Source of the DNA: Chiloscyllium plagiosum
Lineage: Eukaryota
Assembly: GCF_004010195.1 (NCBI RefSeq)
Contig: NC_057719.1
Coordinates: 11,222,507 to 11,286,506, forward strand
Length of the DNA stretch: 64,000 nucleotides
Direction: 5' to 3'
Shown here in pieces: positions 1-64,000 of the stretch. Position numbers and translations under genes: made by a program. Positions within the stretch are counted from its first letter, which is position 1. Every line of letters starts with the position of its first letter. Under the pieces are notes generated by a model, which was not told the DNA's origin, did no database searches, and saw only the letters and a program-made list of their open reading frames with translations.

Positions 1-38
1 CTTCCATGCTGTACATCTCTACGACTCTATGACTCTAC
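1..38 (+). mobile_element. 3' tail of a CR1 (HER1-like) LINE
   Basis: cttccatgctgtacatctctacgactctatgactct matches the tail of the CR1 copies ending near 14780 and 28537. Confidence 0.8.
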
Positions 39-41
39 AGT

Positions 42-265
42 GGACGTTGTCCTGGCATCAAGCCAGTACTTATCCCTAGCCGACATTGCATGAGCAGGTA
101 AATAAGTCACTATCTTGTTGCAGTTTGTGAGATCTTGCTGTGCTGCTGCATTTCCTGCATGAAAACAGTGCTTGTACTACCAAAGTAATTAATTGACTGT
201 AGAGCACTTTGGAGATGTCTAGTGCTCTAACACGTGCTCTGTGAATGTCAATCTTCCTCTTTTAT
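42..265 (+). mobile_element. DeuSINE (SacSINE1/AmnSINE1-like), degenerate 3' half
   Basis: ttgcagtttgtgagatcttgctgtg...caaagtaattaattgactgtagagcactttgg resembles the DeuSINE 3' region; related copies lie at 38355 and 46395. Confidence 0.6.
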
Positions 266-1864
266 TCGACCACATAAAGTGTGGTTATTAGTTAGCACCA
301 TCAGTTATTAGTTATTATAACCAGGACCAAACCAAAAGTGTTCCATGGGGTTGATAACATAAGTAATGGCACCCCAACATCTTGGTCACATCTACATAGA
401 ACATAAAACAGCACAGTACAGTACAAGTCCTTCGGCCCTCAATGTTGTTCCGACCTTTTACCCTACTTTGAGATCAGAGTAACCTACATACCCTACATTT
501 TACTATCATCCATGTGCCTATCCAAGACTCACTTAAATGTCCCGAATGTCTCTGACTCCACTACCACTGCCGGCAGTGCATTCCACGCATCCACCACACT
601 CTGCGTAAAGAACCTACCTCTGATATCTCCCCTACACCTTCCTCCAATCACCTTAAAATTATGCCCCCTCATGATAGCTATTTCTGCCCTGGGAAAATGT
701 CTCTGGCTATCCACTCTATCAATGCCTCTCATCATCTTGTACACCTCTATCAAGTCACCTTTAATCCTTTTCTGCTCCAATGAGAAAAGCCTTACCTCCC
801 TCAACTTTTCTTCATAAGACATGCCCTCCAATCCAGGCAGCATCCTGGTAAATCTCCTCTGCATCCTCTCTAAAGCTTCCACATCCTTCCTATAATGAGA
901 CAACCAGAACTGAACACAACATTTCAAGTATAGTCTAACCAGGGCTATATAGAGCAGCAGCATAACCTCGCAGCTCTTAAACTCAATCACCCGGTAATGA
1001 AAGCCAACACACCATACACCTTCTTGACAACCCTAGCAACCTGGGTGGCAACTTTGAGGGATCAATGGACTTGAGCCCCAAGATACCTCTGTTCCTCCAT
1101 GCTGCCAAGAATCCTGTCTCTAACCCTGCATTCTGCATTCAAATTCGACCTTCCAAGGTGAATCACTTCACATTTTTCCGGTTGAATTCCATCTGCCACT
1201 TATCAGCCCAGCTCTGCATCCTGTCAAGGTCCCATTGCAACTATAACAGCCCTCCACACTATCTATCATACCACCAACCTTCATGCCAACTTACTAATCC
1301 ACCCTTCCACTTCCTCATCCAAGTTATTTATAAAAATCACAAACAGCAGAGGTCCCAGAACCGATCCCTGCTGAATGCCACTGGTCACCAAGCTGAATGC
1401 ATTCCATCTACCACCATCCTCTGTTTCTATGGCCCAGCCAATTCTGTATCCAGACAGCCAGTTTTCCTGTATCCCATGCCTTCTTACTTTCTGAATGAAC
1501 TGACAATGAGGACCCTTATCAAATGCCTTGTTAAAATCCATGTAAACCACATCCACTGCTCTACCTAACAATGTATTTTGTCGCAGCCTCAAAGAATTCA
1601 ATAAAGTTTATGAGGCATGACCTGCCCTTCACAAAGCCATGCTGGCTATCTCTAATCAAACTATGGTTTTTCCAAGTAATCACAAATCCTGTCTCTCAGA
1701 ATCCTCTCCAATACTTTATCCATCACGGACATAAGACTGGCTGGTCTATAATTCCCAGAATTGTCTCTATTCCCTTTCTTCTTGAACATTTGCCACCCAG
1801 TGGACAGTGAAGACAAAAAGATCATTGCTAAGGGCGCAGCACTGCCACATCTCCTTCCTCAGTG

Positions 1865-2065
1865 CCTGACTCATCAGTTTCTTCATTTCCCCTCCCCCCC
1901 ACCATATCCCAGATCCAACCTTCCAACGCGGCATTGCCCTCGTGACCTGTCCTACTTGTCCATCTTCCTTCCCACCTATCCAATCTCCTGCTCGAATGCT
2001 GCCTAACCTGCTGTGCTTTTCCAGCATCACACTCTTGACTCTAATCTCCAGCATCCACAGTCGTC
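1865..2065 (+). mobile_element. Penelope-like element 3' terminal fragment (family A)
   Basis: Ends with gctgcctaacctgctgtgcttttccagc...atctccagcatc, the same terminus as the family A palindromic elements. Confidence 0.7.
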
Positions 2066-2232
2066 TCTTTTGCCTAGGTTATATCCCTCTGGCCCTGGGG
2101 ATTTATCTACCTCATGAACGTGAAACTTTTCAGCACATCCTCCTTCTTAACGTCAACCTTTTTGAGCAAATCATTTTGCCCCACAATGTCCTCAGAAACA
2201 TCAAGGCCCTTCTCAGTAGTGAATATTTATTA

Positions 2233-2420
2233 AGGACAAAGTGAGGACTGCAGATGCTGGAGATCAGAGCTGAAAATGTGTTGCTGGAAAAGCGCAGCAG
2301 GTCAGGCAACATCCAAGGAGCAGGAGAATCGACGTTTCAGGCCCATCTCATGCCCGAAACGTCGATTCTCCTGCTCCTTGGATGCTGCCTGACCTGCTGC
2401 ACTTTTCCAGCAACACTCCA
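2233..2420. mobile_element. Fold-back PLE-derived short element (family A), hammerhead core deleted at the axis
   Basis: Inverted arms of about 65 bp (gtgttgctggaaaagcgcagcagg... / ...cctgctgcacttttccagcaacac) around 2345; keeps gcccGAAAcgTCgatt but lacks CTGATGA. Confidence 0.85.
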
Positions 2421-4842
2421 GAATCAAGTTCCCTCCACTATCCCTGATCGGTCCTACCCTCACTCTGGTCATCCTCTTGTTCCTCACATAAGTGTAGAAT
2501 GCCTTAGAATGCCTTAATCCTACCTGCTAAAGCTTTTTCATAACCCCTCTACCTCTCCTCAATCCATTCCTCAGTTACTTCCTGGCTACCTTGTAACCCT
2601 CTAAAGCCCTGTCTGATCCTTGCTTCATCACCCTGAAGTAAGCCTCCTTCTTCCTCTTGGCTAGATGTATGACATCCCTTGTCACCCAAGGTTCTTTCAA
2701 CTTACCATCCCTTGCTTGCCCCAGTGGGACAAACCTGTCCAGTACTATTCAGCAATTGCCTCCTAAACAACTTCCACATTTCTGTCATGCATTTCCTTGA
2801 GAACATCTGTTCCCAATTTAGGTGCCCCAATTCCTGCCTAATAACATTGTAATTACCCCTCCCCCAATTAAATACTTTCCCATACGATCTGCTCCTATCC
2901 CTCTCCATGAGTATAGTAAAGGTCAGGGAGTTGTGATCACTATCACTGAAATGCACTGAGAGATCTGACAACTGGCATGGTTCGTTGCCAAGCACCAAAT
3001 GTAATATGGCCTCCCCTTTATTCGGCCTATCTACATCTTGAGTCAAAACTCCTTCCTGGAAACACCTGACAAAAACTGCTCCATCCAAACTATTTGAACT
3101 AAGGAGGTTCCAATCAATGTTTGAGAAGCTAAAGTCACCCACAACAACAACCCTGTTACTTCTGCACCTTTCAAAACTCCGCCTCTCAATCTGCTCCTCC
3201 ATGTTGCTATGGGGGGGGGATGTCTGTAGAAAACTCCCAATAAAGTGACTGCTCCTTTCCTGCTTCTGACTTCCATCTATACTGACTGTGGACAAACCCT
3301 CTTTGAAGATCTCTTTCTGCAGCTTTGATACTATCCCTAATTGGCAATGCCACTCCTCCACCTATTTTACCTGCTCCCCTATTCATTTTGAAACACCTAA
3401 ACCTTGGAATATCCAACATTCCCGCCCCTATGATATCCAAGTCTTAGTAATGGCCACAACATCGTAGTTCCAAGTACTGATCCATGCTCTGAATTCATCA
3501 CCCTTATTCCTGATAAATTTTGCATTAAAATAGACACACTTTAACCTATCAGACTGACTGCAACTTTGCCCTATCAAGTGCCTATCCCTCTTCACGGTCT
3601 CTCTGCACACTGTATCTGGCTGTTCACGACCTACTCCATCATCTGATCTGTAGCTCAGGTTCCCACCCTCTCCTGCCAATCTAGTTTAACCCCACCCCGA
3701 AGAGCTCTAGCAAACCTCCCACCCAGGTTGGTGGTGCCCCTCCAGTTCAGGTACAACCCCTCCTTCTTTTACAGGTCCCAACTTCCCCAGACAATATCCC
3801 AATGATCCACATATCTGAAACCCTCCCTCCTACACCAGCCCTGCATGTTCATCTGCACTCACTCTCTGTCCCTGGCCTCACTAGCAAATGGCACTGGTAG
3901 CAATCTTGAGTTTACTACTCTGCTCGTCCTGCCTTGTGGCTTCCAACCTAACTGCCTATATTCTCTTTTCAGGTCCTGATCCCTTTCCTTACTTATGTCA
4001 TTGGTACCAATATGTACCATGACTTCTGGCTGCTCTCCCTCCCCCCTAAGAATCCTGGGGTAGACGAGATCCGAGACATCCCTGATCCTGACACCTAGGC
4101 AACAAAATACCATCCGGGAGTCTCATTCGCACCCACAGAATCTCCTGTCTGTTCCTCTCACGATTGAATCACCTGTCACTATCACTCTCCTATTCTCCCC
4201 CCTTCCCTTCTGAGCCACAGAGCCAGGCTCAGTGCCAGACACCTGGCCGCTGAGGCTTGCCCCGGTAGGTCGTTTCCCCCCCCCCAACAGTATCCAAAAT
4301 GGTATACTTATTATTGAGGGCAATGGCCACAGGGACTCCCTGCACTGTCTGCCTGTTCCCTTTCACTCTCCTGACGGGCACCCAGCTACCTTTATCCTGT
4401 AACCTAGGTGTGACCGCCTCCCTATAACTCCTATCACTACCATTGACCAAGTAAAGGTAATGCTTAGAGCACTCTTTTTGGGATTGAAGGTGACTGTGAA
4501 TCTAAGCAGAACTTATAGTACAATGTCCAAATGTGAAACATGACCACATTATGACAGACTGCTGTCAACCAAAAGAACAGAGATAGAGGATATGAATAAA
4601 TGGGAGTGTGAGAGGATGACTGTAAAAGGGATACATCGTTAAAAGGCAGAACGCAGCAATGACACTTGTATTTATACACACAGTGCTTTTAATGTGGTCA
4701 AACATCCCAAGGTACAGTCAGATATTAATGACACCATGTCAAAGGAGGAAATATTCCAATGGATAGCATAAAGCTACACCAAGAAGATGAAGATTTTAAG
4801 GAGGGGCTGAAAAGGAGAATAGACAAACAGGGAGGCTCATAT

Positions 4843-5173
4843 GGGCGGCACGGTGGCTCAGTGGTTAGCACTGCTGCCTCACAGTGCCAGGGACCTGGGT
4901 TCAATTCCCACCTCGGGCAACTGTCTGTGTGGAAATGCACATTCTCTCTGTGTCTGCATGGGTTTCCTCCAGGTGCTCCAGTTTCCTCCCACAGTCCAAA
5001 GATGTGTAGGTAGGTCAATTGGCCACGCTAAATTGCCAGTCGTATTAAGTGTATTAGTCAGGGTAAATATAGAGGGGGTGGGTTTCTCTTCGGAGGGTTG
5101 GTGTGGACTTGTTGGGCCGAAGGGCCTGTTTCAACACTGTAGGGAATCTAATCTAATCTAATCTAATCTAATC
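4843..5173 (+). mobile_element. HE1-like V-SINE (tRNA head, V-domain, CR1-type tail)
   Basis: gggcggcacggtggctcagtggttagcactgctgcc (A box), ggttcaattcc (B box), V-domain gggtttcctccaggtgctccagtttcctcccacagtccaaagatgtg, (AATCT)n tail. Confidence 0.95.
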
Positions 5174-5439
5174 GTGGTTTGGAGGCACCTCAAGGTCAGA
5201 CAGTAACTGTGCCCCGGGCGACACAATAAGGGCAGATGGCAGCCATTATCTGGTGAGTTTTATATACAAGAGGAACCGTCTCTCTTTCTACCTCGTCACT
5301 AATGTTCTCTTGAAGATTTGGAGAAATGATGATCTCATTCATTGCAGGAGTTTCGTGCTGGTGTGAAGTGTTCCTCCAAAAATATACAAGTGACAGCCTG
5401 AAAAAAAATCCTAAATATTATCAGGACTGCTGTGTGTCT

Positions 5440-5925
5440 GTGAAGGGGAAAGGGAGAGAGGTAGTGAGAGGGAGAGAGAAAATGAGTGTGAAGAAGAGAC
5501 AAAGAGAGAGAGAGGTCAGAAAAGGTGGGAGGGGTTGTGGGGATGGAAACAGAGTCTAAGAGTGAGTGAAACAGATGAAGGGAATGGAGAGATTTAGGAC
5601 AGAAAGAGACAGAGAGAGGCCAAGAGAGATAAAGAGATAGATACAAAGGTAGAGACACAGGCAGTGATGGAAAACAAATGGCAGAGACAGTAAGTCGGAT
5701 AAATGCAATGAGTTAGATAGAGACAGCAAATCAGATAGAGGTAGGGAGAATGAAACAGAAAGAGACTGAAAAATTAAGACAGAGGAAACTGAGGGTGAGA
5801 CAAAGTTAGTGAGACAAAGTAGAGAAAGAGAGAGAAAAACTGACAGAACAGAAATGAGAGCATAGAAGAGAAACAGCAGGAGAGCGGAGGAGACAGGGCA
5901 AGTCAGGAAGAAAGTCTCTGGACAC
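5440..5925. repeat. Purine-rich (GA/GACA) low-complexity tract
   Basis: About 480 bp of degenerate gaga/gaca repeats; accounts for the L/S-rich ORFs on the minus strand. Confidence 0.85.
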
Positions 5926-7496
5926 AAGTGTAATAAACATTAATCAGCCCCATTTTATAACAAGTGCCCAGATTCAAATCTAGCTGCCCTGTCAATAACA
6001 AACAGCACAGCCCAAATGTTCAGATTGGGCCATCATGCTGCAATGTAACATGACACCTTTCCCAAACTGGTATCATTGGCTTTTGCATTTAGCAAGCTGG
6101 CTGCTTCTCCCGTCATAATCAGGGTAATGCCAACTCCCTGCAGGGGAGACCTGGCCTGATTACATTGTACCCCACTCCAGTACCCCTTGGTGCTTCCCCA
6201 CATCCCCATCCCTGTCTATTACCACTGACCAGCTAACACTGACCTAGGGTCTGCACAGAGCAGCACAATTGCCTACACACTTGTACTGACTGAGTCTTGG
6301 GGCCATATGACACAATAATTTAGTGATTATGTTTAATCTATGTGAAGGGGAAGAGAAGAACATTTCACACATGCACTCCGGAGCCTTTTCCTTCATGAGC
6401 TATTTAACCCCGACTGGAGCAAATATTGATTTCTTATGCACTGTACAGTATGTGTCTTATCAGAACACACTAGATAAAAGCATCATGCAGCTTGACTCTC
6501 AGGTTGTCCCATTAGGAATCTGCTGCTCCATTCTACTGATATCATGTGATTATTCCAGTGCAGTGGTCAGAGTCCTGACCTGATGACTCTAACAAGCCGC
6601 TTAGTTTATCTCAGGCATACACTGAATCGTCCTGAAATATCAGTTGATCATTTGGGACTCTTTGCTGCTGCAGAGCTGGTATTAATTGGCTGTGGCACTC
6701 GCGCACAGTCACTAAGCAAATGGTTAAAGTGAATTCGTACACAGCTCTTTTTTCACATCCAGAAATGTCTCATTCTCTTTTCTCAAGTCACACAGGGCGA
6801 TTTCTTAATTGGATAACAACTCCACAGGGACATCACACTCCAGTAATCTCCTCACACGCCTGCGGTTCCATTCTATTCTCAACTCTGTCAGTGATGTTGA
6901 TTTGGGGGTTGCGGGGGGAGATGTTCAGGCACTTAGAATCCACTGGGAAGCCAGGAGTGCCTCTTAGTGTGGTTGAATATTTCCCAGATTCAGTGTGTTA
7001 ATGTTTACAGGGGATCCCTGGGAGAGTGTCAGTATTTACAGTGGCTCCTCAGGAGAAAGGTTTAAAAATCTGGCCAGGACAATTTAAACCTTCCCCTGTC
7101 TCTCCCTCCCTGTGCTGGAATGGCATCAGAAACTGACGGTCTTTTGTGCATATTACTTGAGCAAACACAGGATGACAACAGCACAGAAAGAGACCATTCA
7201 GCTGGTCAGCTCTCCAAAGACCAATTCACTTCGGCCATACCCCTATCTTGTCCCCACAATGCAGCACGTTCTTCCTTTTCAGTTTCTGTTTGAATGTCTC
7301 AATTGAACCTGCCACTCTCAGGTAATGCATGCAAGATCCTGCATAAAAACCTATTTCCTTGGGGCCCCATATGACTTCTTTAAGCGATTACTGTATCTTT
7401 GAATCTCTGCTTTCTCAGTCTCAATCTTTCTACAAGTGGGAACATTCTTTCCCTATCTACTTTATCCACAGTCTTTATGATTTTGAATATGTCACA

Positions 7497-7632
7497 GCCC
7501 CCTTCTCCTCCCCCAGTCCTGATGACAGGTTCCAACCTGAAACGTTGACTCCCTTTCTCCTTGGATGCTGCCTGACCTGCTGTGCTTTTTCCAGCTCCAC
7601 TCTGACTCACCAACATCAGCAGTCCTCACTAT
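7497..7632 (+). mobile_element. PLE-derived short element (family A) with a hammerhead motif
   Basis: Family A 3' terminus (ggatgctgcctgacctgctgtgc...gcagtcctcact) preceded by a hammerhead motif. Confidence 0.85.
7515..7550 (+). ncRNA. Minimal type I hammerhead ribozyme motif
   Basis: AGTC-CTGATGA-C-AGGTT cc AACCT-GAAA-CG-TT-GACT: perfect 4-bp stem I, stem II, and palindromic AACGTT at helix III. Confidence 0.75.
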
Positions 7633-7827
7633 CACTCATCAAATCTGTACAAATCTACCACAGTGCACTGGGCCCAGTGTCTCAAATTCACTTTATAGTC
7701 TAAACAAGACGAGGATCATCACCACAGTCTAACTGCTGTAAGCTAGCAATCCTCACAATCTAAACACAGCAAACTGCATTTGCATTTGTGAGGCACCTTG
7801 TAAAACATTGCTTAATTTGAGCTATGA

Positions 7828-7926
7828 GTTTTGAGGAAAGGTCACTCAAGCCAAAACTTTAATGCTGATTTCTCCGCACAGATGCTGCCAGACCTGCTGA
7901 GCTTTTCCAGCAATTTCTGTTTTTGC
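7828..7926 (+). mobile_element. PLE-derived short element (family C), degenerate hammerhead
   Basis: ttttgaggaaaggtcactcaagccaaaac...cacagatgctgccagacctgctgagcttttccagcaatttctgtttttg. Confidence 0.7.
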
Positions 7927-7944
7927 TTAACTTGACATCAGTCA

Positions 7945-8810
7945 CATAATTTAACTCAAAGCCAGATAACGAGCGATTTAGGCAGCCAACCCAAAAGCTG
8001 AGCCAAAAAGTTAGGCAGAATGACGTGTAGGAGGAGGCAGAGTTGGGAAGGGTTTAGAAGAACATTCCAGAATTTAGACACAGTCACCAAATGGTGGATC
8101 AATTAAAGTTGTGGATGCTCATGCAATCAGAATTAGAAAAGGGCATAGAGGGGAGTGTGCCAACAGTTAAGCTACAGTCATTTTCGCTGGACGTTAGAGG
8201 AAAGGCGCTGTAGAAAATGATAAGACCTTTTAACTCTGGTACAGATTTTTCTGAGGTAATATCGATAATGGCAGCATTTAAAAAACAAAGTTATTATTCC
8301 ACTTGTAGCCACAGAGGAAGAATACAGCTGCACCCAACACCCTAAATCCTCCACGACCCACAACCCTCTGTGACATGGGTGAAGGGTAGGGATATGGTGG
8401 GACTCGAAAACTAGGATGAGAATTTTAAAATGGATTGACTGGAGCCAGATCAGTAAGCACAGAGGTAAGAGAGATCAGTATAAATTAAGAGAGAGATAAA
8501 AAGACTTTGGATGACAGCAGGTTTACAGAGGACAGATGTAGGAGGCAGGACAGATGTAGGAGGTGGACTAGAAATACACTGGAACACATGCCTGAATAAC
8601 AAAGTCACAGTCAAGGATTTCAGCAGCAGATGAGCTGAACCAGGGTGAAGTTGGCTATGGTGGGGAACAATAGACAATCTTAGAAATAGCACACATAGAT
8701 GGTCAGAATGTGATACCAACACTGCACACAGATTGGCAAAGGAAAGAAACTGGGGGACTTCCCGATATTCAATTACAATAAATTTCTGTTCATTCCGTAT
8801 TGTAATATTG
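7945..8810 (-). mobile_element. Old L2-like LINE remnant interrupted by an inverted local duplication
   Basis: Degenerate L2-type 3' sequence (gactcgaaaactaggatgagaattttaaaat); related remnants near 15535-15860, 30920-31100 and 40205-40345. Confidence 0.5.
8144..8340. repeat. Inverted duplicate of 9174-9370
   Basis: The reverse complement aligns along about 197 bp (e.g. cacttgtagccacagagg / cctctgtggctacaagtg). Confidence 0.95.
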
Positions 8811-9336
8811 GAGAGAGAGAGAAAGGAATAGTATGCCATATGCTTACTTATGAGAAAAGGTCAACCCCAGTTCAATATTTCGGCTTGGATACCTGTCAAT
8901 AGCCTCCTGCTACTTGTTGGGAATGCATGGCAATTTTACTATTGAACTGACATGACAAGGTAATGGTACAGTGTGATCTTCAAACCCACCCCCAATAACT
9001 ATGCAATGCACAAACATACAGACAATAAATATGCAGATACACACGCACAAACTTCAAACTTCATGTTCAGGAGGAGGAGCAAATCAAGTGTTAAAATTTA
9101 GCCTCAGCATTGCAAATGGAGAGAATAAGAGGGAGGGAGAGATTTGCCACTTTCAAAACATTTTGCAATTTCAGTGTTGGGTGCAGCTGTATTCTCCCTC
9201 TGTGGCTACAAGTGGAATAATAACTTTGTTTTTTAAATGCTGCCCTTAGCAACATTACCTCGGAAAAATCTGTACCAGAGTTAAAAGGTCTTTCCATTTT
9301 CTACAGCACTTTTCCTCTACCGTCCAGCGAAAATGA

Positions 9337-9545
9337 CTGTAGCTTAACTGTTGGCACACTCCTCTCTATGTCAGAAGGTTCTTAATTTAAGTCTCACTCA
9401 GAACTCAGCACAATACCCAGGACCATACTGAGGGAGTGCTGTCAGAGGTGCCATCTTTTGAATAAGATTTTAAACCTAACAGCCCCAATATGCCTTCTCA
9501 GTACACTGTGCCTTAGGCACTAAATCGTGGAAGAGAATATGACCA
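9337..9545 (+). mobile_element. DeuSINE (SacSINE1-like), 5' part
   Basis: tactgagggagtgctgtcagaggtgccatcttttgaataagattttaaacc resembles the Deu domain. Confidence 0.7.
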
Positions 9546-9665
9546 TTTTCTATCCATCGTATGGACCGTACAGCATCCTCGGGTAAGACAAAGGATGGAA
9601 GGGTTTGCTTTTTAATCAACAACTTGTGGTCCACGAACGTTGCAACCCTGGGCAGCCATGACTCC

Positions 9666-9870
9666 GAGGAGAAAGTGAGGTCTGCAGATGCTGGAGATCA
9701 AAGTTGAAACTTTATTGCTGGAACAGCACAGCAGGTCAGGCAGCATCCAGGGAACAGGAGATTCGACGTTTCGGGCACAGGCCCTTCTCCATTCCTGAAG
9801 AAGGGCCTGTGCCCGAAACATCGAATCTCCTGTTCCCTGGATGCTGCCTGACCTGCTGTGCTGTTCCAGC
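9666..9870. mobile_element. Fold-back PLE-derived short element (family A) flanked by a 185-bp direct duplication
   Basis: Arms gctggaacagcacagcagg...gcccttc / gaagggc...ctgttccagc; flanks 9481-9665 and 9868-10052 are direct copies. Confidence 0.92.
9791..9826 (+). ncRNA. Minimal type I hammerhead ribozyme motif
   Basis: ATTC-CTGAAGA-A-GGGC ctgt GCCC-GAAA-CA-TC-GAAT: perfect stems I and II and an intact core. Confidence 0.8.
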
Positions 9871-9934
9871 CCCAATATGCCTTCTCAGTACACTGTGCCT
9901 TAGGCACTAAATCGTGGAAGAGAATATGACCAAT

Positions 9935-12733
9935 TTCTATCCATCGTATGGACCGTACAGCATCCTCGGGTAAGACAAAGGGTGGAAGGGTTTGCTTTTT
10001 AATCAACAACTTGTGGTGCACGATCGTTGCAACCCTGGGCAGCCATGACTCCCCAAACCTTGAATTCCTCACTATCAAATACTGCTCCTTCTATCTACCG
10101 TGGGAATTTACTGCTGCTATACTAACTGCTGTGTACATATCGCCACAAGCAAAGGTTGACGAAGCTCTGGATGTGCTGTACTCCACCACTAACACCCTGG
10201 AGACGGAACACCCTGAGGCCCTGTTTATTGTGACTGGTGACTTCAATCAAGCCAATCTAAGGAAGGTGTTGCCCAAGGACCACCAGAACATTACCTGCCC
10301 CACCAGAGGCTCAAACATTTTAGACCACTGCTACACTACTGTGAAAGATGCCTACCACTCCATCCCCCACCCTCATTTCGGGAACTCCGACCATAATACT
10401 GTGTTTCCTCTCCCGGCTTACAGGGAAAAGCTCAAGCAGGAGACCCCCTCATAGATACAGGCTCCATGCTGGTCGGAGGAGTCAGAGGATCAACTCCGGT
10501 GCTGTCTGGAATCGGCTGATTGGGCCATGTTCAAACAGGCCACAGGTACCTTGGACAAATACGCCACCACCATCACAGACTTTATCAGCAAGGACTGCAT
10601 ACCAAGGAAGTCAATCTGGATGGGTTCCCCAACAGGAAACCATGGATGAATCAGGACACACAGAACCTGCTAAAAACCAGGTGTGAGGCCTTCAGATCAG
10701 CAGACCCACTCAAATATAAGGAACCCAAGTATGACCTTCACAGAGCCATTAGGACAGCCAAGGACCAATACTGATCCAAACTAGGGACCCAGACAGACAC
10801 CCGGCGACTATGGCAAGGACTGAATGACATCACAGGTTTTAAAAAGAGACAGTGTAAGATAGCAGATGATGACACATCCCTCCTTCTATGCTCACTTTGA
10901 GCAGAATTTCGGCGGAGAGGTAACACCTAATCCAACAGGTCCTGATGAACCTATCCCAACAGTCACTGCATCAGAGGTCAGATCAGTTTTCCTTCGTGTG
11001 AATCCAAGGAAAGCGATGGGACTAGACGGAGTACATTCTGGGCATGCGCAGATCAACTGGCAGAGGTCTTCTCTGCCTGTTTCAGGAGGGCCAACATCAT
11101 CCCTGTGCTTAAGAAGGCTCATGCAGCGTATCTCAATGACTACCGCCCAGTGGCCCTAACTTCGGTGGTCATGAAGTGCTTTGAAAGGCTGGTCATGGCA
11201 TTAATCAACTCCAGCCTCCCCACTACTCTTGACCTACTCCAATTTGCCTATCGAGCCAAGAGATCCACGTCAGATGCCATATCACTTGCCCTTCACTCCT
11301 CCCTAGAACATCTTGACACCAGAAACAGCTACTTAAGAATCCTACTCATTGACTATAGTTCAGCTTTCGACACTACTATCCCCTCGAAACTGGTTACTAA
11401 ACTTAGTGATCTCAGACTAAGCCCCACTCTCTACAACTGGATCTTCAGTTTCTGAGGGCAGCACGATGGCTCAGTGGTTAGCATTGCTGCCTCAGTGCCA
11501 AGGACCCAGGTTCGATTCCTGCCTGGGGCAACTGTCTGTGTGGCAACTGTGTGGAGTTTGCACATTCTCCCCATGGCTGCATGGGTTTCCTCCCACAGTG
11601 CAAAGATGTGCAAGTCAGGTGAATTGGCCATGCTAAATTGCCCATACAGGGGTAAATGTAGGGGAATGGGTCTGGTTGGGTTGCTCTTTGGAGGGTCGGT
11701 GTGAACTTGTTGAGCCGAAGGGCCTGTAGGGAATCTAACCTAATCTGAACCATTGGCCATAATCAGTGAAGATTGGGAACAATATTTCATCCTCACTAAC
11801 ACTCAACACTGGAGCCCCCCAGGGATGCATAATCAAGCCCTACTATACTCACTGTATATCCATGACTGCATCACCAGATACCAGACTAATGCCATTTACA
11901 AGTTCGCTGATGACACTACCACAGTCGGTCGAATCTCAGATGGCAATGAAACAGACTACAGACGGGAGGTGGAAGACCTGGAAAAATGGTGCACTGAGAA
12001 CAACCTAGCTCTCAATGCTGGCAAAACTCATTATTAACTTTCAGTGGGATGTTACTCATGCGCCCCTACACATTAACAGCACAGAGGTGGAACAAGTGGA
12101 GAGTGTCAAGCTCCTTGGAGTGGTCATCCACAACAAGCTTTCTTGGACCCTTCATGTGGACGCACTGGTTACAAAGGCCCAACAACGTCTCTTCTTCCTC
12201 AGGCAGCTGAGGAAATTTGGCATGACGGTGAATACCGTTGCCAACTTTTATAGGTGCACCATCGAGAGCATTCTGTCTGGATGTATCACTACCTAGTATA
12301 GCAACTGTACCATTCAAGATCTGAGACAGTTATAGAGAGTGGTGAACTCAGCCCAGACAATCACAAAGGCCAACCTCCCATCTATAGAATCCATCTACCA
12401 GGCCCGCTGTCAAGGAAAGGCCGCCAGCATTCTCAAAGATCCATCCCACCCTGGCAATGTTTTTCTACAACCCCTACCATCAGGAGAAGGTACAGAAGCA
12501 TGAACACATGCACCAACCGGTTTTGAAACAGTTTCTACCCTACTGTTGTATGAATGCTGAATAGACTCACAAACTCTTAACATTCATCTGTACCTGTGTT
12601 TTTGTTTTGTTTTTGCCACTGTTTATCTGTCATATACTTATCTGGGCTATTTAACTCGGTGATCTGCCTGCATTGCTTGCAAGACTGTGCCTCAGTACAC
12701 GTGATAATAAATTCAATTCAAATTCAATTCAAC
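9935..12733 (+). mobile_element. Rex1/Babar-clade LINE, 5'-truncated and decayed
   Basis: APE motifs GGRVCFLIN, AVYISP, IVTGDFN, ILDHCY, GNSDH (9948-10454); RT LNDYRPVALTSVVMKCFERLV, LQFAYR, ILLIDYSSAFDT, GAPQGC, YKFADDT; KAQQRLFFLRQLRKFG; 3' aataaa plus (ATTCA)n tail. Confidence 0.93.
11456..11746 (+). mobile_element. HE1-like V-SINE inserted in the Rex1 RT
   Basis: Same head, V-domain and tail as 4843-5173. Confidence 0.93.
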
Positions 12734-12734
12734 T

Positions 12735-13190
12735 TCAGAAATAGGAACAGGTGTAGGCCATTCAGCCCCTCAAGCCTGCTCTACCGTCCAATAGGATTAT
12801 GGCTGATCCAACATTCTTCACGTTTGATTACCCGACTGACCGAGAATCTATCTCAGCCTTATGTGCACATGAGGACTATGTCCCCATACCTCTCTTCACA
12901 AGGGATTCCAAACACTCTCAGTTCTCAGAGAGAAGAAATTCCTACTCATCTTGGTCTTAAATTTATTCTGAGATTATGCTCTCTGGTCCTGGACTGTCCC
13001 ATGAGGGAAAACATCCTCTCAGCATTTACTTTGTCAAGCCCCTTTAAGAATCTTACATGCGATCATTTCTTGTTAACAGAATCCCAACCTGCTTAACCTT
13101 TGCTCATAAGACAATATAGCAGGGATCATCCTAGTGAACCTTCTCTGAACTGTCTCCAATAACATGAGAGCTTTCCCTAAGGGGACAAAC
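12735..13190 (-). mobile_element. CR1 3' fragment
   Basis: agaaataggaacaggtgtaggccattcagccc tail and decayed ORF2 C-terminus. Confidence 0.8.
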
Positions 13191-13517
13191 TGCTGCTCTA
13201 CTGCTATTGAACTGCGTGAGGTGGGGTGGGGCAGAGGTAAGATGAAGTGAAGGCAATTGGATCATCATTTAAATTGGAGACATTTTCAGGGTTACAAGGA
13301 AGAAGCAGGTGAGTGGTATAAAGTGCATTATTAATAAAGAGAGCCATTACAGAAAATGGGCTGAATCGTCTCCTGTGCTGTAAATGTTCTATAGTAGGGG
13401 AAATCAAGGGTTACAGAGAAAAAGCAGGAAAGTGGATCCTGAATGGTGGAGCAGGCCTGAGGGTCAGAACAGACTGCTATCGTTCCTTTTTCTTATGGGC
13501 TTATGATTCCAGGAAAT

Positions 13518-14780
13518 ACAAGGCATGATAGAAGAGGAAGTGCTGGATGTCTTGAAACGGGTAAAGGTGAATAAATCCCCAGGACCTGGTCAGGTGTACC
13601 CGAGAACTCTGTGGGAAGCTAGAGAAGTGATTGCTGGGCCTCTTGCTGAGATATTTACATCATCGATAGTCACAGGTGAGGTGCCGGAAGACTGGAGGTT
13701 GGCTAACATGATGCCATTGTTTAAGAAGGGTAGTAAGGACAAGCCAGGGAACTATAGACCAGTGAGCCTGACGTCAGTGGTGGGCAAGTTGTTGGAGGGA
13801 ATCCTGAGGGACAGGGAGTACATGTATTTAGAAATGCAAGGACTGATTAGGGATAGTCAACATGGCTCTGTGTGTGGGAAATCATGTCTCACAAACTTGA
13901 TTGAGTTTTTTGAGGAAGTAACAAAGAGGATTGATGTGGGCAGAGCGGTTGATGTGGTCTATATGGACTTCAGTAAGGCATTTGACAGGGTTCCCCATGG
14001 GAGACTGATTAGCAAGGTTAGATCTCACGGAATACAGGGAGAACTAGACATTTGGATACAGAACTGGCTCTCTGTATTGTTTTTCAGACTGGAGGCCTGT
14101 GACCAGTGGAGTGCCACAAAGTGCTGGGTCCTCTACTTTTTGTCATTTACATAAATGATTTAGATACGAGCAGCAGAATACAGTTAGTAAGTCTGCAGAT
14201 GACACCAAAATTGGAGGTGTAGTGGACAGCAAAGAAGGTTACCTCAGATTACAACAGGATCTTGATCAGATGGGCCAATGGGCTGAGAAGTGGCAGATGG
14301 AGTTTAATTCAGATAAATGTGAGGTGCTGCATTTTGGGAAAGCAAATCTTAGCAGGACTTATACACTTAATGTTCCCTGAAGCGTCGGAGGCTGAGGGGT
14401 GACCTTATAGAGGTTTACAAAATTGTGAGGGGGCATGGATAGGGTAAATAGGCAAAGTCTTTTTCCTGGGGTGAGGGAGTCCAGAACTAGAGGGTGTAGG
14501 TTTAGGGTGAGAGAGGAAAGATATAAAAGAGACCTACAGGGCAACATTTTCACATAGAGGGTGGTACGTGTATGGAATGAGCTACCAGAGGAAGTGGTGA
14601 AGGCTGGTACAATTGCAACATTTAAGAGGCATATGGATGGGTATATGAATAGGAAGGGTTTGGAGGAATATGGGCCGGGTGCTGGCAGTTGAGACTAGAT
14701 TGGGTTGGGATATCTAGCCGGCATGGACGGGTTGGACCGAAGGGTCTGTTTCCATGCTGTACATTTCTATGACTATGACA
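13518..14780 (+). mobile_element. CR1 (HER1-like) LINE, 5'-truncated with an internal deletion
   Basis: ORF 13525-14154 (KSPGP, VPEDWRLAN, NYRPVSLTSVVGK, VDVVYMDFSKAFD); deletion near 14371; 3' tail. Confidence 0.95.
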
Positions 14781-15534
14781 TGGTCATAAAGGGTACACAG
14801 CTTGAATCAATCAACGCAGTTGAAGAAAAGGTGCTCTCTCTCTCTCTCTCTCCAACATCACAATCCATCGCAGTTGATAAGCTGTGGTTGGGCCCTTTGG
14901 CGTGTTGAGGGGAATATGAGTCCAGGACATTAAACTGGATCAAAATCTACTTACCTCGAACTTAGCTTAGTTTGCAAGGGATCGGAAGACAGAGAAACAC
15001 AAATACAGTGAATATAGTGTAAAATGAATAATGGAAATGCCCTTAAGCAAACCCAACATTTGAATTAAAGGAGTATTTCATGGGGCAGAGCAGTAGAGAA
15101 CCTATATCTGTGTTGTTTCAACTACAGACCAACATTGGCACTGCAGGCAGCAGTGAAATCCTTCTAGACTCAAATGTTTTAATGCTCTCTGTTCGCTACT
15201 CTGTATTGACTTCCAATCCAGCAAACTCCTTTATCATTCTTTCGGACACAGGCATCATTGGCAACACCAACTTTAAGTCCTCTTGAATTGAATGGCTTGC
15301 TGGGCTATTGTTCAGGGTGTTAAGAGTCCACCACATTGCTGTAGTCTGGAGTCACATTGAGGTCAGACTGGGTAAAGACAGATCTTGAGAAAAGACATGA
15401 CTTAACCAAATGGTATAAATAATCGCTGTAATCCATGCGATGGGATTTAAACCTCTTTTACCAGAGCATTCTTGGCCTCTGATTTACCAATCTAGTAACA
15501 TTAATACTACATCACCACACCTTTCACTTTCACT

Positions 15535-15855
15535 TTCCTATCTCTATAATCTCCACCAGTGCAACAGCCAGTTGAGACCCCTGCTCTCCTTTAACTTTGC
15601 CTCCTGCAATTCTCTGAAGTCGATCATTCCACCAGTGACTACCTGTTTCGGCGTCAATCTCCAAAACCTCGACATCTTCCTCTCTTCTCCTTTCAGACGT
15701 TCGTTTAAAACCTGCCTTTTTGACCAGGCTTTTGTTGGCCTTTCCTAACCTCGCTGTTTGCCTCAATGTTAAATGGCTGTTGGATAATTGGGTCTGTGAA
15801 GCCCATTGTGACATTATATGTTGAAGGGTGTTAGGTAAATATAACTTGTCATCAA
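15535..15855 (+). mobile_element. L2-like LINE 3' end
   Basis: tttaaaacctgcctttttgaccaggctttt...tgtgaagcccattgtgaca...aaatataacttgt. Confidence 0.6.
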
Positions 15856-15954
15856 ACTGTACTGCACTGCAGCGTATTCCTGTATTGCACACAAATCCTA
15901 TTCGTGTTCAACTAAAGGAACAATGCCACATGCAAGAAAAAGAGCAGCTGCACT

Positions 15955-16385
15955 GAAACATAGACACATAGAAAATAGCTGCAGGAGTAGGACATTCAGC
16001 CTTTTAAGCCTACACTACAATTCAATATGGTCATGGCTGATCATGCAACCTCAGTATCCCACTCCCTCTTTCTCTCAAAACCCCTTGATCCCTTTAGCTG
16101 CAAGGGCCACATCCAGCTCCCTCCTGAATATATCTAACAAACTGATCCCAACAGCTTTCTGTGGGAGAGAATTCCACCAATTCACAACTCTCCAAGTGAA
16201 GAAGTTCTTCCTCATCTCAGTCCTGAATGGTTTACCCCTCATTCTTCGACTGTGACACCTGATTCTTGACTTCCTCAATATCAGGAACATTCTTTCCACA
16301 CCTAGCCTGTCCAGTCCATTCAGGATTTTATGTTTCTACGTGATTTCCCCTTAAATTCTTCTCAATTCCTTTGAGTACAAGACAT
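15955..16385 (-). mobile_element. CR1 3' fragment
   Basis: ORF 16075-16299 (FRTEMRKNFFTWRVVNWWNSLP) and acataga tail repeats. Confidence 0.88.
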
Positions 16386-18070
16386 CAGATTCACTCCTGA
16401 AACAGTTCTGTGTCCGACAGTACCATGGGAGTACCGCCATCATAAAACCAGCAGTGACTCAAGTAGCCTCAAACCATAAGCTCCTCCACTGAGTAAGTAG
16501 GGATTAGCAACTCTTTGTCCATGTAACCTACTTCTCAGGAACAAACATTGAAGAAAATCAATCCTGTAATTCTTGTAGCTCCTGCCTGGCATTCCTGCTT
16601 CTCCCACCTACACTTCTGTGGGTGATTTCACTATGTTCCAGGAGTCAATATCAGCTCGAGAATTCACTTCTGCAAAGAGTGTACCATTGCCAGATTATTG
16701 TGAAAGAGCTTGTTCGATCAGTTCCCCTCCCCACTGCTCTTTCACTGTAGCACAGCAAACAATTTTCTTTTTCAAGTACAGAATCATTTCCTTCTGAAAG
16801 TTATTATTAAATTGGATCCTACTGGTCTCTTCACATCATAGCATGAAATAGCTCCAGGATGTGATGAAGGGTCACACCTGAGAGCAGAGATGCATTGTTA
16901 TTTAAGGTTCCCAATGTTGTAGGTTAGTGAGAGTCACCGCAGCGGGAAAGGCAGAGTTCAAAGACCCACTTTTGACATTGACTTTGATGGAGTGGGCGAG
17001 CTCACTTCACACCAGGCCCAGCCACACCTCCTCAGCTGTGCATTCATCCCTGCCCTTCAGCCAATTAGTTCCCCATATGGTGTGACCAGCACTTTGTGTG
17101 TCTCAAGAACATCTGTCAGAATCAGACTCCTCTGATTTGAGACATCAATGTGAACCTGAAGTGGATTTCAGCAGGAAATGCAGCAGTAAAACAAAGAGGA
17201 TTCTATCTTTAGAACAGGAAACAATCTCTTGAAATTCCAAGTTTCTTCCTGTGGTGTAGATCAAAAGAGAACACTTCAGAGAGAGAGACACACACATGAC
17301 AGCTCATCACCTAAGGAAGTCTCAAAGTACTTCTCAGCCAATGAAGTACTTTTAAAAAATGTAACGCAGGTATTGTCATATTTGATGAACAAACAGGAAG
17401 CTCCTACTAATAGCAATGTAATGACAGAACCGTTATGGCTTAGAAAGAGGCCATTCAGCCCATTGTGCCTGAACTGGTTCTATTACCTAGTACTGATTCC
17501 CTTCCAGTTTTCCAATATCACTGTACACCATTTCTGTCCGATTAATCATCCAACACCCCTCTTGATTACTCAGTTGAACCTCCACATTTCCCTGCCAGCA
17601 TTCCATAGCTTAACTACTCGCTGTGTAAAAATGATTCTTTTTCAGGTCACCCTTACTTCGATTGCACATCACTCTATATCTATCCCTCTCCTTCTTTATT
17701 CTTTTATGAGCAGGAGCAGCATTTCCTATCCGCTCCAACCAGCCCACTCATGATTTTGAAAACCTCTGTCAAATCTCCTCTCAGACATCTTCTCTCCAGG
17801 GAGGAAATCCAAACTTCTTCAATCAATCCTCATTGCTGAATTTTCTCATTCCTGGAACCATTCTTGGAAACAATTCTGCACACGCTCCAATGCAATCACA
17901 TCTTTTCTATAATATGATGCCCACAATAGTCCAGCTGAGGTCAAGTAAGTGTCGGAAGAGTCACACAGCACGGAAACAGGCCCTTCGGTCCAACCCTGTC
18001 CGTGCTGACCTGGTTTCCTAAACTTAACTGTCTCATTTGCCTGTATTTGGTCCATAATACTTCACCTCCG

Positions 18071-18121
18071 ACCAGGATGGGCGAGTGGTTAAGGTGTTGG
18101 ACTTAAGATCCAATGGACGTA
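18071..18121 (+). pseudogene. tRNA-Leu(UAA) 5' fragment (about 50 nt)
   Basis: accaggatgggcgagtggttaaggtgttggacTTAAgatccaatggac nearly matches the recalled vertebrate tRNA-Leu-TAA 5' sequence ACCAGGATGGCCGAGTGGTTAAGGCGTTGGACTTAAGATCCAATGGAC; anticodon stem ttgga/tccaa; T arm absent. Confidence 0.88.
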
Positions 18122-18123
18122 GA

Positions 18124-18426
18124 GGCGGCACGTGGCACAGTGGTTAGCACTGCTGCCTCACAGTGCCAGAGACCCGGGTTCAATTCCCACCTCAGGCAAC
18201 AGTCTGTGTGGAGTTTGCACATTCTCCCCATGTCTGCATGGGTTTCCTCTGGGTGCTCGGGTTTCCTCCCACAGTCCAAAAATGTGCAGGTTAGGTGAAT
18301 TGGCCATTCTAAATTGCCCGTAGTGTTAGGTGAAGGAGAATGGGTCAGGGTGGGTTGCTCTTCAGAGGGTCGGTGTGGACTTGCTGGACCGAAGGGCCTG
18401 TTTCTAAAAATTCTAATCTAATCTAA
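18124..18426 (+). mobile_element. HE1-like V-SINE fused 3' of the tRNA-Leu fragment
   Basis: ggcggcacgtggcacagtggttagcac...(TCTAA)n. Confidence 0.93.
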
Positions 18427-18857
18427 ACTTTTCTTATCTATGTACCTATCCAAATGTCTTTTAAATGTAGTGATAGTACCACTTCCTCTGACAGCTCGTT
18501 CCATACAAACACCACCCTTTTTTGTGAAAAGGTTGTCCCTCAGGTCCCTTTTAAATCTTTCCCCTCCCATGCCCTCTAGTTTTGGACTCCCCTCCCCCAG
18601 GGAAAAGATTTAGGCTATTCACCCTATCCGTGCTCCTCATGATTTATAAACCTCTATAAGATCACCCCTCAGCCTCTTACACTCCAGGGAAAAAAACCCC
18701 AGCCTATCCAGCCTCTCCTGATAACTCAAATCTTCCAGTCTCTCTAACATATTGCAATTATCTTTTGCACCCTTTTCAGTTTAATAACATTCTTCTTATA
18801 ACAGGATGACCAGAATTTTATGCCAGAATTTTACTCCAAATGTGGCCTGACCACCTA

Positions 18858-19095
18858 GAGAGAACCTCTCTGTTTTTCTTCGAGATGGTGCTGTGGGGTT
18901 GTTTATGTCCACTAACAGAGCAGAAGGGACCTCAGTTTTTGACATTTCATTCAAAATTGACTCCACCAACTGTGCAGATTTCCCACAGCACTGAACAAAA
19001 CTTTCTGCCTTGACTTTTGTGTTCAATTGTGTTCCAGGGAGAACTGGAGCTAATAACCCTCAGAGGCAAATGTGTTACCAAACAAGACACAGCTG
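18858..19095 (-). mobile_element. DeuSINE, degenerate
   Basis: Reverse complement resembles the Deu domain and tRNA head seen at 9337. Confidence 0.55.
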
Positions 19096-19197
19096 GTGCC
19101 ATATGTTTCAACATATCTATCAACTCCCTCTAACTACAGAAATTTGCTATTGCCATCTGCATTCACTCTTACTGTCTGCTTGAGTTGACTGCTTTTT

Positions 19198-19532
19198 ATT
19201 TTAATTCATTCATGGGATGTGGGTATCACTGTCTAGGGCCTAATTGTCCAGAAGGCAGTTAGGAGTCAACCATATTTCTGTGGGTCTGGAGTCACATGTC
19301 AGCCAGACCAGGTTAGAATGGCAGATTCCTTTCCTAAAGGACATTAGTGAACCAGATGATATTTTTTCCAATAATAGACTACGGTTTCATGGTCATTGTT
19401 GGACTGTTAATTCCAGATTTGTCATTGAATTCAAATTATACCAGCTGCCATGGTGGAATTCAAACTTGGATCCCAGAGCATTACCCGAGTCTCTGGATGA
19501 AGTCAAGTGATAACATCACTTGGCCATTGCCT
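19198..19532 (-). mobile_element. Second tRNA-derived SINE family (other copies near 15255, 20140, 34630, 37270, 46860, 50290, 56370, 63050)
   Basis: Shared motif ttaggagtcaaccatatttctgtgggtctggagtcacatg...ccagaccagg...attcctttcctaaaggacattagtgaaccagatg recurs at all listed sites. Confidence 0.8.
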
Positions 19533-21881
19533 CTAGTAATGTTTTCTACTAAAGCTTCTGCAAAAAAAGAAAGCATTCTATTTCCTTCTAGCTCAGAGCC
19601 ATGACTGTACAGGAGGCTGTTCAGCCCATTGTGTCTGTGATAGTCTCATTATAAAAGAATATTCTATGGGAGAACATCCAACCTTGGCAAGTTCACACAG
19701 TCATTACCCATCACAACCCATTGTACACTCTGAATGATCTTTCTTTTTCATCAAAGTTGACTCAAAGGGTGTGTACTGCGCACATAATCAACAGATGCCC
19801 ATTTAATGGCCATTCCAAGTCTTTTCTTCAGGCAATGGCGATGTGGGTAGAGAGATTCGACTTGGATTTCGAAAAAGAGGGGTTGACCAAAAAAGAAAGC
19901 TTTAATCATCTCTGATGAAGTGCATCATGAGAATGCATCTTGTCAGTTCAAAGTAACTCACCCTTTCGAGAAGTGAGGATAGTAGAGGACAAGTGTCTTT
20001 AATAAGAAAAATATTTAATTGGAAATTAAATTCCACAAAATAAATATTTCCAGGGTTGAGAATTGTATTTATTTTTCTCCTTCCTTACTGCAGATTATTG
20101 GCTTTACTCAAATGCTATGCACGATTCCACAGTTGAAGGCACAGGATACATTCAAGGACAGTAGCATTGTAATATTGTGGCAACGCTCCAAAGCCAACAG
20201 TTCATATCTCACCACGGCACCTGTGGGAATTTAAATTCAGTGAATAAATCTGGGATAAAACCTAGTCTCCTTAGTTTCATAATTAAGACGAATGAATTGC
20301 CCGAAAAACCCATCTGATTCAAGACAGGAAATCTGATATCCTTACTAGGCCCGGCCTACGTATGACTCCAGTCAACACAGTGTTGACTCTTAACTGACCT
20401 CTTCACCGCAGTGGTTCCAGAATATGGCCACTCTCTCAAGGGCGATTAAGAACAGCAATGCCTTTCGAGAGAGATGGGTGCTACAGGAGGCAGAATGCTT
20501 CATTTCCCTCTCCAACTCCATACGGATTTAGCCCCTTCCTGTTCTCCCCACCTCCCCTTCACCATTTGATTGTTTACAGTGCCTGTGATGGGCTTTTCAT
20601 GTAAATATTCAATCGACCACACGGGTGATTTACTGCTGGTGGTGGTTAGTAGTTAAAAATCAAAAAAAAGGTAACATGCAATAAACATTGGACATGACAA
20701 TGGTACAAATAATGAATTAGAAAGAGAATTTCAGTTCATAGGAAAATACAGAAAATGTTCCACACCAACAGAAAAAGCAACAGACCAGTCAGCTATTTCT
20801 ACTAACTGCTAAAAGCTTAATTCCTCAAGATTTAAGCCCTGCTTGCTGGATTTATTCCTTTGGACATACGCAAAGATGACACAGCAGTTAGTATGCCTAA
20901 ACAGGAGCTTTTTTTTAATGGTTTAACATACTCACTCTCTCATGTAGCTTAAATCTCAAAAGACAAACATAATGAAGCACCGAACAATGGGACACGACAC
21001 AGCAAACCCCCGGTTGTTGAATAGATGGAGCTTGGAAAGTGTTGAGAATTCACTGCCGTCCCCTCCACCTCCCCGTGTCATCTAGTAAAATGATGTAATG
21101 ACTTAATTCAAAATGACTGTTAATTTCAGGCACAAATTTTAGAAATTATAATTCCACCCACAACTAGGGATGCAGCCATTAAATATTAATACAATGTTTA
21201 AACTCTGTGTCCCTCTTGGGTTTCTAAAGCATGTTCATCACAAATCACTAATATGCAGGGTCAGGATGGATGGAAAACTCGTTCAGCACTGCTTTTCCTC
21301 ATTTGCTCATTCTCTGGGTGAACATTGATGAGTATGAACAGCCTGTTGCACCTACTTTATTTGGGACACAGTGTCAAAGTTCACCAACTACAAGTCAGGG
21401 GCTTCAACTGAGTCAGCTTGTCGGATTCCACCCACAATATTCTTGACTTTATACTTTATAAAATACTTTATACTATCTCCATATCACACCTCACATGCAA
21501 AAGGACATCCTTAAGCATTTGCAAAGGAGATTCTGAGCAAGTCGGAAAACATCACAGCGGTGAGAGGGAGAAAAGAATGGCGTCTAAGTTTCTGACCTTT
21601 CTCCCCAACTCTTTGGAAAACACCGAGAGCTTTTACAAATTACACTACAAATGCATGACAGGCCTTTTCGTTTATTACTGTTGTTCGAACAGGAAACTCA
21701 GAGCAAAATGACTTGGCAGATAAGTACAAGCAACAGTTACTCAAACCCAATGCAATTTTCACCAAATGTCACAGTGTGCAGTGAAAATACCAGAGGAGGC
21801 CCCATGGACATGACAGAACAGGAAAGGTTGGAGTGGTGCTGGAAAAGTTCAGCAGGTCAGGCAGCATCCGAGGAGTAGGAA

Positions 21882-21917
21882 CATCGATGTTTCGGGCAAA
21901 AACCCTTCATCAGGAAT
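21882..21917 (-). ncRNA. Minimal hammerhead ribozyme motif (mirror copy)
   Basis: Reverse complement reads ATTC-CTGATGA-A-GGGT tttt GCCC-GAAA-CA-TC-GATG. Confidence 0.72.
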
Positions 21918-21925
21918 GAGGCCTC

Positions 21926-21961
21926 ATTCCTGATGAAGGGCTTCTGCCTGAAACATCGATT
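21926..21961 (+). ncRNA. Minimal hammerhead ribozyme motif
   Basis: ATTC-CTGATGA-A-GGGC ttct GCCT-GAAA-CA-TC-GATT. Confidence 0.75.
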
Positions 21962-23514
21962 CTTCTGCTCCTTGGATGCTGCCTGACCTGCTGTGCTTTT
22001 CCAGCACCACTCTAATCTAGACTCTGATCTCCAGCACCTGCAGTCCTCACTTTCACCTAGAACAGGAAAGTCTGGCAGTTCCATTTGAAAGCCTGGGTAT
22101 GCTCCACAGCACATCAAAATATTAAAATGCATTAACACAGAAAATGCTGGATAGACGCAACGGGTCAGTAGAAATCTGCTGGAGAGTAAAGGATCAGGTC
22201 AGGTGACGTTTGTTCTCATGAAGCTCCAGCCAAATCTCAAGCTTATCTTTCATCTTCCTATTTCTACACACTGTGTACTTTTCGCTTTAACTTCAGAACT
22301 CCAATTCTAATTATTGATCAATTCCTGGCATTTTTCTCCCTCACATATGTATTTAAACATTGTGAGTGTAGGTATATACTGGAGATTGGATAGTTCTCCA
22401 TTTCTCTGTGATAGTTGCTGACTGCCCACATATCTTCAATGAGAAACAGCCAATGACAGAAAATGGAAGATATTACATTTAACAGTTGGTCCCTATAATC
22501 ATGTGAATTAGCATTGATTACCTGATTGCATGGGGGAGGAATTTTCCAAAAAGATTTCAGCATTAAATTACATGCTGTGAATGGGAGATGAATAGAACGT
22601 AAGACATGCTTAAGTTAGGCTGCTCTAATCGCCATGATGTGGGGCAGACCTGATGGATGAGCAGATAATTTTCCATCCATCAGAACCTGGCTACTCCAGT
22701 GAGGTTACTCACTGTGCAAGTGATAAAGACCAAAGAGGTAGAATGGGAGCTGGCTACCTCATGCCCACAGTCACATAGTCTACTGACATTGTCAGTTCTA
22801 CAGTGAAAAAAATAAGGGAGATGGACTGATTGATTCACTCTTATGGAGAGCTGGCATTGACACAACAGGCCTTCCATTCTGCTGAACCATTCTATGTCTA
22901 TGCCTGAACTCAGAAATGAAATGGGTATGGTGGCTTCAACCATGAATGAAGCGAGGAAGAAATCTTGCATCTAATTAATGGGCTTGGGATTTGAATCTAA
23001 CACAAAAGTGAAGCGCGAGTTATGCATGAAGAACCTGAATCTCAAGATCAAATCTCAGCTTTGACACTTTTCCAAATTAATAAGGCAGCACATCCATCAT
23101 GTAGTTCGGCCACTGGGCATGTACATAATTCAGGTTCAGGCCCATTTGTGTGGCTATCACCCTGAATGTCAGACTGGTGCTCAATGATCATGCAAGATAC
23201 TCATGGGAGGGAGTAACAACTCTAACGTCATGGCTGGCAGGCTGAAAAGAAAGAATGGACAGGGTAACCAGTGTCAGTCCCACTGTTTAAAACAGAACTC
23301 TGGAAACTCTATCTTGTTTTTTGAATAGTAGCTTTAAAATAATAAAATTATCCAAAGCATCTCTCCCTTGGCCCAATGGGAAGATATATTTGAAGGTGAA
23401 TGCTGCCTAGCTTGCTGTGCTCTTCCAGCCTCCTGCTTGCCTATTTTGGATTCCAGCATTTGCAGTTTTTTTGTCTCAAACAAAATCAACAAGGCAAGAG
23501 GTGACAGTTTTATG

Positions 23515-23615
23515 ACACAAGGGTAGTGTTCCTATCTCTGGCCCAGAAGATCTAGGTTCAAGTCCTACCTGCTACAGAACATGTCATAATATGTCTGAAT
23601 CGGTTAATTAAACTA
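23515..23615 (+). mobile_element. Short (about 100 bp) tRNA-derived repeat; other copies near 33190, 50575 and 50850
   Basis: ggtagtgttcctatctctggcccagaag...ggttcaagtcctacctg...tgtcataatatgtctgaa recurs four times. Confidence 0.65.
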
Positions 23616-23645
23616 TCCACAAGTCAAGGGGTTTAAGCCAATGTC

Positions 23646-23739
23646 TAGATTAGAGTGGTGCTGGAAAAGCACAGCAGGTCAGGCAGCATCCAAAGAGCAG
23701 GGCAAAAGCCATTCATCAGGAAAGTCCTTGTTTTTACCT
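23646..23739. mobile_element. Internally deleted PLE-derived short element (family A) with a 20-bp TSD
   Basis: TSD aaggggtttaagccaatgtc at 23626-23645 and 23740-23759; contains ttcatcaggaa (CTGATGA on the minus strand). Confidence 0.85.
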
Positions 23740-23787
23740 AAGGGGTTTAAGCCAATGTCAGTCGATTGAACAAGGAAACTAATTTGG

Positions 23788-24110
23788 GGGTGGCATGGTG
23801 GCTCAGTGGTTAGCACTGCTGCCTCACAGAACCAGGGTCCCACATTCGATTCCAGCCTTGGGCAATTGTCTGTGTGGAGTTTGCACATCCTCCCTGTGTC
23901 TGCGTGGGTTTCCTCTGGGTACTCCGGTTTCCTCCCACAGTCCAAAGATGTGCAGATCAGGTGAATTGGCCATGTTAAATTGCCCGTAGTGTTATGTGCA
24001 TTAGTCAGAGGGAAATAGGTCTGGGTGGGTTACTCTTCAGAGGGTTGGTGTGGGCTTGTTGGGCCGAAGGGCCTGTTTCCACACTGTAGGGAATCTAACC
24101 TAAATCTAAT
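23788..24110 (+). mobile_element. HE1-like V-SINE
   Basis: Complete head, V-domain and tail. Confidence 0.95.
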
Positions 24111-24339
24111 ACAGTGTGAATCAGCTAGATTAAAACAGCAAATACAACTTGCTACAGAAACAAGGCAATGAGTACAAAGAACAAATTATCCTGAACCTTT
24201 CAAGTCAGTGATGACGTGGTTAAATTGTCTGGTTCTCTTTGTTGTGTCAGTATAGTTGCTCGGCACATCATTCTGAAGACAGCTATTTGTCCACAACTCT
24301 AACAGATATACACTAGCTTAACCAGAGGCTCTACAACCA

Positions 24340-24790
24340 GAACAGACAAAGCAGATCAGTAACTCTTTTCATTTACTCTTCCACTAGAGAGCAAGAAACT
24401 ATAAGACCCAAGTCAAGGGGCAACATTTTACATACTATCCAGTCCCTATACTCAAATCCTACAGCTACTGCCTTGCCAATTGACCATCAAGGCATCTCTA
24501 GACAAAGGCACAAAAGTTTCCTAAAGATCCAGAGAAATCCCTTGTACCAATAAAAGACAAAATATTGCCCATCCAACTGGGCTTCAGTCATTCAGAACTG
24601 GTGTTGGCTACTCCAAGACCGTGATGAAGAAGTGGGGACACTGTCAAACATATTCTGTTGACTGTGACTGTGGAAAGGAATCCCAAACAATGAAGTATCT
24701 CCTAGAATATCCTCTACAACCACAGCCATGCAGCCCTGAAGATCTAAATGTCTTCAACTCTTTTGCCAGAGCTTACATGGGAAGGGAAAG
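24340..24790 (+). mobile_element. Vingi/Ingi-like LINE 3' remnant
   Basis: FRTGVGYSKTVMKKWG...CDCGKESQTMKYLLEYP...CSPEDL resembles the C-terminal CxC-H-C knuckle region of Vingi-type ORFs. Confidence 0.6.
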
Positions 24791-25017
24791 GGAAAGAGAA
24801 GGAGTTATGACATGACAAGATGGCAACCTGTATTACCTATCTTTCTATTTAGCTTCTCCCAATTTCTTTCAAGCATGTTTCAGAGAATACAAACGGTGGC
24901 TGTGGGTATGGGTATAGGTGGAGGAGAAGGATTTCATAAAAATACTGAGTTGGAGGACCATTAAGTGCAGTTTTGAAAAGGGTAGGAATTAGGGTTTAGG
25001 AATTTGAACAGAACTAG

Positions 25018-25240
25018 AAGGTAAAGGTAAGGTAACGTCATCATCCCCTTATTAGACGTTAGGGCTACTCTTTCATTAAGGAGAGACAACTGGTGGTGAT
25101 TTAACTTGAGGGCCATCATGCCTCTAGTGAAGAGGAGAGATTGAGGAGAATCCTTCATGGTGATCTTGGTTGGGGTGGGAATTGAACTCACGCTGTTGGT
25201 GTCACACTGTATCATTAACCAGCTATCCAATCAACCCCCT
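25018..25240 (-). mobile_element. tRNA-derived SINE with a (TTTACC)n-like tail
   Basis: gtgggaattgaactc (B box on minus strand) and aaggtaaaggtaaggtaa tail. Confidence 0.55.
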
Positions 25241-25313
25241 CCAGAAGGACAAGGACCGGTGAGTTAAAGAACAGGGAGCATGGAGATTGGCGAGTTGAAC
25301 TCAATGAAGTCTC

Positions 25314-25630
25314 GGGCGGCATGGTGGCACAGTGGTTAGCACTGTTGCCTCACAGCGCCAGAGACCCGGGTTCAATTCCCGCCTCAGGCGACTGACTGTG
25401 TGGAGTTTGCACATTCTCCCCCGTGTCTGCGTGGGTTTCCTCCGGGTGCTCCGGTTTCCTCCCACAGTCCAAAAATGTGCAGGTCAGGTGAATTGGCCAT
25501 GCTAAATTGCCCGTAGTGTTAGGTAAGGGGTAGATGTAGGTGTATGGGTGGGTTGCGCTTCGGCAGGGCTGTGTGGACTTGTTGGGCCGAAGGGCATGTT
25601 TCCACACTGTAAGTAATCTATCTAATCTAA
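25314..25630 (+). mobile_element. HE1-like V-SINE, young copy
   Basis: CpG-retaining complete copy, nearly identical to 51569-51912. Confidence 0.95.
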
Positions 25631-27299
25631 AAACTGCAATAAATTTAAAACTGAGATAAGAAGGAATTTCTTCTCTCAGACGATTATAAGTCTTTGAAAT
25701 TCCTTACTACCGAGGACTATGTGGGTAGATTGTGCATACTTAAGGCTGAAATAGATAGGAAAGTGGTTGTGAGGAGTGTTGGATCAGCCATGATCCTATT
25801 GAAGGCTGAGCAGGCACAAGGGGCTGAATGGCCTACACCTGTTCCTATTTCTTGTGGTCTGAAGGATGGAAGCAGTGAATGTTTATATAGTTTAACATCA
25901 TATGGAGTGGAGACGACCTCAGACAGAGGGCACTGGAAAAGCTGTGTCCTGATAAGATTTGTGGATGAAGGTTTCGATGGCATTGGTGGTCTAAGGTTCT
26001 CGGACTTGATGTTAACTCTGAGGCAAATACCTTTTCTTGAGATTGGTGGAGTTTTCTCACTCTCTCTTCGCACTCACACACGCATGCACAAAAGAATCTG
26101 AACAACAAGCATGCAAAGAAATAAACAGATGACTCATGTTTATTCTTGATAAAGAAGGTGGCCTTCATCAATTATTTCATTCTTGTCTCTTCCTATAAAT
26201 TGTAAAGCAAAGCTTAACATTTTTATAAGGCTCCAGCCTCCCATAGTCATGACTTAAAAAGGAACAGTTTTTCAACTTCCTAACTAATCAGTTGAGCATT
26301 GTTTTGTCGGTTTGTCACATACTCTTGCCGGGGAAATCACTGACCCACTGACAAAGGACTTTTTATTGACAAAGCTTTTATTCTCGTGCCAGAGTTACTG
26401 AGTGCCAACATGATGTGCATGTGACCACCGATTCCCAACAGGTGTATTCTGCTGCAGGGTGCAATGGGGCAAGTGCTCAAGTCCAGAATGATGCCATAGC
26501 AATAGTAGGATCAGCAACTTTGGTTATTTGGCTTTTTCTACTTTTGACCTTTGCTGAATTGAAAACATTCAATAGGAGGATAATGCACTGGATGGTCTGC
26601 ATAGAATTTAACAAAGTTTCTGATGATGCGACCTTCCATACCAGTGCTTCCGAAAATTCTTCCTCTTTCCTCAACCGAGGATTCTCTGCCAGGATGGTTG
26701 TTAGAACCCTCCCCCAATATGTTCGACTGTGATGAACGCCTCTAATTGCATATAGTTCTTGTACTTAGCATCCTTGCACATTCTTTCCTTTCAGGTAATA
26801 ATCCAATTCCCTCTTCAGAGCCTGATTGACTCTGCCTCTGCCACTGCTTCTCGCAGGCAGTGCATTCCAGACTGGGAGAAAAAGTTTCTCTCCATTGGCT
26901 CACTTGCAATCCTCTTAAAACTGTACCCCTTGATTCTCAATCCTTCCACCAATGAGAACAGGTATTTCCCTATCTGCTCTGCTCAGGTCCCTCAGACAGT
27001 AGGGAGGTAATGCTGAATTGGTAAAAGACACCTGTTAGACCTCAGCGGAGCACTGTGTATACCTCTGGCTGCCGTATTTCCAGAAGCACGTGAATGCCTT
27101 GGAGAGAGCACAGAAACAAATTACAAGAATGAATCCAGAGATGAGAAAATACATTTATGAGGACAGATCCGAGGGTTTGGGATTGTTCTCTTTGTAGAGA
27201 AGTGGGCTATGAGGAGATCTCACATAGGTTTTAAAAATCATGAGCAGACTGGAGAGAGTGGATTGGGTGAAATTGTTCCTACTCATAAAGGAACACGAA

Positions 27300-28537
27300 G
27301 GTGAGTTTTTTGAAGAAGTAACAAAGAGGATTGATGAGGGCAGAGCAGTAGATGTGATCTATATGGACTTCAGTAAGGCGTTCGACAAAGTTTCCCATGG
27401 AAGACTGATTAGCAAGATTAGATCTCATGCAATACAGGGAGAACAGCCATTTGGATACAGAACTGGCTCAAAGGTAAAAGACAGAAGATGGTGGTGGAGG
27501 GTTGTCTTTCAGACTGGAGGCCTGTGACCAGTGGAGTGCCACAAAGATCAGTGCTGGGTCCTCTACTTTTTGTCATTTACATAAATGATTTGGATGCGAG
27601 CATAAGAGGTACAGTTAGCAAGTTTGCAGATTACACCAAAACTGCAGGTGTAGTGGACAGCGAAGAAGGTTACCTCAGATTACAACAGGATCTGGAGCAG
27701 ATGACCCAATGGGCTGAGAAGTGACAGATGGAGTTTAATTCAGATAAATGCGAGGTGCTGCATTTTGGGAAAGCAAATCTTAGCAGGACTTATACACTTA
27801 ATGGTAACGTCCTAGGGAGTGTTGCTGAACAAAGAGACCTTGCAGTGCAGGTTCATAGCTCCTTGAAAGTGGAGTCGCAGGTAGATAGGATAGTGAAGAA
27901 GGCGTTTCATATGCTTTCCTTTATTGGTCAGAGTATTGAGTACAGGAGTTGAGAGGACATGTTGTGGCTGTACAGGACATTCGTTAGGCCACTGTTGGAA
28001 AATTGCTTGGTCTCCTTCCTATCGGAAAGATGTTGTGAAACATTGAAAGGGTTCAGAAAAGATTTACAAGGATGTTGCCAAGTTTGGAGGATTTGAGCTA
28101 CAGGGAGGGGCTGAACAGGCTGGGACTGTTTTCCCTGAAGCGTCGGAGGCTGAGGGGTGACCTTATAGACGTTTACAAAATTATGAGGGGCATGGATAGG
28201 ATAAATAGACAAAGTCTTCTCCCTGGTGTCGGGGAGTCCAAAACTAGAGGGCATAGGTTTAGGGTGAGAGGGGAAAGATATAAAAGGGACTAAGGGGCAA
28301 CTTTTTCACGCAGAGGGTGGTATGTGTATGCAATGAGCTGCCAGAGGATGTGGTGGAGGCTGGTACAATTGCAACATTTAAGAGCCATTTGGATGGGTAT
28401 ATGAATAGGAAGGGTTTGGAAGGATATGGGCCGGGTGCTGGCAGGTGGGACTAGATTGGGTTGAGATACCTGGTCAGCATGGACGAGTTGGACCGAAGGG
28501 TTTGTTCCATGCTGTACATCTCTATGACTCTCTGACT
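27300..28537 (+). mobile_element. CR1 (HER1-like) LINE, 5'-truncated, nested in older CR1 3' fragments (about 27010-28990)
   Basis: ORF fragments 27240-28293 (VDVIYMDFSKAFDK, SVLGPLLFVIYINDLD, RRRLRGDLI) and a gactct tail. Confidence 0.95.
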
Positions 28538-31164
28538 CATAGATTGAAGGTGATTTACCAAAGCAGCAAGGGTGTTCCTTGGGCTATCAAACCCTGCCAC
28601 ATCAGGAGCAGGCTGAACAGAGTAGATGTGCAGAAGCTGTTTCCCCTCATAAAACAAAAAAGAATAAGATTAAAGCATAGATTTAAAGTAATATGCAGAA
28701 CAAGGAAAGTTGGTGCAAGATAATTTTTTTATTGAGTGAGTATTTAGCAAATGGCCTGGAAGTGTGGTGGACACAGGTTCGATTGAAGTATGCAAGAGGG
28801 CATTGAGTGGTTATTTGAACAAAAAATACTGTGCAAGGGTAAGTGGCAAATGTAGGAGATTGGCCGCAGATAATTATATCCATTTGATGTGCCGGTGCCT
28901 CTGCACCATAAGACTTCTGAGTTACTGTAGCTCTTTGTCAACCAGCATGGACATGATAGGCAGAATAGCTTCCTTCAACGTCATGAAGTTGCCATGATTG
29001 TATGAGATATTTGTTATTCAGATCCCATTCACCGGCATATAGGGGCTAGTAATTGGATTATTCCACATCTGCCTTGCCCAGGAATTGGATCATCAAGATC
29101 ATCAGAGAGCTGACCTATTTCTAGGCCTTTGTCATCAGTCAAATCATTTTAGTATCAATTTGACACTCAACGTAGTGCTATTAACACGTCCATTTGAGAA
29201 GTAGAAATAATTGATGTCCTGATTGTCAACACAATAGGACTGATTCCTTTCTTCTTCAAACTTATCTGCCTGGACTTCAAAGGACAGTCGTAATATAACT
29301 GAACGCCATCACATTTTAGGTATTTCTACACTTTGCACTCACTAATCCCAGTGAGTTAACCAAGTGACTTCCACTGGGGCATTTATCACAAAACTATTCA
29401 GCAAGGGTTTAGTTCAAAAGTTACTGAAAGGAACTCTGATGATCCGAGACTTTCTTGTTGCTTTAAAACTCTTTCATACAAGTCAATACTCCATTTTTAC
29501 ATAATATTCTATGTGTAATTTTAATTTGGAGCTAAATTTGAATGTTAGTTTTAGCCTGAATGTCAATGACTGGCAATGGAATATTTCCAGCATTTTCATA
29601 CAAGTAATTGTGATATTCAATACCATTCACATTGTGCGGAAGGTTTCAAGTATTTTCAAATAGGAGACCAGGATATCTAATGGAGACTATCATTTTGCTG
29701 TGAGAAAGTCAGGATATAATTCAAAATGAAGTCAGAGATGCCAGCAACCCTGGATCATAACAGCAATAATCCTGTTTTCCTACATAAAGCAATGAGTGAG
29801 ATATGCTATATTTGTACTGAACCTAGCTGCATTAAAGAGAACTTTTGCCATCAAAGTGGGCTCAAAACCCATTTAAAGACAATGTCTTATCATTAGGGCA
29901 TATTTTAAAGAACAGATATACCACTGAGAATCTTGTTAATAAGGGAATTCCACCTCCAGACCATTTCTCAGATTAAATCATTATATTTAATGTGCATTTC
30001 TGTTATTCAATTTTTGTTGAGTTTTTTTTTAAATAGGAGACTCCATTTGCATGAAAGGGATTTACTCATGAACTAATGGCATAAATTGTGTCAAAGAACA
30101 AAAAAGACTGACTAAAAGCTCTTCAATCACACTAAACAGAAAAAAACATGTATTGGCTTTAAAGAAAAAAGTTAAAGTTGAATATATTTGCATTTAAAAT
30201 GTGGTGTTGAGGGACCCCATCTTTAAGCAGTTACTTTGACTGAATGTAGGTGCAAATTAGCACTTTGCTCATTACCCAATATACATCAATTACTGTTGCC
30301 ATTTCAACTGTGCATTCTATTATTCCAAAGCTATTTGGAGCCTTAATAACTTAGCATTGAATGATCAATAAAAAAACAACTAGATTGATTACTGCTTTAA
30401 ACATGGTTACTTCAAAACAGCATGTCACCTTCACTTACAAACTCCATCTTACAGCCAGGTTGGATTTCTCTGGATTATTCAGTTTCTTTATTAGAATAGG
30501 GTTGAATTGTGTAATGCAACAGAACAAATTGGTTATACGCAAGGTGAAGGATTATTATACCTGATTCAGCTTAGTAAATCAAAGTCTTTAATACAGACAG
30601 AAAATGCCAAGGTGGCTCACAGGAACGTTATCAAACTGAAGTTTAACAGAGGAACACAGGACCTCGGAGCAGGTTTAGGCCCTTTGAGCTTGCCCCACCA
30701 TTCAATAAAACCAATTACGTTGATGTGGTTGTGGTTTCAACCCCATTTGTTAGGGTTCCGTCCCATCCCCAATATTTCGACTCCTTTGTATGTCAAAAAT
30801 CTATCCAACGCGGTCTTGAATAAATTCAATGACCTTACCTCAACTACTTTCGAGGGAAGAGTTTTCCACAGATGAACAGACTGACAACCCTGCACCATGA
30901 GCCATGCAATTACCCGTTCAAGAAGGAAGGTTTTAAGGAGTGTCTTAACAAATGAGAGAAGTACAGAGGTGAAGAGGTTTAAGAAAAAAACTACAGAGTT
31001 TACAGCCAAGACAGGTGAGCGAACAGAGATCAACGGTGGAACATGGGGAGTCAAGAATGCACAAGAGTTCAGAATTGAAGAAATGCAGATTTAGTCTTTT
31101 AGTAGAACTGAACTTGAGTACGGCTGAAAAAAGGACATGTTCTATCGAGCTTAGATGATTGATC

Positions 31165-33140
31165 AGAGTAGGGCAGTGAACTGTTGTCCACATGGATTTT
31201 ACAAAAGCATTTGACAAGATCCCTCTTGATAGGTTGATCCAGAAGATTAAGTCGCACGCGAGTTCGTAGGTTGGATATAAAATTGGCTTGGTTATCGAAA
31301 ATGAAGGGTGTTTGTAGAGGGGTCTTTTTTGCGACTGGAGGTTTGTGACCAGTGGCGTTCACAAGGATCACTCCTGGGGCCTCTATTGTCTGTAATATAT
31401 ATGAATGATGTGGATGAAAATCTAGGCAGTCTGATTGGTAAATTTACAGACAACACAAATACTGGAGGAGTTGCGGATATTGAGGAAGGTTATCGAAGGA
31501 TACAGTGGGATATAGATCAACTGGAAATCTGGACAGAGAAATAGCAGGTGGATTTTAATCCAGACAAGTTTGATGCATTTCCAGGAGCTAAATGCAGGAA
31601 ACAGCCAAACCCTTAGCAGCAATGATATGCAGAGAGATCTTGAGGTCCACAGCTCCCTAAAAGTGGCAACACAGGTGCATAAAATGGCAAAGAAAGCATA
31701 CAGCATACTCAGAGTCATAGAGTCATAGAGATGTACAGCATGGAAACAGGCCCTTCGGTCCAACCCATCCATGCCGACCAAATATCCCAACCCAATCTAG
31801 TCCCACCTGCCAGCATCCAGCCCATATCCCTCCAAACCCTTCCTATTCATATACCCATCCAAATGGCTCTTAAATGTTGCAATTGTAACAGCCTCCACCA
31901 CATCCTCTGGCAGCTCATTTCATATTTGTTCCACCCTCTGCGTGAAAAAGTTGCCCCTTAGGTCTCTTTTATATCTTTCCCCTCTCACCCTAAACCTAAG
32001 CCCTCTAGTTCTGGACTCCCCGATCCCAGGGAAAAGACTTTGCCTATTTATCCTATCCATGCCCCTCATAATTTTGTAAACGTCTATAAGGTCACCCCTC
32101 AGCCTCTGACGCTCCAGGGAAAACAGCCCCAGCCTGTTCAGCCTCTCCCTGTAGCTCAGATCCTCCAACCCTGGCAACATCCTTGTAAATCTTCACTCCC
32201 TAGGACCTTACCATTAAGTGTATAAGTCCTGCTAAGATTTGCTTTCCCAAAATGCAGCACCTCACATTTATCTGAATTAAACTCCATCTGCCACTTCTCA
32301 GCCCATTGGCCCATCTGGTCCAGATCCTGTTGTAATCTGAGGTAACCTTCTTCGCTGTCCACTACACCTCCAATTTTGGTGTCATCTGCAAACTTACTAA
32401 CTGTACCTCTTATGCTCGCATCCAAGTCATTTATGTAAATGACAAAATGTAGAAGGCCCAGCACCGATCCTTGTGGCAGTTCACTGGTCACAGGCCTCCA
32501 GTCTGAAAAACAACCCTCCACCACCACCATTGGTCAGGGCATTGAGTGCGAAAGTTGGCAAGTCACGTTGTAGCTGCATAAAACTTAGATGGGCAACATT
32601 TGGAGTATTGTGTGTTGTTCTGGCCAGGAAGTATCAGAGGCTTTTGAGAGGGTGCTAAAGGGCTTTCTCAGGATGTTGCCTGGTTTGGAGTGTATTAGCT
32701 AAACGATAGACTGGACAAACTTGGATTGTTTTTGCTAGAGCGTCAGAAGCTGAGGGGCAACCTAATAGAACTATATAAAATAATGAGAGGCGTGGCTAGG
32801 ATGGATAGTCAGAATCTTTCTCCCAAGGTGGAAATATCAAATACTAGGGGAACATAGGTTTAAGGTGAGAGAGAGAAAAAGTTTAAAGGAAATGTGCAAG
32901 AAAATGTTTTTTGCACAGAGGGTGGTGGGTGCCTGGAATCGTACTGCCAGGGAACATGATATACACAGGTACATTAGCAAAGCTTAAGAGGCATTTAGAC
33001 AGACACATAAACAGGCAGGGAATAGAGGGATGCTGACCATGTACAGACAGATGGGACTAGTTTATAATGGCATCACGGTTGGCACAGACATGGTGGGCCG
33101 AACAGCCTGATCCTATGCTGTACTGTTCTGCGTCCTATGG
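31165..33140 (+). mobile_element. Older CR1 LINE split by an antisense younger CR1
   Basis: QGSLLGPLLSVIYMNDVD (31308-31544); resumes after 32530; tail near 33130. Confidence 0.85.
31711..32530 (-). mobile_element. Young CR1 (HER1-like), 5'-truncated
   Basis: ORFs 32156-32530 (SKFADDTKIGG) and 31920-32180; (agagtcat)n tail at 31711. Confidence 0.95.
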
Positions 33141-34474
33141 TCTGTACTACCAAACAACTATTTGTTCACCCAAGAGGGAAGGCCTTGTGGGACAGTGGTG
33201 GTGCCCCTACCATTGGACCAGAATGTCTAGATTCAATTCCCATTTGACCCATATGTGTCATAGCATGTCTGAATAGGTGACACTAAAATAATTACCTGAG
33301 ACAGAGGAACAACAGAGACCAAATTCAGAAAATTAACAACATAGTTCAACTTACGGACAAATTAAGAACAGGTAGTATCTTTAAGAATGTATTAAATCCA
33401 AGGTCATGCCAGTTTTCATTTCCAAACATATTCATAATGTTAAAGTGAGATACAGTTACAAGACTAAATGGGCATTTTTTGAGAGATGAGATTGGACAGA
33501 TTGGTAATAGGGTCAATAATTTACTCTGTGCCCAACTCTAGGCTTTGTCTGACGTGCGCAAATTTCTTTCAATTCGCAATTTGATCTGCTAATTGCTTCA
33601 ATAGATGTCCAGATTATAAATATTACCTGTTTAAAACGTGCAGAAACCATAAACTAACTGAAGCAAAAGTGGTTTGGCAACATACTTGTTGATGTTACTA
33701 AACATGTGGTAAATCTCTCTGATTGTGTTCTATTGAAACAAGAGGTTTGGCCTTGCAAATGGTTTCAATGTCGGTGTGTCTCCATCCCATAAGAAAATGG
33801 GAAGAGGTATTTGCTGAGGTCAAACTCCTCTACTCACAGCTATCCCTTTACAAACTAGTGTCCACTAAAGACTGTAAAGCCTTGAGGGTGTGCCAAGCTG
33901 AACTATTAAATGCATATTGCATGATTCCAAATAACTTTACACTGATTTTTACTTTGATTTTTACATGCAACATGATTGTCTGAAGTATCACAAGGTCTCA
34001 AGGCTGACTGAGACGTACATAACAATAAATCTGAGAAAGGGACTGGAAGAGTCAATCTCAGCAAACATGATGATATGAACAAAATGCATGACATTCTTAA
34101 TGACACACCCAAATTTGTATCCATTGAATCTGCTGCTCAGTATGACCAGGCAGCATTACTTAAATAAAAACTAAAAAAAATTTGCTGGACTTTGTAAGAG
34201 AAATTAGTTGCAAGATAATATATTTATGATGGGGTTCATCCTCATGGCTCACTGCGTCCGCATCTATATAGGCTGCCCAAGGTACACAAAAGTGATGTCC
34301 CTTTAATCCCTACCTTATCTATGACCCATTCTGCACAGCATGAACTGGCTAAATGTTTGGGTGATTTGCTCCAACCAGTTTTGAGCAAGATGTCCACTTA
34401 CACAGTGAAGGATTCCTTCACCTTGAAGACGTATGCACTTTAATAGGAAGAGTAGAGGCACGGACTATTTTCTA

Positions 34475-34592
34475 TAGAGAAGGGGCAGTGCTCTCAAAGC
34501 TTGTAATTTCAAATAAACCTGTTGGACTTTAACCTGGTGTCGTGTGACTTCTGACTTTGTCCACCCCAGTCCAACACCAGCACCTCCACATC
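34475..34592 (+). mobile_element. PLE-derived short element (family B), single arm
   Basis: gaaggggcagtgctctcaaagcttg...aaataaacctgttggactttaacctggtgtcgtgtg...ccccagtccaacacc. Confidence 0.8.
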
Positions 34593-34984
34593 AGGATTAA
34601 GGTTAACATACAGGTTCAGTTCACAGTTTTTTATTCACTCATGGGATACAGGCGAAGTTGGCTAGGCCAGCATTTATTGCCCATCACTAATTTCCCAGAG
34701 GGAATGTAAGAGGCAACCACACTGCTGTGGATCTAGAGTCGCATATAGGTCAGACCAGGTCAGGTAGTTTCCTTTCCTGAAGGATATCAGTAAACCAGGT
34801 CGGTTTTTCAGCCAATCGACAATGGATCCATGGTCATCATCAGACTCTTAATTTCAGATATTTATTGAATTCACATTCCACCAATTGCAATGGCAGTTTC
34901 AAACCCAGGTCTCCAGAACATTGCCTGGATTTCTGGATTAACAGTCTAGCGATAATACCACTAGGCCATTGCCTCCCACCTAAT

Positions 34985-36590
34985 AGGAAGTTAGAAAGGC
35001 AAATGCAATTTCATGAGTGCTAGAATACAAGAGTGGGAGGGCTAGAAAACAGGATGTATTGCTGAGGCAATCTAAGGATCTGGTCAGACTGCAATTGGAA
35101 TATGGAGAGTAGTTTGGACCAGAATCTTAGGAAAATGAGGTGGCACTGGAGGCTGTTTAGAGGAGGTGAACAAGTCTGATCCTGGTGCTGTCATATAAGG
35201 AGTGGTTGAGGACCTTGGGTTCAGAAGAATGAGGGGGAATCTCATTGAAACTTACCTTGTTACTGAGAGGCCTGGATAGAGTGGACTTGGAAAAGATGTT
35301 TCCATTAGTAGGTGAGACTAACACCCGAAGGCACAGTCTTAGAGTGAAGGGACAACCCTTTAGAAAGGAGAAGAGGAAAACTTTCTTCAGCCAAAGGCTG
35401 GTAGAACTCATTGCTTCAGAAGACTGTGGAGGTCAACTCACTGAGTGCATTTAAAACAGAAATAGATAGATTCTTGATAGTAAGGAGATCAAGAGTTACA
35501 GGAAGAAGATGGGTCAATGGGGTTGAGAAACATATTAGCCATGAAGCAATGGTAGAGAAGACTCAATGGGCCAAATGGTCTAATCCTACTTCCAATATCT
35601 TATGGTATTATACTGTCATACATGACTTGCATATCAATAGAAATGCAGCATTCATGTGCTCATTTGATACTGCTGGCTTTTTCATCAATCTACCAGTCGT
35701 AGAAATCACAGACCTCTGCAATGCAGAATTATATCATGACGATTTAGACCCATTCTACATTCCCTCTAACGCAAGTGGGAAAAAAGCTGGCAAATCGAAT
35801 ATAACATGGGAAAATGTGAAGTTGCTCATTTTGGAAGGGAGAAAATGAACAGAGTACAATTTAAATGGAGAAAACTGCAGAAAGCTGCAACATAAAGGAA
35901 TTTATAGCTACTTGTCATGAAACACAGAAAGCTAGCACACAGATACAGCTGGTAATCAGGGAAGGCTAATGGAATATTGGCTGTTATTTCAAGGTGGGGA
36001 ATGTATAAGAGTAGGGAAGTATTACTGCAACTCTGTTAGATGCTACTGAGAGCATATCTGGAGTACCGAGTGTAGTTTTGGTCCCCTTAAGAAAACATAT
36101 CATTTAATCGGAGGCAGTTCCGAGAAGTTCACTAGGATTATCCCCAGTAAGAGGAACTTTCTGATGACCAAAAGCTAAATAGGTTGGACTCTACTCATTG
36201 GAATTTATAAGAATGGGAGGTGATCTCATTGAAACATAAAGGATTCTTAATGGGCATGATAGGGTAAATACTGTGAGGATGTTTCCCCTCATGGGGGTGT
36301 CTAGTCTCAAAAGAAAGAGGTACCAATTTAAGACTGAGATGAGGAGGAATTTCTTCTTTCAAAAGGTTGCGAATCTTTGGAACTCCTTGCCAAGAGAGAT
36401 GTGGGGCAGAGACCTTGTGTATATACAAGGTCGAGATAAACAGATTCTTGATCAGTTGAGGAATCAAAGGTTACGGGGAAAGGGCAGGAAAGTGGACGTG
36501 AGGAGTGTCAGATCAGCCATGATCCTATTGAATGGTGGAGTACGGTCAGAGCTGAATGGCCTATTCCTGTTCCTATTTGTTATGGTCCTG
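34985..36590 (+). mobile_element. Two CR1 3' fragments (about 34985-35610 and 35790-36590)
   Basis: LRGLDRVDLEKMFPLVG; FKTEMRRNFFFQKVANLWNSLP. Confidence 0.85.
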
Positions 36591-37412
36591 CCACAGACCT
36601 CTGAGGTCCACACCCAGCAACAACTATGGAACTGGTAGTCAACATGTCTGGACCCTGATCAATGTGCACAGACCCTCTGAGTGACTGCACAGTAGAGGGA
36701 ACAGTGAATACTGATCCACGTAATTGTGGCATTGAACTTATGAACTCAACAACCCATACAGATGAAGTCAGTTTCAACAGTGCCATGCATGCTCAAATAA
36801 ATGGTGTTGTCAAAGGATTCTCACTAGGCCTCTTTCTCACAAATACCTTTGCTGGGTTCTATTTGAAATGTACCTGCAATGAACACCTCTTGCATAGTTC
36901 CAGTATGGAGATGGTATGTTTGCAATATTTGAAGCTACAACTGCATTTAAGAAGTTCCTTATGTCTTACTATGTCCTGCAGCTAAACCCATATTAGAAGT
37001 GAAACAGTTGAAAAAGCTCCATTTCCTCAATGTCCGAGTTGAGAAATTAGTGAGGTGTTTCTCTACCGTAGTCTACAGTAAAACCACTTTCACTGGCAGT
37101 AATACACACTGGAGTTCCTGCAGTTCCATATTCTAGAGGATTGGTCTAATTAGAAACCTTGTAAATAGAGGCCAAACTATTTGTTCAACATGCAAACTAG
37201 ATGTCCCAAAGTGATCCTGTGGGAGAGTGTCTATGCTGATTCAAAAACTTCTCACTGTAAATCGCGAAAACTTACTAGTAATCCAAAATTCCAAGCTAAA
37301 GCTCTAGGGCCATGAGTTCAATCCCACCACAGCAGCTTGAGGAATTTAAATTCAATAAATGAATCTGGATTTGAAAGCTCACGTTAGTAAGAGTGACTAT
37401 GAAGGCTACAAT

Positions 37413-37636
37413 TTGGAGGTGCTGGTGTTGGACTGGGGTGTACAAAGTTAAAAATCACACAACACCAAGTTATAGTCCAATAGGTTAATTTGGTAGCACT
37501 AGCTTTCGGAGCACTGCGAATTCTGTGTCTTACGATCTTATAATCCACAACCACTTAATGAAGGAGCAGTGCTCCGAAAGCTAGTGCTTCCAAATAAACC
37601 TATTGGACTATAACCTGGTGTTGTGTGATTTTTAAC
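37413..37636. mobile_element. Fold-back PLE-derived short element (family B)
   Basis: Arms agttaaaaatcacacaacacca...ctagctttcggagcactgc / gcagtgctccgaaagctag...tggtgttgtgtgatttttaact; hammerhead remnant cac-TTAATGA-A-GGAGC agt GCTCC-GAAA-GC-TA-gtg. Confidence 0.88.
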
Positions 37637-38354
37637 TATGATAGCTACCATCAATTGTTTTTGTAAAAACCCATTATGTTTCACTGAGAGCAAATGGAAG
37701 GAAGTCTGATATCTTTGCAGCATGTGACTCCATACCTACAACAATGTAGTTGACTCTTAACTGTTGTCTGAAATGGCTCAGCAAGTCACTCAGTTAAAAG
37801 GCAGTTTGGGATGGGTAACAAGTGCTGGTGTTTCCAGTGTTGCCTACACACGTTAAAGAACAAATCAAACAAACCTCCAATTTTCTCCTGTAAGTGTTTT
37901 TCTAATTTCCACTCAGATGCACTTCACTGTGGTAGCAAATTCTACATTTCTAATAATTTTCGATGCAAAGAATTTTCTCAATTGGAATTGTGTTATATTC
38001 TTTGCTATCCTTAAGTAATTGGAAATATTTTCTCCATATCTACCAAATCAAATCCTTCAATGCTTTTGAGAAGACATCACAAGCTGCTTCTTCCTTTCTA
38101 TCAATAATACCTTTCCACAGAAGGTGTTTGAGGTTAGACATGGAAAAATGTTGGTTAATTCAAAGAGTCTAACAAAACAGGAACACAAAATTAATTTGTA
38201 AGCTTCTGCCTAAATTTTCAGATAAGTATCTCCATCGATTATGGATGCATTAATATACAAAGAAATATTCATCACAAACTGGAAGCTTTAGATTTTAATT
38301 GCTTTGCTATTAATCAGTGATATAAAGGAAGAATCTTCATCAACTCAAGATGAC

Positions 38355-38610
38355 CGCATTACAGCTAAAAAGGTATTTTTGAAGAGTAGTCACTATCCAT
38401 AATGCAATTACTCCAGTGCGGACAATTTCACACTCAGCAACCTGCTACAAACAGCAATGAATTAAATGACCATCTTATTTGTTTTGAGAGTTGATTAACA
38501 GACATATATTGATCAGGACCTCAGGGGCAACACTACTGCTCTGCTACAAAACAGGCCATGGATCTTTTACTTCAAAGAACAGACATGGCCTGGGCTTAGT
38601 GTCTTAAATG
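38355..38610 (-). mobile_element. DeuSINE, degenerate
   Basis: ggccatggatcttttac and flanking sequence match the Deu domain in reverse. Confidence 0.55.
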
Positions 38611-39137
38611 TCAGACATATAAATGCATGAAATACACTGAATGTATAATGCAGCCTTCAGAATTAATAGGATGGGACACAGCAGCAGGTACTTAGAGAAA
38701 ACAGAATACATTGTGTTAGTGTTTAACTGTAGATAAATTGGAAAAAATCTGTAATAAGGAATGCAGAGTTCTGTGCTATACTGTTGGGACAGTACTTCTA
38801 TTTCAAGCTGAAGGCAGGCTGTGTCTTCAAATACCGTTATCCCAGGTGAATAAAGTTGATGATTAGAGCGTCTTTCATTCAGACATCCACACAAAGGTAG
38901 CAAAATTCAAGCAACTTGTGAAGAAGAAATATTATTCAGATGTGTGGCCCCAGAGAGGTAGTGACGAGTTAACAGCTCTATGAAGAGCCCTCACATTCCT
39001 TCATCTATAACAACAACTTGTATTCATGCCTTTAATATTTTGAAGGGCCCTTCACAGAAATGTGATCAAACTAAATTTGACACTGAGTCAAAACAGAAAA
39101 TATATGGGTGATTGACCTGGGTAGTGACAGAAACAGT

Positions 39138-39484
39138 GAATCCCTACACGTTGGAAGCAGGCCATTCGGACTATCGAATCCACATCAACTTTGCAAAGAG
39201 CATCCCACCCACACCCAACCCATCCCTGTAACCCTGCATTTCTCACGGCTAATCCACCTCGCCCACACATCCCTGTACACTATGGGGCAATTTAGCATGG
39301 CCAATCCACTTAACCTGCACATCTTTGGACTGTGGAAGGAAACTGGAGCACCCAGAGGAAACACATGCAGACAAGGGAAAAATGTGCAAACTCCACACAG
39401 ACAATCGGCCAAAAGTGGAATTGAACTCAGGTCCATTAGTGCTATGAGACTACAGCGGTAACCATGGAGCTGCTGTGCCACCCC
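39138..39484 (-). mobile_element. HE1-like V-SINE
   Basis: Reverse V-domain ctgcacatctttggactgtggaaggaaactggagcaccc. Confidence 0.92.
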
Positions 39485-39486
39485 AC

Positions 39487-40200
39487 ATAGTGTTGTAGAA
39501 CAGAGAAATCTAGTGGTTCAGGTACATAATTCTTTGAAATTTGCATCACAGGTAGACAGAGTGGTTAATAAGACGTTTAACATGTTTGTCTCCATTGCTC
39601 AGACCACTGAGGAAAGGAGTTCTGACATCATGTTGAGGTTGTGTAGGACATTGATGAGGCCTCTTCTGAAGTTCTGGTCCCCCTGTCGTAGGAAAGGTAT
39701 TATTAAACTGGGGGGCGGGGGGGGGGGGGGGGGTTCAGAGAAGATTTACCAGGGTGTTGCAGGAATGGAGGGTTTGAGTTAGGAGAGGCTGGGACTTCTT
39801 TCACTGAGCGTAGGAGGTTGAGAGGTGACCCTATAAACGTTTATAAAATCTTAAGGAGCATAGATAAGGTGAATAGCAAAAGTTTTTTTTTCCATAAGGT
39901 GTGGGAGTTCAAAAGTAGGGGGCATATTTTTAAGGTGAAAGGAGAAAGATTTAAAAAGGACATGAGGGACAACCTTCTTTACACAGAGAGTGGCTCCTGT
40001 GTGGAATGAACTGCACGAGGAAGTGGTGGATGTGGGCACTGTTACAACATTCAAAAGACATTTGGATAAGTACATGAATAGGAAAGGTTTGGAGGGAAAT
40101 GGGCCAAATGCAGGCAGGTGGCACTAGTTTAATTTGGGAACATGGTCAATGTGGACTAGTTGAACTGAAGGGTCTGCTTCCATGCTGTATGACTCTATGA
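39487..40200 (+). mobile_element. CR1 3' fragment
   Basis: VQVHNSLKFASQVDRVV; RGDPINVYKILRSIDKV; tail catgctgtatgactctatga. Confidence 0.9.
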
Positions 40201-40614
40201 TCCTTTGGTCAAAGAAGTAGGTTTTAAGGAACGATTCAAAAGCGAAGGTTAAAGAGAGAGGGTTGAAGCAGGCCTGCGTGTGACCCAGGAGTGAATTCAG
40301 TGAGGTTAAAGAAAGCAGTGAAAGTGCAGAGGTTCCAGAATCGGACAGACTGGGACAGATCTACTTCAACAAAATCAAAGTGAAATGTGACAGGGGAGTG
40401 GGAGGTAATTGCCTCATAACTGGATATTAATTTGAGATCATATGTACAGTTTCAAAACTTTTCACAGCTACGTAATATTTCAGAATTGCAAAACTAAATT
40501 CTTTGCATGATACAAGGGGTTCTAGTTTGTTATATGACAGAAACAACAAGAAGGCTTTTCCAGTCTGCACTTAAGTAGGAGTAAAGGTAAAATATAGGCA
40601 AAGCTCCATATTTA

Positions 40615-40732
40615 TTCAGTTGAATTGAATTTATTGTCCCGTGTACCGAGGCACAGTGAAAAGCTTTGTCATGCGAGCGATACAGGCAGATCACATAGTT
40701 AAGTAGCATAGATAGTAAATAATAGGTAAAGG
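40615..40732 (-). mobile_element. Rex1 LINE extreme 3' end
   Basis: ttgaattgaatttattgtcccgtgtaccgaggcacag is the reverse complement of the tail at 12686-12730. Confidence 0.85.
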
Positions 40733-40872
40733 TATAGTTAAAGTGTTTCTGTGGAGCTCAGGCCCATGATTTGCACATCCTGCTCTATATAGGAATCCTC
40801 AACATTGCAGGCATGTGTGCAGGAGAGGCCTCTGCCTGGGCAGCCTAGGTTCCTAGGGAATAGGTCTCCTCA

Positions 40873-41090
40873 AGCAAACGTGAGGACTGCAGATGCTGGA
40901 AACCAGAGCCTAGATTAGAATGGCGCTGGAAAAGCAAAGCAGGTCAGGCAGCATCCGAGGAGCAGGAAAATTGATTTTTCGGGCATTCCCTTCAGGAATG
41001 CTGAAGGGCTTTTGCCTGAAACGTCGATTTTCCTGCTCCTCAGATGCTGCCTGACCTGCTGAGCTTTTCCAGCACCACTCTAATCTAGAC
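40873..41090. mobile_element. Fold-back PLE-derived short element (family A) with a 14-bp TSD
   Basis: TSD aataggtctcctca at 40859-40872 and 41091-41104; inverted arms around 40998; hammerhead cores disrupted. Confidence 0.93.
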
Positions 41091-41511
41091 AATAGGTCTC
41101 CTCACCAGAGCTTATATGCTCCAAACACTTTTCTATCTTATTCTTTCATCTTTTCTCACTTTTCTCTACCTTTCTTTTGGTTCTGTGGTCTTTGGAGTTC
41201 AGTCATGGGCGCCCGCTGGGAGGCTTTGACTGTTGGCCACGAGGCAGCTGGTCATGGTCAGTGGCATCGCACCTTCATCGCTATCCAGAGCGGTGCAGGA
41301 ACGGCAGTCTGCAGCAAGGTGGCTGACGTGGCAATGGAGCATGGCAGTGGCTAGGACCCAGCATGGATGGTGGTAGTGGCCGCCGGCAACGATGGGGTGG
41401 TTGCGGCGTGGCTGGGCATGCCCAATGGAGGTGGGCAGCGTCGGTGGGAGGCAAAGGGACCGGTGAACCCAGGTTAGCCTGAGCCCAATGCAAGAAAGCA
41501 TACCCAGAGCA

Positions 41512-41843
41512 GGGTGGCACATTGGCTCAGTGGTTAGCACTGCTGCCTGACTATGCCAGGACCCAGGTTTGATTCCAGCCTCAGGCGACTGTCTTGTGGA
41601 GTTTGCACATTCTCCCCATGTCTGTGTGGGTTTCCTCTGGTTTCCTTCCACAGTCCAAAGATGTGCAGGTCAGGTGAATTGGCCATGCTAAATTTCCCAT
41701 AGTGTTCAGGGATGTGTAGGTTAGGTGCATTAGTCAGGGGTAAATATAGAGTGGGAAATGGGTCTGGGTGGGTTACTCTTCAGAAGGACAGTTTGGACTT
41801 ATTGGGCTGAAGGGCCTGTTTCCACACTGCAGGGATTCTATGA
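41512..41843 (+). mobile_element. HE1-like V-SINE
   Basis: Complete head, V-domain and tail. Confidence 0.93.
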
Positions 41844-41849
41844 AACAGA

Positions 41850-42130
41850 TTTAGAGATACCGGTGTTGGACTGGGGTGTACAAAGTTAAAAATCACATAA
41901 CATCAGGTTATAGTCCAACAGATTTATTTGGAACCACTAGCTTTCAGAGTGCTGCTCCTCCATCAGGTGGATGTGGTGTTTAACACTGTAAGACACAGAA
42001 TTTACATTAAAAATTTACAGTGTGATGTAACTGAAATGATACATTGAAAAGGACCTGGATTGTTTGTTAAGTCTCTCATCTTTTAGAACGAACATGTTGG
42101 TTTCAGTTCTTTCATATGTAAATTATAAAA
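41850..42130 (-). mobile_element. PLE 3' terminal fragment (family B)
   Basis: ggtgttggactggggtgtacaaagttaaaaatcac...cactagctttcagagtgctgctcctccatcaggtgg (mutated hammerhead on the minus strand). Confidence 0.82.
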
Positions 42131-42464
42131 CATTTAAAAGTTATATTAAACGTTAAGAGAAAGGAGTTGCAAATGGTTATTAGTTAATATTCTGTTAGAC
42201 TTAAAAGTAATCAATTTTTGGAATAGTTTTTGGAATAGTTCTTTGCCTTTCAAACTTTAACAGATTACAGCCCGGGGTGAATCTTAACTACGCTGCTGGT
42301 TTAAATTAGCAGAGATGTTTACCCCGTGTCATAACAGTTAAAATTCTAGAGGCAAAGAACTATCCCAAAAGTCACTATTTTAAAGTAAAAATTGACAACT
42401 TTAAGTCCAACACAGAATATTAACAGATGCTCTAGCTGTTTTGACCAAATCTTACATTGTTACC

Positions 42465-43810
42465 ACGTTCTGGACTCTGTGCTTCTCTAAGTCCTTGCTA
42501 GCTATTCAACTTTCTTGAAGGTACATTACCTCTATACCTTCATAACAAGACTATTATAACCAATACATGCACTATCTCTGCTGCCTTATCCTTTAAAACC
42601 GTAGGATATAGACAATCAAACCCGAGGGACTTTAATTCCAATAGTTTGCTTAGTACTTTTTCCCTAATGATTACTATTGTTTTAAGCTCCTCCTTTTCTA
42701 TAACATCTACATAACCCATATCATCCCAATAGTAACTCATCTCTTCCACTTTGGAAACTGAGGCAAAATACAGATTTAGCATCTTTGCTATTTCTCTGTT
42801 TCTTAATATTAACTCTCCTATCTCATCCTCCAAGGTACCAACATTCAATTTAGCTAGTCTGTTTCTTTTTATAGACTAATACAAGCTCTTGCTATCTTTT
42901 TTTCATTTTTTTTCGTTAGCTTGCTTTCACAATTTACCTTTGCCCTTTTTGTTAATTTTTCTTTGTAGCCTTTTGCTGATCTTTAAAAGTTCCAGCCTGC
43001 CACTGAGTTTTGCAATATGATATGGCTTGATTTTATGCGTTTATGTTACCTTTCACTTCCTTACTTAGCCATGGATGCTTTTCCTCCCTCTTACAACCTT
43101 TCTTCTTCTTTGGAATATGTTATAGTCAGGAGGAATTGAATATCTCTTTAAACATCTACTACTGTTAATCAACTGTCCTACCTTTTGTCTTCCAACCCAG
43201 TCCACGAGGGCCAAATCTATACTTATGCCAATGTAATTGCATTTGTTTAAATGTGTGACTCCAGTTTGTCACCCTCAAACTGAATTGAAAGTCTAGCATG
43301 CAATGATCACTTTTCCCTAGAGGATCTTTGACTATGGGATCATTAGTTAATTCCATCTCGTAGCGCAATATCAAATCCAGAATTGCCTGCTCTCTGGTTG
43401 GTTTTATAATATGTTGCTTAACAAATTCAATAATTCTCCCTCAAGGGTACCCTCAACAGTTTTGATTAATCCAGACGATATGTATTTTATATTAAAATGA
43501 ACCAAGATATGTTTCATATAAACCCTCAGTATTTCTTGGTTCATACTGTGCCTTACTGCAGAACTGCTATTTAAGGACCACAGATTACTCCTACAAGGGA
43601 CGTCTTTCCCTTGCTACTTCTTAATTTTGTACAGATTGACTCTGTGTCTTGAAAGGCACTGGTGGTATCATTGTGTACTACAGCACTGATCTCCGTCTTC
43701 ACTCTAACAAAGCCACACCATCTCTTTTTCCTTACTGACTTCTGCTGACCCAGGAGACATGGGGATGGTCCTCAGCTAATACTTTGCTTCAGTTTCAAGA
43801 GAGTGTGTGA

Positions 43811-43855
<45 letters not shown>

Positions 43856-44100
43856 GAGAGAGAGACCTTTCAGCTTCCCAAGTGATGGCGTCTATATTCA
43901 CCTTTGCCCCCTGACTCTCTTGAATTTCTGGTATGTTGATGCAGTCTTCCACTGTGAAAACTGATGCAAAGTACCTATTCAGTTCTCCCACCATTTCTTT
44001 GTTCCCATTATTACTTCTCTCGCCTTATTTTTCAGTGGTCCAATGTCGACTCTTGCCTCTGCCTTACTTTTTATACATGTAAAAAAAACACTTGCAATCT
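42465..44100 (-). mobile_element. Decayed CR1 ORF2 fragments (endonuclease end and linker)
   Basis: DPLGKSDHCMLDF; EIAKMLNLYFASV; ELNRYFASVFTVED. Confidence 0.8.
43813..43865. repeat. (GA)n microsatellite with a G run
   Basis: Seen directly. Confidence 0.95.
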
Positions 44101-44104
44101 TCAG

Positions 44105-45100
44105 GTAGGAAGCAAAGGCAAATGGTGAAGGAATGTTTCTGTGACTGGAAATCTATTTACAATGTGATTCTGTAGGGCTTCCTACGAGAATCCTTGCTGT
44201 TTGCAGTGTACACTAATGACTTGGCCTTAGGTGTAGTGGGTTATAAATAATAGATGACACAAAAATTGGAAGGGTGGTAAATAACGATGAAGATTCCGCA
44301 TGTTGTAGGAGGATATCAATGGATTGATCAGGTGGGCACAGAGTAGCAAATGTAATGCAACCAAGAAAAACGTGAGATAATGCACTTGGAAAAACATGCA
44401 ATTCCACTATGAAGAATAGGGTCCTGGAAGGAACGGAAAATCAGAGGGGCCTTTCGTAAAGCTTATTCACAGATACCTTAAGGTAGTAGGACAGTTAGAT
44501 ATATGGAGGTTGAGAAGGTCTATGGGACATTTGCCTTTATTAGCTTAGGTATGGGAGAGCAAGGAGGTTATGTTGAAACCGTACAAAAGTTGGCAAAGCC
44601 ACAACTGGTTACTGCATGTAGTCTGGTCATCACGTTATGGAGATATTGTCTGGCATGCTGAGTCTGAGATAAGAGGAAAGATTGGATAGACTGAGCTTGT
44701 TTTTCTTGGAGCATTAAAGGTTAAGGGAGGACCTGATAAAGATGTATAAGATAATGGGGGGGGGGGGGGAACATGGATAGAATGGAGAGGAAGATACTTT
44801 TTTCATTAAGTTAAGATATTAGTTATGAGTTGACATAGATTTAAGACTATGAGGTAGAAGACTATAGGAGAACTAAGGAGAAGTTTCTCCCATTCAAAGG
44901 GTGGTGTGAGTCTGTAACTCACTGCCTGAAAGAGTGGTCATAAACCCTCATTACATTTAAATGTTTGCTAGCATTGCCATAACCTCCAGGGCTATGGGCC
45001 AAGAGCTGGAAAATGAGATCAAGGTAGTCAGATCTTTGTTGACCACCAAAGATATGATGGGCTTAATGGCATTTGTCTATACTATAAACATCGAAGAATC
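44105..45100 (+). mobile_element. Old CR1 fragment
   Basis: gatgacacaaaaattggaagggtgg (DDTKIG) and degenerate downstream ORF2 and 3' UTR. Confidence 0.8.
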
Positions 45101-46394
45101 TAAGCATGGATGAATTTGAGGCAGAGTTCCTGGAGGATTGTTGGCCTGGTGGAGGCTATAGAAACAGGGAGGGGGCAAAGCCAAGGAGGAATTTAAGCAC
45201 CAAGATTGAGATTGTTAAAAATCACACTAAAGGAATAGTACTGCTTAAAAGTGCAATAATATTACAGTAATGAAGCAGAAATAAACAAACAAAAACACAA
45301 ATGTTACAAGTTTTTAATCTGTAGAGCAAATGACAACCAAAGCACCTGAATTGATTTAATTTGAGCACCGAAGTAGTAATTAATTACTGTTTCTCATGAT
45401 TAACTATAACCAGAAAACGATGACTTACAAGAACTGCCATTCCCTCAGCCCAGAGGAAAATAAATAGCTTGCATGGTTGGATTTTCACTCGTAGAACAAT
45501 AGAATCTTACAGCACAAAAGGGGGCCCTTTAACCTATCACTCCTGTCGATTGAAACGTCTATTTAATTAGAATCATATACCCTGCTTTTTCCCAATAGCC
45601 CTGCATATCTTACTTCCTCGTGAAGTATAGATCCACTATTTTCCGTTTCCTTCAAATAAATTCACTAATTTTGAACAGCCACCAGCACAATTCTCAAGGT
45701 GCTGCTCACGGTTGTTTTGGGGGCCAGAGTATGATTCGAATTGTTACTCCAGTCCTACTACAGAATGAACACAAGGTCAACTTTATAGAAACTATCATAT
45801 GATGTATACCAATAAAATTATTACACAATACTGAAAGAAACTAAAATATCATCTTTGCATTTATATTTACTTATTACATTAATAAAGCAGCAAATGTTGT
45901 TCTCACCCCAATTATTTCACTGAACTATCACCTCTTGGCCTGAACTCAGATGGCTTTTATGCACAGTGGTCCAAACCTCACTCAATGTCCAAACACAGGC
46001 ATTATTCACTAAAGAATTCAGAGGTTAAAAATTACATTACTTTAGCGCATTGTTATTTCCAGCTTATCCTTCAATGTTGTCCACTTAGCATCATACTTTC
46101 AGTGAAAGCAAGATCCAGTGAAAGTGAGTTATTAAGGTGTGCTAGTTTTGGAACCTGAATTAAGCCTGTATTGAGTGGAGCAGCTGAGAGGAAATGAACG
46201 CTACATTCTGTTGACTTAAGCAAATGAGACACGATGTATATCATTGAAATATTCACAATTTATTTCCCAATGAATTATTTAATAGTTTATTTTGCTATAA
46301 CTATATGATGATTCACATTGTCAAACAGCATCTACAGGGATTCATTAAAAGTACTTTAAGGTAAAATTAACAGGGAACAAATTCACATTAATGC

Positions 46395-46780
46395 TGCACT
46401 TTTCACAAGAAGTCCCACAGCTTTTCACAGAAAATGAAATATTTGTCAAACATGGTCACTGCAGTTAGGCAGTATCCAATTTGATCATTTTAATAAAAGA
46501 ACTGCAAGATAGCTGGTCAGATAGTCTTTTTCTGTTGTGTTGGTAGAACAAGGCGTCTTGTTAATGCATCTCTTATTTTTGTAACACAGCTCTGGAATGC
46601 TTTTATGCCTGTTCAGGCAAGTGGAGACATGCCTCAGATGAAAGCTGGAGTCTCCACAGTACAGCTCAGCACCAAACATTCAGACTAGATGATGTGCTCA
46701 ATGTCCTGTTGTGGGATATCAACCCATTAGCTTATGACCCATCGAGACAAGCATCGAGCAAGTCACCACAAAACCAGCTG
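46395..46780 (-). mobile_element. DeuSINE, degenerate
   Basis: Collinear similarity to the 38355 and 18858 copies. Confidence 0.5.
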
Positions 46781-46974
46781 GCACTAGGGGTACAGTCAGA
46801 GTTTTGTTCCAGAGTAGGCAATGCAAGACAGTTCCACAATGTTGATCAAGTTTTTTTATATTTATTCATTCATGGGATGAGGGCATCGCTGGCTAGGCAG
46901 CATTTATTGCCCATCCCTAATTGCCCAGAGGGCAGTTAAGAGTCAGCCACATTGCTATAGGTCTACTATCTTGA

Positions 46975-47780
46975 TCTCTTTTAATCTTTCTCCACTCACC
47001 TTAAAAGTATGCTCCATAGTTTAGAACTCCCCTACCCTAGGGGAAATATCTTTGCTATTCACCTTGTCCACATCCCTCATGATTTTATAAACCTCTACAA
47101 GGTCACCCCTCAACCTCCTACATTCCAGTCCCAGCTTATCCAGCCTCTCTTTATAACTCAAACCCTCTAGTCCCGGCAAACCCCTGGTACCGAACCCTCT
47201 CCAATTTATGATTTGGAAGAGCCGGTGTTGGACTGGGGCGAACAAAGTTAAAAATCACACAACACCAGATTATAGTCCCACAGGTTTATTTGGAAGCACT
47301 AGCTTTTGGAGCGCTGCTCCTTCATCAGGTGGTTGTGGACACTACAAAGAAGGAGCAGCGCTCTGAAAGGTAGTGCTTCCAAATAAACTCATTGGACTAT
47401 AACTTGGTGTTGTGTGATTTTTAACTCTCCACTTTAGTAATAGCCTTCAACTAGAAGGGTGACCAGAATTCTACACAGCACTCCAAATGTGGCCTCACCA
47501 TCTTCCTGTACAAACTCAACATGACGTCCCTGATCCAAGCAATGAAGGGAACATGCTAACCACCTTCCTAACCACCCTGTCTACCAATGATGCAACTTTG
47601 AAAGAACGATGTATCTGAACTCCTAAGCCTCTCTGTTCTGCAACATTATCCAGGGCCCTACCATTAACTGTATAACTCCTGCCCTTGTTCACTTTACCAA
47701 AATGCAATACCTCGCACTTACCCAAAGTAAATTCCATCTGCGACTCCTGGGCCCAATGGCCCAACAGATTGACCATTGGG
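46975..47780 (-). mobile_element. CR1 fragment interrupted by a family B palindrome
   Basis: LPGLEGLSYKERLDKLGL; KCEVLHFGK. Confidence 0.88.
47210..47425. mobile_element. Fold-back PLE-derived short element (family B)
   Basis: Inverted arms; minus strand reads cac-CTGATGA-A-GGAGC agc GCTCC-AAAA-GC-TA-gtg; imperfect TSD ctctccaattta / ctctccacttta. Confidence 0.9.
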
Positions 47781-48314
47781 CACAAGGAAGAATTACAACG
47801 ATCAAAAATAATGGAATGTTACAGCACTTGGCCCATCATGCCGGTGTAAGCTCAGTAGTAGAGACATTTAATTAGACCCAAATCCAAAAATAAAAAGCAA
47901 ATCAATATGGACTTTGCTATTTACTCTCTTTTGACCTCAGTCCTATTCCAGGCTCTTGATTTTGTTACTTATCCCATTCTTCGTTTTCAATCGGATATAA
48001 CCTACCACATTTCAACCTTCTTTCAGTTCTGAACAAGAATGAAGTCAAAATTTGAAATGTTAACACCGTTTTTCTCTCTCCACAGTTGCTACCAGACCTA
48101 CTGAGATTGATATCAACACATTCTCAACATGTGTCATGTCAGTATCACTAAAGAACGTTCACATAAGAATCTAAACTCTTTTGTTACATTCATCGAGCAA
48201 GAGTATGTTTACAGGGCAAACACTTTAAACTTGTGCCATCGACAAGACAAGAAAATCTTTGGAGTGTAAACATTTTAAACTGATGCCATATATCAACATG
48301 AGACAAGAATATGA

Positions 48315-48414
48315 AATTCTGATGAAGATTCACCAGATCTGAAATATTAACTCGGTTTTCTCCCCACAGATGCTGCCAAACCTTGGTGAGTTTCTCCAGC
48401 AATTTCTGTCTTTG
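48315..48414 (+). mobile_element. PLE-derived short element (family C) with an intact hammerhead core
   Basis: AATT-CTGATGA-AGAT tcaccag ATCT-GAAA-TA-TT-AACT followed by cacagatgctgcc...tttctccagcaatttctg; a more decayed copy lies near 48020-48110. Confidence 0.78.
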
Positions 48415-49441
48415 ATTAAATTATAAGGACTCTAAATCCACAGGAGAACTCACTAGTGAGCATTCGCTCTTCTTTGAACTAGCCTGCAATAAAAACATAA
48501 TGAGATTTCAGACTGCATTAAAATCAATTATTTTCAGTCAACGTCTTAATTAATTCTACTTATTTTTCACCAGATAAAAATCATTCATGCTTTGTATAAA
48601 CAGGAGTTATTCCTAATAATACCAACAGGATATCAGTAATTTCACACTAGTGACGCCAACTTAATTGCAACTTTACCTTTTTCAAGTTATCAAGTTAAGC
48701 CTCCACACAGCTTATGCATTTCACATCACAGGAAGCAATGTTTAACAAATATATTTCTAGTTAGTATCAGTGCTTATAATAAAAAAAAGGTGAGACCATC
48801 AGTTTTTGTTGCACATTTAAAATTACAGGACCCTTTGCACAAAGCCTGGGTTATGCAGCAATGTTAGTGCCACCGATTTTAAGATCAGTGTTTTCACTTC
48901 CGGCAGCATCAAAGCGCGCAGCGAGCTACTGACTTATCCTTTCATGGTACTTTTCACATTTCAGATTTTAATAATCAAGCTCGTTATATATACTGTGCCC
49001 CGTAAGGAACACAAATTCAAATCAAAGCCAAGATTGTCTGTTATACTTCGTATTGAACAACACAACTTACGAACAATCAACTCTGAACAGCATTCTGCTC
49101 AATGAGTCGGCTCCATAGCTCATTGCTGATCTAATAATCTTCAACTCCACTTTCCTGTCATTTCCCTATATTCTCTGCATTCCCTTACTGATTAAAAATC
49201 TCTTTAACTCAGCCTTCAATATATTCAGAGTCATAGAGGTCAACAGCAGAGAAAAAGGCCTTTTAGCCCATCGTGTCCATACCAGTCGAAAACATCAGCT
49301 AACTGTTCTCATCTCACTTTCCAGGATTTGGCCCATAGCCTTGTGTGCCTTAGCATACATTGGCAGAGTTAGCCATAAGAAAGAGTGGAGATAGGTTGCA
49401 CTGAGGATAGTTTCAGTCATAGAACAAGAGGCAAACAACCA

Positions 49442-49526
49442 GGGCTCGTCTGGAGTTTAAACCCAGGATTTCTCATAAACCAGTACTCTACACGTCCCAA
49501 GGCAAGAATCATACACTTGGACTAAC
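49442..49526 (-). pseudogene. Intron-containing tRNA-Pro(UGG) pseudogene
   Basis: Minus strand gttagtccaagtgtatgattcttgcct-TGG-g-[acgtgtagagtactggtt]-tatgagaaatcctgggtttaaactccagacgagccc aligns to the recalled vertebrate tRNA-Pro with an 18-nt insert after position 37; the first 5 nt are missing and the stems are decayed. Confidence 0.8.
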
Positions 49527-49855
49527 ATAGAACATAGAACATAGAACATAGAAGAATACAGCGCAGTACAGGCCCTTTGGCCCTCGATGTTGCGCCGATC
49601 CAAGCCCACCTAACCTATACTAACCCACTATCCTCCATATACCTATCCAATGCCCGCTTAAATGCCCATAAAGAGGGAGAGTACACCACTGCTACTGGCA
49701 GGGCATTCCATGAACTTACGACACGCTGAGTGAAGAACCTACCCCTAACTTCAGTCCTATATCTACCCCCCCTTAATTTAAAGCTATGCCCCCTTGACCA
49801 AAACTGCACACAATATTCCAGATGCGGCCGCACCAGAGTCTTATACAAATGCATC
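49525..49855 (-). mobile_element. CR1 3' fragment with an internal deletion and an (ACATAGA)n tail
   Basis: LYKTLVRPHLEYCVQFWS joined to RGHSFKLRGGRYRTEVRGRFFTQRVV. Confidence 0.92.
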
Positions 49856-49995
49856 ATGAAACATATCGATGAATACTTCCTGATCCAACTTTCACAGCCC
49901 TTTCTGGCAAAGAATTCCACAGATTCACTACTCTCCAAGAAAAGAAATTCCTCCCCGTACTCCATACTTCACAACCTTTCAGTTTGGCTGAACAT

Positions 49996-50250
49996 TCAGC
50001 CTTGGACGACTGTCTGTGTGGAGTTTGCACATTCTCCCCGTGTCTACGTGGGTTTCGTCCAGGTGCTCCGGTTTCCTCCCACAGTCCAAAGATGTGCAGG
50101 TCAGGTGGATTGGCCATGCTAAATGGCCCATCGTGTTAGGTGCATTAGTCAGAGGGAAATGGGTCTGGGTGGGTTATTATTCAGAGGGTCGGTGTGGACT
50201 TGTTGGGCCAAAGGGCCTGTTTCCACACTGTAGGGAATCTAATCTCATCC
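49996..50250 (+). mobile_element. HE1-like V-SINE, 5'-truncated
   Basis: V-domain and tail present, tRNA head missing. Confidence 0.9.
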
Positions 50251-50634
50251 ATTCTCTTCCCTTGGGATAGTCCTGCCTTAATTAAAATATTGGGTTATAT
50301 TCCAGAGTGCTTGGATTCATATCCCATCATTTAACTTTGGGAAATTGAATCTGTTTTACAATTCTGAAAATGTAAAGTCAGTAAGGACTCCAGATTGCTT
50401 TAAAAACACAACTAATTCACGAATATCCTTTAGTGAATGGAAAATATCATCCCCACCCAGTCTGGCCTACATTTGACTCTAATCCCATGCAAATATGATT
50501 GATTCAACTTTCTATTGAAGTGGCCAAGCAAATCACTGGTTAGTTGTATCAAACTCTAACCATTAAAGTGCAGGGCACTGTGGCACAGTAGTAGTATTCC
50601 TATCTCTGGGTCAGAAGGCCGAGGTTCAAATCCA

Positions 50635-50726
50635 GGGGTCAAAAAGTGTTCCACTGGAAAAATGCAGCTGGTCAGACAGCATCCAAGGAGCAGGAGAGTC
50701 AAAGTTTTGGGCCCTTCATCAGGAAT
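50635..50726 (-). mobile_element. PLE-derived short element (family A), single arm, 11-bp TSD
   Basis: TSD gttcaaatcca at 50624-50634 and 50727-50737; ends gcccttcatcaggaat. Confidence 0.85.
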
Positions 50727-51211
50727 GTTCAAATCCAACCTGTTTCAGAGCTGTGTCATAACATATCTGGATAGATTCATCAAAAGACATCGAAACTGAG
50801 GAATGGTCAGAAGTGTTTACCTTCCTTTTCCTTCTCTCCATTTTGGGCTAGGTAGCACAGTGGTAGTGTTACTACCTCTAGGCCAGAAGGTTCAAGTTCA
50901 ACTCCCATCTGCCTAGACGGGTATCATAATATGCCCAAACAGCTTGATTTACAAAGATTCAGAGATGATTATCCAGACATGATAATCTCCAATGAGAGAC
51001 TTTCCTTTGACCTCAATGGTATTAGCACCACTGAATCCCACACAATCAATACCCAGAGTGTTACTATTGACCAGAAACTGAACTGACTCGCCATATAAAA
51101 ACTGTGGCTATAACAGTAGGGTCAAAGGCTGAGAATTCTGCACTGAGTAACTCATATCCTTAAAACGTGCCCACCATTTACAAGGAATAAATCAGGAGTG
51201 CAATGGAATAC

Positions 51212-51964
51212 ACAGGTCAGGCAGCACCCAAAGAGCAGGAGAACTGATGTTTCAGGCATAAGCCCTTCATCACATTTCCTGTTGAAGGGCTTATGCCCGA
51301 AACATTGGTTCTCCTGCCCCTTGGATGCTATCTGACCTGCTGTGCTTTTCTAGCGCCACAGGGGCAGCAAAGTGTACCATGTACAAGAAAATCTGCAACA
51401 ACCCTTTTTTTCATGGAATCCTTAGAGTGTGGAAACAGGCCAGTCGGTGCACACTAACCCTGCAAAGAGCATCCCACCCAGACCCACCTCCCAAACCTAT
51501 CCTTGTAACCCCGCATTTTCCAATGGCTAACCCACCTGACCTACACATTCCTGAACATTACAGGCAGTGGGCGGCACGGTAGCACAGTGGTTAGCACTGC
51601 TGCCTCACAGCGCCAGAGACCCGGGTTCAATTCCCGACTCAGGCGACTGACTGTGTGGAGTTTGCACGTTCTCCCCGTGGCTGCGTGGGTTTCCTCCGGG
51701 TGCTCCGGTTTCCTCCCACAGTCCAAAGATGTGCAGCCCAGGTGAATTGGCCATGCTAAATTGCCCGTAGTGTTAGGTAAGGGGTAAATGTAGGGGTATG
51801 GGTGGGTTGCGCTACGGCGGGTCAGTGTGGACTTGTTGGGCCGAAGGGCCTGTTTCCACACTGTAATGTAATCTAATCTAATCTAATCTAATCTAATCTA
51901 ATCTAATCTAATGTAAAAACCTTTAGGCTCTGATCTCCAGCATCTGCAGTCCTCCCTTTCTCCC
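51212..51964. mobile_element. Fold-back PLE-derived element (family A) split by a 212-bp local copy plus a SINE
   Basis: Arms at 51212-51356; remainder ctctgatctccagcatctgcagtcctc at about 51925-51964; TSD agtgcaatggaatac / agtgtaatggaatac (51197-51211, 51965-51979). Confidence 0.85.
51569..51912 (+). mobile_element. HE1-like V-SINE, young copy with a long (AATCT)n tail
   Basis: CpG-rich complete copy. Confidence 0.96.
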
Positions 51965-52161
51965 AGTGTAATGGAATACTCCCCACTTGCCTGGGTGACT
52001 GCAGCTCCAAAAACATTAAAGAAAACTCGTCACCATCTAGGACAAAGCAATCCATTTGATTTGCACCCATCCACCATCTTCAGCATTCACTCCCACCATT
52101 ATCAATGCACAGGGGCAGCAAAGTGTACCATGTACAAGAAAATCTGCAACAACCCTTTTTT

Positions 52162-52511
52162 TCATGGAATCCTTAGAGTGTGGAAACAGGCCAGTCAGTG
52201 CACACTAACCCTGCAAAGGGCATCCCACCCAGGCCCACCTCCCAAACCTATCCTTGTAACCCCGCATTTTCCAATGGCTAACCCACCTGACCTACACATT
52301 CCTGAACATTACAGGCAGTTTAGCCTGGCTAATTCACACAACCTGCACATCTTTGGACTGTGGGAGGAAACTGGAACACACAGAGGTAACCCACACAGAC
52401 ACGGTGAGAATGTGCAAACTCCACACAGACAGTCGACCAAAGGTGGTATCGAGCCCAGGTCTCTGGGTTTTACGAGGCAGCAGTGCTAATCACTGAGCCA
52501 CCATGTCGCCC
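52162..52511 (-). mobile_element. HE1-like V-SINE
   Basis: Complete reverse copy; its 3' half is duplicated at 51411-51568. Confidence 0.93.
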
Positions 52512-53589
52512 TTATCAAGGTTTCTTGGACAGCACTTTCCAAAGTCACGACCTCTATCTTGAGAAGGACAAGGGCAGCAGACACGTGGAAACACTACTAC
52601 TTGCAAGTTCCTCTTCAAGCCACTCAGCATCTAGACTTGGAAATGTATCACTGTTCCTTCAGTGTTGCAGGGTCAAAATCTTGGAACCCCCTCCCTAGCA
52701 GCACTGAGGATGCACATACAGTAGTTGGACAACAATGGTTCAACAGCATCTACTTCAGGGCAATTGCAATGGCTAACAAATGCTGGCCATGCAATTATAC
52801 ATTGTGACAATAAATACCAGCCTTGCCAGCAAAATTGATCTTTTAAAATCAAAGGTGCTGCAATTATGTTGTTATTTTGGCTGTACTAAAACTTACAGAA
52901 GGTAATTTGTCTCTTCTAATCAGTTGGATGGGAAATGGAACACATTATACCAGGCACTTATATGTGGTTGGGAGAAAAAAAATCAGTATTTAGAGGGAAC
53001 AGAGATTTGCATTTGCTTCTAACTCTAGCTGACCTGGACAGCAAGTCCACAAAAATGTAAATGTTAAATTGCTTAAGCAGTAACATGACTCACTTTGATG
53101 AACTCAAAAACTTGGGCAGCAGACAAAATCATTCAGAAGCTCACTCCACTGCAATGCCCTTCTGAATACTTTAATTTCACCACACTAGTCAAAAAGTCAA
53201 TAAACTCTGATCAAACCCAATGTACAGTTCGACATGATTTGCAAATTGCCCAAAGTCTTTTTCGTTCCCAATTACTAAGCTGCTACTGTTGTTTGTTTTT
53301 GTTTGTTAACATAAGCTTTTGACAAGGTTCAAAGTCGCGGACCAGTTTATCTGCAGCTCCTTGGGGAATCAGTGTCTGGCTGTATATATCGATACTCGCT
53401 GGAACAGAGAGAGCCTTGCAGCCATCTACTGTGCTGGCAGAATATACAGAGAGACTATGCATCTCGAAGGTTGCCTCAGTGACGGCATTAAACAAAACCC
53501 AGAAGGACAACATGATGAGAGGCTCCTCAGATTCCAGGATGGGATCGCTAACAAAGTTGGTGACTACTCATTAGCTTAACACTAACTTC

Positions 53590-54248
53590 TGGCACAGTGG
53601 TTAGCACTGCTGTCTTAGGGACGCGGGTTCGATTCTAGCCTCAGGCAACTGTCTGTGTGGAGTTTGTACATTCTCCCTGTGTCTGTGTGGGTTTCCTTCC
53701 ACAGTCCAAAGATGTGCAAATGGATTGGCTATGCTAAATTACCCCTAGTGTCCAGGGATGTACATTCTAGGTGGATTAGCCATGACAGATGCAAGGTTAC
53801 AGACATAGGGTGCATAAGGTGGGATGCTCCCTGGATGGTAGTGCATATCCAATGAGCCAAATAGCGTCTTTCTGCACTGCAGGGATTCTATGATGATGGG
53901 CGGCATGGTGGCTCACTAGTTAGCACCTCTGCCTCACAGTGCCAGGGACCCGGGTACAATTCCAGCCTTGGGCGACTGCCTGTATGGAGTTGCACATTCT
54001 CCCGTGCCTGTGTGTGGGTTTCCCCTGGCTGCTCCAGTTTCGTCCCACAGTCCAAAGACGTGCATGTTAGGTGAATTAGGAAATTTCCCATAGCGTCAAG
54101 GGATGTGTAGGTTAGGTACGTTAGCCATCTGAAATGCAGGGTTACAGAGATGTGGTAGGGGGATGGGTCTGGATGGGATGGTCTTCCAAGGGTCGGTGTA
54201 TACTTTTTGGGCCAAATGGCCTGTTTCCACACAGTAAGGGTTCTATGA
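53590..54248 (+). mobile_element. Head-to-tail pair of HE1-like V-SINEs (53590-53893 and 53898-54248)
   Basis: Two heads and two tails (gggattctatga, gggttctatga). Confidence 0.92.
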
Positions 54249-54521
54249 AAATCATTATATCAGTATCAAACATGTTATGATATCATGAAAATGAATCTTA
54301 AAGGTGTGCTGATTTATTGACCATGAGATATAACACAAAAAAAATTAGTTTTTGTTACGACACAGTGGTGAACCCTTCTGTTAATCAAACCAAGCACCCA
54401 GAAATGCTCACCTCGCCTTCTAATCTGTTAAAATATGAGTGAGAGAACTCCCAAATTCCACTATTTAAAGAAAATAATATCAATTTATAATTTAACTCCA
54501 AAACTGAACATTAAACAACAA

Positions 54522-54632
54522 ACGGGGAGAACGTGCAAACTCCACACAGACAGTCGCCCGAGGCGGGAATTGAACCCGGGTCTCTGGTGCTGTGAGGCAG
54601 CAGCGCTAACCACTGTGCCACCGTGCCGCCCA
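54522..54632 (-). mobile_element. 5' third of an HE1-like SINE between 276-bp direct repeats
   Basis: Head intact (ccgtgccgccc on plus), ends inside the V-domain; flanks 54246-54521 and 54635-54910 are direct copies. Confidence 0.92.
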
Positions 54633-54740
54633 TGTGAAAATCATTATATCAGTATCAAACATGTTATGATATCATGAAAATGAATCTTAAAGGTATGCTG
54701 ATTTATTGACCATGAGATATAACACAAAAAAAATTAGTTT

Positions 54741-55509
54741 TTGTTATGACACAGTGGTGAACCCTTCTGTTAATCAAACCAAGCACCCAGAAATGCTCAC
54801 CTCGCCTTCTAATCTGTTAAAATATGAGTGAGAGAACTCCCAAATTCCACTATTTAAAGAAAATAATATCAATTTATAATTTAACTCCAAAACTGAACAT
54901 TAAACAACAACTGCTCACAACTCTAAGAACCCCCTTTCTCTTAACTGCTTACTACCTGGCTCAAATTCTACAACAATATACTGCTCCAATAAAACACTTA
55001 CTAAAATTACATCAACTTAATTTCAAAACCATACAGCAGCTGTCATCTTCAGTGTCTGTCTTCCTCTGGCTGAAGATCTCCCTGGGTCATCTTCTTTCTT
55101 TCACTGCAAATAGGTTTCATATGAAAAGGTACCTTTGATAGAGAATGTTTCCTAATTTCTTAGATCTGTGTTGATGGCAGTTGCTCTGTCCGATTTTCAA
55201 AATGCCTGCCTTTTTTATATCCCCAACATTGGATCATCTGATTGGTTTGATGTTGGCAAAACAATAAATTCAAACTCGCTTGGAATTTAGAATCCTGGGA
55301 CTTAATTTAAACTGATTAGTTAAATTTTAATTAGTCAAAACAACAACCAACTCAGGTATCCATTTCACAGCCAAATGTTACATATTTTCAATTTTCCAGT
55401 ACACTCTGAGACTGCCATCCACTCATATACACAGAAGCTTGTAAGCTCTCAGTGCAGAACAGCATTCACTCCTCTTAAAGGTACAGTACATGCCTTCAAC
55501 TTCATAACA
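54741..55509. mobile_element. Solo-LTR-like element
   Basis: Terminal inverted ends tgttatga...tcataaca (TG...CA), about 770 bp, non-coding. Confidence 0.6.
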
Positions 55510-56429
55510 TTCTTCAAAGCAGTGTTGGAAATGCAAATGCAAAGATGAAATTCATGATAGTGGGCATGTGGCGAGCCATCCAGCTTCACAGGTTAAATTA
55601 ACTTTCTTCTAACTCAAAATCTCCACCGATTGGCAATTCAGTTGCTTACAAAGTTTGGTGGAGACCCTCAGCTTTAATAATGACTTGAGGTAGCACACCA
55701 ACACTTTATATCCTGGGTTTCTGTCGGTTCCTCTGTTTGATGAGGCATTTCAGTGGAATCAGAAACAACGCCAATTCAAGTTCCCTACCTATTAGGAACT
55801 TGAATTAGGCTATTAGGATGTGGTCCAGTACATGGGCTGGCTTTTCTCTCCCACGCAATCATCATTCAATAAAACATTGTTCCTACAATTAATCAACTAT
55901 TTATTGACTTTTCATCCAAACAAGCTGACAGTGTTATCATGATTTTCCTCCTATCTTACTGCCACATTCTTCTCCAACAGACGGAAAGGCCTGGTCTGAA
56001 CATTTGTGGTTTTTGAGATACTGCTGACTGTTCTGTGAAGGGACTGGGGAAAGGGTACAGTTGCCTTTGTTACTGAAGGTTTGTAGCACCAAGGTCAGGT
56101 GCATTAAGTCACTCAGGGACTTGTTTATTTATCCACATTCCTCATGAGTCTTTACCTCCAGTACTCCCAGTTGAAATCACTGGCTTTCACCACCATGACA
56201 GGTTTTGGTGTTGATAATTTTTTCTAATTTATTTTCCTCTGCGAGTACCTTCAATGTCCATGCACACCTGTGCCTTCCAGAGTTGCAAGTTAATGCTGTA
56301 ATCCACTTCAGCAGCCGATCACCATGCGCAGAACATAGAAACAGCTGCATGCAACTTTGAGGAAATGTTGGTAGTGATATCTCTGAACTAATAATCCAGA
56401 ACCCCAAGTTAATGTTCTGAGAACACAAA

Positions 56430-56625
56430 CTAAGAACCGCAGGTGCCGGAAATCAAAAGCAGAAACAGATATTACTGGAAACCTCAGCAGGTCTGTTAGC
56501 ATCTGTGGAGAGAAAGCAGAGTTAGTGTTTTGGGTCCAGTGACCCTTCTCCAAACCTGAAATATTGACTCTGTTTTCTCTCCACTGATGCTGAGTTTCTC
56601 CAGCAATTTCATTTTTTGTTTCTGA
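56430..56625. mobile_element. Fold-back PLE-derived short element (family C)
   Basis: cagaaacagatattactggaaacctcagc...gcatctgtggagagaaagcagagt / actctgttttctctccactgatgctgagtttctccagcaatttc...tgtttctg, inserted in a SINE head. Confidence 0.75.
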
Positions 56626-57074
56626 AGTTCTAAGGATGTGGACTTGAATCCCACCATGGCAGGTAGTGAAAATTTGAATTCAATAGAAATCTGGAATATA
56701 AAGCTAGTCTGAGGGGACCTCGTAAATAATGTTAATCATTAAATCCCACCAATGTACTTTGGGGAAGGGAAATCTTTCATTCACTTACCTGGTCTGGCCT
56801 TTATGTCCAATGCAACATGGTTGACTTGGAACTGCCTTCTTAGCAATTAGGAATGGACAATAAGTGCTGATTTAGCCAATGACACCCACATTGTGTGAAC
56901 AAATTTAAAGAAGAAGGATGTGCAGATTCTGAAATGAACAATGTGCAACTGAAATTGAGGTTCTGTCTGACCAAGTGTACACACAACTGTAATATCCTTG
57001 GTCATGTTGTGCTATTCAAGAAACATTGATTCATAAAAAAACGGGAGTGGGATTAAGCTATTTGGTGCCAAACC

Positions 57075-57835
57075 CATATCTAACGCTTTCTTGAAAACAT
57101 TTAATGTTTTGACCTCAACCACCTTCTGTGGCAGTGAATTTGCCAAGCTCGCCACTCTCTGGGTTAAGCAATATTGCCTCATCTCAATCCTAAATGGCCT
57201 ACCCTGTATCCTTAAACTGTGACCTCTAGTCTGGACTTCCCCATCATCGGGAACATCCTTCCTGCATCTACTCTATCTCGTCCTGTTAGAATTTATAAGT
57301 TTAGATTAGATTCCCTACAGTATGGAAACAAGCCCTTCAGCCCAAAAGGTCCACACTGACCCTCCGAAGAGTAACCCACCCGGACCCATGCCCCTACCCT
57401 ACGCCTACCCCTGACTAATGCACCTAACACTATGGGACAATTTAGCACGCCCATTTCACCTGACCTGCACATTTTTGGACTGTTGGAGGAAACAGGAGCA
57501 CCTGGAGGAAACCCACGCAGACTCAACACACACAGACATTCACCCGAGGCAGAATCAAACCCAGGTCCCTGGCGCTGTGAGGCAGCAGTGCTAACTGCTG
57601 AGTCACTGTGCTGTCCTCTCTATGAGATCAGCAGCCCCCCCTTCATTTTTCTAAATTCCCATGACTATCATCCTAACTGATCTAATCTCTTTTCTTATAT
57701 GTCTGTCCTGCCATCCCAGGAATCAGTCTGGTAAATGTTCACTGCATTCATTCTGTAGCATAAGGAGACCAAAACTGAACACAACATTCCAGGTGAGGTC
57801 TCACCAAGGCCCTATATAATTTCAGCAAGACATGT
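57075..57835 (-). mobile_element. CR1 3' fragment interrupted by an HE1-like SINE
   Basis: caccttctgtggcagtgaattt...; ggagaccaaaactgaacacaacattccaggtg. Confidence 0.8.
57301..57617 (-). mobile_element. HE1-like V-SINE
   Basis: ttagattagattccctacag tail and reverse V-domain. Confidence 0.93.
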
Positions 57836-58314
57836 ATATGCACATGAAAGGACAGTTACCCAGAAAGTAGAACAGCACTGAGGTTGAAACGTGGCAGGAA
57901 GGAGACTATAAGACCTAAGAGCAGAACTAGGCCATTTAGCCCATTGAGTCTCCTTACCATTCAATTAGCCCCTGAGCAATTGGATCTTGAAAGCAGACAA
58001 GGCAGGAAAGTAAGCAGTGCTACAGCTTTGAGATCACTGACAAGGATAAGGGGTTGCTCAGATGTCGAGAGAAGGAAGTTCTTGCAGGGCAGCATATTTG
58101 GAGCTGAAATAGTGCCGTAGAAAAGGTTGCACAAGAGAGAGGGTTGGAGGAACAACCTGAAATACTAAAATCTCAATGTAATTCCCAGGATTAAAGCTGA
58201 ATAAACTTCCTCTGACTACACGATATATTTTGAATGATTATTGTTGACCGTGTTTCCAACAGCACCAACCATTCACAAAAAGCTGTGATTTAAAGGAGTC
58301 TTATATATGATTGA

Positions 58315-59705
58315 GACATATAGTCATACACCATGGAAAAGACCCTTTGGTCCAACTCATCCACGCTGACCAGGTATCCCAATCTGACCAAGACTCATTT
58401 GCCAGAATTTGGCCTATATCCCTCTAAACCCTTCCTATTCATATACCATCCAGATGTTGTGTCTGTACCCACCTCCACCACTTCCTTTAACAGCTTGTTG
58501 TATACACACACCACCCTCTGGGTGAAAAATGTACCTTTCAGGGCTTCTTTAAATCTTTCCCTCTCATATTAAACCTATGCCCACTAGTTTTGGACTGACC
58601 CACCCTCGGAAAAAGACCTTGTCTATTCACCTTGTCCATGCCCCTCATGATTTTAGAAACCTCTAAAAGGTCACCCCTCAGCCTCTGACACCTCAGGGGG
58701 AAAAGCCCCAGCCTATTCAGCTTCTCTGATAGTTAAAACCCTCCAGTCCCAGCAGCATCATTGTAAATCTTTTCTGCACCCTCTCAAGTTTAACAACATC
58801 CTTCCTATAGCAGGGTGACCAGAACTGAATGCAATATTCCAAAAGTTGCCTCACCAATGCCTTGTACAGCTGCAACATGACATCCCAACTCCTATACTCA
58901 ATGTATGACCAATAAATGCAAACATGCCAAATACCTTCTTCACTAACCTATTTACTTATGACCTCACTTTCAAGGATCTCTGCACCCACTCCTACGTTTC
59001 TTTGTTCAGCAAAACTTCCCATTGCTGTACCATTAACTGTATAAGTCATTTTCTGGTTTGCCTTACCAAACTACAACACCTCATATTTATCTAAATTAAA
59101 CTTCTTTTGCCACTCCTTCGCCCGTCAGCCCATCTGATCAAGGTTCCATTGTACTCTTGAGATAATCTTCTTGACTGCCCACTACACCACCAATTTTGGT
59201 GTCATCTACAAATTTACTAACAATACCTCCTATATTCACATCCAAGACATTTATATAAATGACAAAAAGCAATGGACCTAGAACTGATCTTACGATCTGC
59301 CCAACCTTCTGGCACACCATTGGTTACAGGCCTGCAATCCAAAAAATAACCCTCTACCACCACCACCCTCTGTCTCCTACCTTCAAACCAATTCCTAATC
59401 CAATTGGCTAGCTTCCCCCCCCCCCCCCCCCCCCCATGTGATCTAACCTTGCTAACAAGTCTACAATGCAGAACCTTGTTAAATATTTTGCTGAAGTCCA
59501 TTAGGACAATGTCTACCACTCTGTCTTCATTAATCTTCTTTGTCACCTCATCAAAAAAACTCAATCCAGTTAGTGAGGCATGAATTCCCACCCACAAAGC
59601 TATGTTTACTATTCCCAAACAGTCCTTGCCTTTCTAAATGCATGTAAATCCTGGCCCTCAGAATCTCCTTCAGCAACTTATCCATCACTGACTTGAGGCT
59701 CACCT
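58315..59705 (-). mobile_element. CR1 LINE, 5'-truncated
   Basis: VDIVLMDFSKIFNKV; SVLGPLLFVIYINVLD..SKFVDDTKIGG; 3' UTR. Confidence 0.93.
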
Positions 59706-60037
59706 CATGTTTCATGTAGAGCAAGTTTGCAAAGATTCATGAGGGTAAGTGTTAGACAGTTACATGATGACTTCAAACAGAGGGAGCAGTCATCAGAAAC
59801 ACCGTCATTGAATCTCCAGTCTACAAATCAGTGTCTGATATTGAATTTTGCTGCCTAATATTTAAAGGAATTAACTGCTAACACAAATGGCATTATACAT
59901 GACATATTGTAAAGACCGTACCATTTTATTTTCTGCACTTTTCAATGTGGAATGAAATGGAGAAAAGAACTGTTTTAAACAAAGGACTGTGGAAGGAATT
60001 GCTGTACTTTTAAAAACCAGTTACTGAAACTCATTGT

Positions 60038-60846
60038 GTGTGATGTTTATACTGCTGCTCTGCTCAGGAAGCAGCAGGGGACAACAACCAATGGTACTAC
60101 TCCAGGGTGTGTGTGCAGGGTGAGATTTGGCCAGCAACAAGTAGCTGATTGGCTTGTGCAATTGAGGCCAGTCATGGATATCAAAGATCATCAGCTTGAT
60201 GACAAATCATTGATTTGATCCTGGGCAGCTGAAGATTTTGTGGAGGTGAATGATACAGGAAAAAAAAGCCCGCAGACTGTTGGAAGTGCAAATGATGTGT
60301 TGCTCTCGCTATGTGGTAAAAATACCTGTGGCCCAAAGAAAACCAGTTATTTTCTTCGAGCAGTTTCTGTAAACTGTTGCCTCAACCCAGTAGCTAAGCT
60401 TTTGGAGCTAGTGTACTAATCACCCCGTACCTCCTCCAAACAAATGAAAGAACCCAGAGAAGGAGGCTGAAGAACAGAAATCTTGGCAAGCCAAAAGGAA
60501 CATTTTAACGAGCCCTATGGCCTGGTGCTGTGCTTCCCAGTTTCTGTTCTATCCTTCCACCCACAAAACCAATACTTTTCTGTTTGTGTCTATCTGTATG
60601 TGTGTGTAGAGATTTCAAAACAGAGTTAACAGTTTTAACTAGTACAGCCATATGTTGATTATTCATAGTTGCTTACTTGTGATTTAAATTTACTTATTTG
60701 TAATAAATAGTGAATCTTAAAATTTGGAAATAGTCAGTGTTTTCTGTCAACCTGACTGCTTTGATTAAATCATTTGTGTTTCTGACAACCCCAGGAGTTG
60801 TGGGACTTGAAAATCAGTGCCCTTTCCCAAGTGGGTTTTAACAACA
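60038..60846 (+). mobile_element. Possible solo LTR
   Basis: TG...CA bounded non-coding segment (tgtgatg...taacaaca) with aataaa near 60703. Confidence 0.35.
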
Positions 60847-61231
60847 TACAAGGCCCCTCCTATCTTCACCACAAGGACAGTAAACCTTCATTGACACTTA
60901 CTTGTATTATATATATTATTTCTAACATATTGATTAACATACAAAATGAAGTAACTTTGATCACCATTTCAGGTTGTTTAAAATTAACATTTGTAAAAAA
61001 TCTTTAAAATACCAAACACAAGAGTTATACCTGAAATCATTACCATAGCACATGTTCATCCTCTTTTAATCCATGACATCCACCAAATGGGTTACCAGCT
61101 CCATTTAGACATATTTCTGGAGATTTCATTTCATAAAAGCCCTTAATATTGTCAGGTAGTCAAACAGCCTCTAAGCCTCACTTATAACATTGTGAATTTA
61201 AGACATTATTTTGTCCTTTTTTTTAAACAGA

Positions 61232-61784
61232 GGTTATAAGGTAGACGTACTGAGCTGACTACGGAAGATCTCGAGTAAATCATTCGAGAGGCTTTGGGTT
61301 TCTTTTTTAAACAGCCTAAATGGTTGTGACCACTCTCACAGATCCAGATTTCTGGGATTGGACTTTTCAGTAGCATCAGAGCTATTGGGGTCTCAACAGA
61401 GTTGGAATCTTTAGTGAATATCTCCTGATGACTATACTTTCTCTGAATTTTCTCTTAATTGTTTTTCCTTCTGTGTCTGAATTTTCCTTTTTCGCCAAGC
61501 GATGTGTTAATGGGATATTACTATATTGGAACAGTTAATTAGTAATAGTTAACTGCATTTGTTATTCTGTATCTATTTTCCAATAGAGTTAAACTATTCT
61601 AAATTACTCTTTCTTTGATTGTATTTTAACTACAGTGTTTAAATATATTGTGTTTTGCTTGACATCGAGTAGTTTGACCAGTTGTATTGCATCTGGAACA
61701 GACAATTTACATTTGCCATTAAAATAAGAAAAGTTAGGGTCAAGGCTACCTTCTTAAAATATTGGTGTGGTCTGGTCCATAACC
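61232..61784 (+). mobile_element. Possible solo LTR
   Basis: gttat...ataac inverted termini with attaaa upstream of the 3' end. Confidence 0.4.
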
Positions 61785-62120
61785 ATTTTATAATCTTCAA
61801 TTTCTGGACAGTCCAGGGTACTCTCGAAGGATGGCAACCCTAACCCATCCTTATTATTTGTGAACCAATGGACAATTTAACTTCAAGAATTTAACGGCAG
61901 AAGAACTGAAGGTGGCATTAAAAAAAGGTGGTTATGATCTGGAATGTGCTGCCCAGGAGTGTGGTAGAAGCAAATTCAATATGGACTTTCTAAAGGGAAT
62001 TGAATAATTATCAAAAGACAAAAAATACCATGGAGAAACGCCAAAGGACTGGGATGAGGAAAATCGCTCACGAAGAGAGACAACATGGGAGTGACAGGTT
62101 GGATGGTTTCCTTCTATACA

Positions 62121-62216
62121 TCATTCCTGATGAAGGGCTCCGGCCCGAAATGTCGATTTTCCTGTTCTTTGGATGCTGCCTGACCTGCTGGGCTTTTCCA
62201 GCAACACACTCTCAAC
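62121..62216 (+). mobile_element. PLE-derived short element (family A), single arm, 12-bp TSD
   Basis: TSD tccttctataca at 62109-62120 and 62217-62228; the element starts 2 nt before the hammerhead. Confidence 0.92.
62123..62158 (+). ncRNA. Minimal hammerhead ribozyme motif
   Basis: ATTC-CTGATGA-A-GGGC tccg GCCC-GAAA-TG-TC-GATT. Confidence 0.78.
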
Positions 62217-63865
62217 TCCTTCTATACAGCACCCAACTAAGACGGGTTGCTGCCGAGGATAAGACTAAACTTCAATATTGTCACAATGCACTCCATGAGC
62301 GTCCAATGGTACTACTCCATGAGATAAAATCCCTTCACGGGTTCAACCTTGTCATGATGTTTACAAATTAATTCCCAAGTCAGTCAGCATTTAACACATG
62401 GTTGACAATTTGGACCTCACAGAGAATCAGGATACAAGAGTGCGCAGCACAAGAGAATCCAAAATACAAACCAATTTAAGAGACAATGCGCAAAACGCAG
62501 CTCCATATTGCCACACACTTTGCAGAAAAGCTTGACTCTCATCTAACATTCAGCAAAATCTTTAGCAAAGCACTAATGAGATGATCATAAAACATTGACA
62601 TTGAGAACCAAGAGTGAAGACTTCAGCTGCCTGAAGGAAACCGGCAATTCACACTGAAAATTAGTTTATTCTGTATTGGAAAATAGGTCCCACTTTGTAT
62701 TTAGAATTTAAGAAAAAGACATTAATGCTCACTTCAGCAGCTTTGGTGTGCATGCTTATGATGTTGTTCACAAGGTCATGATTAAACTTCATAACAACTT
62801 ATACGTGAGTTCAGCAATGTTTGGCTGGTTAATCTATAAGTATACTTTGAATCCTGATAAACACATAATTACTTTGCCCACAATGGATTAAGCTAGACCA
62901 GGCTATTTATTAAAAATGTCCTGAAGGCTTTTACTGTCTGATTGTGATCACAGATTCTGAAATTTTCTCTCCATACCTACCATGGTAGATTTTCTGGATT
63001 ATAGTCTAATGATTGGTACCTATCTGAAGGACTGAGGATATTATTGAGGTAGGGCAAGGCTAGTGCAGTAGTAGTGTCACTAGAATAGCAATCCAGAGCA
63101 TCAGGCTAATGTTCTGGGGAATATGTTAGCTTTGACATTTACAATTTAAAGAAAGCAATAAAAATAGCAACCACATAACTACTGCTGATGAGGATCTGAA
63201 ATCTGAATATAGGCTGTTATCAGGAACAACAATTTAATACATTCTCTTAGTAACATAGGCAGCAACAAAATGGCTTCTTATGCAAGTAACATGACAAAAT
63301 GGCTTCTAGGCTACAAATTGACAATTCTGCTTAAAAGCTGCATAAAATGGCTTTTATCCCTGCTAAAAGCTGCATTCCTGAATTAACCATAGTGTGCTTT
63401 AATAAAGATTAGCAGTCAATGCTTCCTTTACAGCATAGAAATAACTAGACTAGATAAGACATTACTAGCCATCCTAACTGACTTTGCAAATGCCAAAGTG
63501 GAGAAAATAGTTTCGGGAGATAAAGGTGCTTGGATGTGTAAAGCAAGGTTGGTTCCCGGGAACGATCATTGTGCTAAGTTGCTGTCAATAATGTTATTTT
63601 ATTAAATTTGATTGGTAATTGTTTGAATCTATTCTGTAACTATGGCTGTACTTCTTTTAAAAAAATACATAAAAATGTCTTTGTCTTAAGCCATATGTGC
63701 AGTTCCTCCTAGGGACATAGAAGTGTTTAACCTCTGTGTCGCTGGACAACCTGTGCTTGGACGTAAGATGAAGTGTGAAATCTTACAGAACCAGCCTGAA
63801 TTGCTAGTGTTTATTGACTGGTCGCGGAACAGAGAGGCACCACACCGCACCACCACCCTTCTACC

Positions 63866-63898
<33 letters not shown>

Positions 63899-64000
63899 CC
63901 TCCCCCTGCCACCATGGAGTCCAGATCTTCACAGATTGTCATAAAAGTCCATCAAATTCTCTAATGTCTTTTAGGGAAAGAAATCTGTTGTCTTTACCTG

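What the first reader, a model, noticed from the sequence alone, without database searches (positions are those of the whole stretch)
1865..62216. Three families of tiny, non-coding, hammerhead-bearing Penelope-derived mobile elements
Seen in the sequence: about 15 insertions of 100-280 bp. Family A is at 1865, 2233, 7497, 9666, 21827, 23646, 40873, 50635, 51212 and 62121; family B at 34475, 37413, 41850 and 47210; family C at 7828, 48315 and 56430. The better-preserved copies carry stem I-CTGANGA-(extra nt)-stem II-GAAA-NN-TH-stem I'. Stems covary between copies and families (stem II GGGC/GCCC, AGGTT/AACCT, GGAGC/GCTCC, AGAT/ATCT; stem I ATTC/GAAT, AGTC/GACT, CAC/GTG) while the core is retained. 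Helix III is reduced to a palindrome (ACGT, AGCT, AATATT). Established knowledge: Penelope-like element termini encode minimal hammerheads of this type, thought to cleave as dimers. Inference: these copies behave as a very abundant ribozyme-carrying non-autonomous element class mobilised by PLE proteins, roughly one per 4 kb here. I cannot tell whether they are already catalogued for this species.
Basis: partly seen in the sequence, partly recalled or inferred. Interest (0 to 1): 0.85.

Follow-up and report, generated by a model that had tools for sequence, protein, structure and literature searches.

The report
Abortive Penelope insertions carrying hammerhead leaders
These tiny repeats are the hammerhead-bearing end pieces of three protein-coding Penelope-like jumping genes, scattered about once every 4 kb through a shark-like genome, and are likely dead by-products of failed insertion rather than a new self-spreading ribozyme element.

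Summary
The repeats and the minimal-hammerhead motif are real. They are not a separate non-autonomous class. All three families continue, in longer genomic copies, into the GIY-YIG end of Penelope-like (PLE) ORFs. In family A the same module also runs on into the leader, ATG and RT of the next unit. This is the known PLE 'inverted copy plus tail' pattern. Lengths are not smooth: 5' ends pile up at the upstream edge of the hammerhead (about -9 to 0), not at its cut site. Likely mechanism: both target nicks prime reverse transcription inside the mRNA leader, and the copies run off the RNA 5' end. Covariation is real between subfamilies, including a U3-A8 core variant in about 2,700 exact matches. 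Most copies are decayed, and cleavage is untested. This scan already reported the pattern in five other pieces of this genome. Known kind, with a useful mechanistic footprint.

The parts
1871..2078 (+). Family A copy: 3' UTR piece (-241..-128 relative to hammerhead C3) joined directly to tail (+31..+128); hammerhead absent
2231..2418 (.). Family A head-to-head pair: minus arm +16..+127 (long end), plus arm +11..+82 (short end); core missing in both
7488..7635 (+). Family A single arm, about -34..+123
7515..7550 (+). Minimal hammerhead motif, stems I and II and CG palindrome intact (AGTC/GACT, AGGT/ACCT)
7821..7928 (+). Family C single arm, about -10..+97, 13-bp TSD at 7808-7820 and 7923-7935; core decayed
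9664..9874 (.). Family A head-to-head pair: minus arm +5..+128, plus arm -6..+79
9791..9826 (+). Minimal hammerhead motif (ATTC/GAAT, GGGC/GCCC; palindrome decayed to CA)
21827..22058 (.). Family A head-to-head pair, both arms starting at about -8 (GG|CC centre); short minus arm to +82, long plus arm to +129; 12-bp TSD at 21815-21826 and 22059-22070
21926..21961 (+). Minimal hammerhead motif in the plus arm
21882..21917 (-). Minimal hammerhead motif in the minus arm
23646..23739 (-). Family A short arm (-6..+91, internal deletion) plus a 14-18 nt inverted stub of the outer tail end; 20-bp TSD at 23626-23645 and 23740-23759
34479..34601 (+). Family B single arm +5..+127, core missing; sits beside an older unrelated PLE RT fragment
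37409..37640 (.). Family B head-to-head pair: minus arm +11..+119, plus arm -36..+85
40873..41090 (.). Family A head-to-head pair: minus arm -5..+123, plus arm +1..+89; 14-bp TSD at 40859-40872 and 41091-41104
41838..42147 (-). Family B longer arm, -182..+128 (reaches into the parent 3' UTR)
47209..47424 (.). Family B head-to-head pair: minus arm -12..+124, plus arm +5..+84; 12-bp TSD (one mismatch) at 47197-47208 and 47425-47436
47993..48109 (+).
48316..48417 (+). Family C single arm -3..+97; core letters kept, stem II broken in register
50635..50726 (-). Family A single arm -5..+89 with stem II deletion; 11-bp TSD at 50624-50634 and 50727-50737
51211..51360 (.). Family A head-to-head pair: minus arm +1..+65, plus arm -4..+81
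51921..51967 (+).
56427..56626 (.). Family C head-to-head pair: minus arm -6..+127, plus arm +18..+102
62121..62216 (+). Family A single arm starting at -6, ending at about +90; 12-bp TSD at 62109-62120 and 62217-62228
62123..62158 (+). Minimal hammerhead motif (palindrome decayed to TG)

Best explanation
The repeats are the hammerhead-plus-tail module of three autonomous, Neptune-type Penelope-like retrotransposon families, likely laid down afresh at each site as abortive insertions: the element's endonuclease would nick both target strands 12-16 bp apart, and each nick would prime reverse transcription at one of two sites inside the mRNA leader and likely run off the RNA's 5' end just upstream of the hammerhead. 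SHOWN: continuity with GIY-YIG ORF ends (A, B, C) and with leader, ATG and RT (A); TSDs; two 3' ends (+80-95 and +120-128 from hammerhead C3); head-to-head geometry with one long and one short end; a 5' wall at about -9 to 0; no pile-up at the cut site (+28); decay of most copies. INFERRED: two separate RNA-templated syntheses, joined head to head at their ends; the wall is the transcript start; single arms are events in which the second synthesis was empty or a stub; the leader site is preferred because the protein-binding region lies just downstream of it; short copies cannot be remobilised because they lack that region. The ribozyme is likely maintained by selection only in the master elements.
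For: Parents: longer A copies run through about 250 nt of UTR into GIY-YIG, a CxxxxCxxC linker and RT. B and C parents match the GIY-YIG end of full-length homologues at E 1e-21 and 4e-5 to 4e-7. The A RT frame finds 1,377 proteins; the best 120 are 725-1,690 aa, many with RVT_1 and GIY-YIG, and 114 of 120 carry CX2-5CXXC near the C-terminus. Leader: in 19 of 19 oriented loci the tail runs past +128 into a shared leader with the same ATG, and in L140 and L142 on into RT. In 8 of those 19 the upstream module also starts at -12..+5. Geometry: 47 head-to-head pairs, 0 tail-to-tail; 42 of 47 long+short (p 1e-8 against independence); 47 of 47 junction coordinates distinct. In 19 of 42 such pairs the short arm reaches at least 10 nt further 5' than the long arm, so neither arm can be a copy of the other. 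Arms of one insertion are more alike than arms of different insertions in 40 of 43 pairs. 7 of 16 short single arms with a TSD carry a 6-33 nt inverted stub of the outer tail end (by eye). TSD score of 9 or more in 47 of 140 insertions against 1.4% of controls; 35 of 47 are 12-16 bp. Wall: termination per 10 nt is 0.49 at -10..0 against 0.01-0.1 upstream of -20 (182 arms). Among the first 100 of 47,934 exact core matches, 41 stop between -9 and 0 and at most 2 in the next 10 nt (by eye). At most 3 of 99 readable rows start at the cut site (by eye). Literature: an Anolis Poseidon protein nicks and extends both strands, starts RT at two internal sites 111-118 nt into the ORF that begins in hammerhead stem II, needs the RNA downstream to +172, is predicted to be a dimer, and does not need hammerhead cleavage (PMC11167929, main text).
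Against: No RNA 5' end was observed: the one raw RNA run that laid showed no place where many molecules begin or end, though a fragmented single-cell library has little power to show one. The wall is not absolute: 57 of the 100 rows (tip of contig C1, mostly one subfamily) read on past -16 to -19, and 38 of 182 arms pass -30. In D. virilis the transcript starts 46 nt upstream of a 75-nt intron whose end maps to helix I (PMC2377424, PMC4209133), so a start at the hammerhead edge is not the known arrangement. Deletions at palindrome centres after insertion could also make unique, asymmetric junctions. The in vitro data come from a Poseidon element, not a Neptune. The leader link was shown for family A only; no shared sequence beyond +128 was found among the B (35) and C (48) long ends held. 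Profile boundaries are uncertain by about 3 nt, and '-10' calls in A are probably -8.
Confidence: 0.6

Rival explanations
1. Same abortive PLE insertions, but the 5' wall is a point where the reverse transcriptase drops off (a fold, a bound protein or a processing site next to stem I) on a longer RNA, not the transcript start.
For: The wall coincides with the 5' edge of stem I in all three families. Some copies jump from about -6..-9 to upstream positions (L141; contig joints). One subfamily often reads through.
Against: An enzyme moving 3' to 5' meets the hammerhead stems at +20..+32, yet few copies stop there. By -4 the fold has already been copied. The 41 stops share no common upstream sequence, which argues against a splice junction.
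Confidence: 0.22
2. One reading: a distinct non-autonomous class. Short hammerhead-bearing RNAs, or fold-back masters with one long and one short arm, are amplified in trans by PLE proteins, and junction diversity comes from later deletions at unstable palindrome centres.
For: Strong excess of short copies: 109 of 139 insertions lie within -40..+130; tail to ORF-end 19-mers 209,519 to 7,442. A recurrent perfect -8/-8 centre is seen in several top hits of a query that itself held that centre. 13 of 19 leader-bearing loci are internally deleted mini-tandems that could serve as masters. Dispersed retrozyme 'monomers' are described in vertebrates (bioRxiv 10.64898/2026.07.22.740005).
Against: The module is indistinguishable from the ends of autonomous copies. 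47 of 47 junctions differ, and all 13 mini-tandems have different jump points. The same long+short layout occurs with arms of 120-500 nt. Single arms with either end sit flush between TSDs. Separate masters would be needed for every subfamily of three families.
Confidence: 0.13
3. Hammerhead self-cleavage defines the template: cleaved (or circularised) RNAs are what gets copied, as proposed for retrozymes.
For: Subfamily-level compensation in stems and the U3-A8 core swap show selection on the fold in masters. Window copy 1871-2078 and L035 join UTR to +30/+31, and two leader loci start at +28.
Against: No peak at +28: 0 of 205 arms at +27/+28 and 6 at +26..+31; at most 3 of 99. No tandem arrays of the unit in the window. 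Catalytic mutants did not change insertion in vitro for the Anolis element (PMC11167929).
Confidence: 0.05

Closest known systems
Canonical EN+ Penelope-like elements, Neptune type, and their insertion units (pLTR, adjacent inverted 5'-truncated copy, 30-40 bp tail; PMC8557442 passages, PMC2377424 passages)
   Same: Single ORF with RT, CxxxxCxxC linker and C-terminal GIY-YIG; hammerhead in the pLTR; partial tandems; inverted truncated copy; tail at one end only.
   Different: Extreme skew to 90-240 bp units; about 0.9 million insertions by extrapolation; a sharp 5' wall at the hammerhead edge, which I did not find described in the papers read.
Minimal hammerheads of metazoan PLEs (Cervera and De la Pena 2014, PMC4209133; abstract, Results, Discussion read)
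   Same: No helix III loop, palindromic 15.2-16.2, extra base after A9, G10.1-C11.1, mostly solo motifs, pairs on opposite strands, U3-A8 core variant.
   Different: That paper reports thousands of motifs per genome (about 4,000 coelacanth, 9,000 Xenopus) and the U3-A8 variant in Schistosoma; here 47,934 exact matches to one 16-mer of one family, and U3-A8 in a vertebrate. Helix II is 4-5 bp here, 7-8 bp in Schistosoma.
Poseidon_Ac of Anolis, in vitro (Frangieh et al. 2024, PMC11167929; main text read)
   Same: Two RT start sites about 120 nt downstream of the hammerhead core bound the tail; both strands nicked and extended; hammerhead at the 5' end of the coding unit.
   Different: There the ORF starts in stem II; here the family A ATG lies about 170 nt downstream of C3, so hammerhead and tail are non-coding leader. 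Different clade.
Non-LTR (animal) retrozymes (bioRxiv 10.64898/2026.07.22.740005, parts 1-3 of 5 read; PMC7229834, search listing only)
   Same: Non-coding, hammerhead-bearing, related to PLE pLTRs, with dispersed monomers; reported in one chondrichthyan.
   Different: Retrozymes are head-to-tail arrays with a complete hammerhead in each unit; these are single or head-to-head units with unique junctions.
L1 twin priming and retroviral strong-stop DNA (recalled, no call)
   Same: Both target nicks prime and give a 5' inversion; priming near the RNA 5' end gives a short run-off cDNA.
   Different: Here both arms copy the same stretch, from two fixed internal sites, which needs two templates or two passes; no tRNA primer and no poly(A).

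Membership tests
EN+ Penelope-like element (parents of A, B, C) | One ORF with RT and C-terminal GIY-YIG endonuclease, contiguous with the repeat | tested here: met
   A: RT, linker and GIY-YIG in decayed frames upstream of the module; B: GIY-YIG region E 1e-21; C: last 60-90 aa only, E 4e-5 to 4e-7. No intact full ORF was seen.
EN+ Penelope-like element (parents of A, B, C) | pLTR / partial tandem: same module before the ORF start and after the ORF end | tested here: met
   Family A. Not shown for B or C.
EN+ Penelope-like element (parents of A, B, C) | Adjacent inverted 5'-truncated copy and a 30-40 bp tail at one end | tested here: met
   47 head-to-head pairs, 42 long+short; bimodal 3' ends in all three families
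Neptune clade | CX2-5CXXC zinc-finger-like linker between RT and EN (PMC8557442; shared with Nematis) | tested here: met
   Present in A and B parents and in 114 of 120 homologues; C linker not reached
Neptune clade | Placement on an RT tree with named Neptune references | not tested
   No named reference sequences were on hand; the clade name rests on the linker
Minimal type I hammerhead of PLEs | Core CUGANGA/GAAA/UH, extra base after A9, G10.1-C11.1, palindromic 15.2-16.2, short helix I | tested here: met
   Commonest letters per column in all three families; 5 window motifs against 0 in 50 shuffles
Minimal type I hammerhead of PLEs | Compensatory covariation | tested here: met
   A: G-C to A-T at 10.2-11.2 in 4 of 57 arms; C-like subfamily: stem I T-A to C-G in 4 of 26 arms with U3-A8 core; 100 of 100 listed matches have A8 and 97 have U3. 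Counts are of related copies, not independent events.
Minimal type I hammerhead of PLEs | Self-cleavage (dimeric or protein-assisted) | not testable with these tools
   No bench assay; one search had no power for RNA ends
Non-LTR retrozyme | Head-to-tail array with a complete hammerhead in at least two consecutive units | tested here: not met
   No such array in the window; 3 '++' and 2 '--' among 139 insertions. Mini-tandems with two direct modules exist elsewhere (13 of 19 leader loci).
Non-LTR retrozyme | Accumulating circular RNA | not testable with these tools
   No suitable RNA library was laid
Non-autonomous family with its own master (SINE- or MITE-like) | Fixed internal structure shared by many copies and distinct from the autonomous partner | tested here: not met
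   47 of 47 junction coordinates distinct; sequence is that of the autonomous ends; TSD length varies 9-20 bp

The most novel reading that the evidence does not exclude
Penelope-like elements copy their RNA leader first: a dimeric RT-endonuclease primes both target ends at two fixed sites in the leader and makes strong-stop-like cDNAs that must jump to the RNA 3' end to finish. The roughly 0.9 million short units in this genome are the fossil record of failed jumps, they map the transcript start to the first bases of the hammerhead, and the jumps that land wrongly make two-hammerhead mini-tandems, a direct route to animal retrozymes.
Probability: 0.3. Interest if true: 0.65.

Novelty: new member of a known kind. 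Interest (0 to 1): 0.3.

Why it matters
How PLEs insert and what their hammerheads do are open questions (PMC11167929, PMC8557442). This genome offers a very large natural sample that fits the 2024 in vitro results (two start sites, both strands primed, cleavage not needed) and gives base-level predictions: transcript start at about -9..-3, priming at about +88 and +128, 12-16 bp stagger. It also matters for annotation: PLE pieces cover about 6.8% of the sampled bases, and hammerhead counts in such genomes overstate active ribozymes. It is not a new element class.

Tried and rejected
Rfam scan: no hammerhead family reached E 10; the miRNA hits only reflect the hairpins. Pfam on window ORFs: only LINE-type RT and endonuclease pieces, no intact PLE ORF in the window; Pfam on the A parent gave RVT_1 at E 0.002, below the cut-off, and no GIY-YIG hit, so GIY-YIG rests on motifs and tblastn with homologues. 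Long 'open frames' of 780-1,339 aa in the genome search were assembly gaps; no intact autonomous copy was found. Cleavage-defined 5' ends: rejected. Fold-back of one cDNA as the general source of inverted arms: disfavoured by 19 of 42 pairs. Splice acceptor as the wall: no shared upstream exon among the stops. Selection on the copies: non-CpG divergence at core against tail columns was 0.039/0.070 (A), 0.041/0.071 (B), 0.118/0.143 (C); the tail median column is 0.05, 0.05, 0.12, so the gap mostly reflects subfamily differences, and I read it as inconclusive rather than as selection. Sequencing runs: no RNA holder listed. Of four runs laid, X21 gave 0 reads; X20 gave 2,707 reads in both directions, about 20-fold deeper on the module than on the ORF, 94% running on into unlike sequence, which fits passive transcription of scattered copies and may come from a related species. 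An initiator-like YYANWYY at -4 in A and C (motif recalled) is too degenerate to count. The larger unbiased sample I wanted was not obtained, so counts rest on 574 kb plus 113 kb of locus flanks. Literature: searches for Penelope+hammerhead+shark, Penelope-like+hammerhead+non-autonomous (10), +reverse transcription+inverted+tail (15), Penelope/Neptune/shark genome/a shark genus, three of four (61), pLTR+promoter+transcription start+inverted (62) and internal promoter+virilis+tandem (66) found no paper that describes these families or the 5' wall. Repbase and Dfam could not be searched, and the supplements of the retrozyme preprint are closed, so the families may already be catalogued.

Full report
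1. Setting. The window lies on contig C10 of a 3.56 Gb genome. It holds many tRNA-like SINE copies and LINE fragments; the SINE looks like the shark HE1 type (name recalled, no call). Positions below are counted from C3, the first base of the hammerhead core CUGANGA; the predicted cut lies between +27 and +28 in family A.

2. Observation. All 17 listed sites are real, and three more fragments exist. A strict descriptor finds five minimal hammerheads in the window and none in 50 shuffles; all five are family A. In 574 kb from ten contigs (556 kb without N) profile searches gave 139 insertions (75 A, 27 B, 37 C), one per 4.0 kb, range one per 2.8-7.5 kb by contig. Extrapolated, that is about 0.9 million; one exact 19-mer of the A tail alone occurs 209,519 times. 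264 kb of the sample is the window and its neighbours.

3. Parents. Longer A copies extend through about 250 nt of UTR into a decayed ORF with GIY-YIG, a CxxxxCxxC linker and RT. A natural 412-aa RT frame finds 1,377 proteins; many of the best 120 carry RVT_1 and GIY-YIG, and 114 of 120 have the linker. B extends through about 700 nt of UTR into a GIY-YIG region with the linker, and C into the last 60-90 residues of one. The linker marks Neptune and Nematis elements (PMC8557442, passages); no tree was built. In family A the tail also continues past +128 into a shared leader and ATG in 19 of 19 oriented loci, and in L140 and L142 on into RT. So the module is both the 3' end of genomic copies and the 5' leader of the coding unit. 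Exact 19-mer counts are tail 209,519, ORF end 7,442, leader 378; they are affected by subfamily differences and by assembly gaps in long copies.

4. Anatomy. 3' ends are bimodal in all families, +80-95 (to +102 in C) and +120-128. With 113 kb of locus flanks added, there are 47 head-to-head pairs and no tail-to-tail pair; 42 of 47 have one long and one short end (p 1e-8), and all 47 junction coordinates differ. The short arm reaches at least 10 nt further 5' in 19 of the 42, the long arm in 8, and 15 are within 10 nt. The two arms of an insertion are more alike than arms of different insertions in 24 of 25 A, 8 of 10 B and 8 of 8 C pairs. Direct repeats scoring 9 or more flank 47 of 140 insertions against 1.4% of mismatched controls; 35 of 47 are 12-16 bp, with no strong AT bias (63% against 58%). 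Of 16 short single arms with a TSD, 7 carry a tiny inverted stub of the outer tail end (by eye). 86 of 139 insertions show a single arm. The inverted copy and the one-sided tail are described as typical of PLEs (PMC8557442, passages).

5. The 5' wall. Termination per 10 nt rises to 0.23 at 0..+10, 0.49 at -10..0 and 0.26 at -20..-10, then falls to 0.01-0.1 (182 arms); 109 of 139 insertions stay within -40 and 10 reach the ORF. At base level, of the first 100 listed of 47,934 exact core matches, 41 stop between -9 and 0, 2 are ambiguous and 57 read on past -16 to -19 (by eye; all from the first 3.9 Mb of C1, and most read-throughs are one subfamily). The cut site is not favoured: at most 3 of 99 readable rows, and no arm at +27 or +28 among 205.

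6. The ribozyme. Column-wise, each family fits the minimal hammerhead of Cervera and De la Pena (PMC4209133, Results and Discussion): extra base after A9, G10.1-C11.1, palindrome ACGU or AGCU, short helix I. Compensation is seen between families and subfamilies. The strongest case is a C-like subfamily with stem I AGCU/AGCU and the core pair changed from C3-G8 to U3-A8: 2,697 exact matches, A8 in 100 of 100 listed and U3 in 97. That paper reports the same swap in Schistosoma. This points to selection in the masters. The copies are decaying, with CpG loss at G12 and in the palindrome: 17 of 57 A, 6 of 25 B and 0 of 26 C arms keep core and stems. Inverted units are predicted to fold as single hairpins of -80 to -170 kcal/mol that pair the motif with its antisense. 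Published minimal hammerheads cleave poorly, and only as multimers (PMC4209133) or with the protein (PMC11167929).

7. Mechanism. For an Anolis Poseidon element, purified protein nicks and extends both strands, starts at two internal sites that bound the tail, needs RNA downstream of them, gives products whose length follows the RNA 5' end, and is unaffected by hammerhead mutations (PMC11167929, parts 1-2 of 4). The genomic pattern here fits: two nicks 12-16 bp apart, one primed at about +128 and the other at about +88, two cDNAs joined head to head. Because the protein-binding region would lie just downstream of the leader copy of these sites, priming there would dominate and give only 90-140 nt before the RNA ends. 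That last step, and the reading of the wall as the transcript start, are inference. Rivals are drop-off on a longer RNA (0.22), non-autonomous masters with later central deletions (0.13) and cleavage-defined templates (0.05). 13 of 19 leader-bearing loci are internally deleted mini-tandems, each with its own jump point; they resemble retrozyme dimers as defined in bioRxiv 10.64898/2026.07.22.740005 (parts 1-3 of 5; supplements closed).

8. RNA. One raw run (X20, single-cell polyA, possibly a related species) laid 2,707 reads in both directions, with depth about 940-990 on the module against 40-70 at the ORF end; 94% ran on into unlike sequence, loose ends marked the same boundaries (-6, +120 to +124), and no place showed many molecule ends. 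This fits passive transcription of scattered copies and does not test cleavage or the start site.

9. Prior knowledge and verdict. Motif, parent class and insertion pattern are known. Six literature searches found no description of these families or of the wall; repeat databases were not available. This scan reported the same pattern in five other pieces of this genome and a similar wall in another genome; a search for the leader and run-off reading returned nothing. Verdict: new members of a known kind; interest 0.3.

Noticed in passing
window 34100-34420 and about 35650-35750 (+): Decayed fragments of another, older PLE reverse transcriptase with Poseidon-like motifs (tblastn E 3e-4 for the first piece; motifs recalled), interrupted by the family B copy at 34479 and other repeats.
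   Followed up: partly
L156-L169; G000 genome-wide: C-like subfamily with a U3-A8 hammerhead core and a compensated stem I, 2,697 exact matches; not present in the window.
   Followed up: partly
L136, L139, L141, L142, L144, L145, L147-L153: Internally deleted mini-tandems (module, leader, jump, module), each with its own jump point; 8 of 19 have two direct hammerhead regions and could in principle form the dimeric fold.
   Followed up: partly
G000 contig C1, first 3.9 Mb: One family A subfamily usually extends upstream past the 5' wall, which suggests a different RNA start or read-through.
   Followed up: no
window 4841-5164, 18120-18435, 23786-24111, 25312-25620, 49932-50255, 51567-51916, 53896-54250 and others: Many copies of a tRNA-like SINE with (TAATC)n tails, HE1-like by recall, in both orientations.
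   Followed up: no
window 529-1032, 2702-3361, 9930-11455, 13507-14770, 27480-28530, 31721-32535, 58313-59703: LINE fragments with RT or endonuclease matches, several in inverted orientation to each other.
   Followed up: no
window 54246-54910: Two direct copies of 276 nt at 99% identity, 389 nt apart: a recent local duplication or an assembly artefact.
   Followed up: no
inverted pairs genome-wide: About a third of insertions would form long near-perfect hairpins if transcribed, a large possible source of double-stranded RNA; one search gave no clear sign of A-to-I editing.
   Followed up: no

Follow-up and report, generated by a model that had tools for sequence, protein, structure and literature searches.

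A hairpin of two head-to-head end-repeat copies with a minimal hammerhead on each strand in Chiloscyllium plagiosum, likely a decayed insertion of a Penelope-like retroelement

Why should a shark genome hold a long hairpin whose two arms meet without a spacer and whose two strands each carry a hammerhead-like motif? The question is raised by a locus on contig NC_057719.1 of Chiloscyllium plagiosum, which we analysed within a 64-kb window (the whole stretch of DNA under study, 64,000 nucleotides). Such a structure might be a device kept by the host, an element that moves as a palindrome, or the residue of a particular kind of insertion. Judging from its architecture, we believe that a Penelope-like retroelement very probably inserted here, leaving its end repeat (pLTR) twice in head-to-head orientation, and that the mirror arm likely arose in the course of that insertion.

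Most of the anatomy proposed in the initial annotation was recovered. Its arms of about 95 bp without a spacer correspond to inverted arms of 97 nt each, located by a repeat finder over the 64-kb window (21825-21921 and 21922-22018) and lying 0 nt apart. Its extra tail of about 40 bp on one arm is a 40-bp extension of the right arm that has no partner on the left, and its perfect 12-bp flanking duplication is an exact direct repeat enclosing an insert of 232 bp (21827-22058). When the same spacing was applied as a control at 8986 window positions, the sole 12-bp flanking repeat was the hairpin's own. The description of the hairpin as near-perfect was too generous: the arms are 88% complementary and differ at 12 of 97 positions, with transitions accounting for 10 of the 12 mismatches. 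The junction itself is a perfect palindrome of 19+19 bp, and nowhere else in the window does a sequence come closer to the central 28 bp than 10 mismatches. The features are collected in Table 1.

Table 1. Features of the hairpin insertion and the head-to-head pairs of its family in the 64-kb window
Feature	Position	Strand	Basis or remark
Left flanking direct repeat, likely target-site duplication	21815..21826	+	exact match to 22059-22070
Shorter inverted arm, a tailless 5'-truncated end repeat	21827..21921	-	88% complementary to right arm
Minimal hammerhead, minus strand	21886..21913	-	core letters intact, 4-bp stem II, ACAU (helix III palindrome broken), 2 contiguous stem I pairs
Perfect 38-bp palindrome at inversion junction	21903..21940	.	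centre in no other window copy
Long arm, portion common to short arm	21922..22018	+	repeat finder, family alignments
Minimal hammerhead, plus strand	21930..21957	+	core letters intact, stem II closing G-U not G-C, ACAU (palindrome broken)
40-bp one-arm tail, family sequence not flank	22019..22058	+	also in long arms of pairs 2238, 9667 and 40877 and in solos
Right flanking direct repeat	22059..22070	+	exact match to 21815-21826
Five head-to-head pairs of the family	2238-2418, 9667-9874, 21825-22058, 40877-41090, 51213-51359		right-arm alignments

The initial annotation missed the other hairpins in the window that are built from the same repeat. A search of the window with the right arm gave 18 alignments, self included, which resolve into five head-to-head pairs and several solo arms. 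The centres differ in all five pairs. Four of the five combine a long arm, extending as far as reference position 132-137, with one that stops at 88-101, and in the fifth both arms are short; the arm ends used here are those of the right-arm alignments, since a second local alignment ran past four arm ends into the flank. The tail is family sequence carried by one arm, which may be the left or the right. Flanking duplications are variable in length, measuring 20, 11 and 12 bp around the solo arms at 23626-23759, 50624-50737 and 62109-62228 and 14 bp around the pair at 40877-41090, so that the range at these four other family copies is 11-20 bp. Eight inverted pairs were checked for a duplication at the expected ends, and only three have one (21825, 40877 and 47209), while one is doubtful and four have none, a point against the preferred reading.

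The window, about 32% of which is self-repeated, holds further structures of related shape. A further small inverted repeat sits in the centre of the 40877-41090 pair, suggesting that more than one strand switch may have occurred at the junction. A second hammerhead family, which looks unrelated and is set apart by its stem II and by a helix III palindrome of the AGCU type, is present at 37443-37640, 47209-47426, 34479-34593 and 41849-42002; it builds the same head-to-head shape at 37443-37640 and 47246-47426, and its pair at 47209-47426 has a 37-bp overhang and a 12-bp flanking repeat with 1 mismatch. A third repeat takes the same shape at 56498-56591. At 53896-54694, two inverted SINE-like repeats are separated by 546 bp, and a direct repeat of 60 bp occurs without mismatch at 54246 and 54635.

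Assignment of the hairpin to the Penelope-like elements rests on architecture and is very likely correct, with four features found together. An inverted and 5'-truncated end repeat is joined head to head, as in five pairs in the window. One end carries a tail, of 40 bp at the hairpin, and arms of unequal length recur in four of the five pairs. A short duplication of variable length flanks the insert (12 bp here and 11-20 bp at four copies), and the end repeat contains a minimal hammerhead according to a descriptor scan. It is described as standard for Penelope-like elements that the 5' end bears a 5'-truncated copy in inverted orientation and that one end carries a tail of 30-40 bp (Craig et al. 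2021, PMC8557442), and insertions have been reported that have 8-10-bp duplications and in which one inverted pLTR is extended by a 31-bp tail (Arkhipova et al. 2013, PMC3846280). A Penelope-like origin, which the initial annotation did not recognise, accounts jointly for the arms, the tail, the duplication and the hammerheads. The hairpin is a decayed, short insertion and an ordinary copy of a kind already described. The literature on Penelope elements and sharks that we searched yielded no account of such stubs, although Repbase, Dfam and the supplements of PMC4209133 may already contain the family.

Against the assignment stands the result that no open reading frame for a Penelope reverse transcriptase or GIY-YIG endonuclease is linked to any family copy in the 64-kb window by motif scan or Pfam. 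The only Pfam matches in the window frames scanned are retroelement domains, namely RVT_1, Exo_endo_phos_2 and an ALKBH8_N match beside a reverse-transcriptase remnant, which is a usual match to LINE C-termini. Broken remnants of a LINE-type endonuclease and reverse transcriptase occupy 9930-12293 and 13507-14154 by the same Pfam searches. A short frame at 35600-35770 resembles a fragment of a Penelope-type reverse transcriptase; it has no Pfam match to a reverse transcriptase, its nearest ESM Atlas clusters are eukaryotic at 0.95 with one RVT_1-bearing cluster at 0.88, and it adjoins no copy of the hairpin family. Pfam revealed no host exon in 148 of 180 non-repetitive frames of at least 58 aa and 9 longer frames, a search that short exons would escape. 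Outside the window, true family copies were absent from the collections of viral contigs, metagenome contigs and prokaryote genomes; nine matches in prokaryote genomes were rejected as chance, having only 20-34 of 137 bases aligned. Of the 24 sequencing runs listed for the locus, 20 contain at least some of it and 8 contain half or more, with no RNA run among them, and a second organism shares 0.36-0.42 of the sampled words; we attach no evidential weight to these shares.

The places at which copies begin raise the question of what RNA was copied. All five pair junctions fall at reference positions 1-25, the hammerhead core begins at 9 and the cleavage site follows 36. The three duplication-bounded solos start at positions 3, 4 and 6, that is, 3-6 bases ahead of the core, and in two of them the hammerhead has internal deletions. 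One could propose that the template was not a long element truncated at random but a short non-coding RNA, about 135 nt in length and starting just ahead of the hammerhead, which would resemble a SINE in being mobilised by Penelope proteins, the inversion still arising at insertion. The solo starts, the clustering of all five junctions and the lack of any coding remnant adjoining a copy in the window are what such a template would leave, but the numbers are small and the reference itself begins at position 1. Furthermore, the copy at 1978-2078 is preceded by pyrimidine-rich sequence that may be an upstream part of the element, although this sequence has no second copy in the window, and a reverse transcriptase stalling at the hammerhead fold gives the same clustering. 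We regard this proposal as possible though rather unlikely, and it is a variant of the preferred explanation, not a separate family of explanation. A stall at the fold, the start of the RNA or a splice acceptor could each place solo starts and junctions near the 5' edge of the hammerhead. Another solo, at 7511-7635, has a hammerhead with a palindromic helix III, four helix I pairs and the cleavage triplet GUU, and just before its helix I is a pyrimidine run ending in CAG that resembles a splice acceptor.

Far less probable is that the hairpin is a fixed palindromic, non-autonomous element, either MITE-like or a hairpin retrozyme, that moves as a unit together with its centre. Its small size, its flanking duplication and the presence of several hairpins of like size within 64 kb are what one would expect of such an element. 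A unit that moves with its centre should reproduce that centre, yet the centres of all five pairs are different, and that of the hairpin finds no second match in the window with fewer than 10 mismatches. Likewise, a one-sided tail and solo arms with duplications of 11-20 bp are at odds with a DNA transposon that has a fixed target-site duplication length. The hairpin was accordingly rejected as a MITE, for which one of its ends is also a tail instead of a repeat. It was rejected as a non-LTR retrozyme as well, since there is one motif per strand arranged head to head and no tandem array, which the definition given in the preprint on these elements demands (bioRxiv 10.64898/2026.07.22.740005).

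The two arms of the hairpin are 86.9% alike over their aligned core, and each has a closer match elsewhere, the right arm at 91.8% (arms at 2238-2418) and the left at 90.2% (two other arms). Two observations fit the preferred explanation less well. Mutual best matches between the arms of a pair occur in just two of the five pairs, and the hairpin is not one of them. Polarized by the majority of all other copies, 9 of its 12 arm differences are assigned to the left arm and 2 to the right, with 1 unresolved, which is lopsided; polarized by the nearest pair (40877), they split about evenly. Because the arms are less like each other than like other copies, and because transitions predominate among their differences, there is no sign that pairing has been maintained, and both arms have likely been decaying neutrally since insertion. 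The pair at 9667-9874 has arms that are 98.4% alike over the core and that have in common the letters of their own subfamily. It looks like a fresh insertion from one template family, the hairpin looking older by this comparison. This pair represents a sister subfamily of younger appearance with a 4-bp helix I, and its flanking duplication was not recovered. Two short arms have an A at reference position 73, which might have pointed to two templates; this reading was set aside, because copies vary at that position (7 T, 3 C, 1 A and 1 G).

A descriptor for minimal hammerheads finds six motifs in the window, two of them in the hairpin, compared with a mean of 0.16 and a maximum of 2 in 50 shuffles. 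The initial annotation had reported a complete hammerhead core on each strand. The core letters are indeed there: both motifs retain CUGAUGA, an extra A, a 4-bp stem II, GAAA and a UH, which supplies both arms with stem II and the core boxes CUGANGA, GAAA and UH of the minimal hammerhead (min-HHR). A complete hammerhead was not confirmed, as helix III is lacking, only two contiguous helix I pairs are present, the palindrome needed for a dimer is broken in both arms and no Rfam match supports the motifs. Specifically, no Rfam hammerhead model reaches its gathering score anywhere in the window, and none is represented in the 17 matches that the hairpin gives up to E=10; the sub-threshold Rfam matches at the hairpin are to generic microRNA-hairpin models, lie far below threshold and were rejected. 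An alternative monomer helix III for the minus arm, consisting of three pairs closing UCGA in a forced fold, was also rejected because it excludes the formation of helix I.

Min-HHRs are described as having no helix III of their own, so that a palindromic stretch of four letters pairs two ribozymes, and as showing undetectable cleavage as monomers and low cleavage as dimers; the descriptor features and opposite-strand pairs are also described there for metazoan Penelope-like elements (PMC4209133). In both arms of the hairpin this stretch reads ACAU, and the self-complementarity that would form the dimer helix III (positions 15.2-16.2) is lost. The G of ACGU is present in 7 of the 12 other copies that have a letter at that column, and the change from ACGU to ACAU would fit CpG decay. 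The dimer helix III duplex is computed at +2.8 kcal/mol for the hairpin copy versus -3.1 for the family form. Since the motifs are of a minimal, dimer-dependent type and the helix III palindrome is broken, both putative ribozymes have likely lost their activity, whether or not the hairpin surrounds them.

A transcript from either direction is predicted to form double-stranded RNA, as had been anticipated, with a computed energy of -183.9 kcal/mol, a z score of -17.8 and none of 200 shuffles as good, and with the motif buried. Comparing a single arm with the full palindrome, the probability of hammerhead stem II falls from 0.90-0.98 to 0.0 on both strands, and forcing the ribozyme shape costs 46.6 (plus strand) or 49.5 (minus strand) kcal/mol in the full hairpin versus 4.6 in the arm alone. 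The earlier suggestion that the hairpin competes with ribozyme folding is therefore upheld as computed physics, but the working ribozyme that it presupposed has probably been lost already. Extrusion of a cruciform, also suggested, may occur under negative supercoiling, but for the central 38 bp it is computed to be uphill by about +14 kcal/mol before junction costs, two hairpins of -18.1 each standing against a duplex of -50.4.

Might the host have selected this fold, as a ribozyme restrained by its antisense arm or as a source of small RNAs or edited double-stranded RNA? The great stability on both strands would suit such a role, and Penelope repeats in a lizard and palindromic repeats in a frog are reported to be heavily A-to-I edited (PMC5625713). 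Nonetheless, we consider selection very improbable, given that the arms match each other less well than they match other copies, that both hammerheads are damaged, and that nothing more specific than sub-threshold microRNA-hairpin matches was obtained. In addition, the younger-looking pair (9717-9870) folds better per nucleotide than the hairpin, at -1.02 vs -0.86 kcal/mol/nt, so that the hairpin is not exceptional in its fold. It is plausible from the predicted fold that the hairpin is a double-stranded RNA and ADAR substrate only if the locus is transcribed, and in that event its editing would be expected and unremarkable in light of the lizard and frog repeats; self-contained intronic hairpins are known ADAR targets in the frog (PMC5625713). 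Under the Penelope-like explanation, the predicted potential to form double-stranded RNA is a by-product of insertion.

Fold-back chimeras occur in some assemblies and are a general possibility for any hairpin, but an assembly artefact, or two independent insertions meeting head to head by chance, is scarcely credible where 12 of 97 positions distinguish the arms, one duplication brackets both and other copies repeat the pattern, including its stereotyped tail.

How, then, would an end-repeat insertion acquire its mirror arm? A Penelope element of a lizard has been found to cut and extend both target strands, with two internal start sites for reverse transcription that bound the tail and with uncleaved RNA being inserted (Frangieh et al. 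2024, PMC11167929). By analogy, the GIY-YIG endonuclease of the element would have made staggered cuts 12 bp apart at the present locus, and reverse transcription would have proceeded from each cut strand, beginning at one of two internal RNA sites about 40 nt apart. Use of the outer site would produce the tailed arm and use of the inner site the tailless arm. Both reverse transcripts would end close to the hammerhead's 5' edge, where a short self-complementary overlap would allow them to be joined, and gap filling would generate the 12-bp duplication, with the hammerheads as passengers of the end repeat. This sequence of double nicking, two-strand priming, joining and gap filling is the most likely course by analogy. 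Priming on two strands is favoured because one long and one short arm are seen in four of five pairs and because the lizard element has a two-strand biochemistry. Fold-back self-priming, as proposed for Penelope-like elements with head-to-head junctions and palindromes of 18 and 38 bp (Arkhipova et al. 2013, PMC3846280), would yield the same hairpin product.

A single copy such as this one, a decayed insertion of a known kind, is of little weight. The family as a population could be modestly important, however, because the formation of inverted junctions in Penelope-like elements is still called undefined (PMC8557442), and because intronic hairpins in frog and Penelope repeats in lizard are targets of ADAR (PMC5625713). 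We tentatively raise the thought, which we hold to be doubtful at present, that the stubs record two-ended, target-primed reverse transcription of a short, hammerhead-led non-coding RNA, in which the two cut strands would each prime a copy, one from either start site, with both copies ending at the 5' edge of the hammerhead. If two-ended priming is true, the genome would contain thousands of insertion records that could decide between twin priming and self-priming, a matter unsettled for Penelope, and self-contained double-stranded RNA hairpins would be seeded genome-wide.

Comparison with known systems places the hairpin closest to the insertions of endonuclease-bearing Penelope-like elements. 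As in the examples described for these, a truncated copy is joined head to head, with a palindrome of 38 bp here and of 18 or 38 bp there (PMC3846280, PMC8557442); the tail is 40 bp here and 30-40 bp there, and the duplication 12 bp versus 8-10 bp. Unlike full Penelope-like insertions, the hairpin consists of two end stubs with no open reading frame between or beside them. Relative to the min-HHR as described (Cervera and de la Pena 2014, PMC4209133), the hairpin no longer has the palindrome in either arm, and its plus arm has a closing G-U. The PAc Poseidon element of Anolis offers a parallel: two end points bounding a tail lie about 90-130 nt downstream of its hammerhead, and its insertions, like the hairpin, retain the uncleaved hammerhead (PMC11167929); the lizard biochemistry is applied here by analogy. 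Finally, the hairpin resembles the non-LTR retrozymes as presented in the preprint, which are non-coding, carry type I hammerheads, derive from Penelope pLTRs and include one reported chondrichthyan case (bioRxiv 10.64898/2026.07.22.740005). Those elements are head-to-tail tandems with at least two ribozymes on the same strand, whereas the hairpin is a head-to-head structure with one on each.
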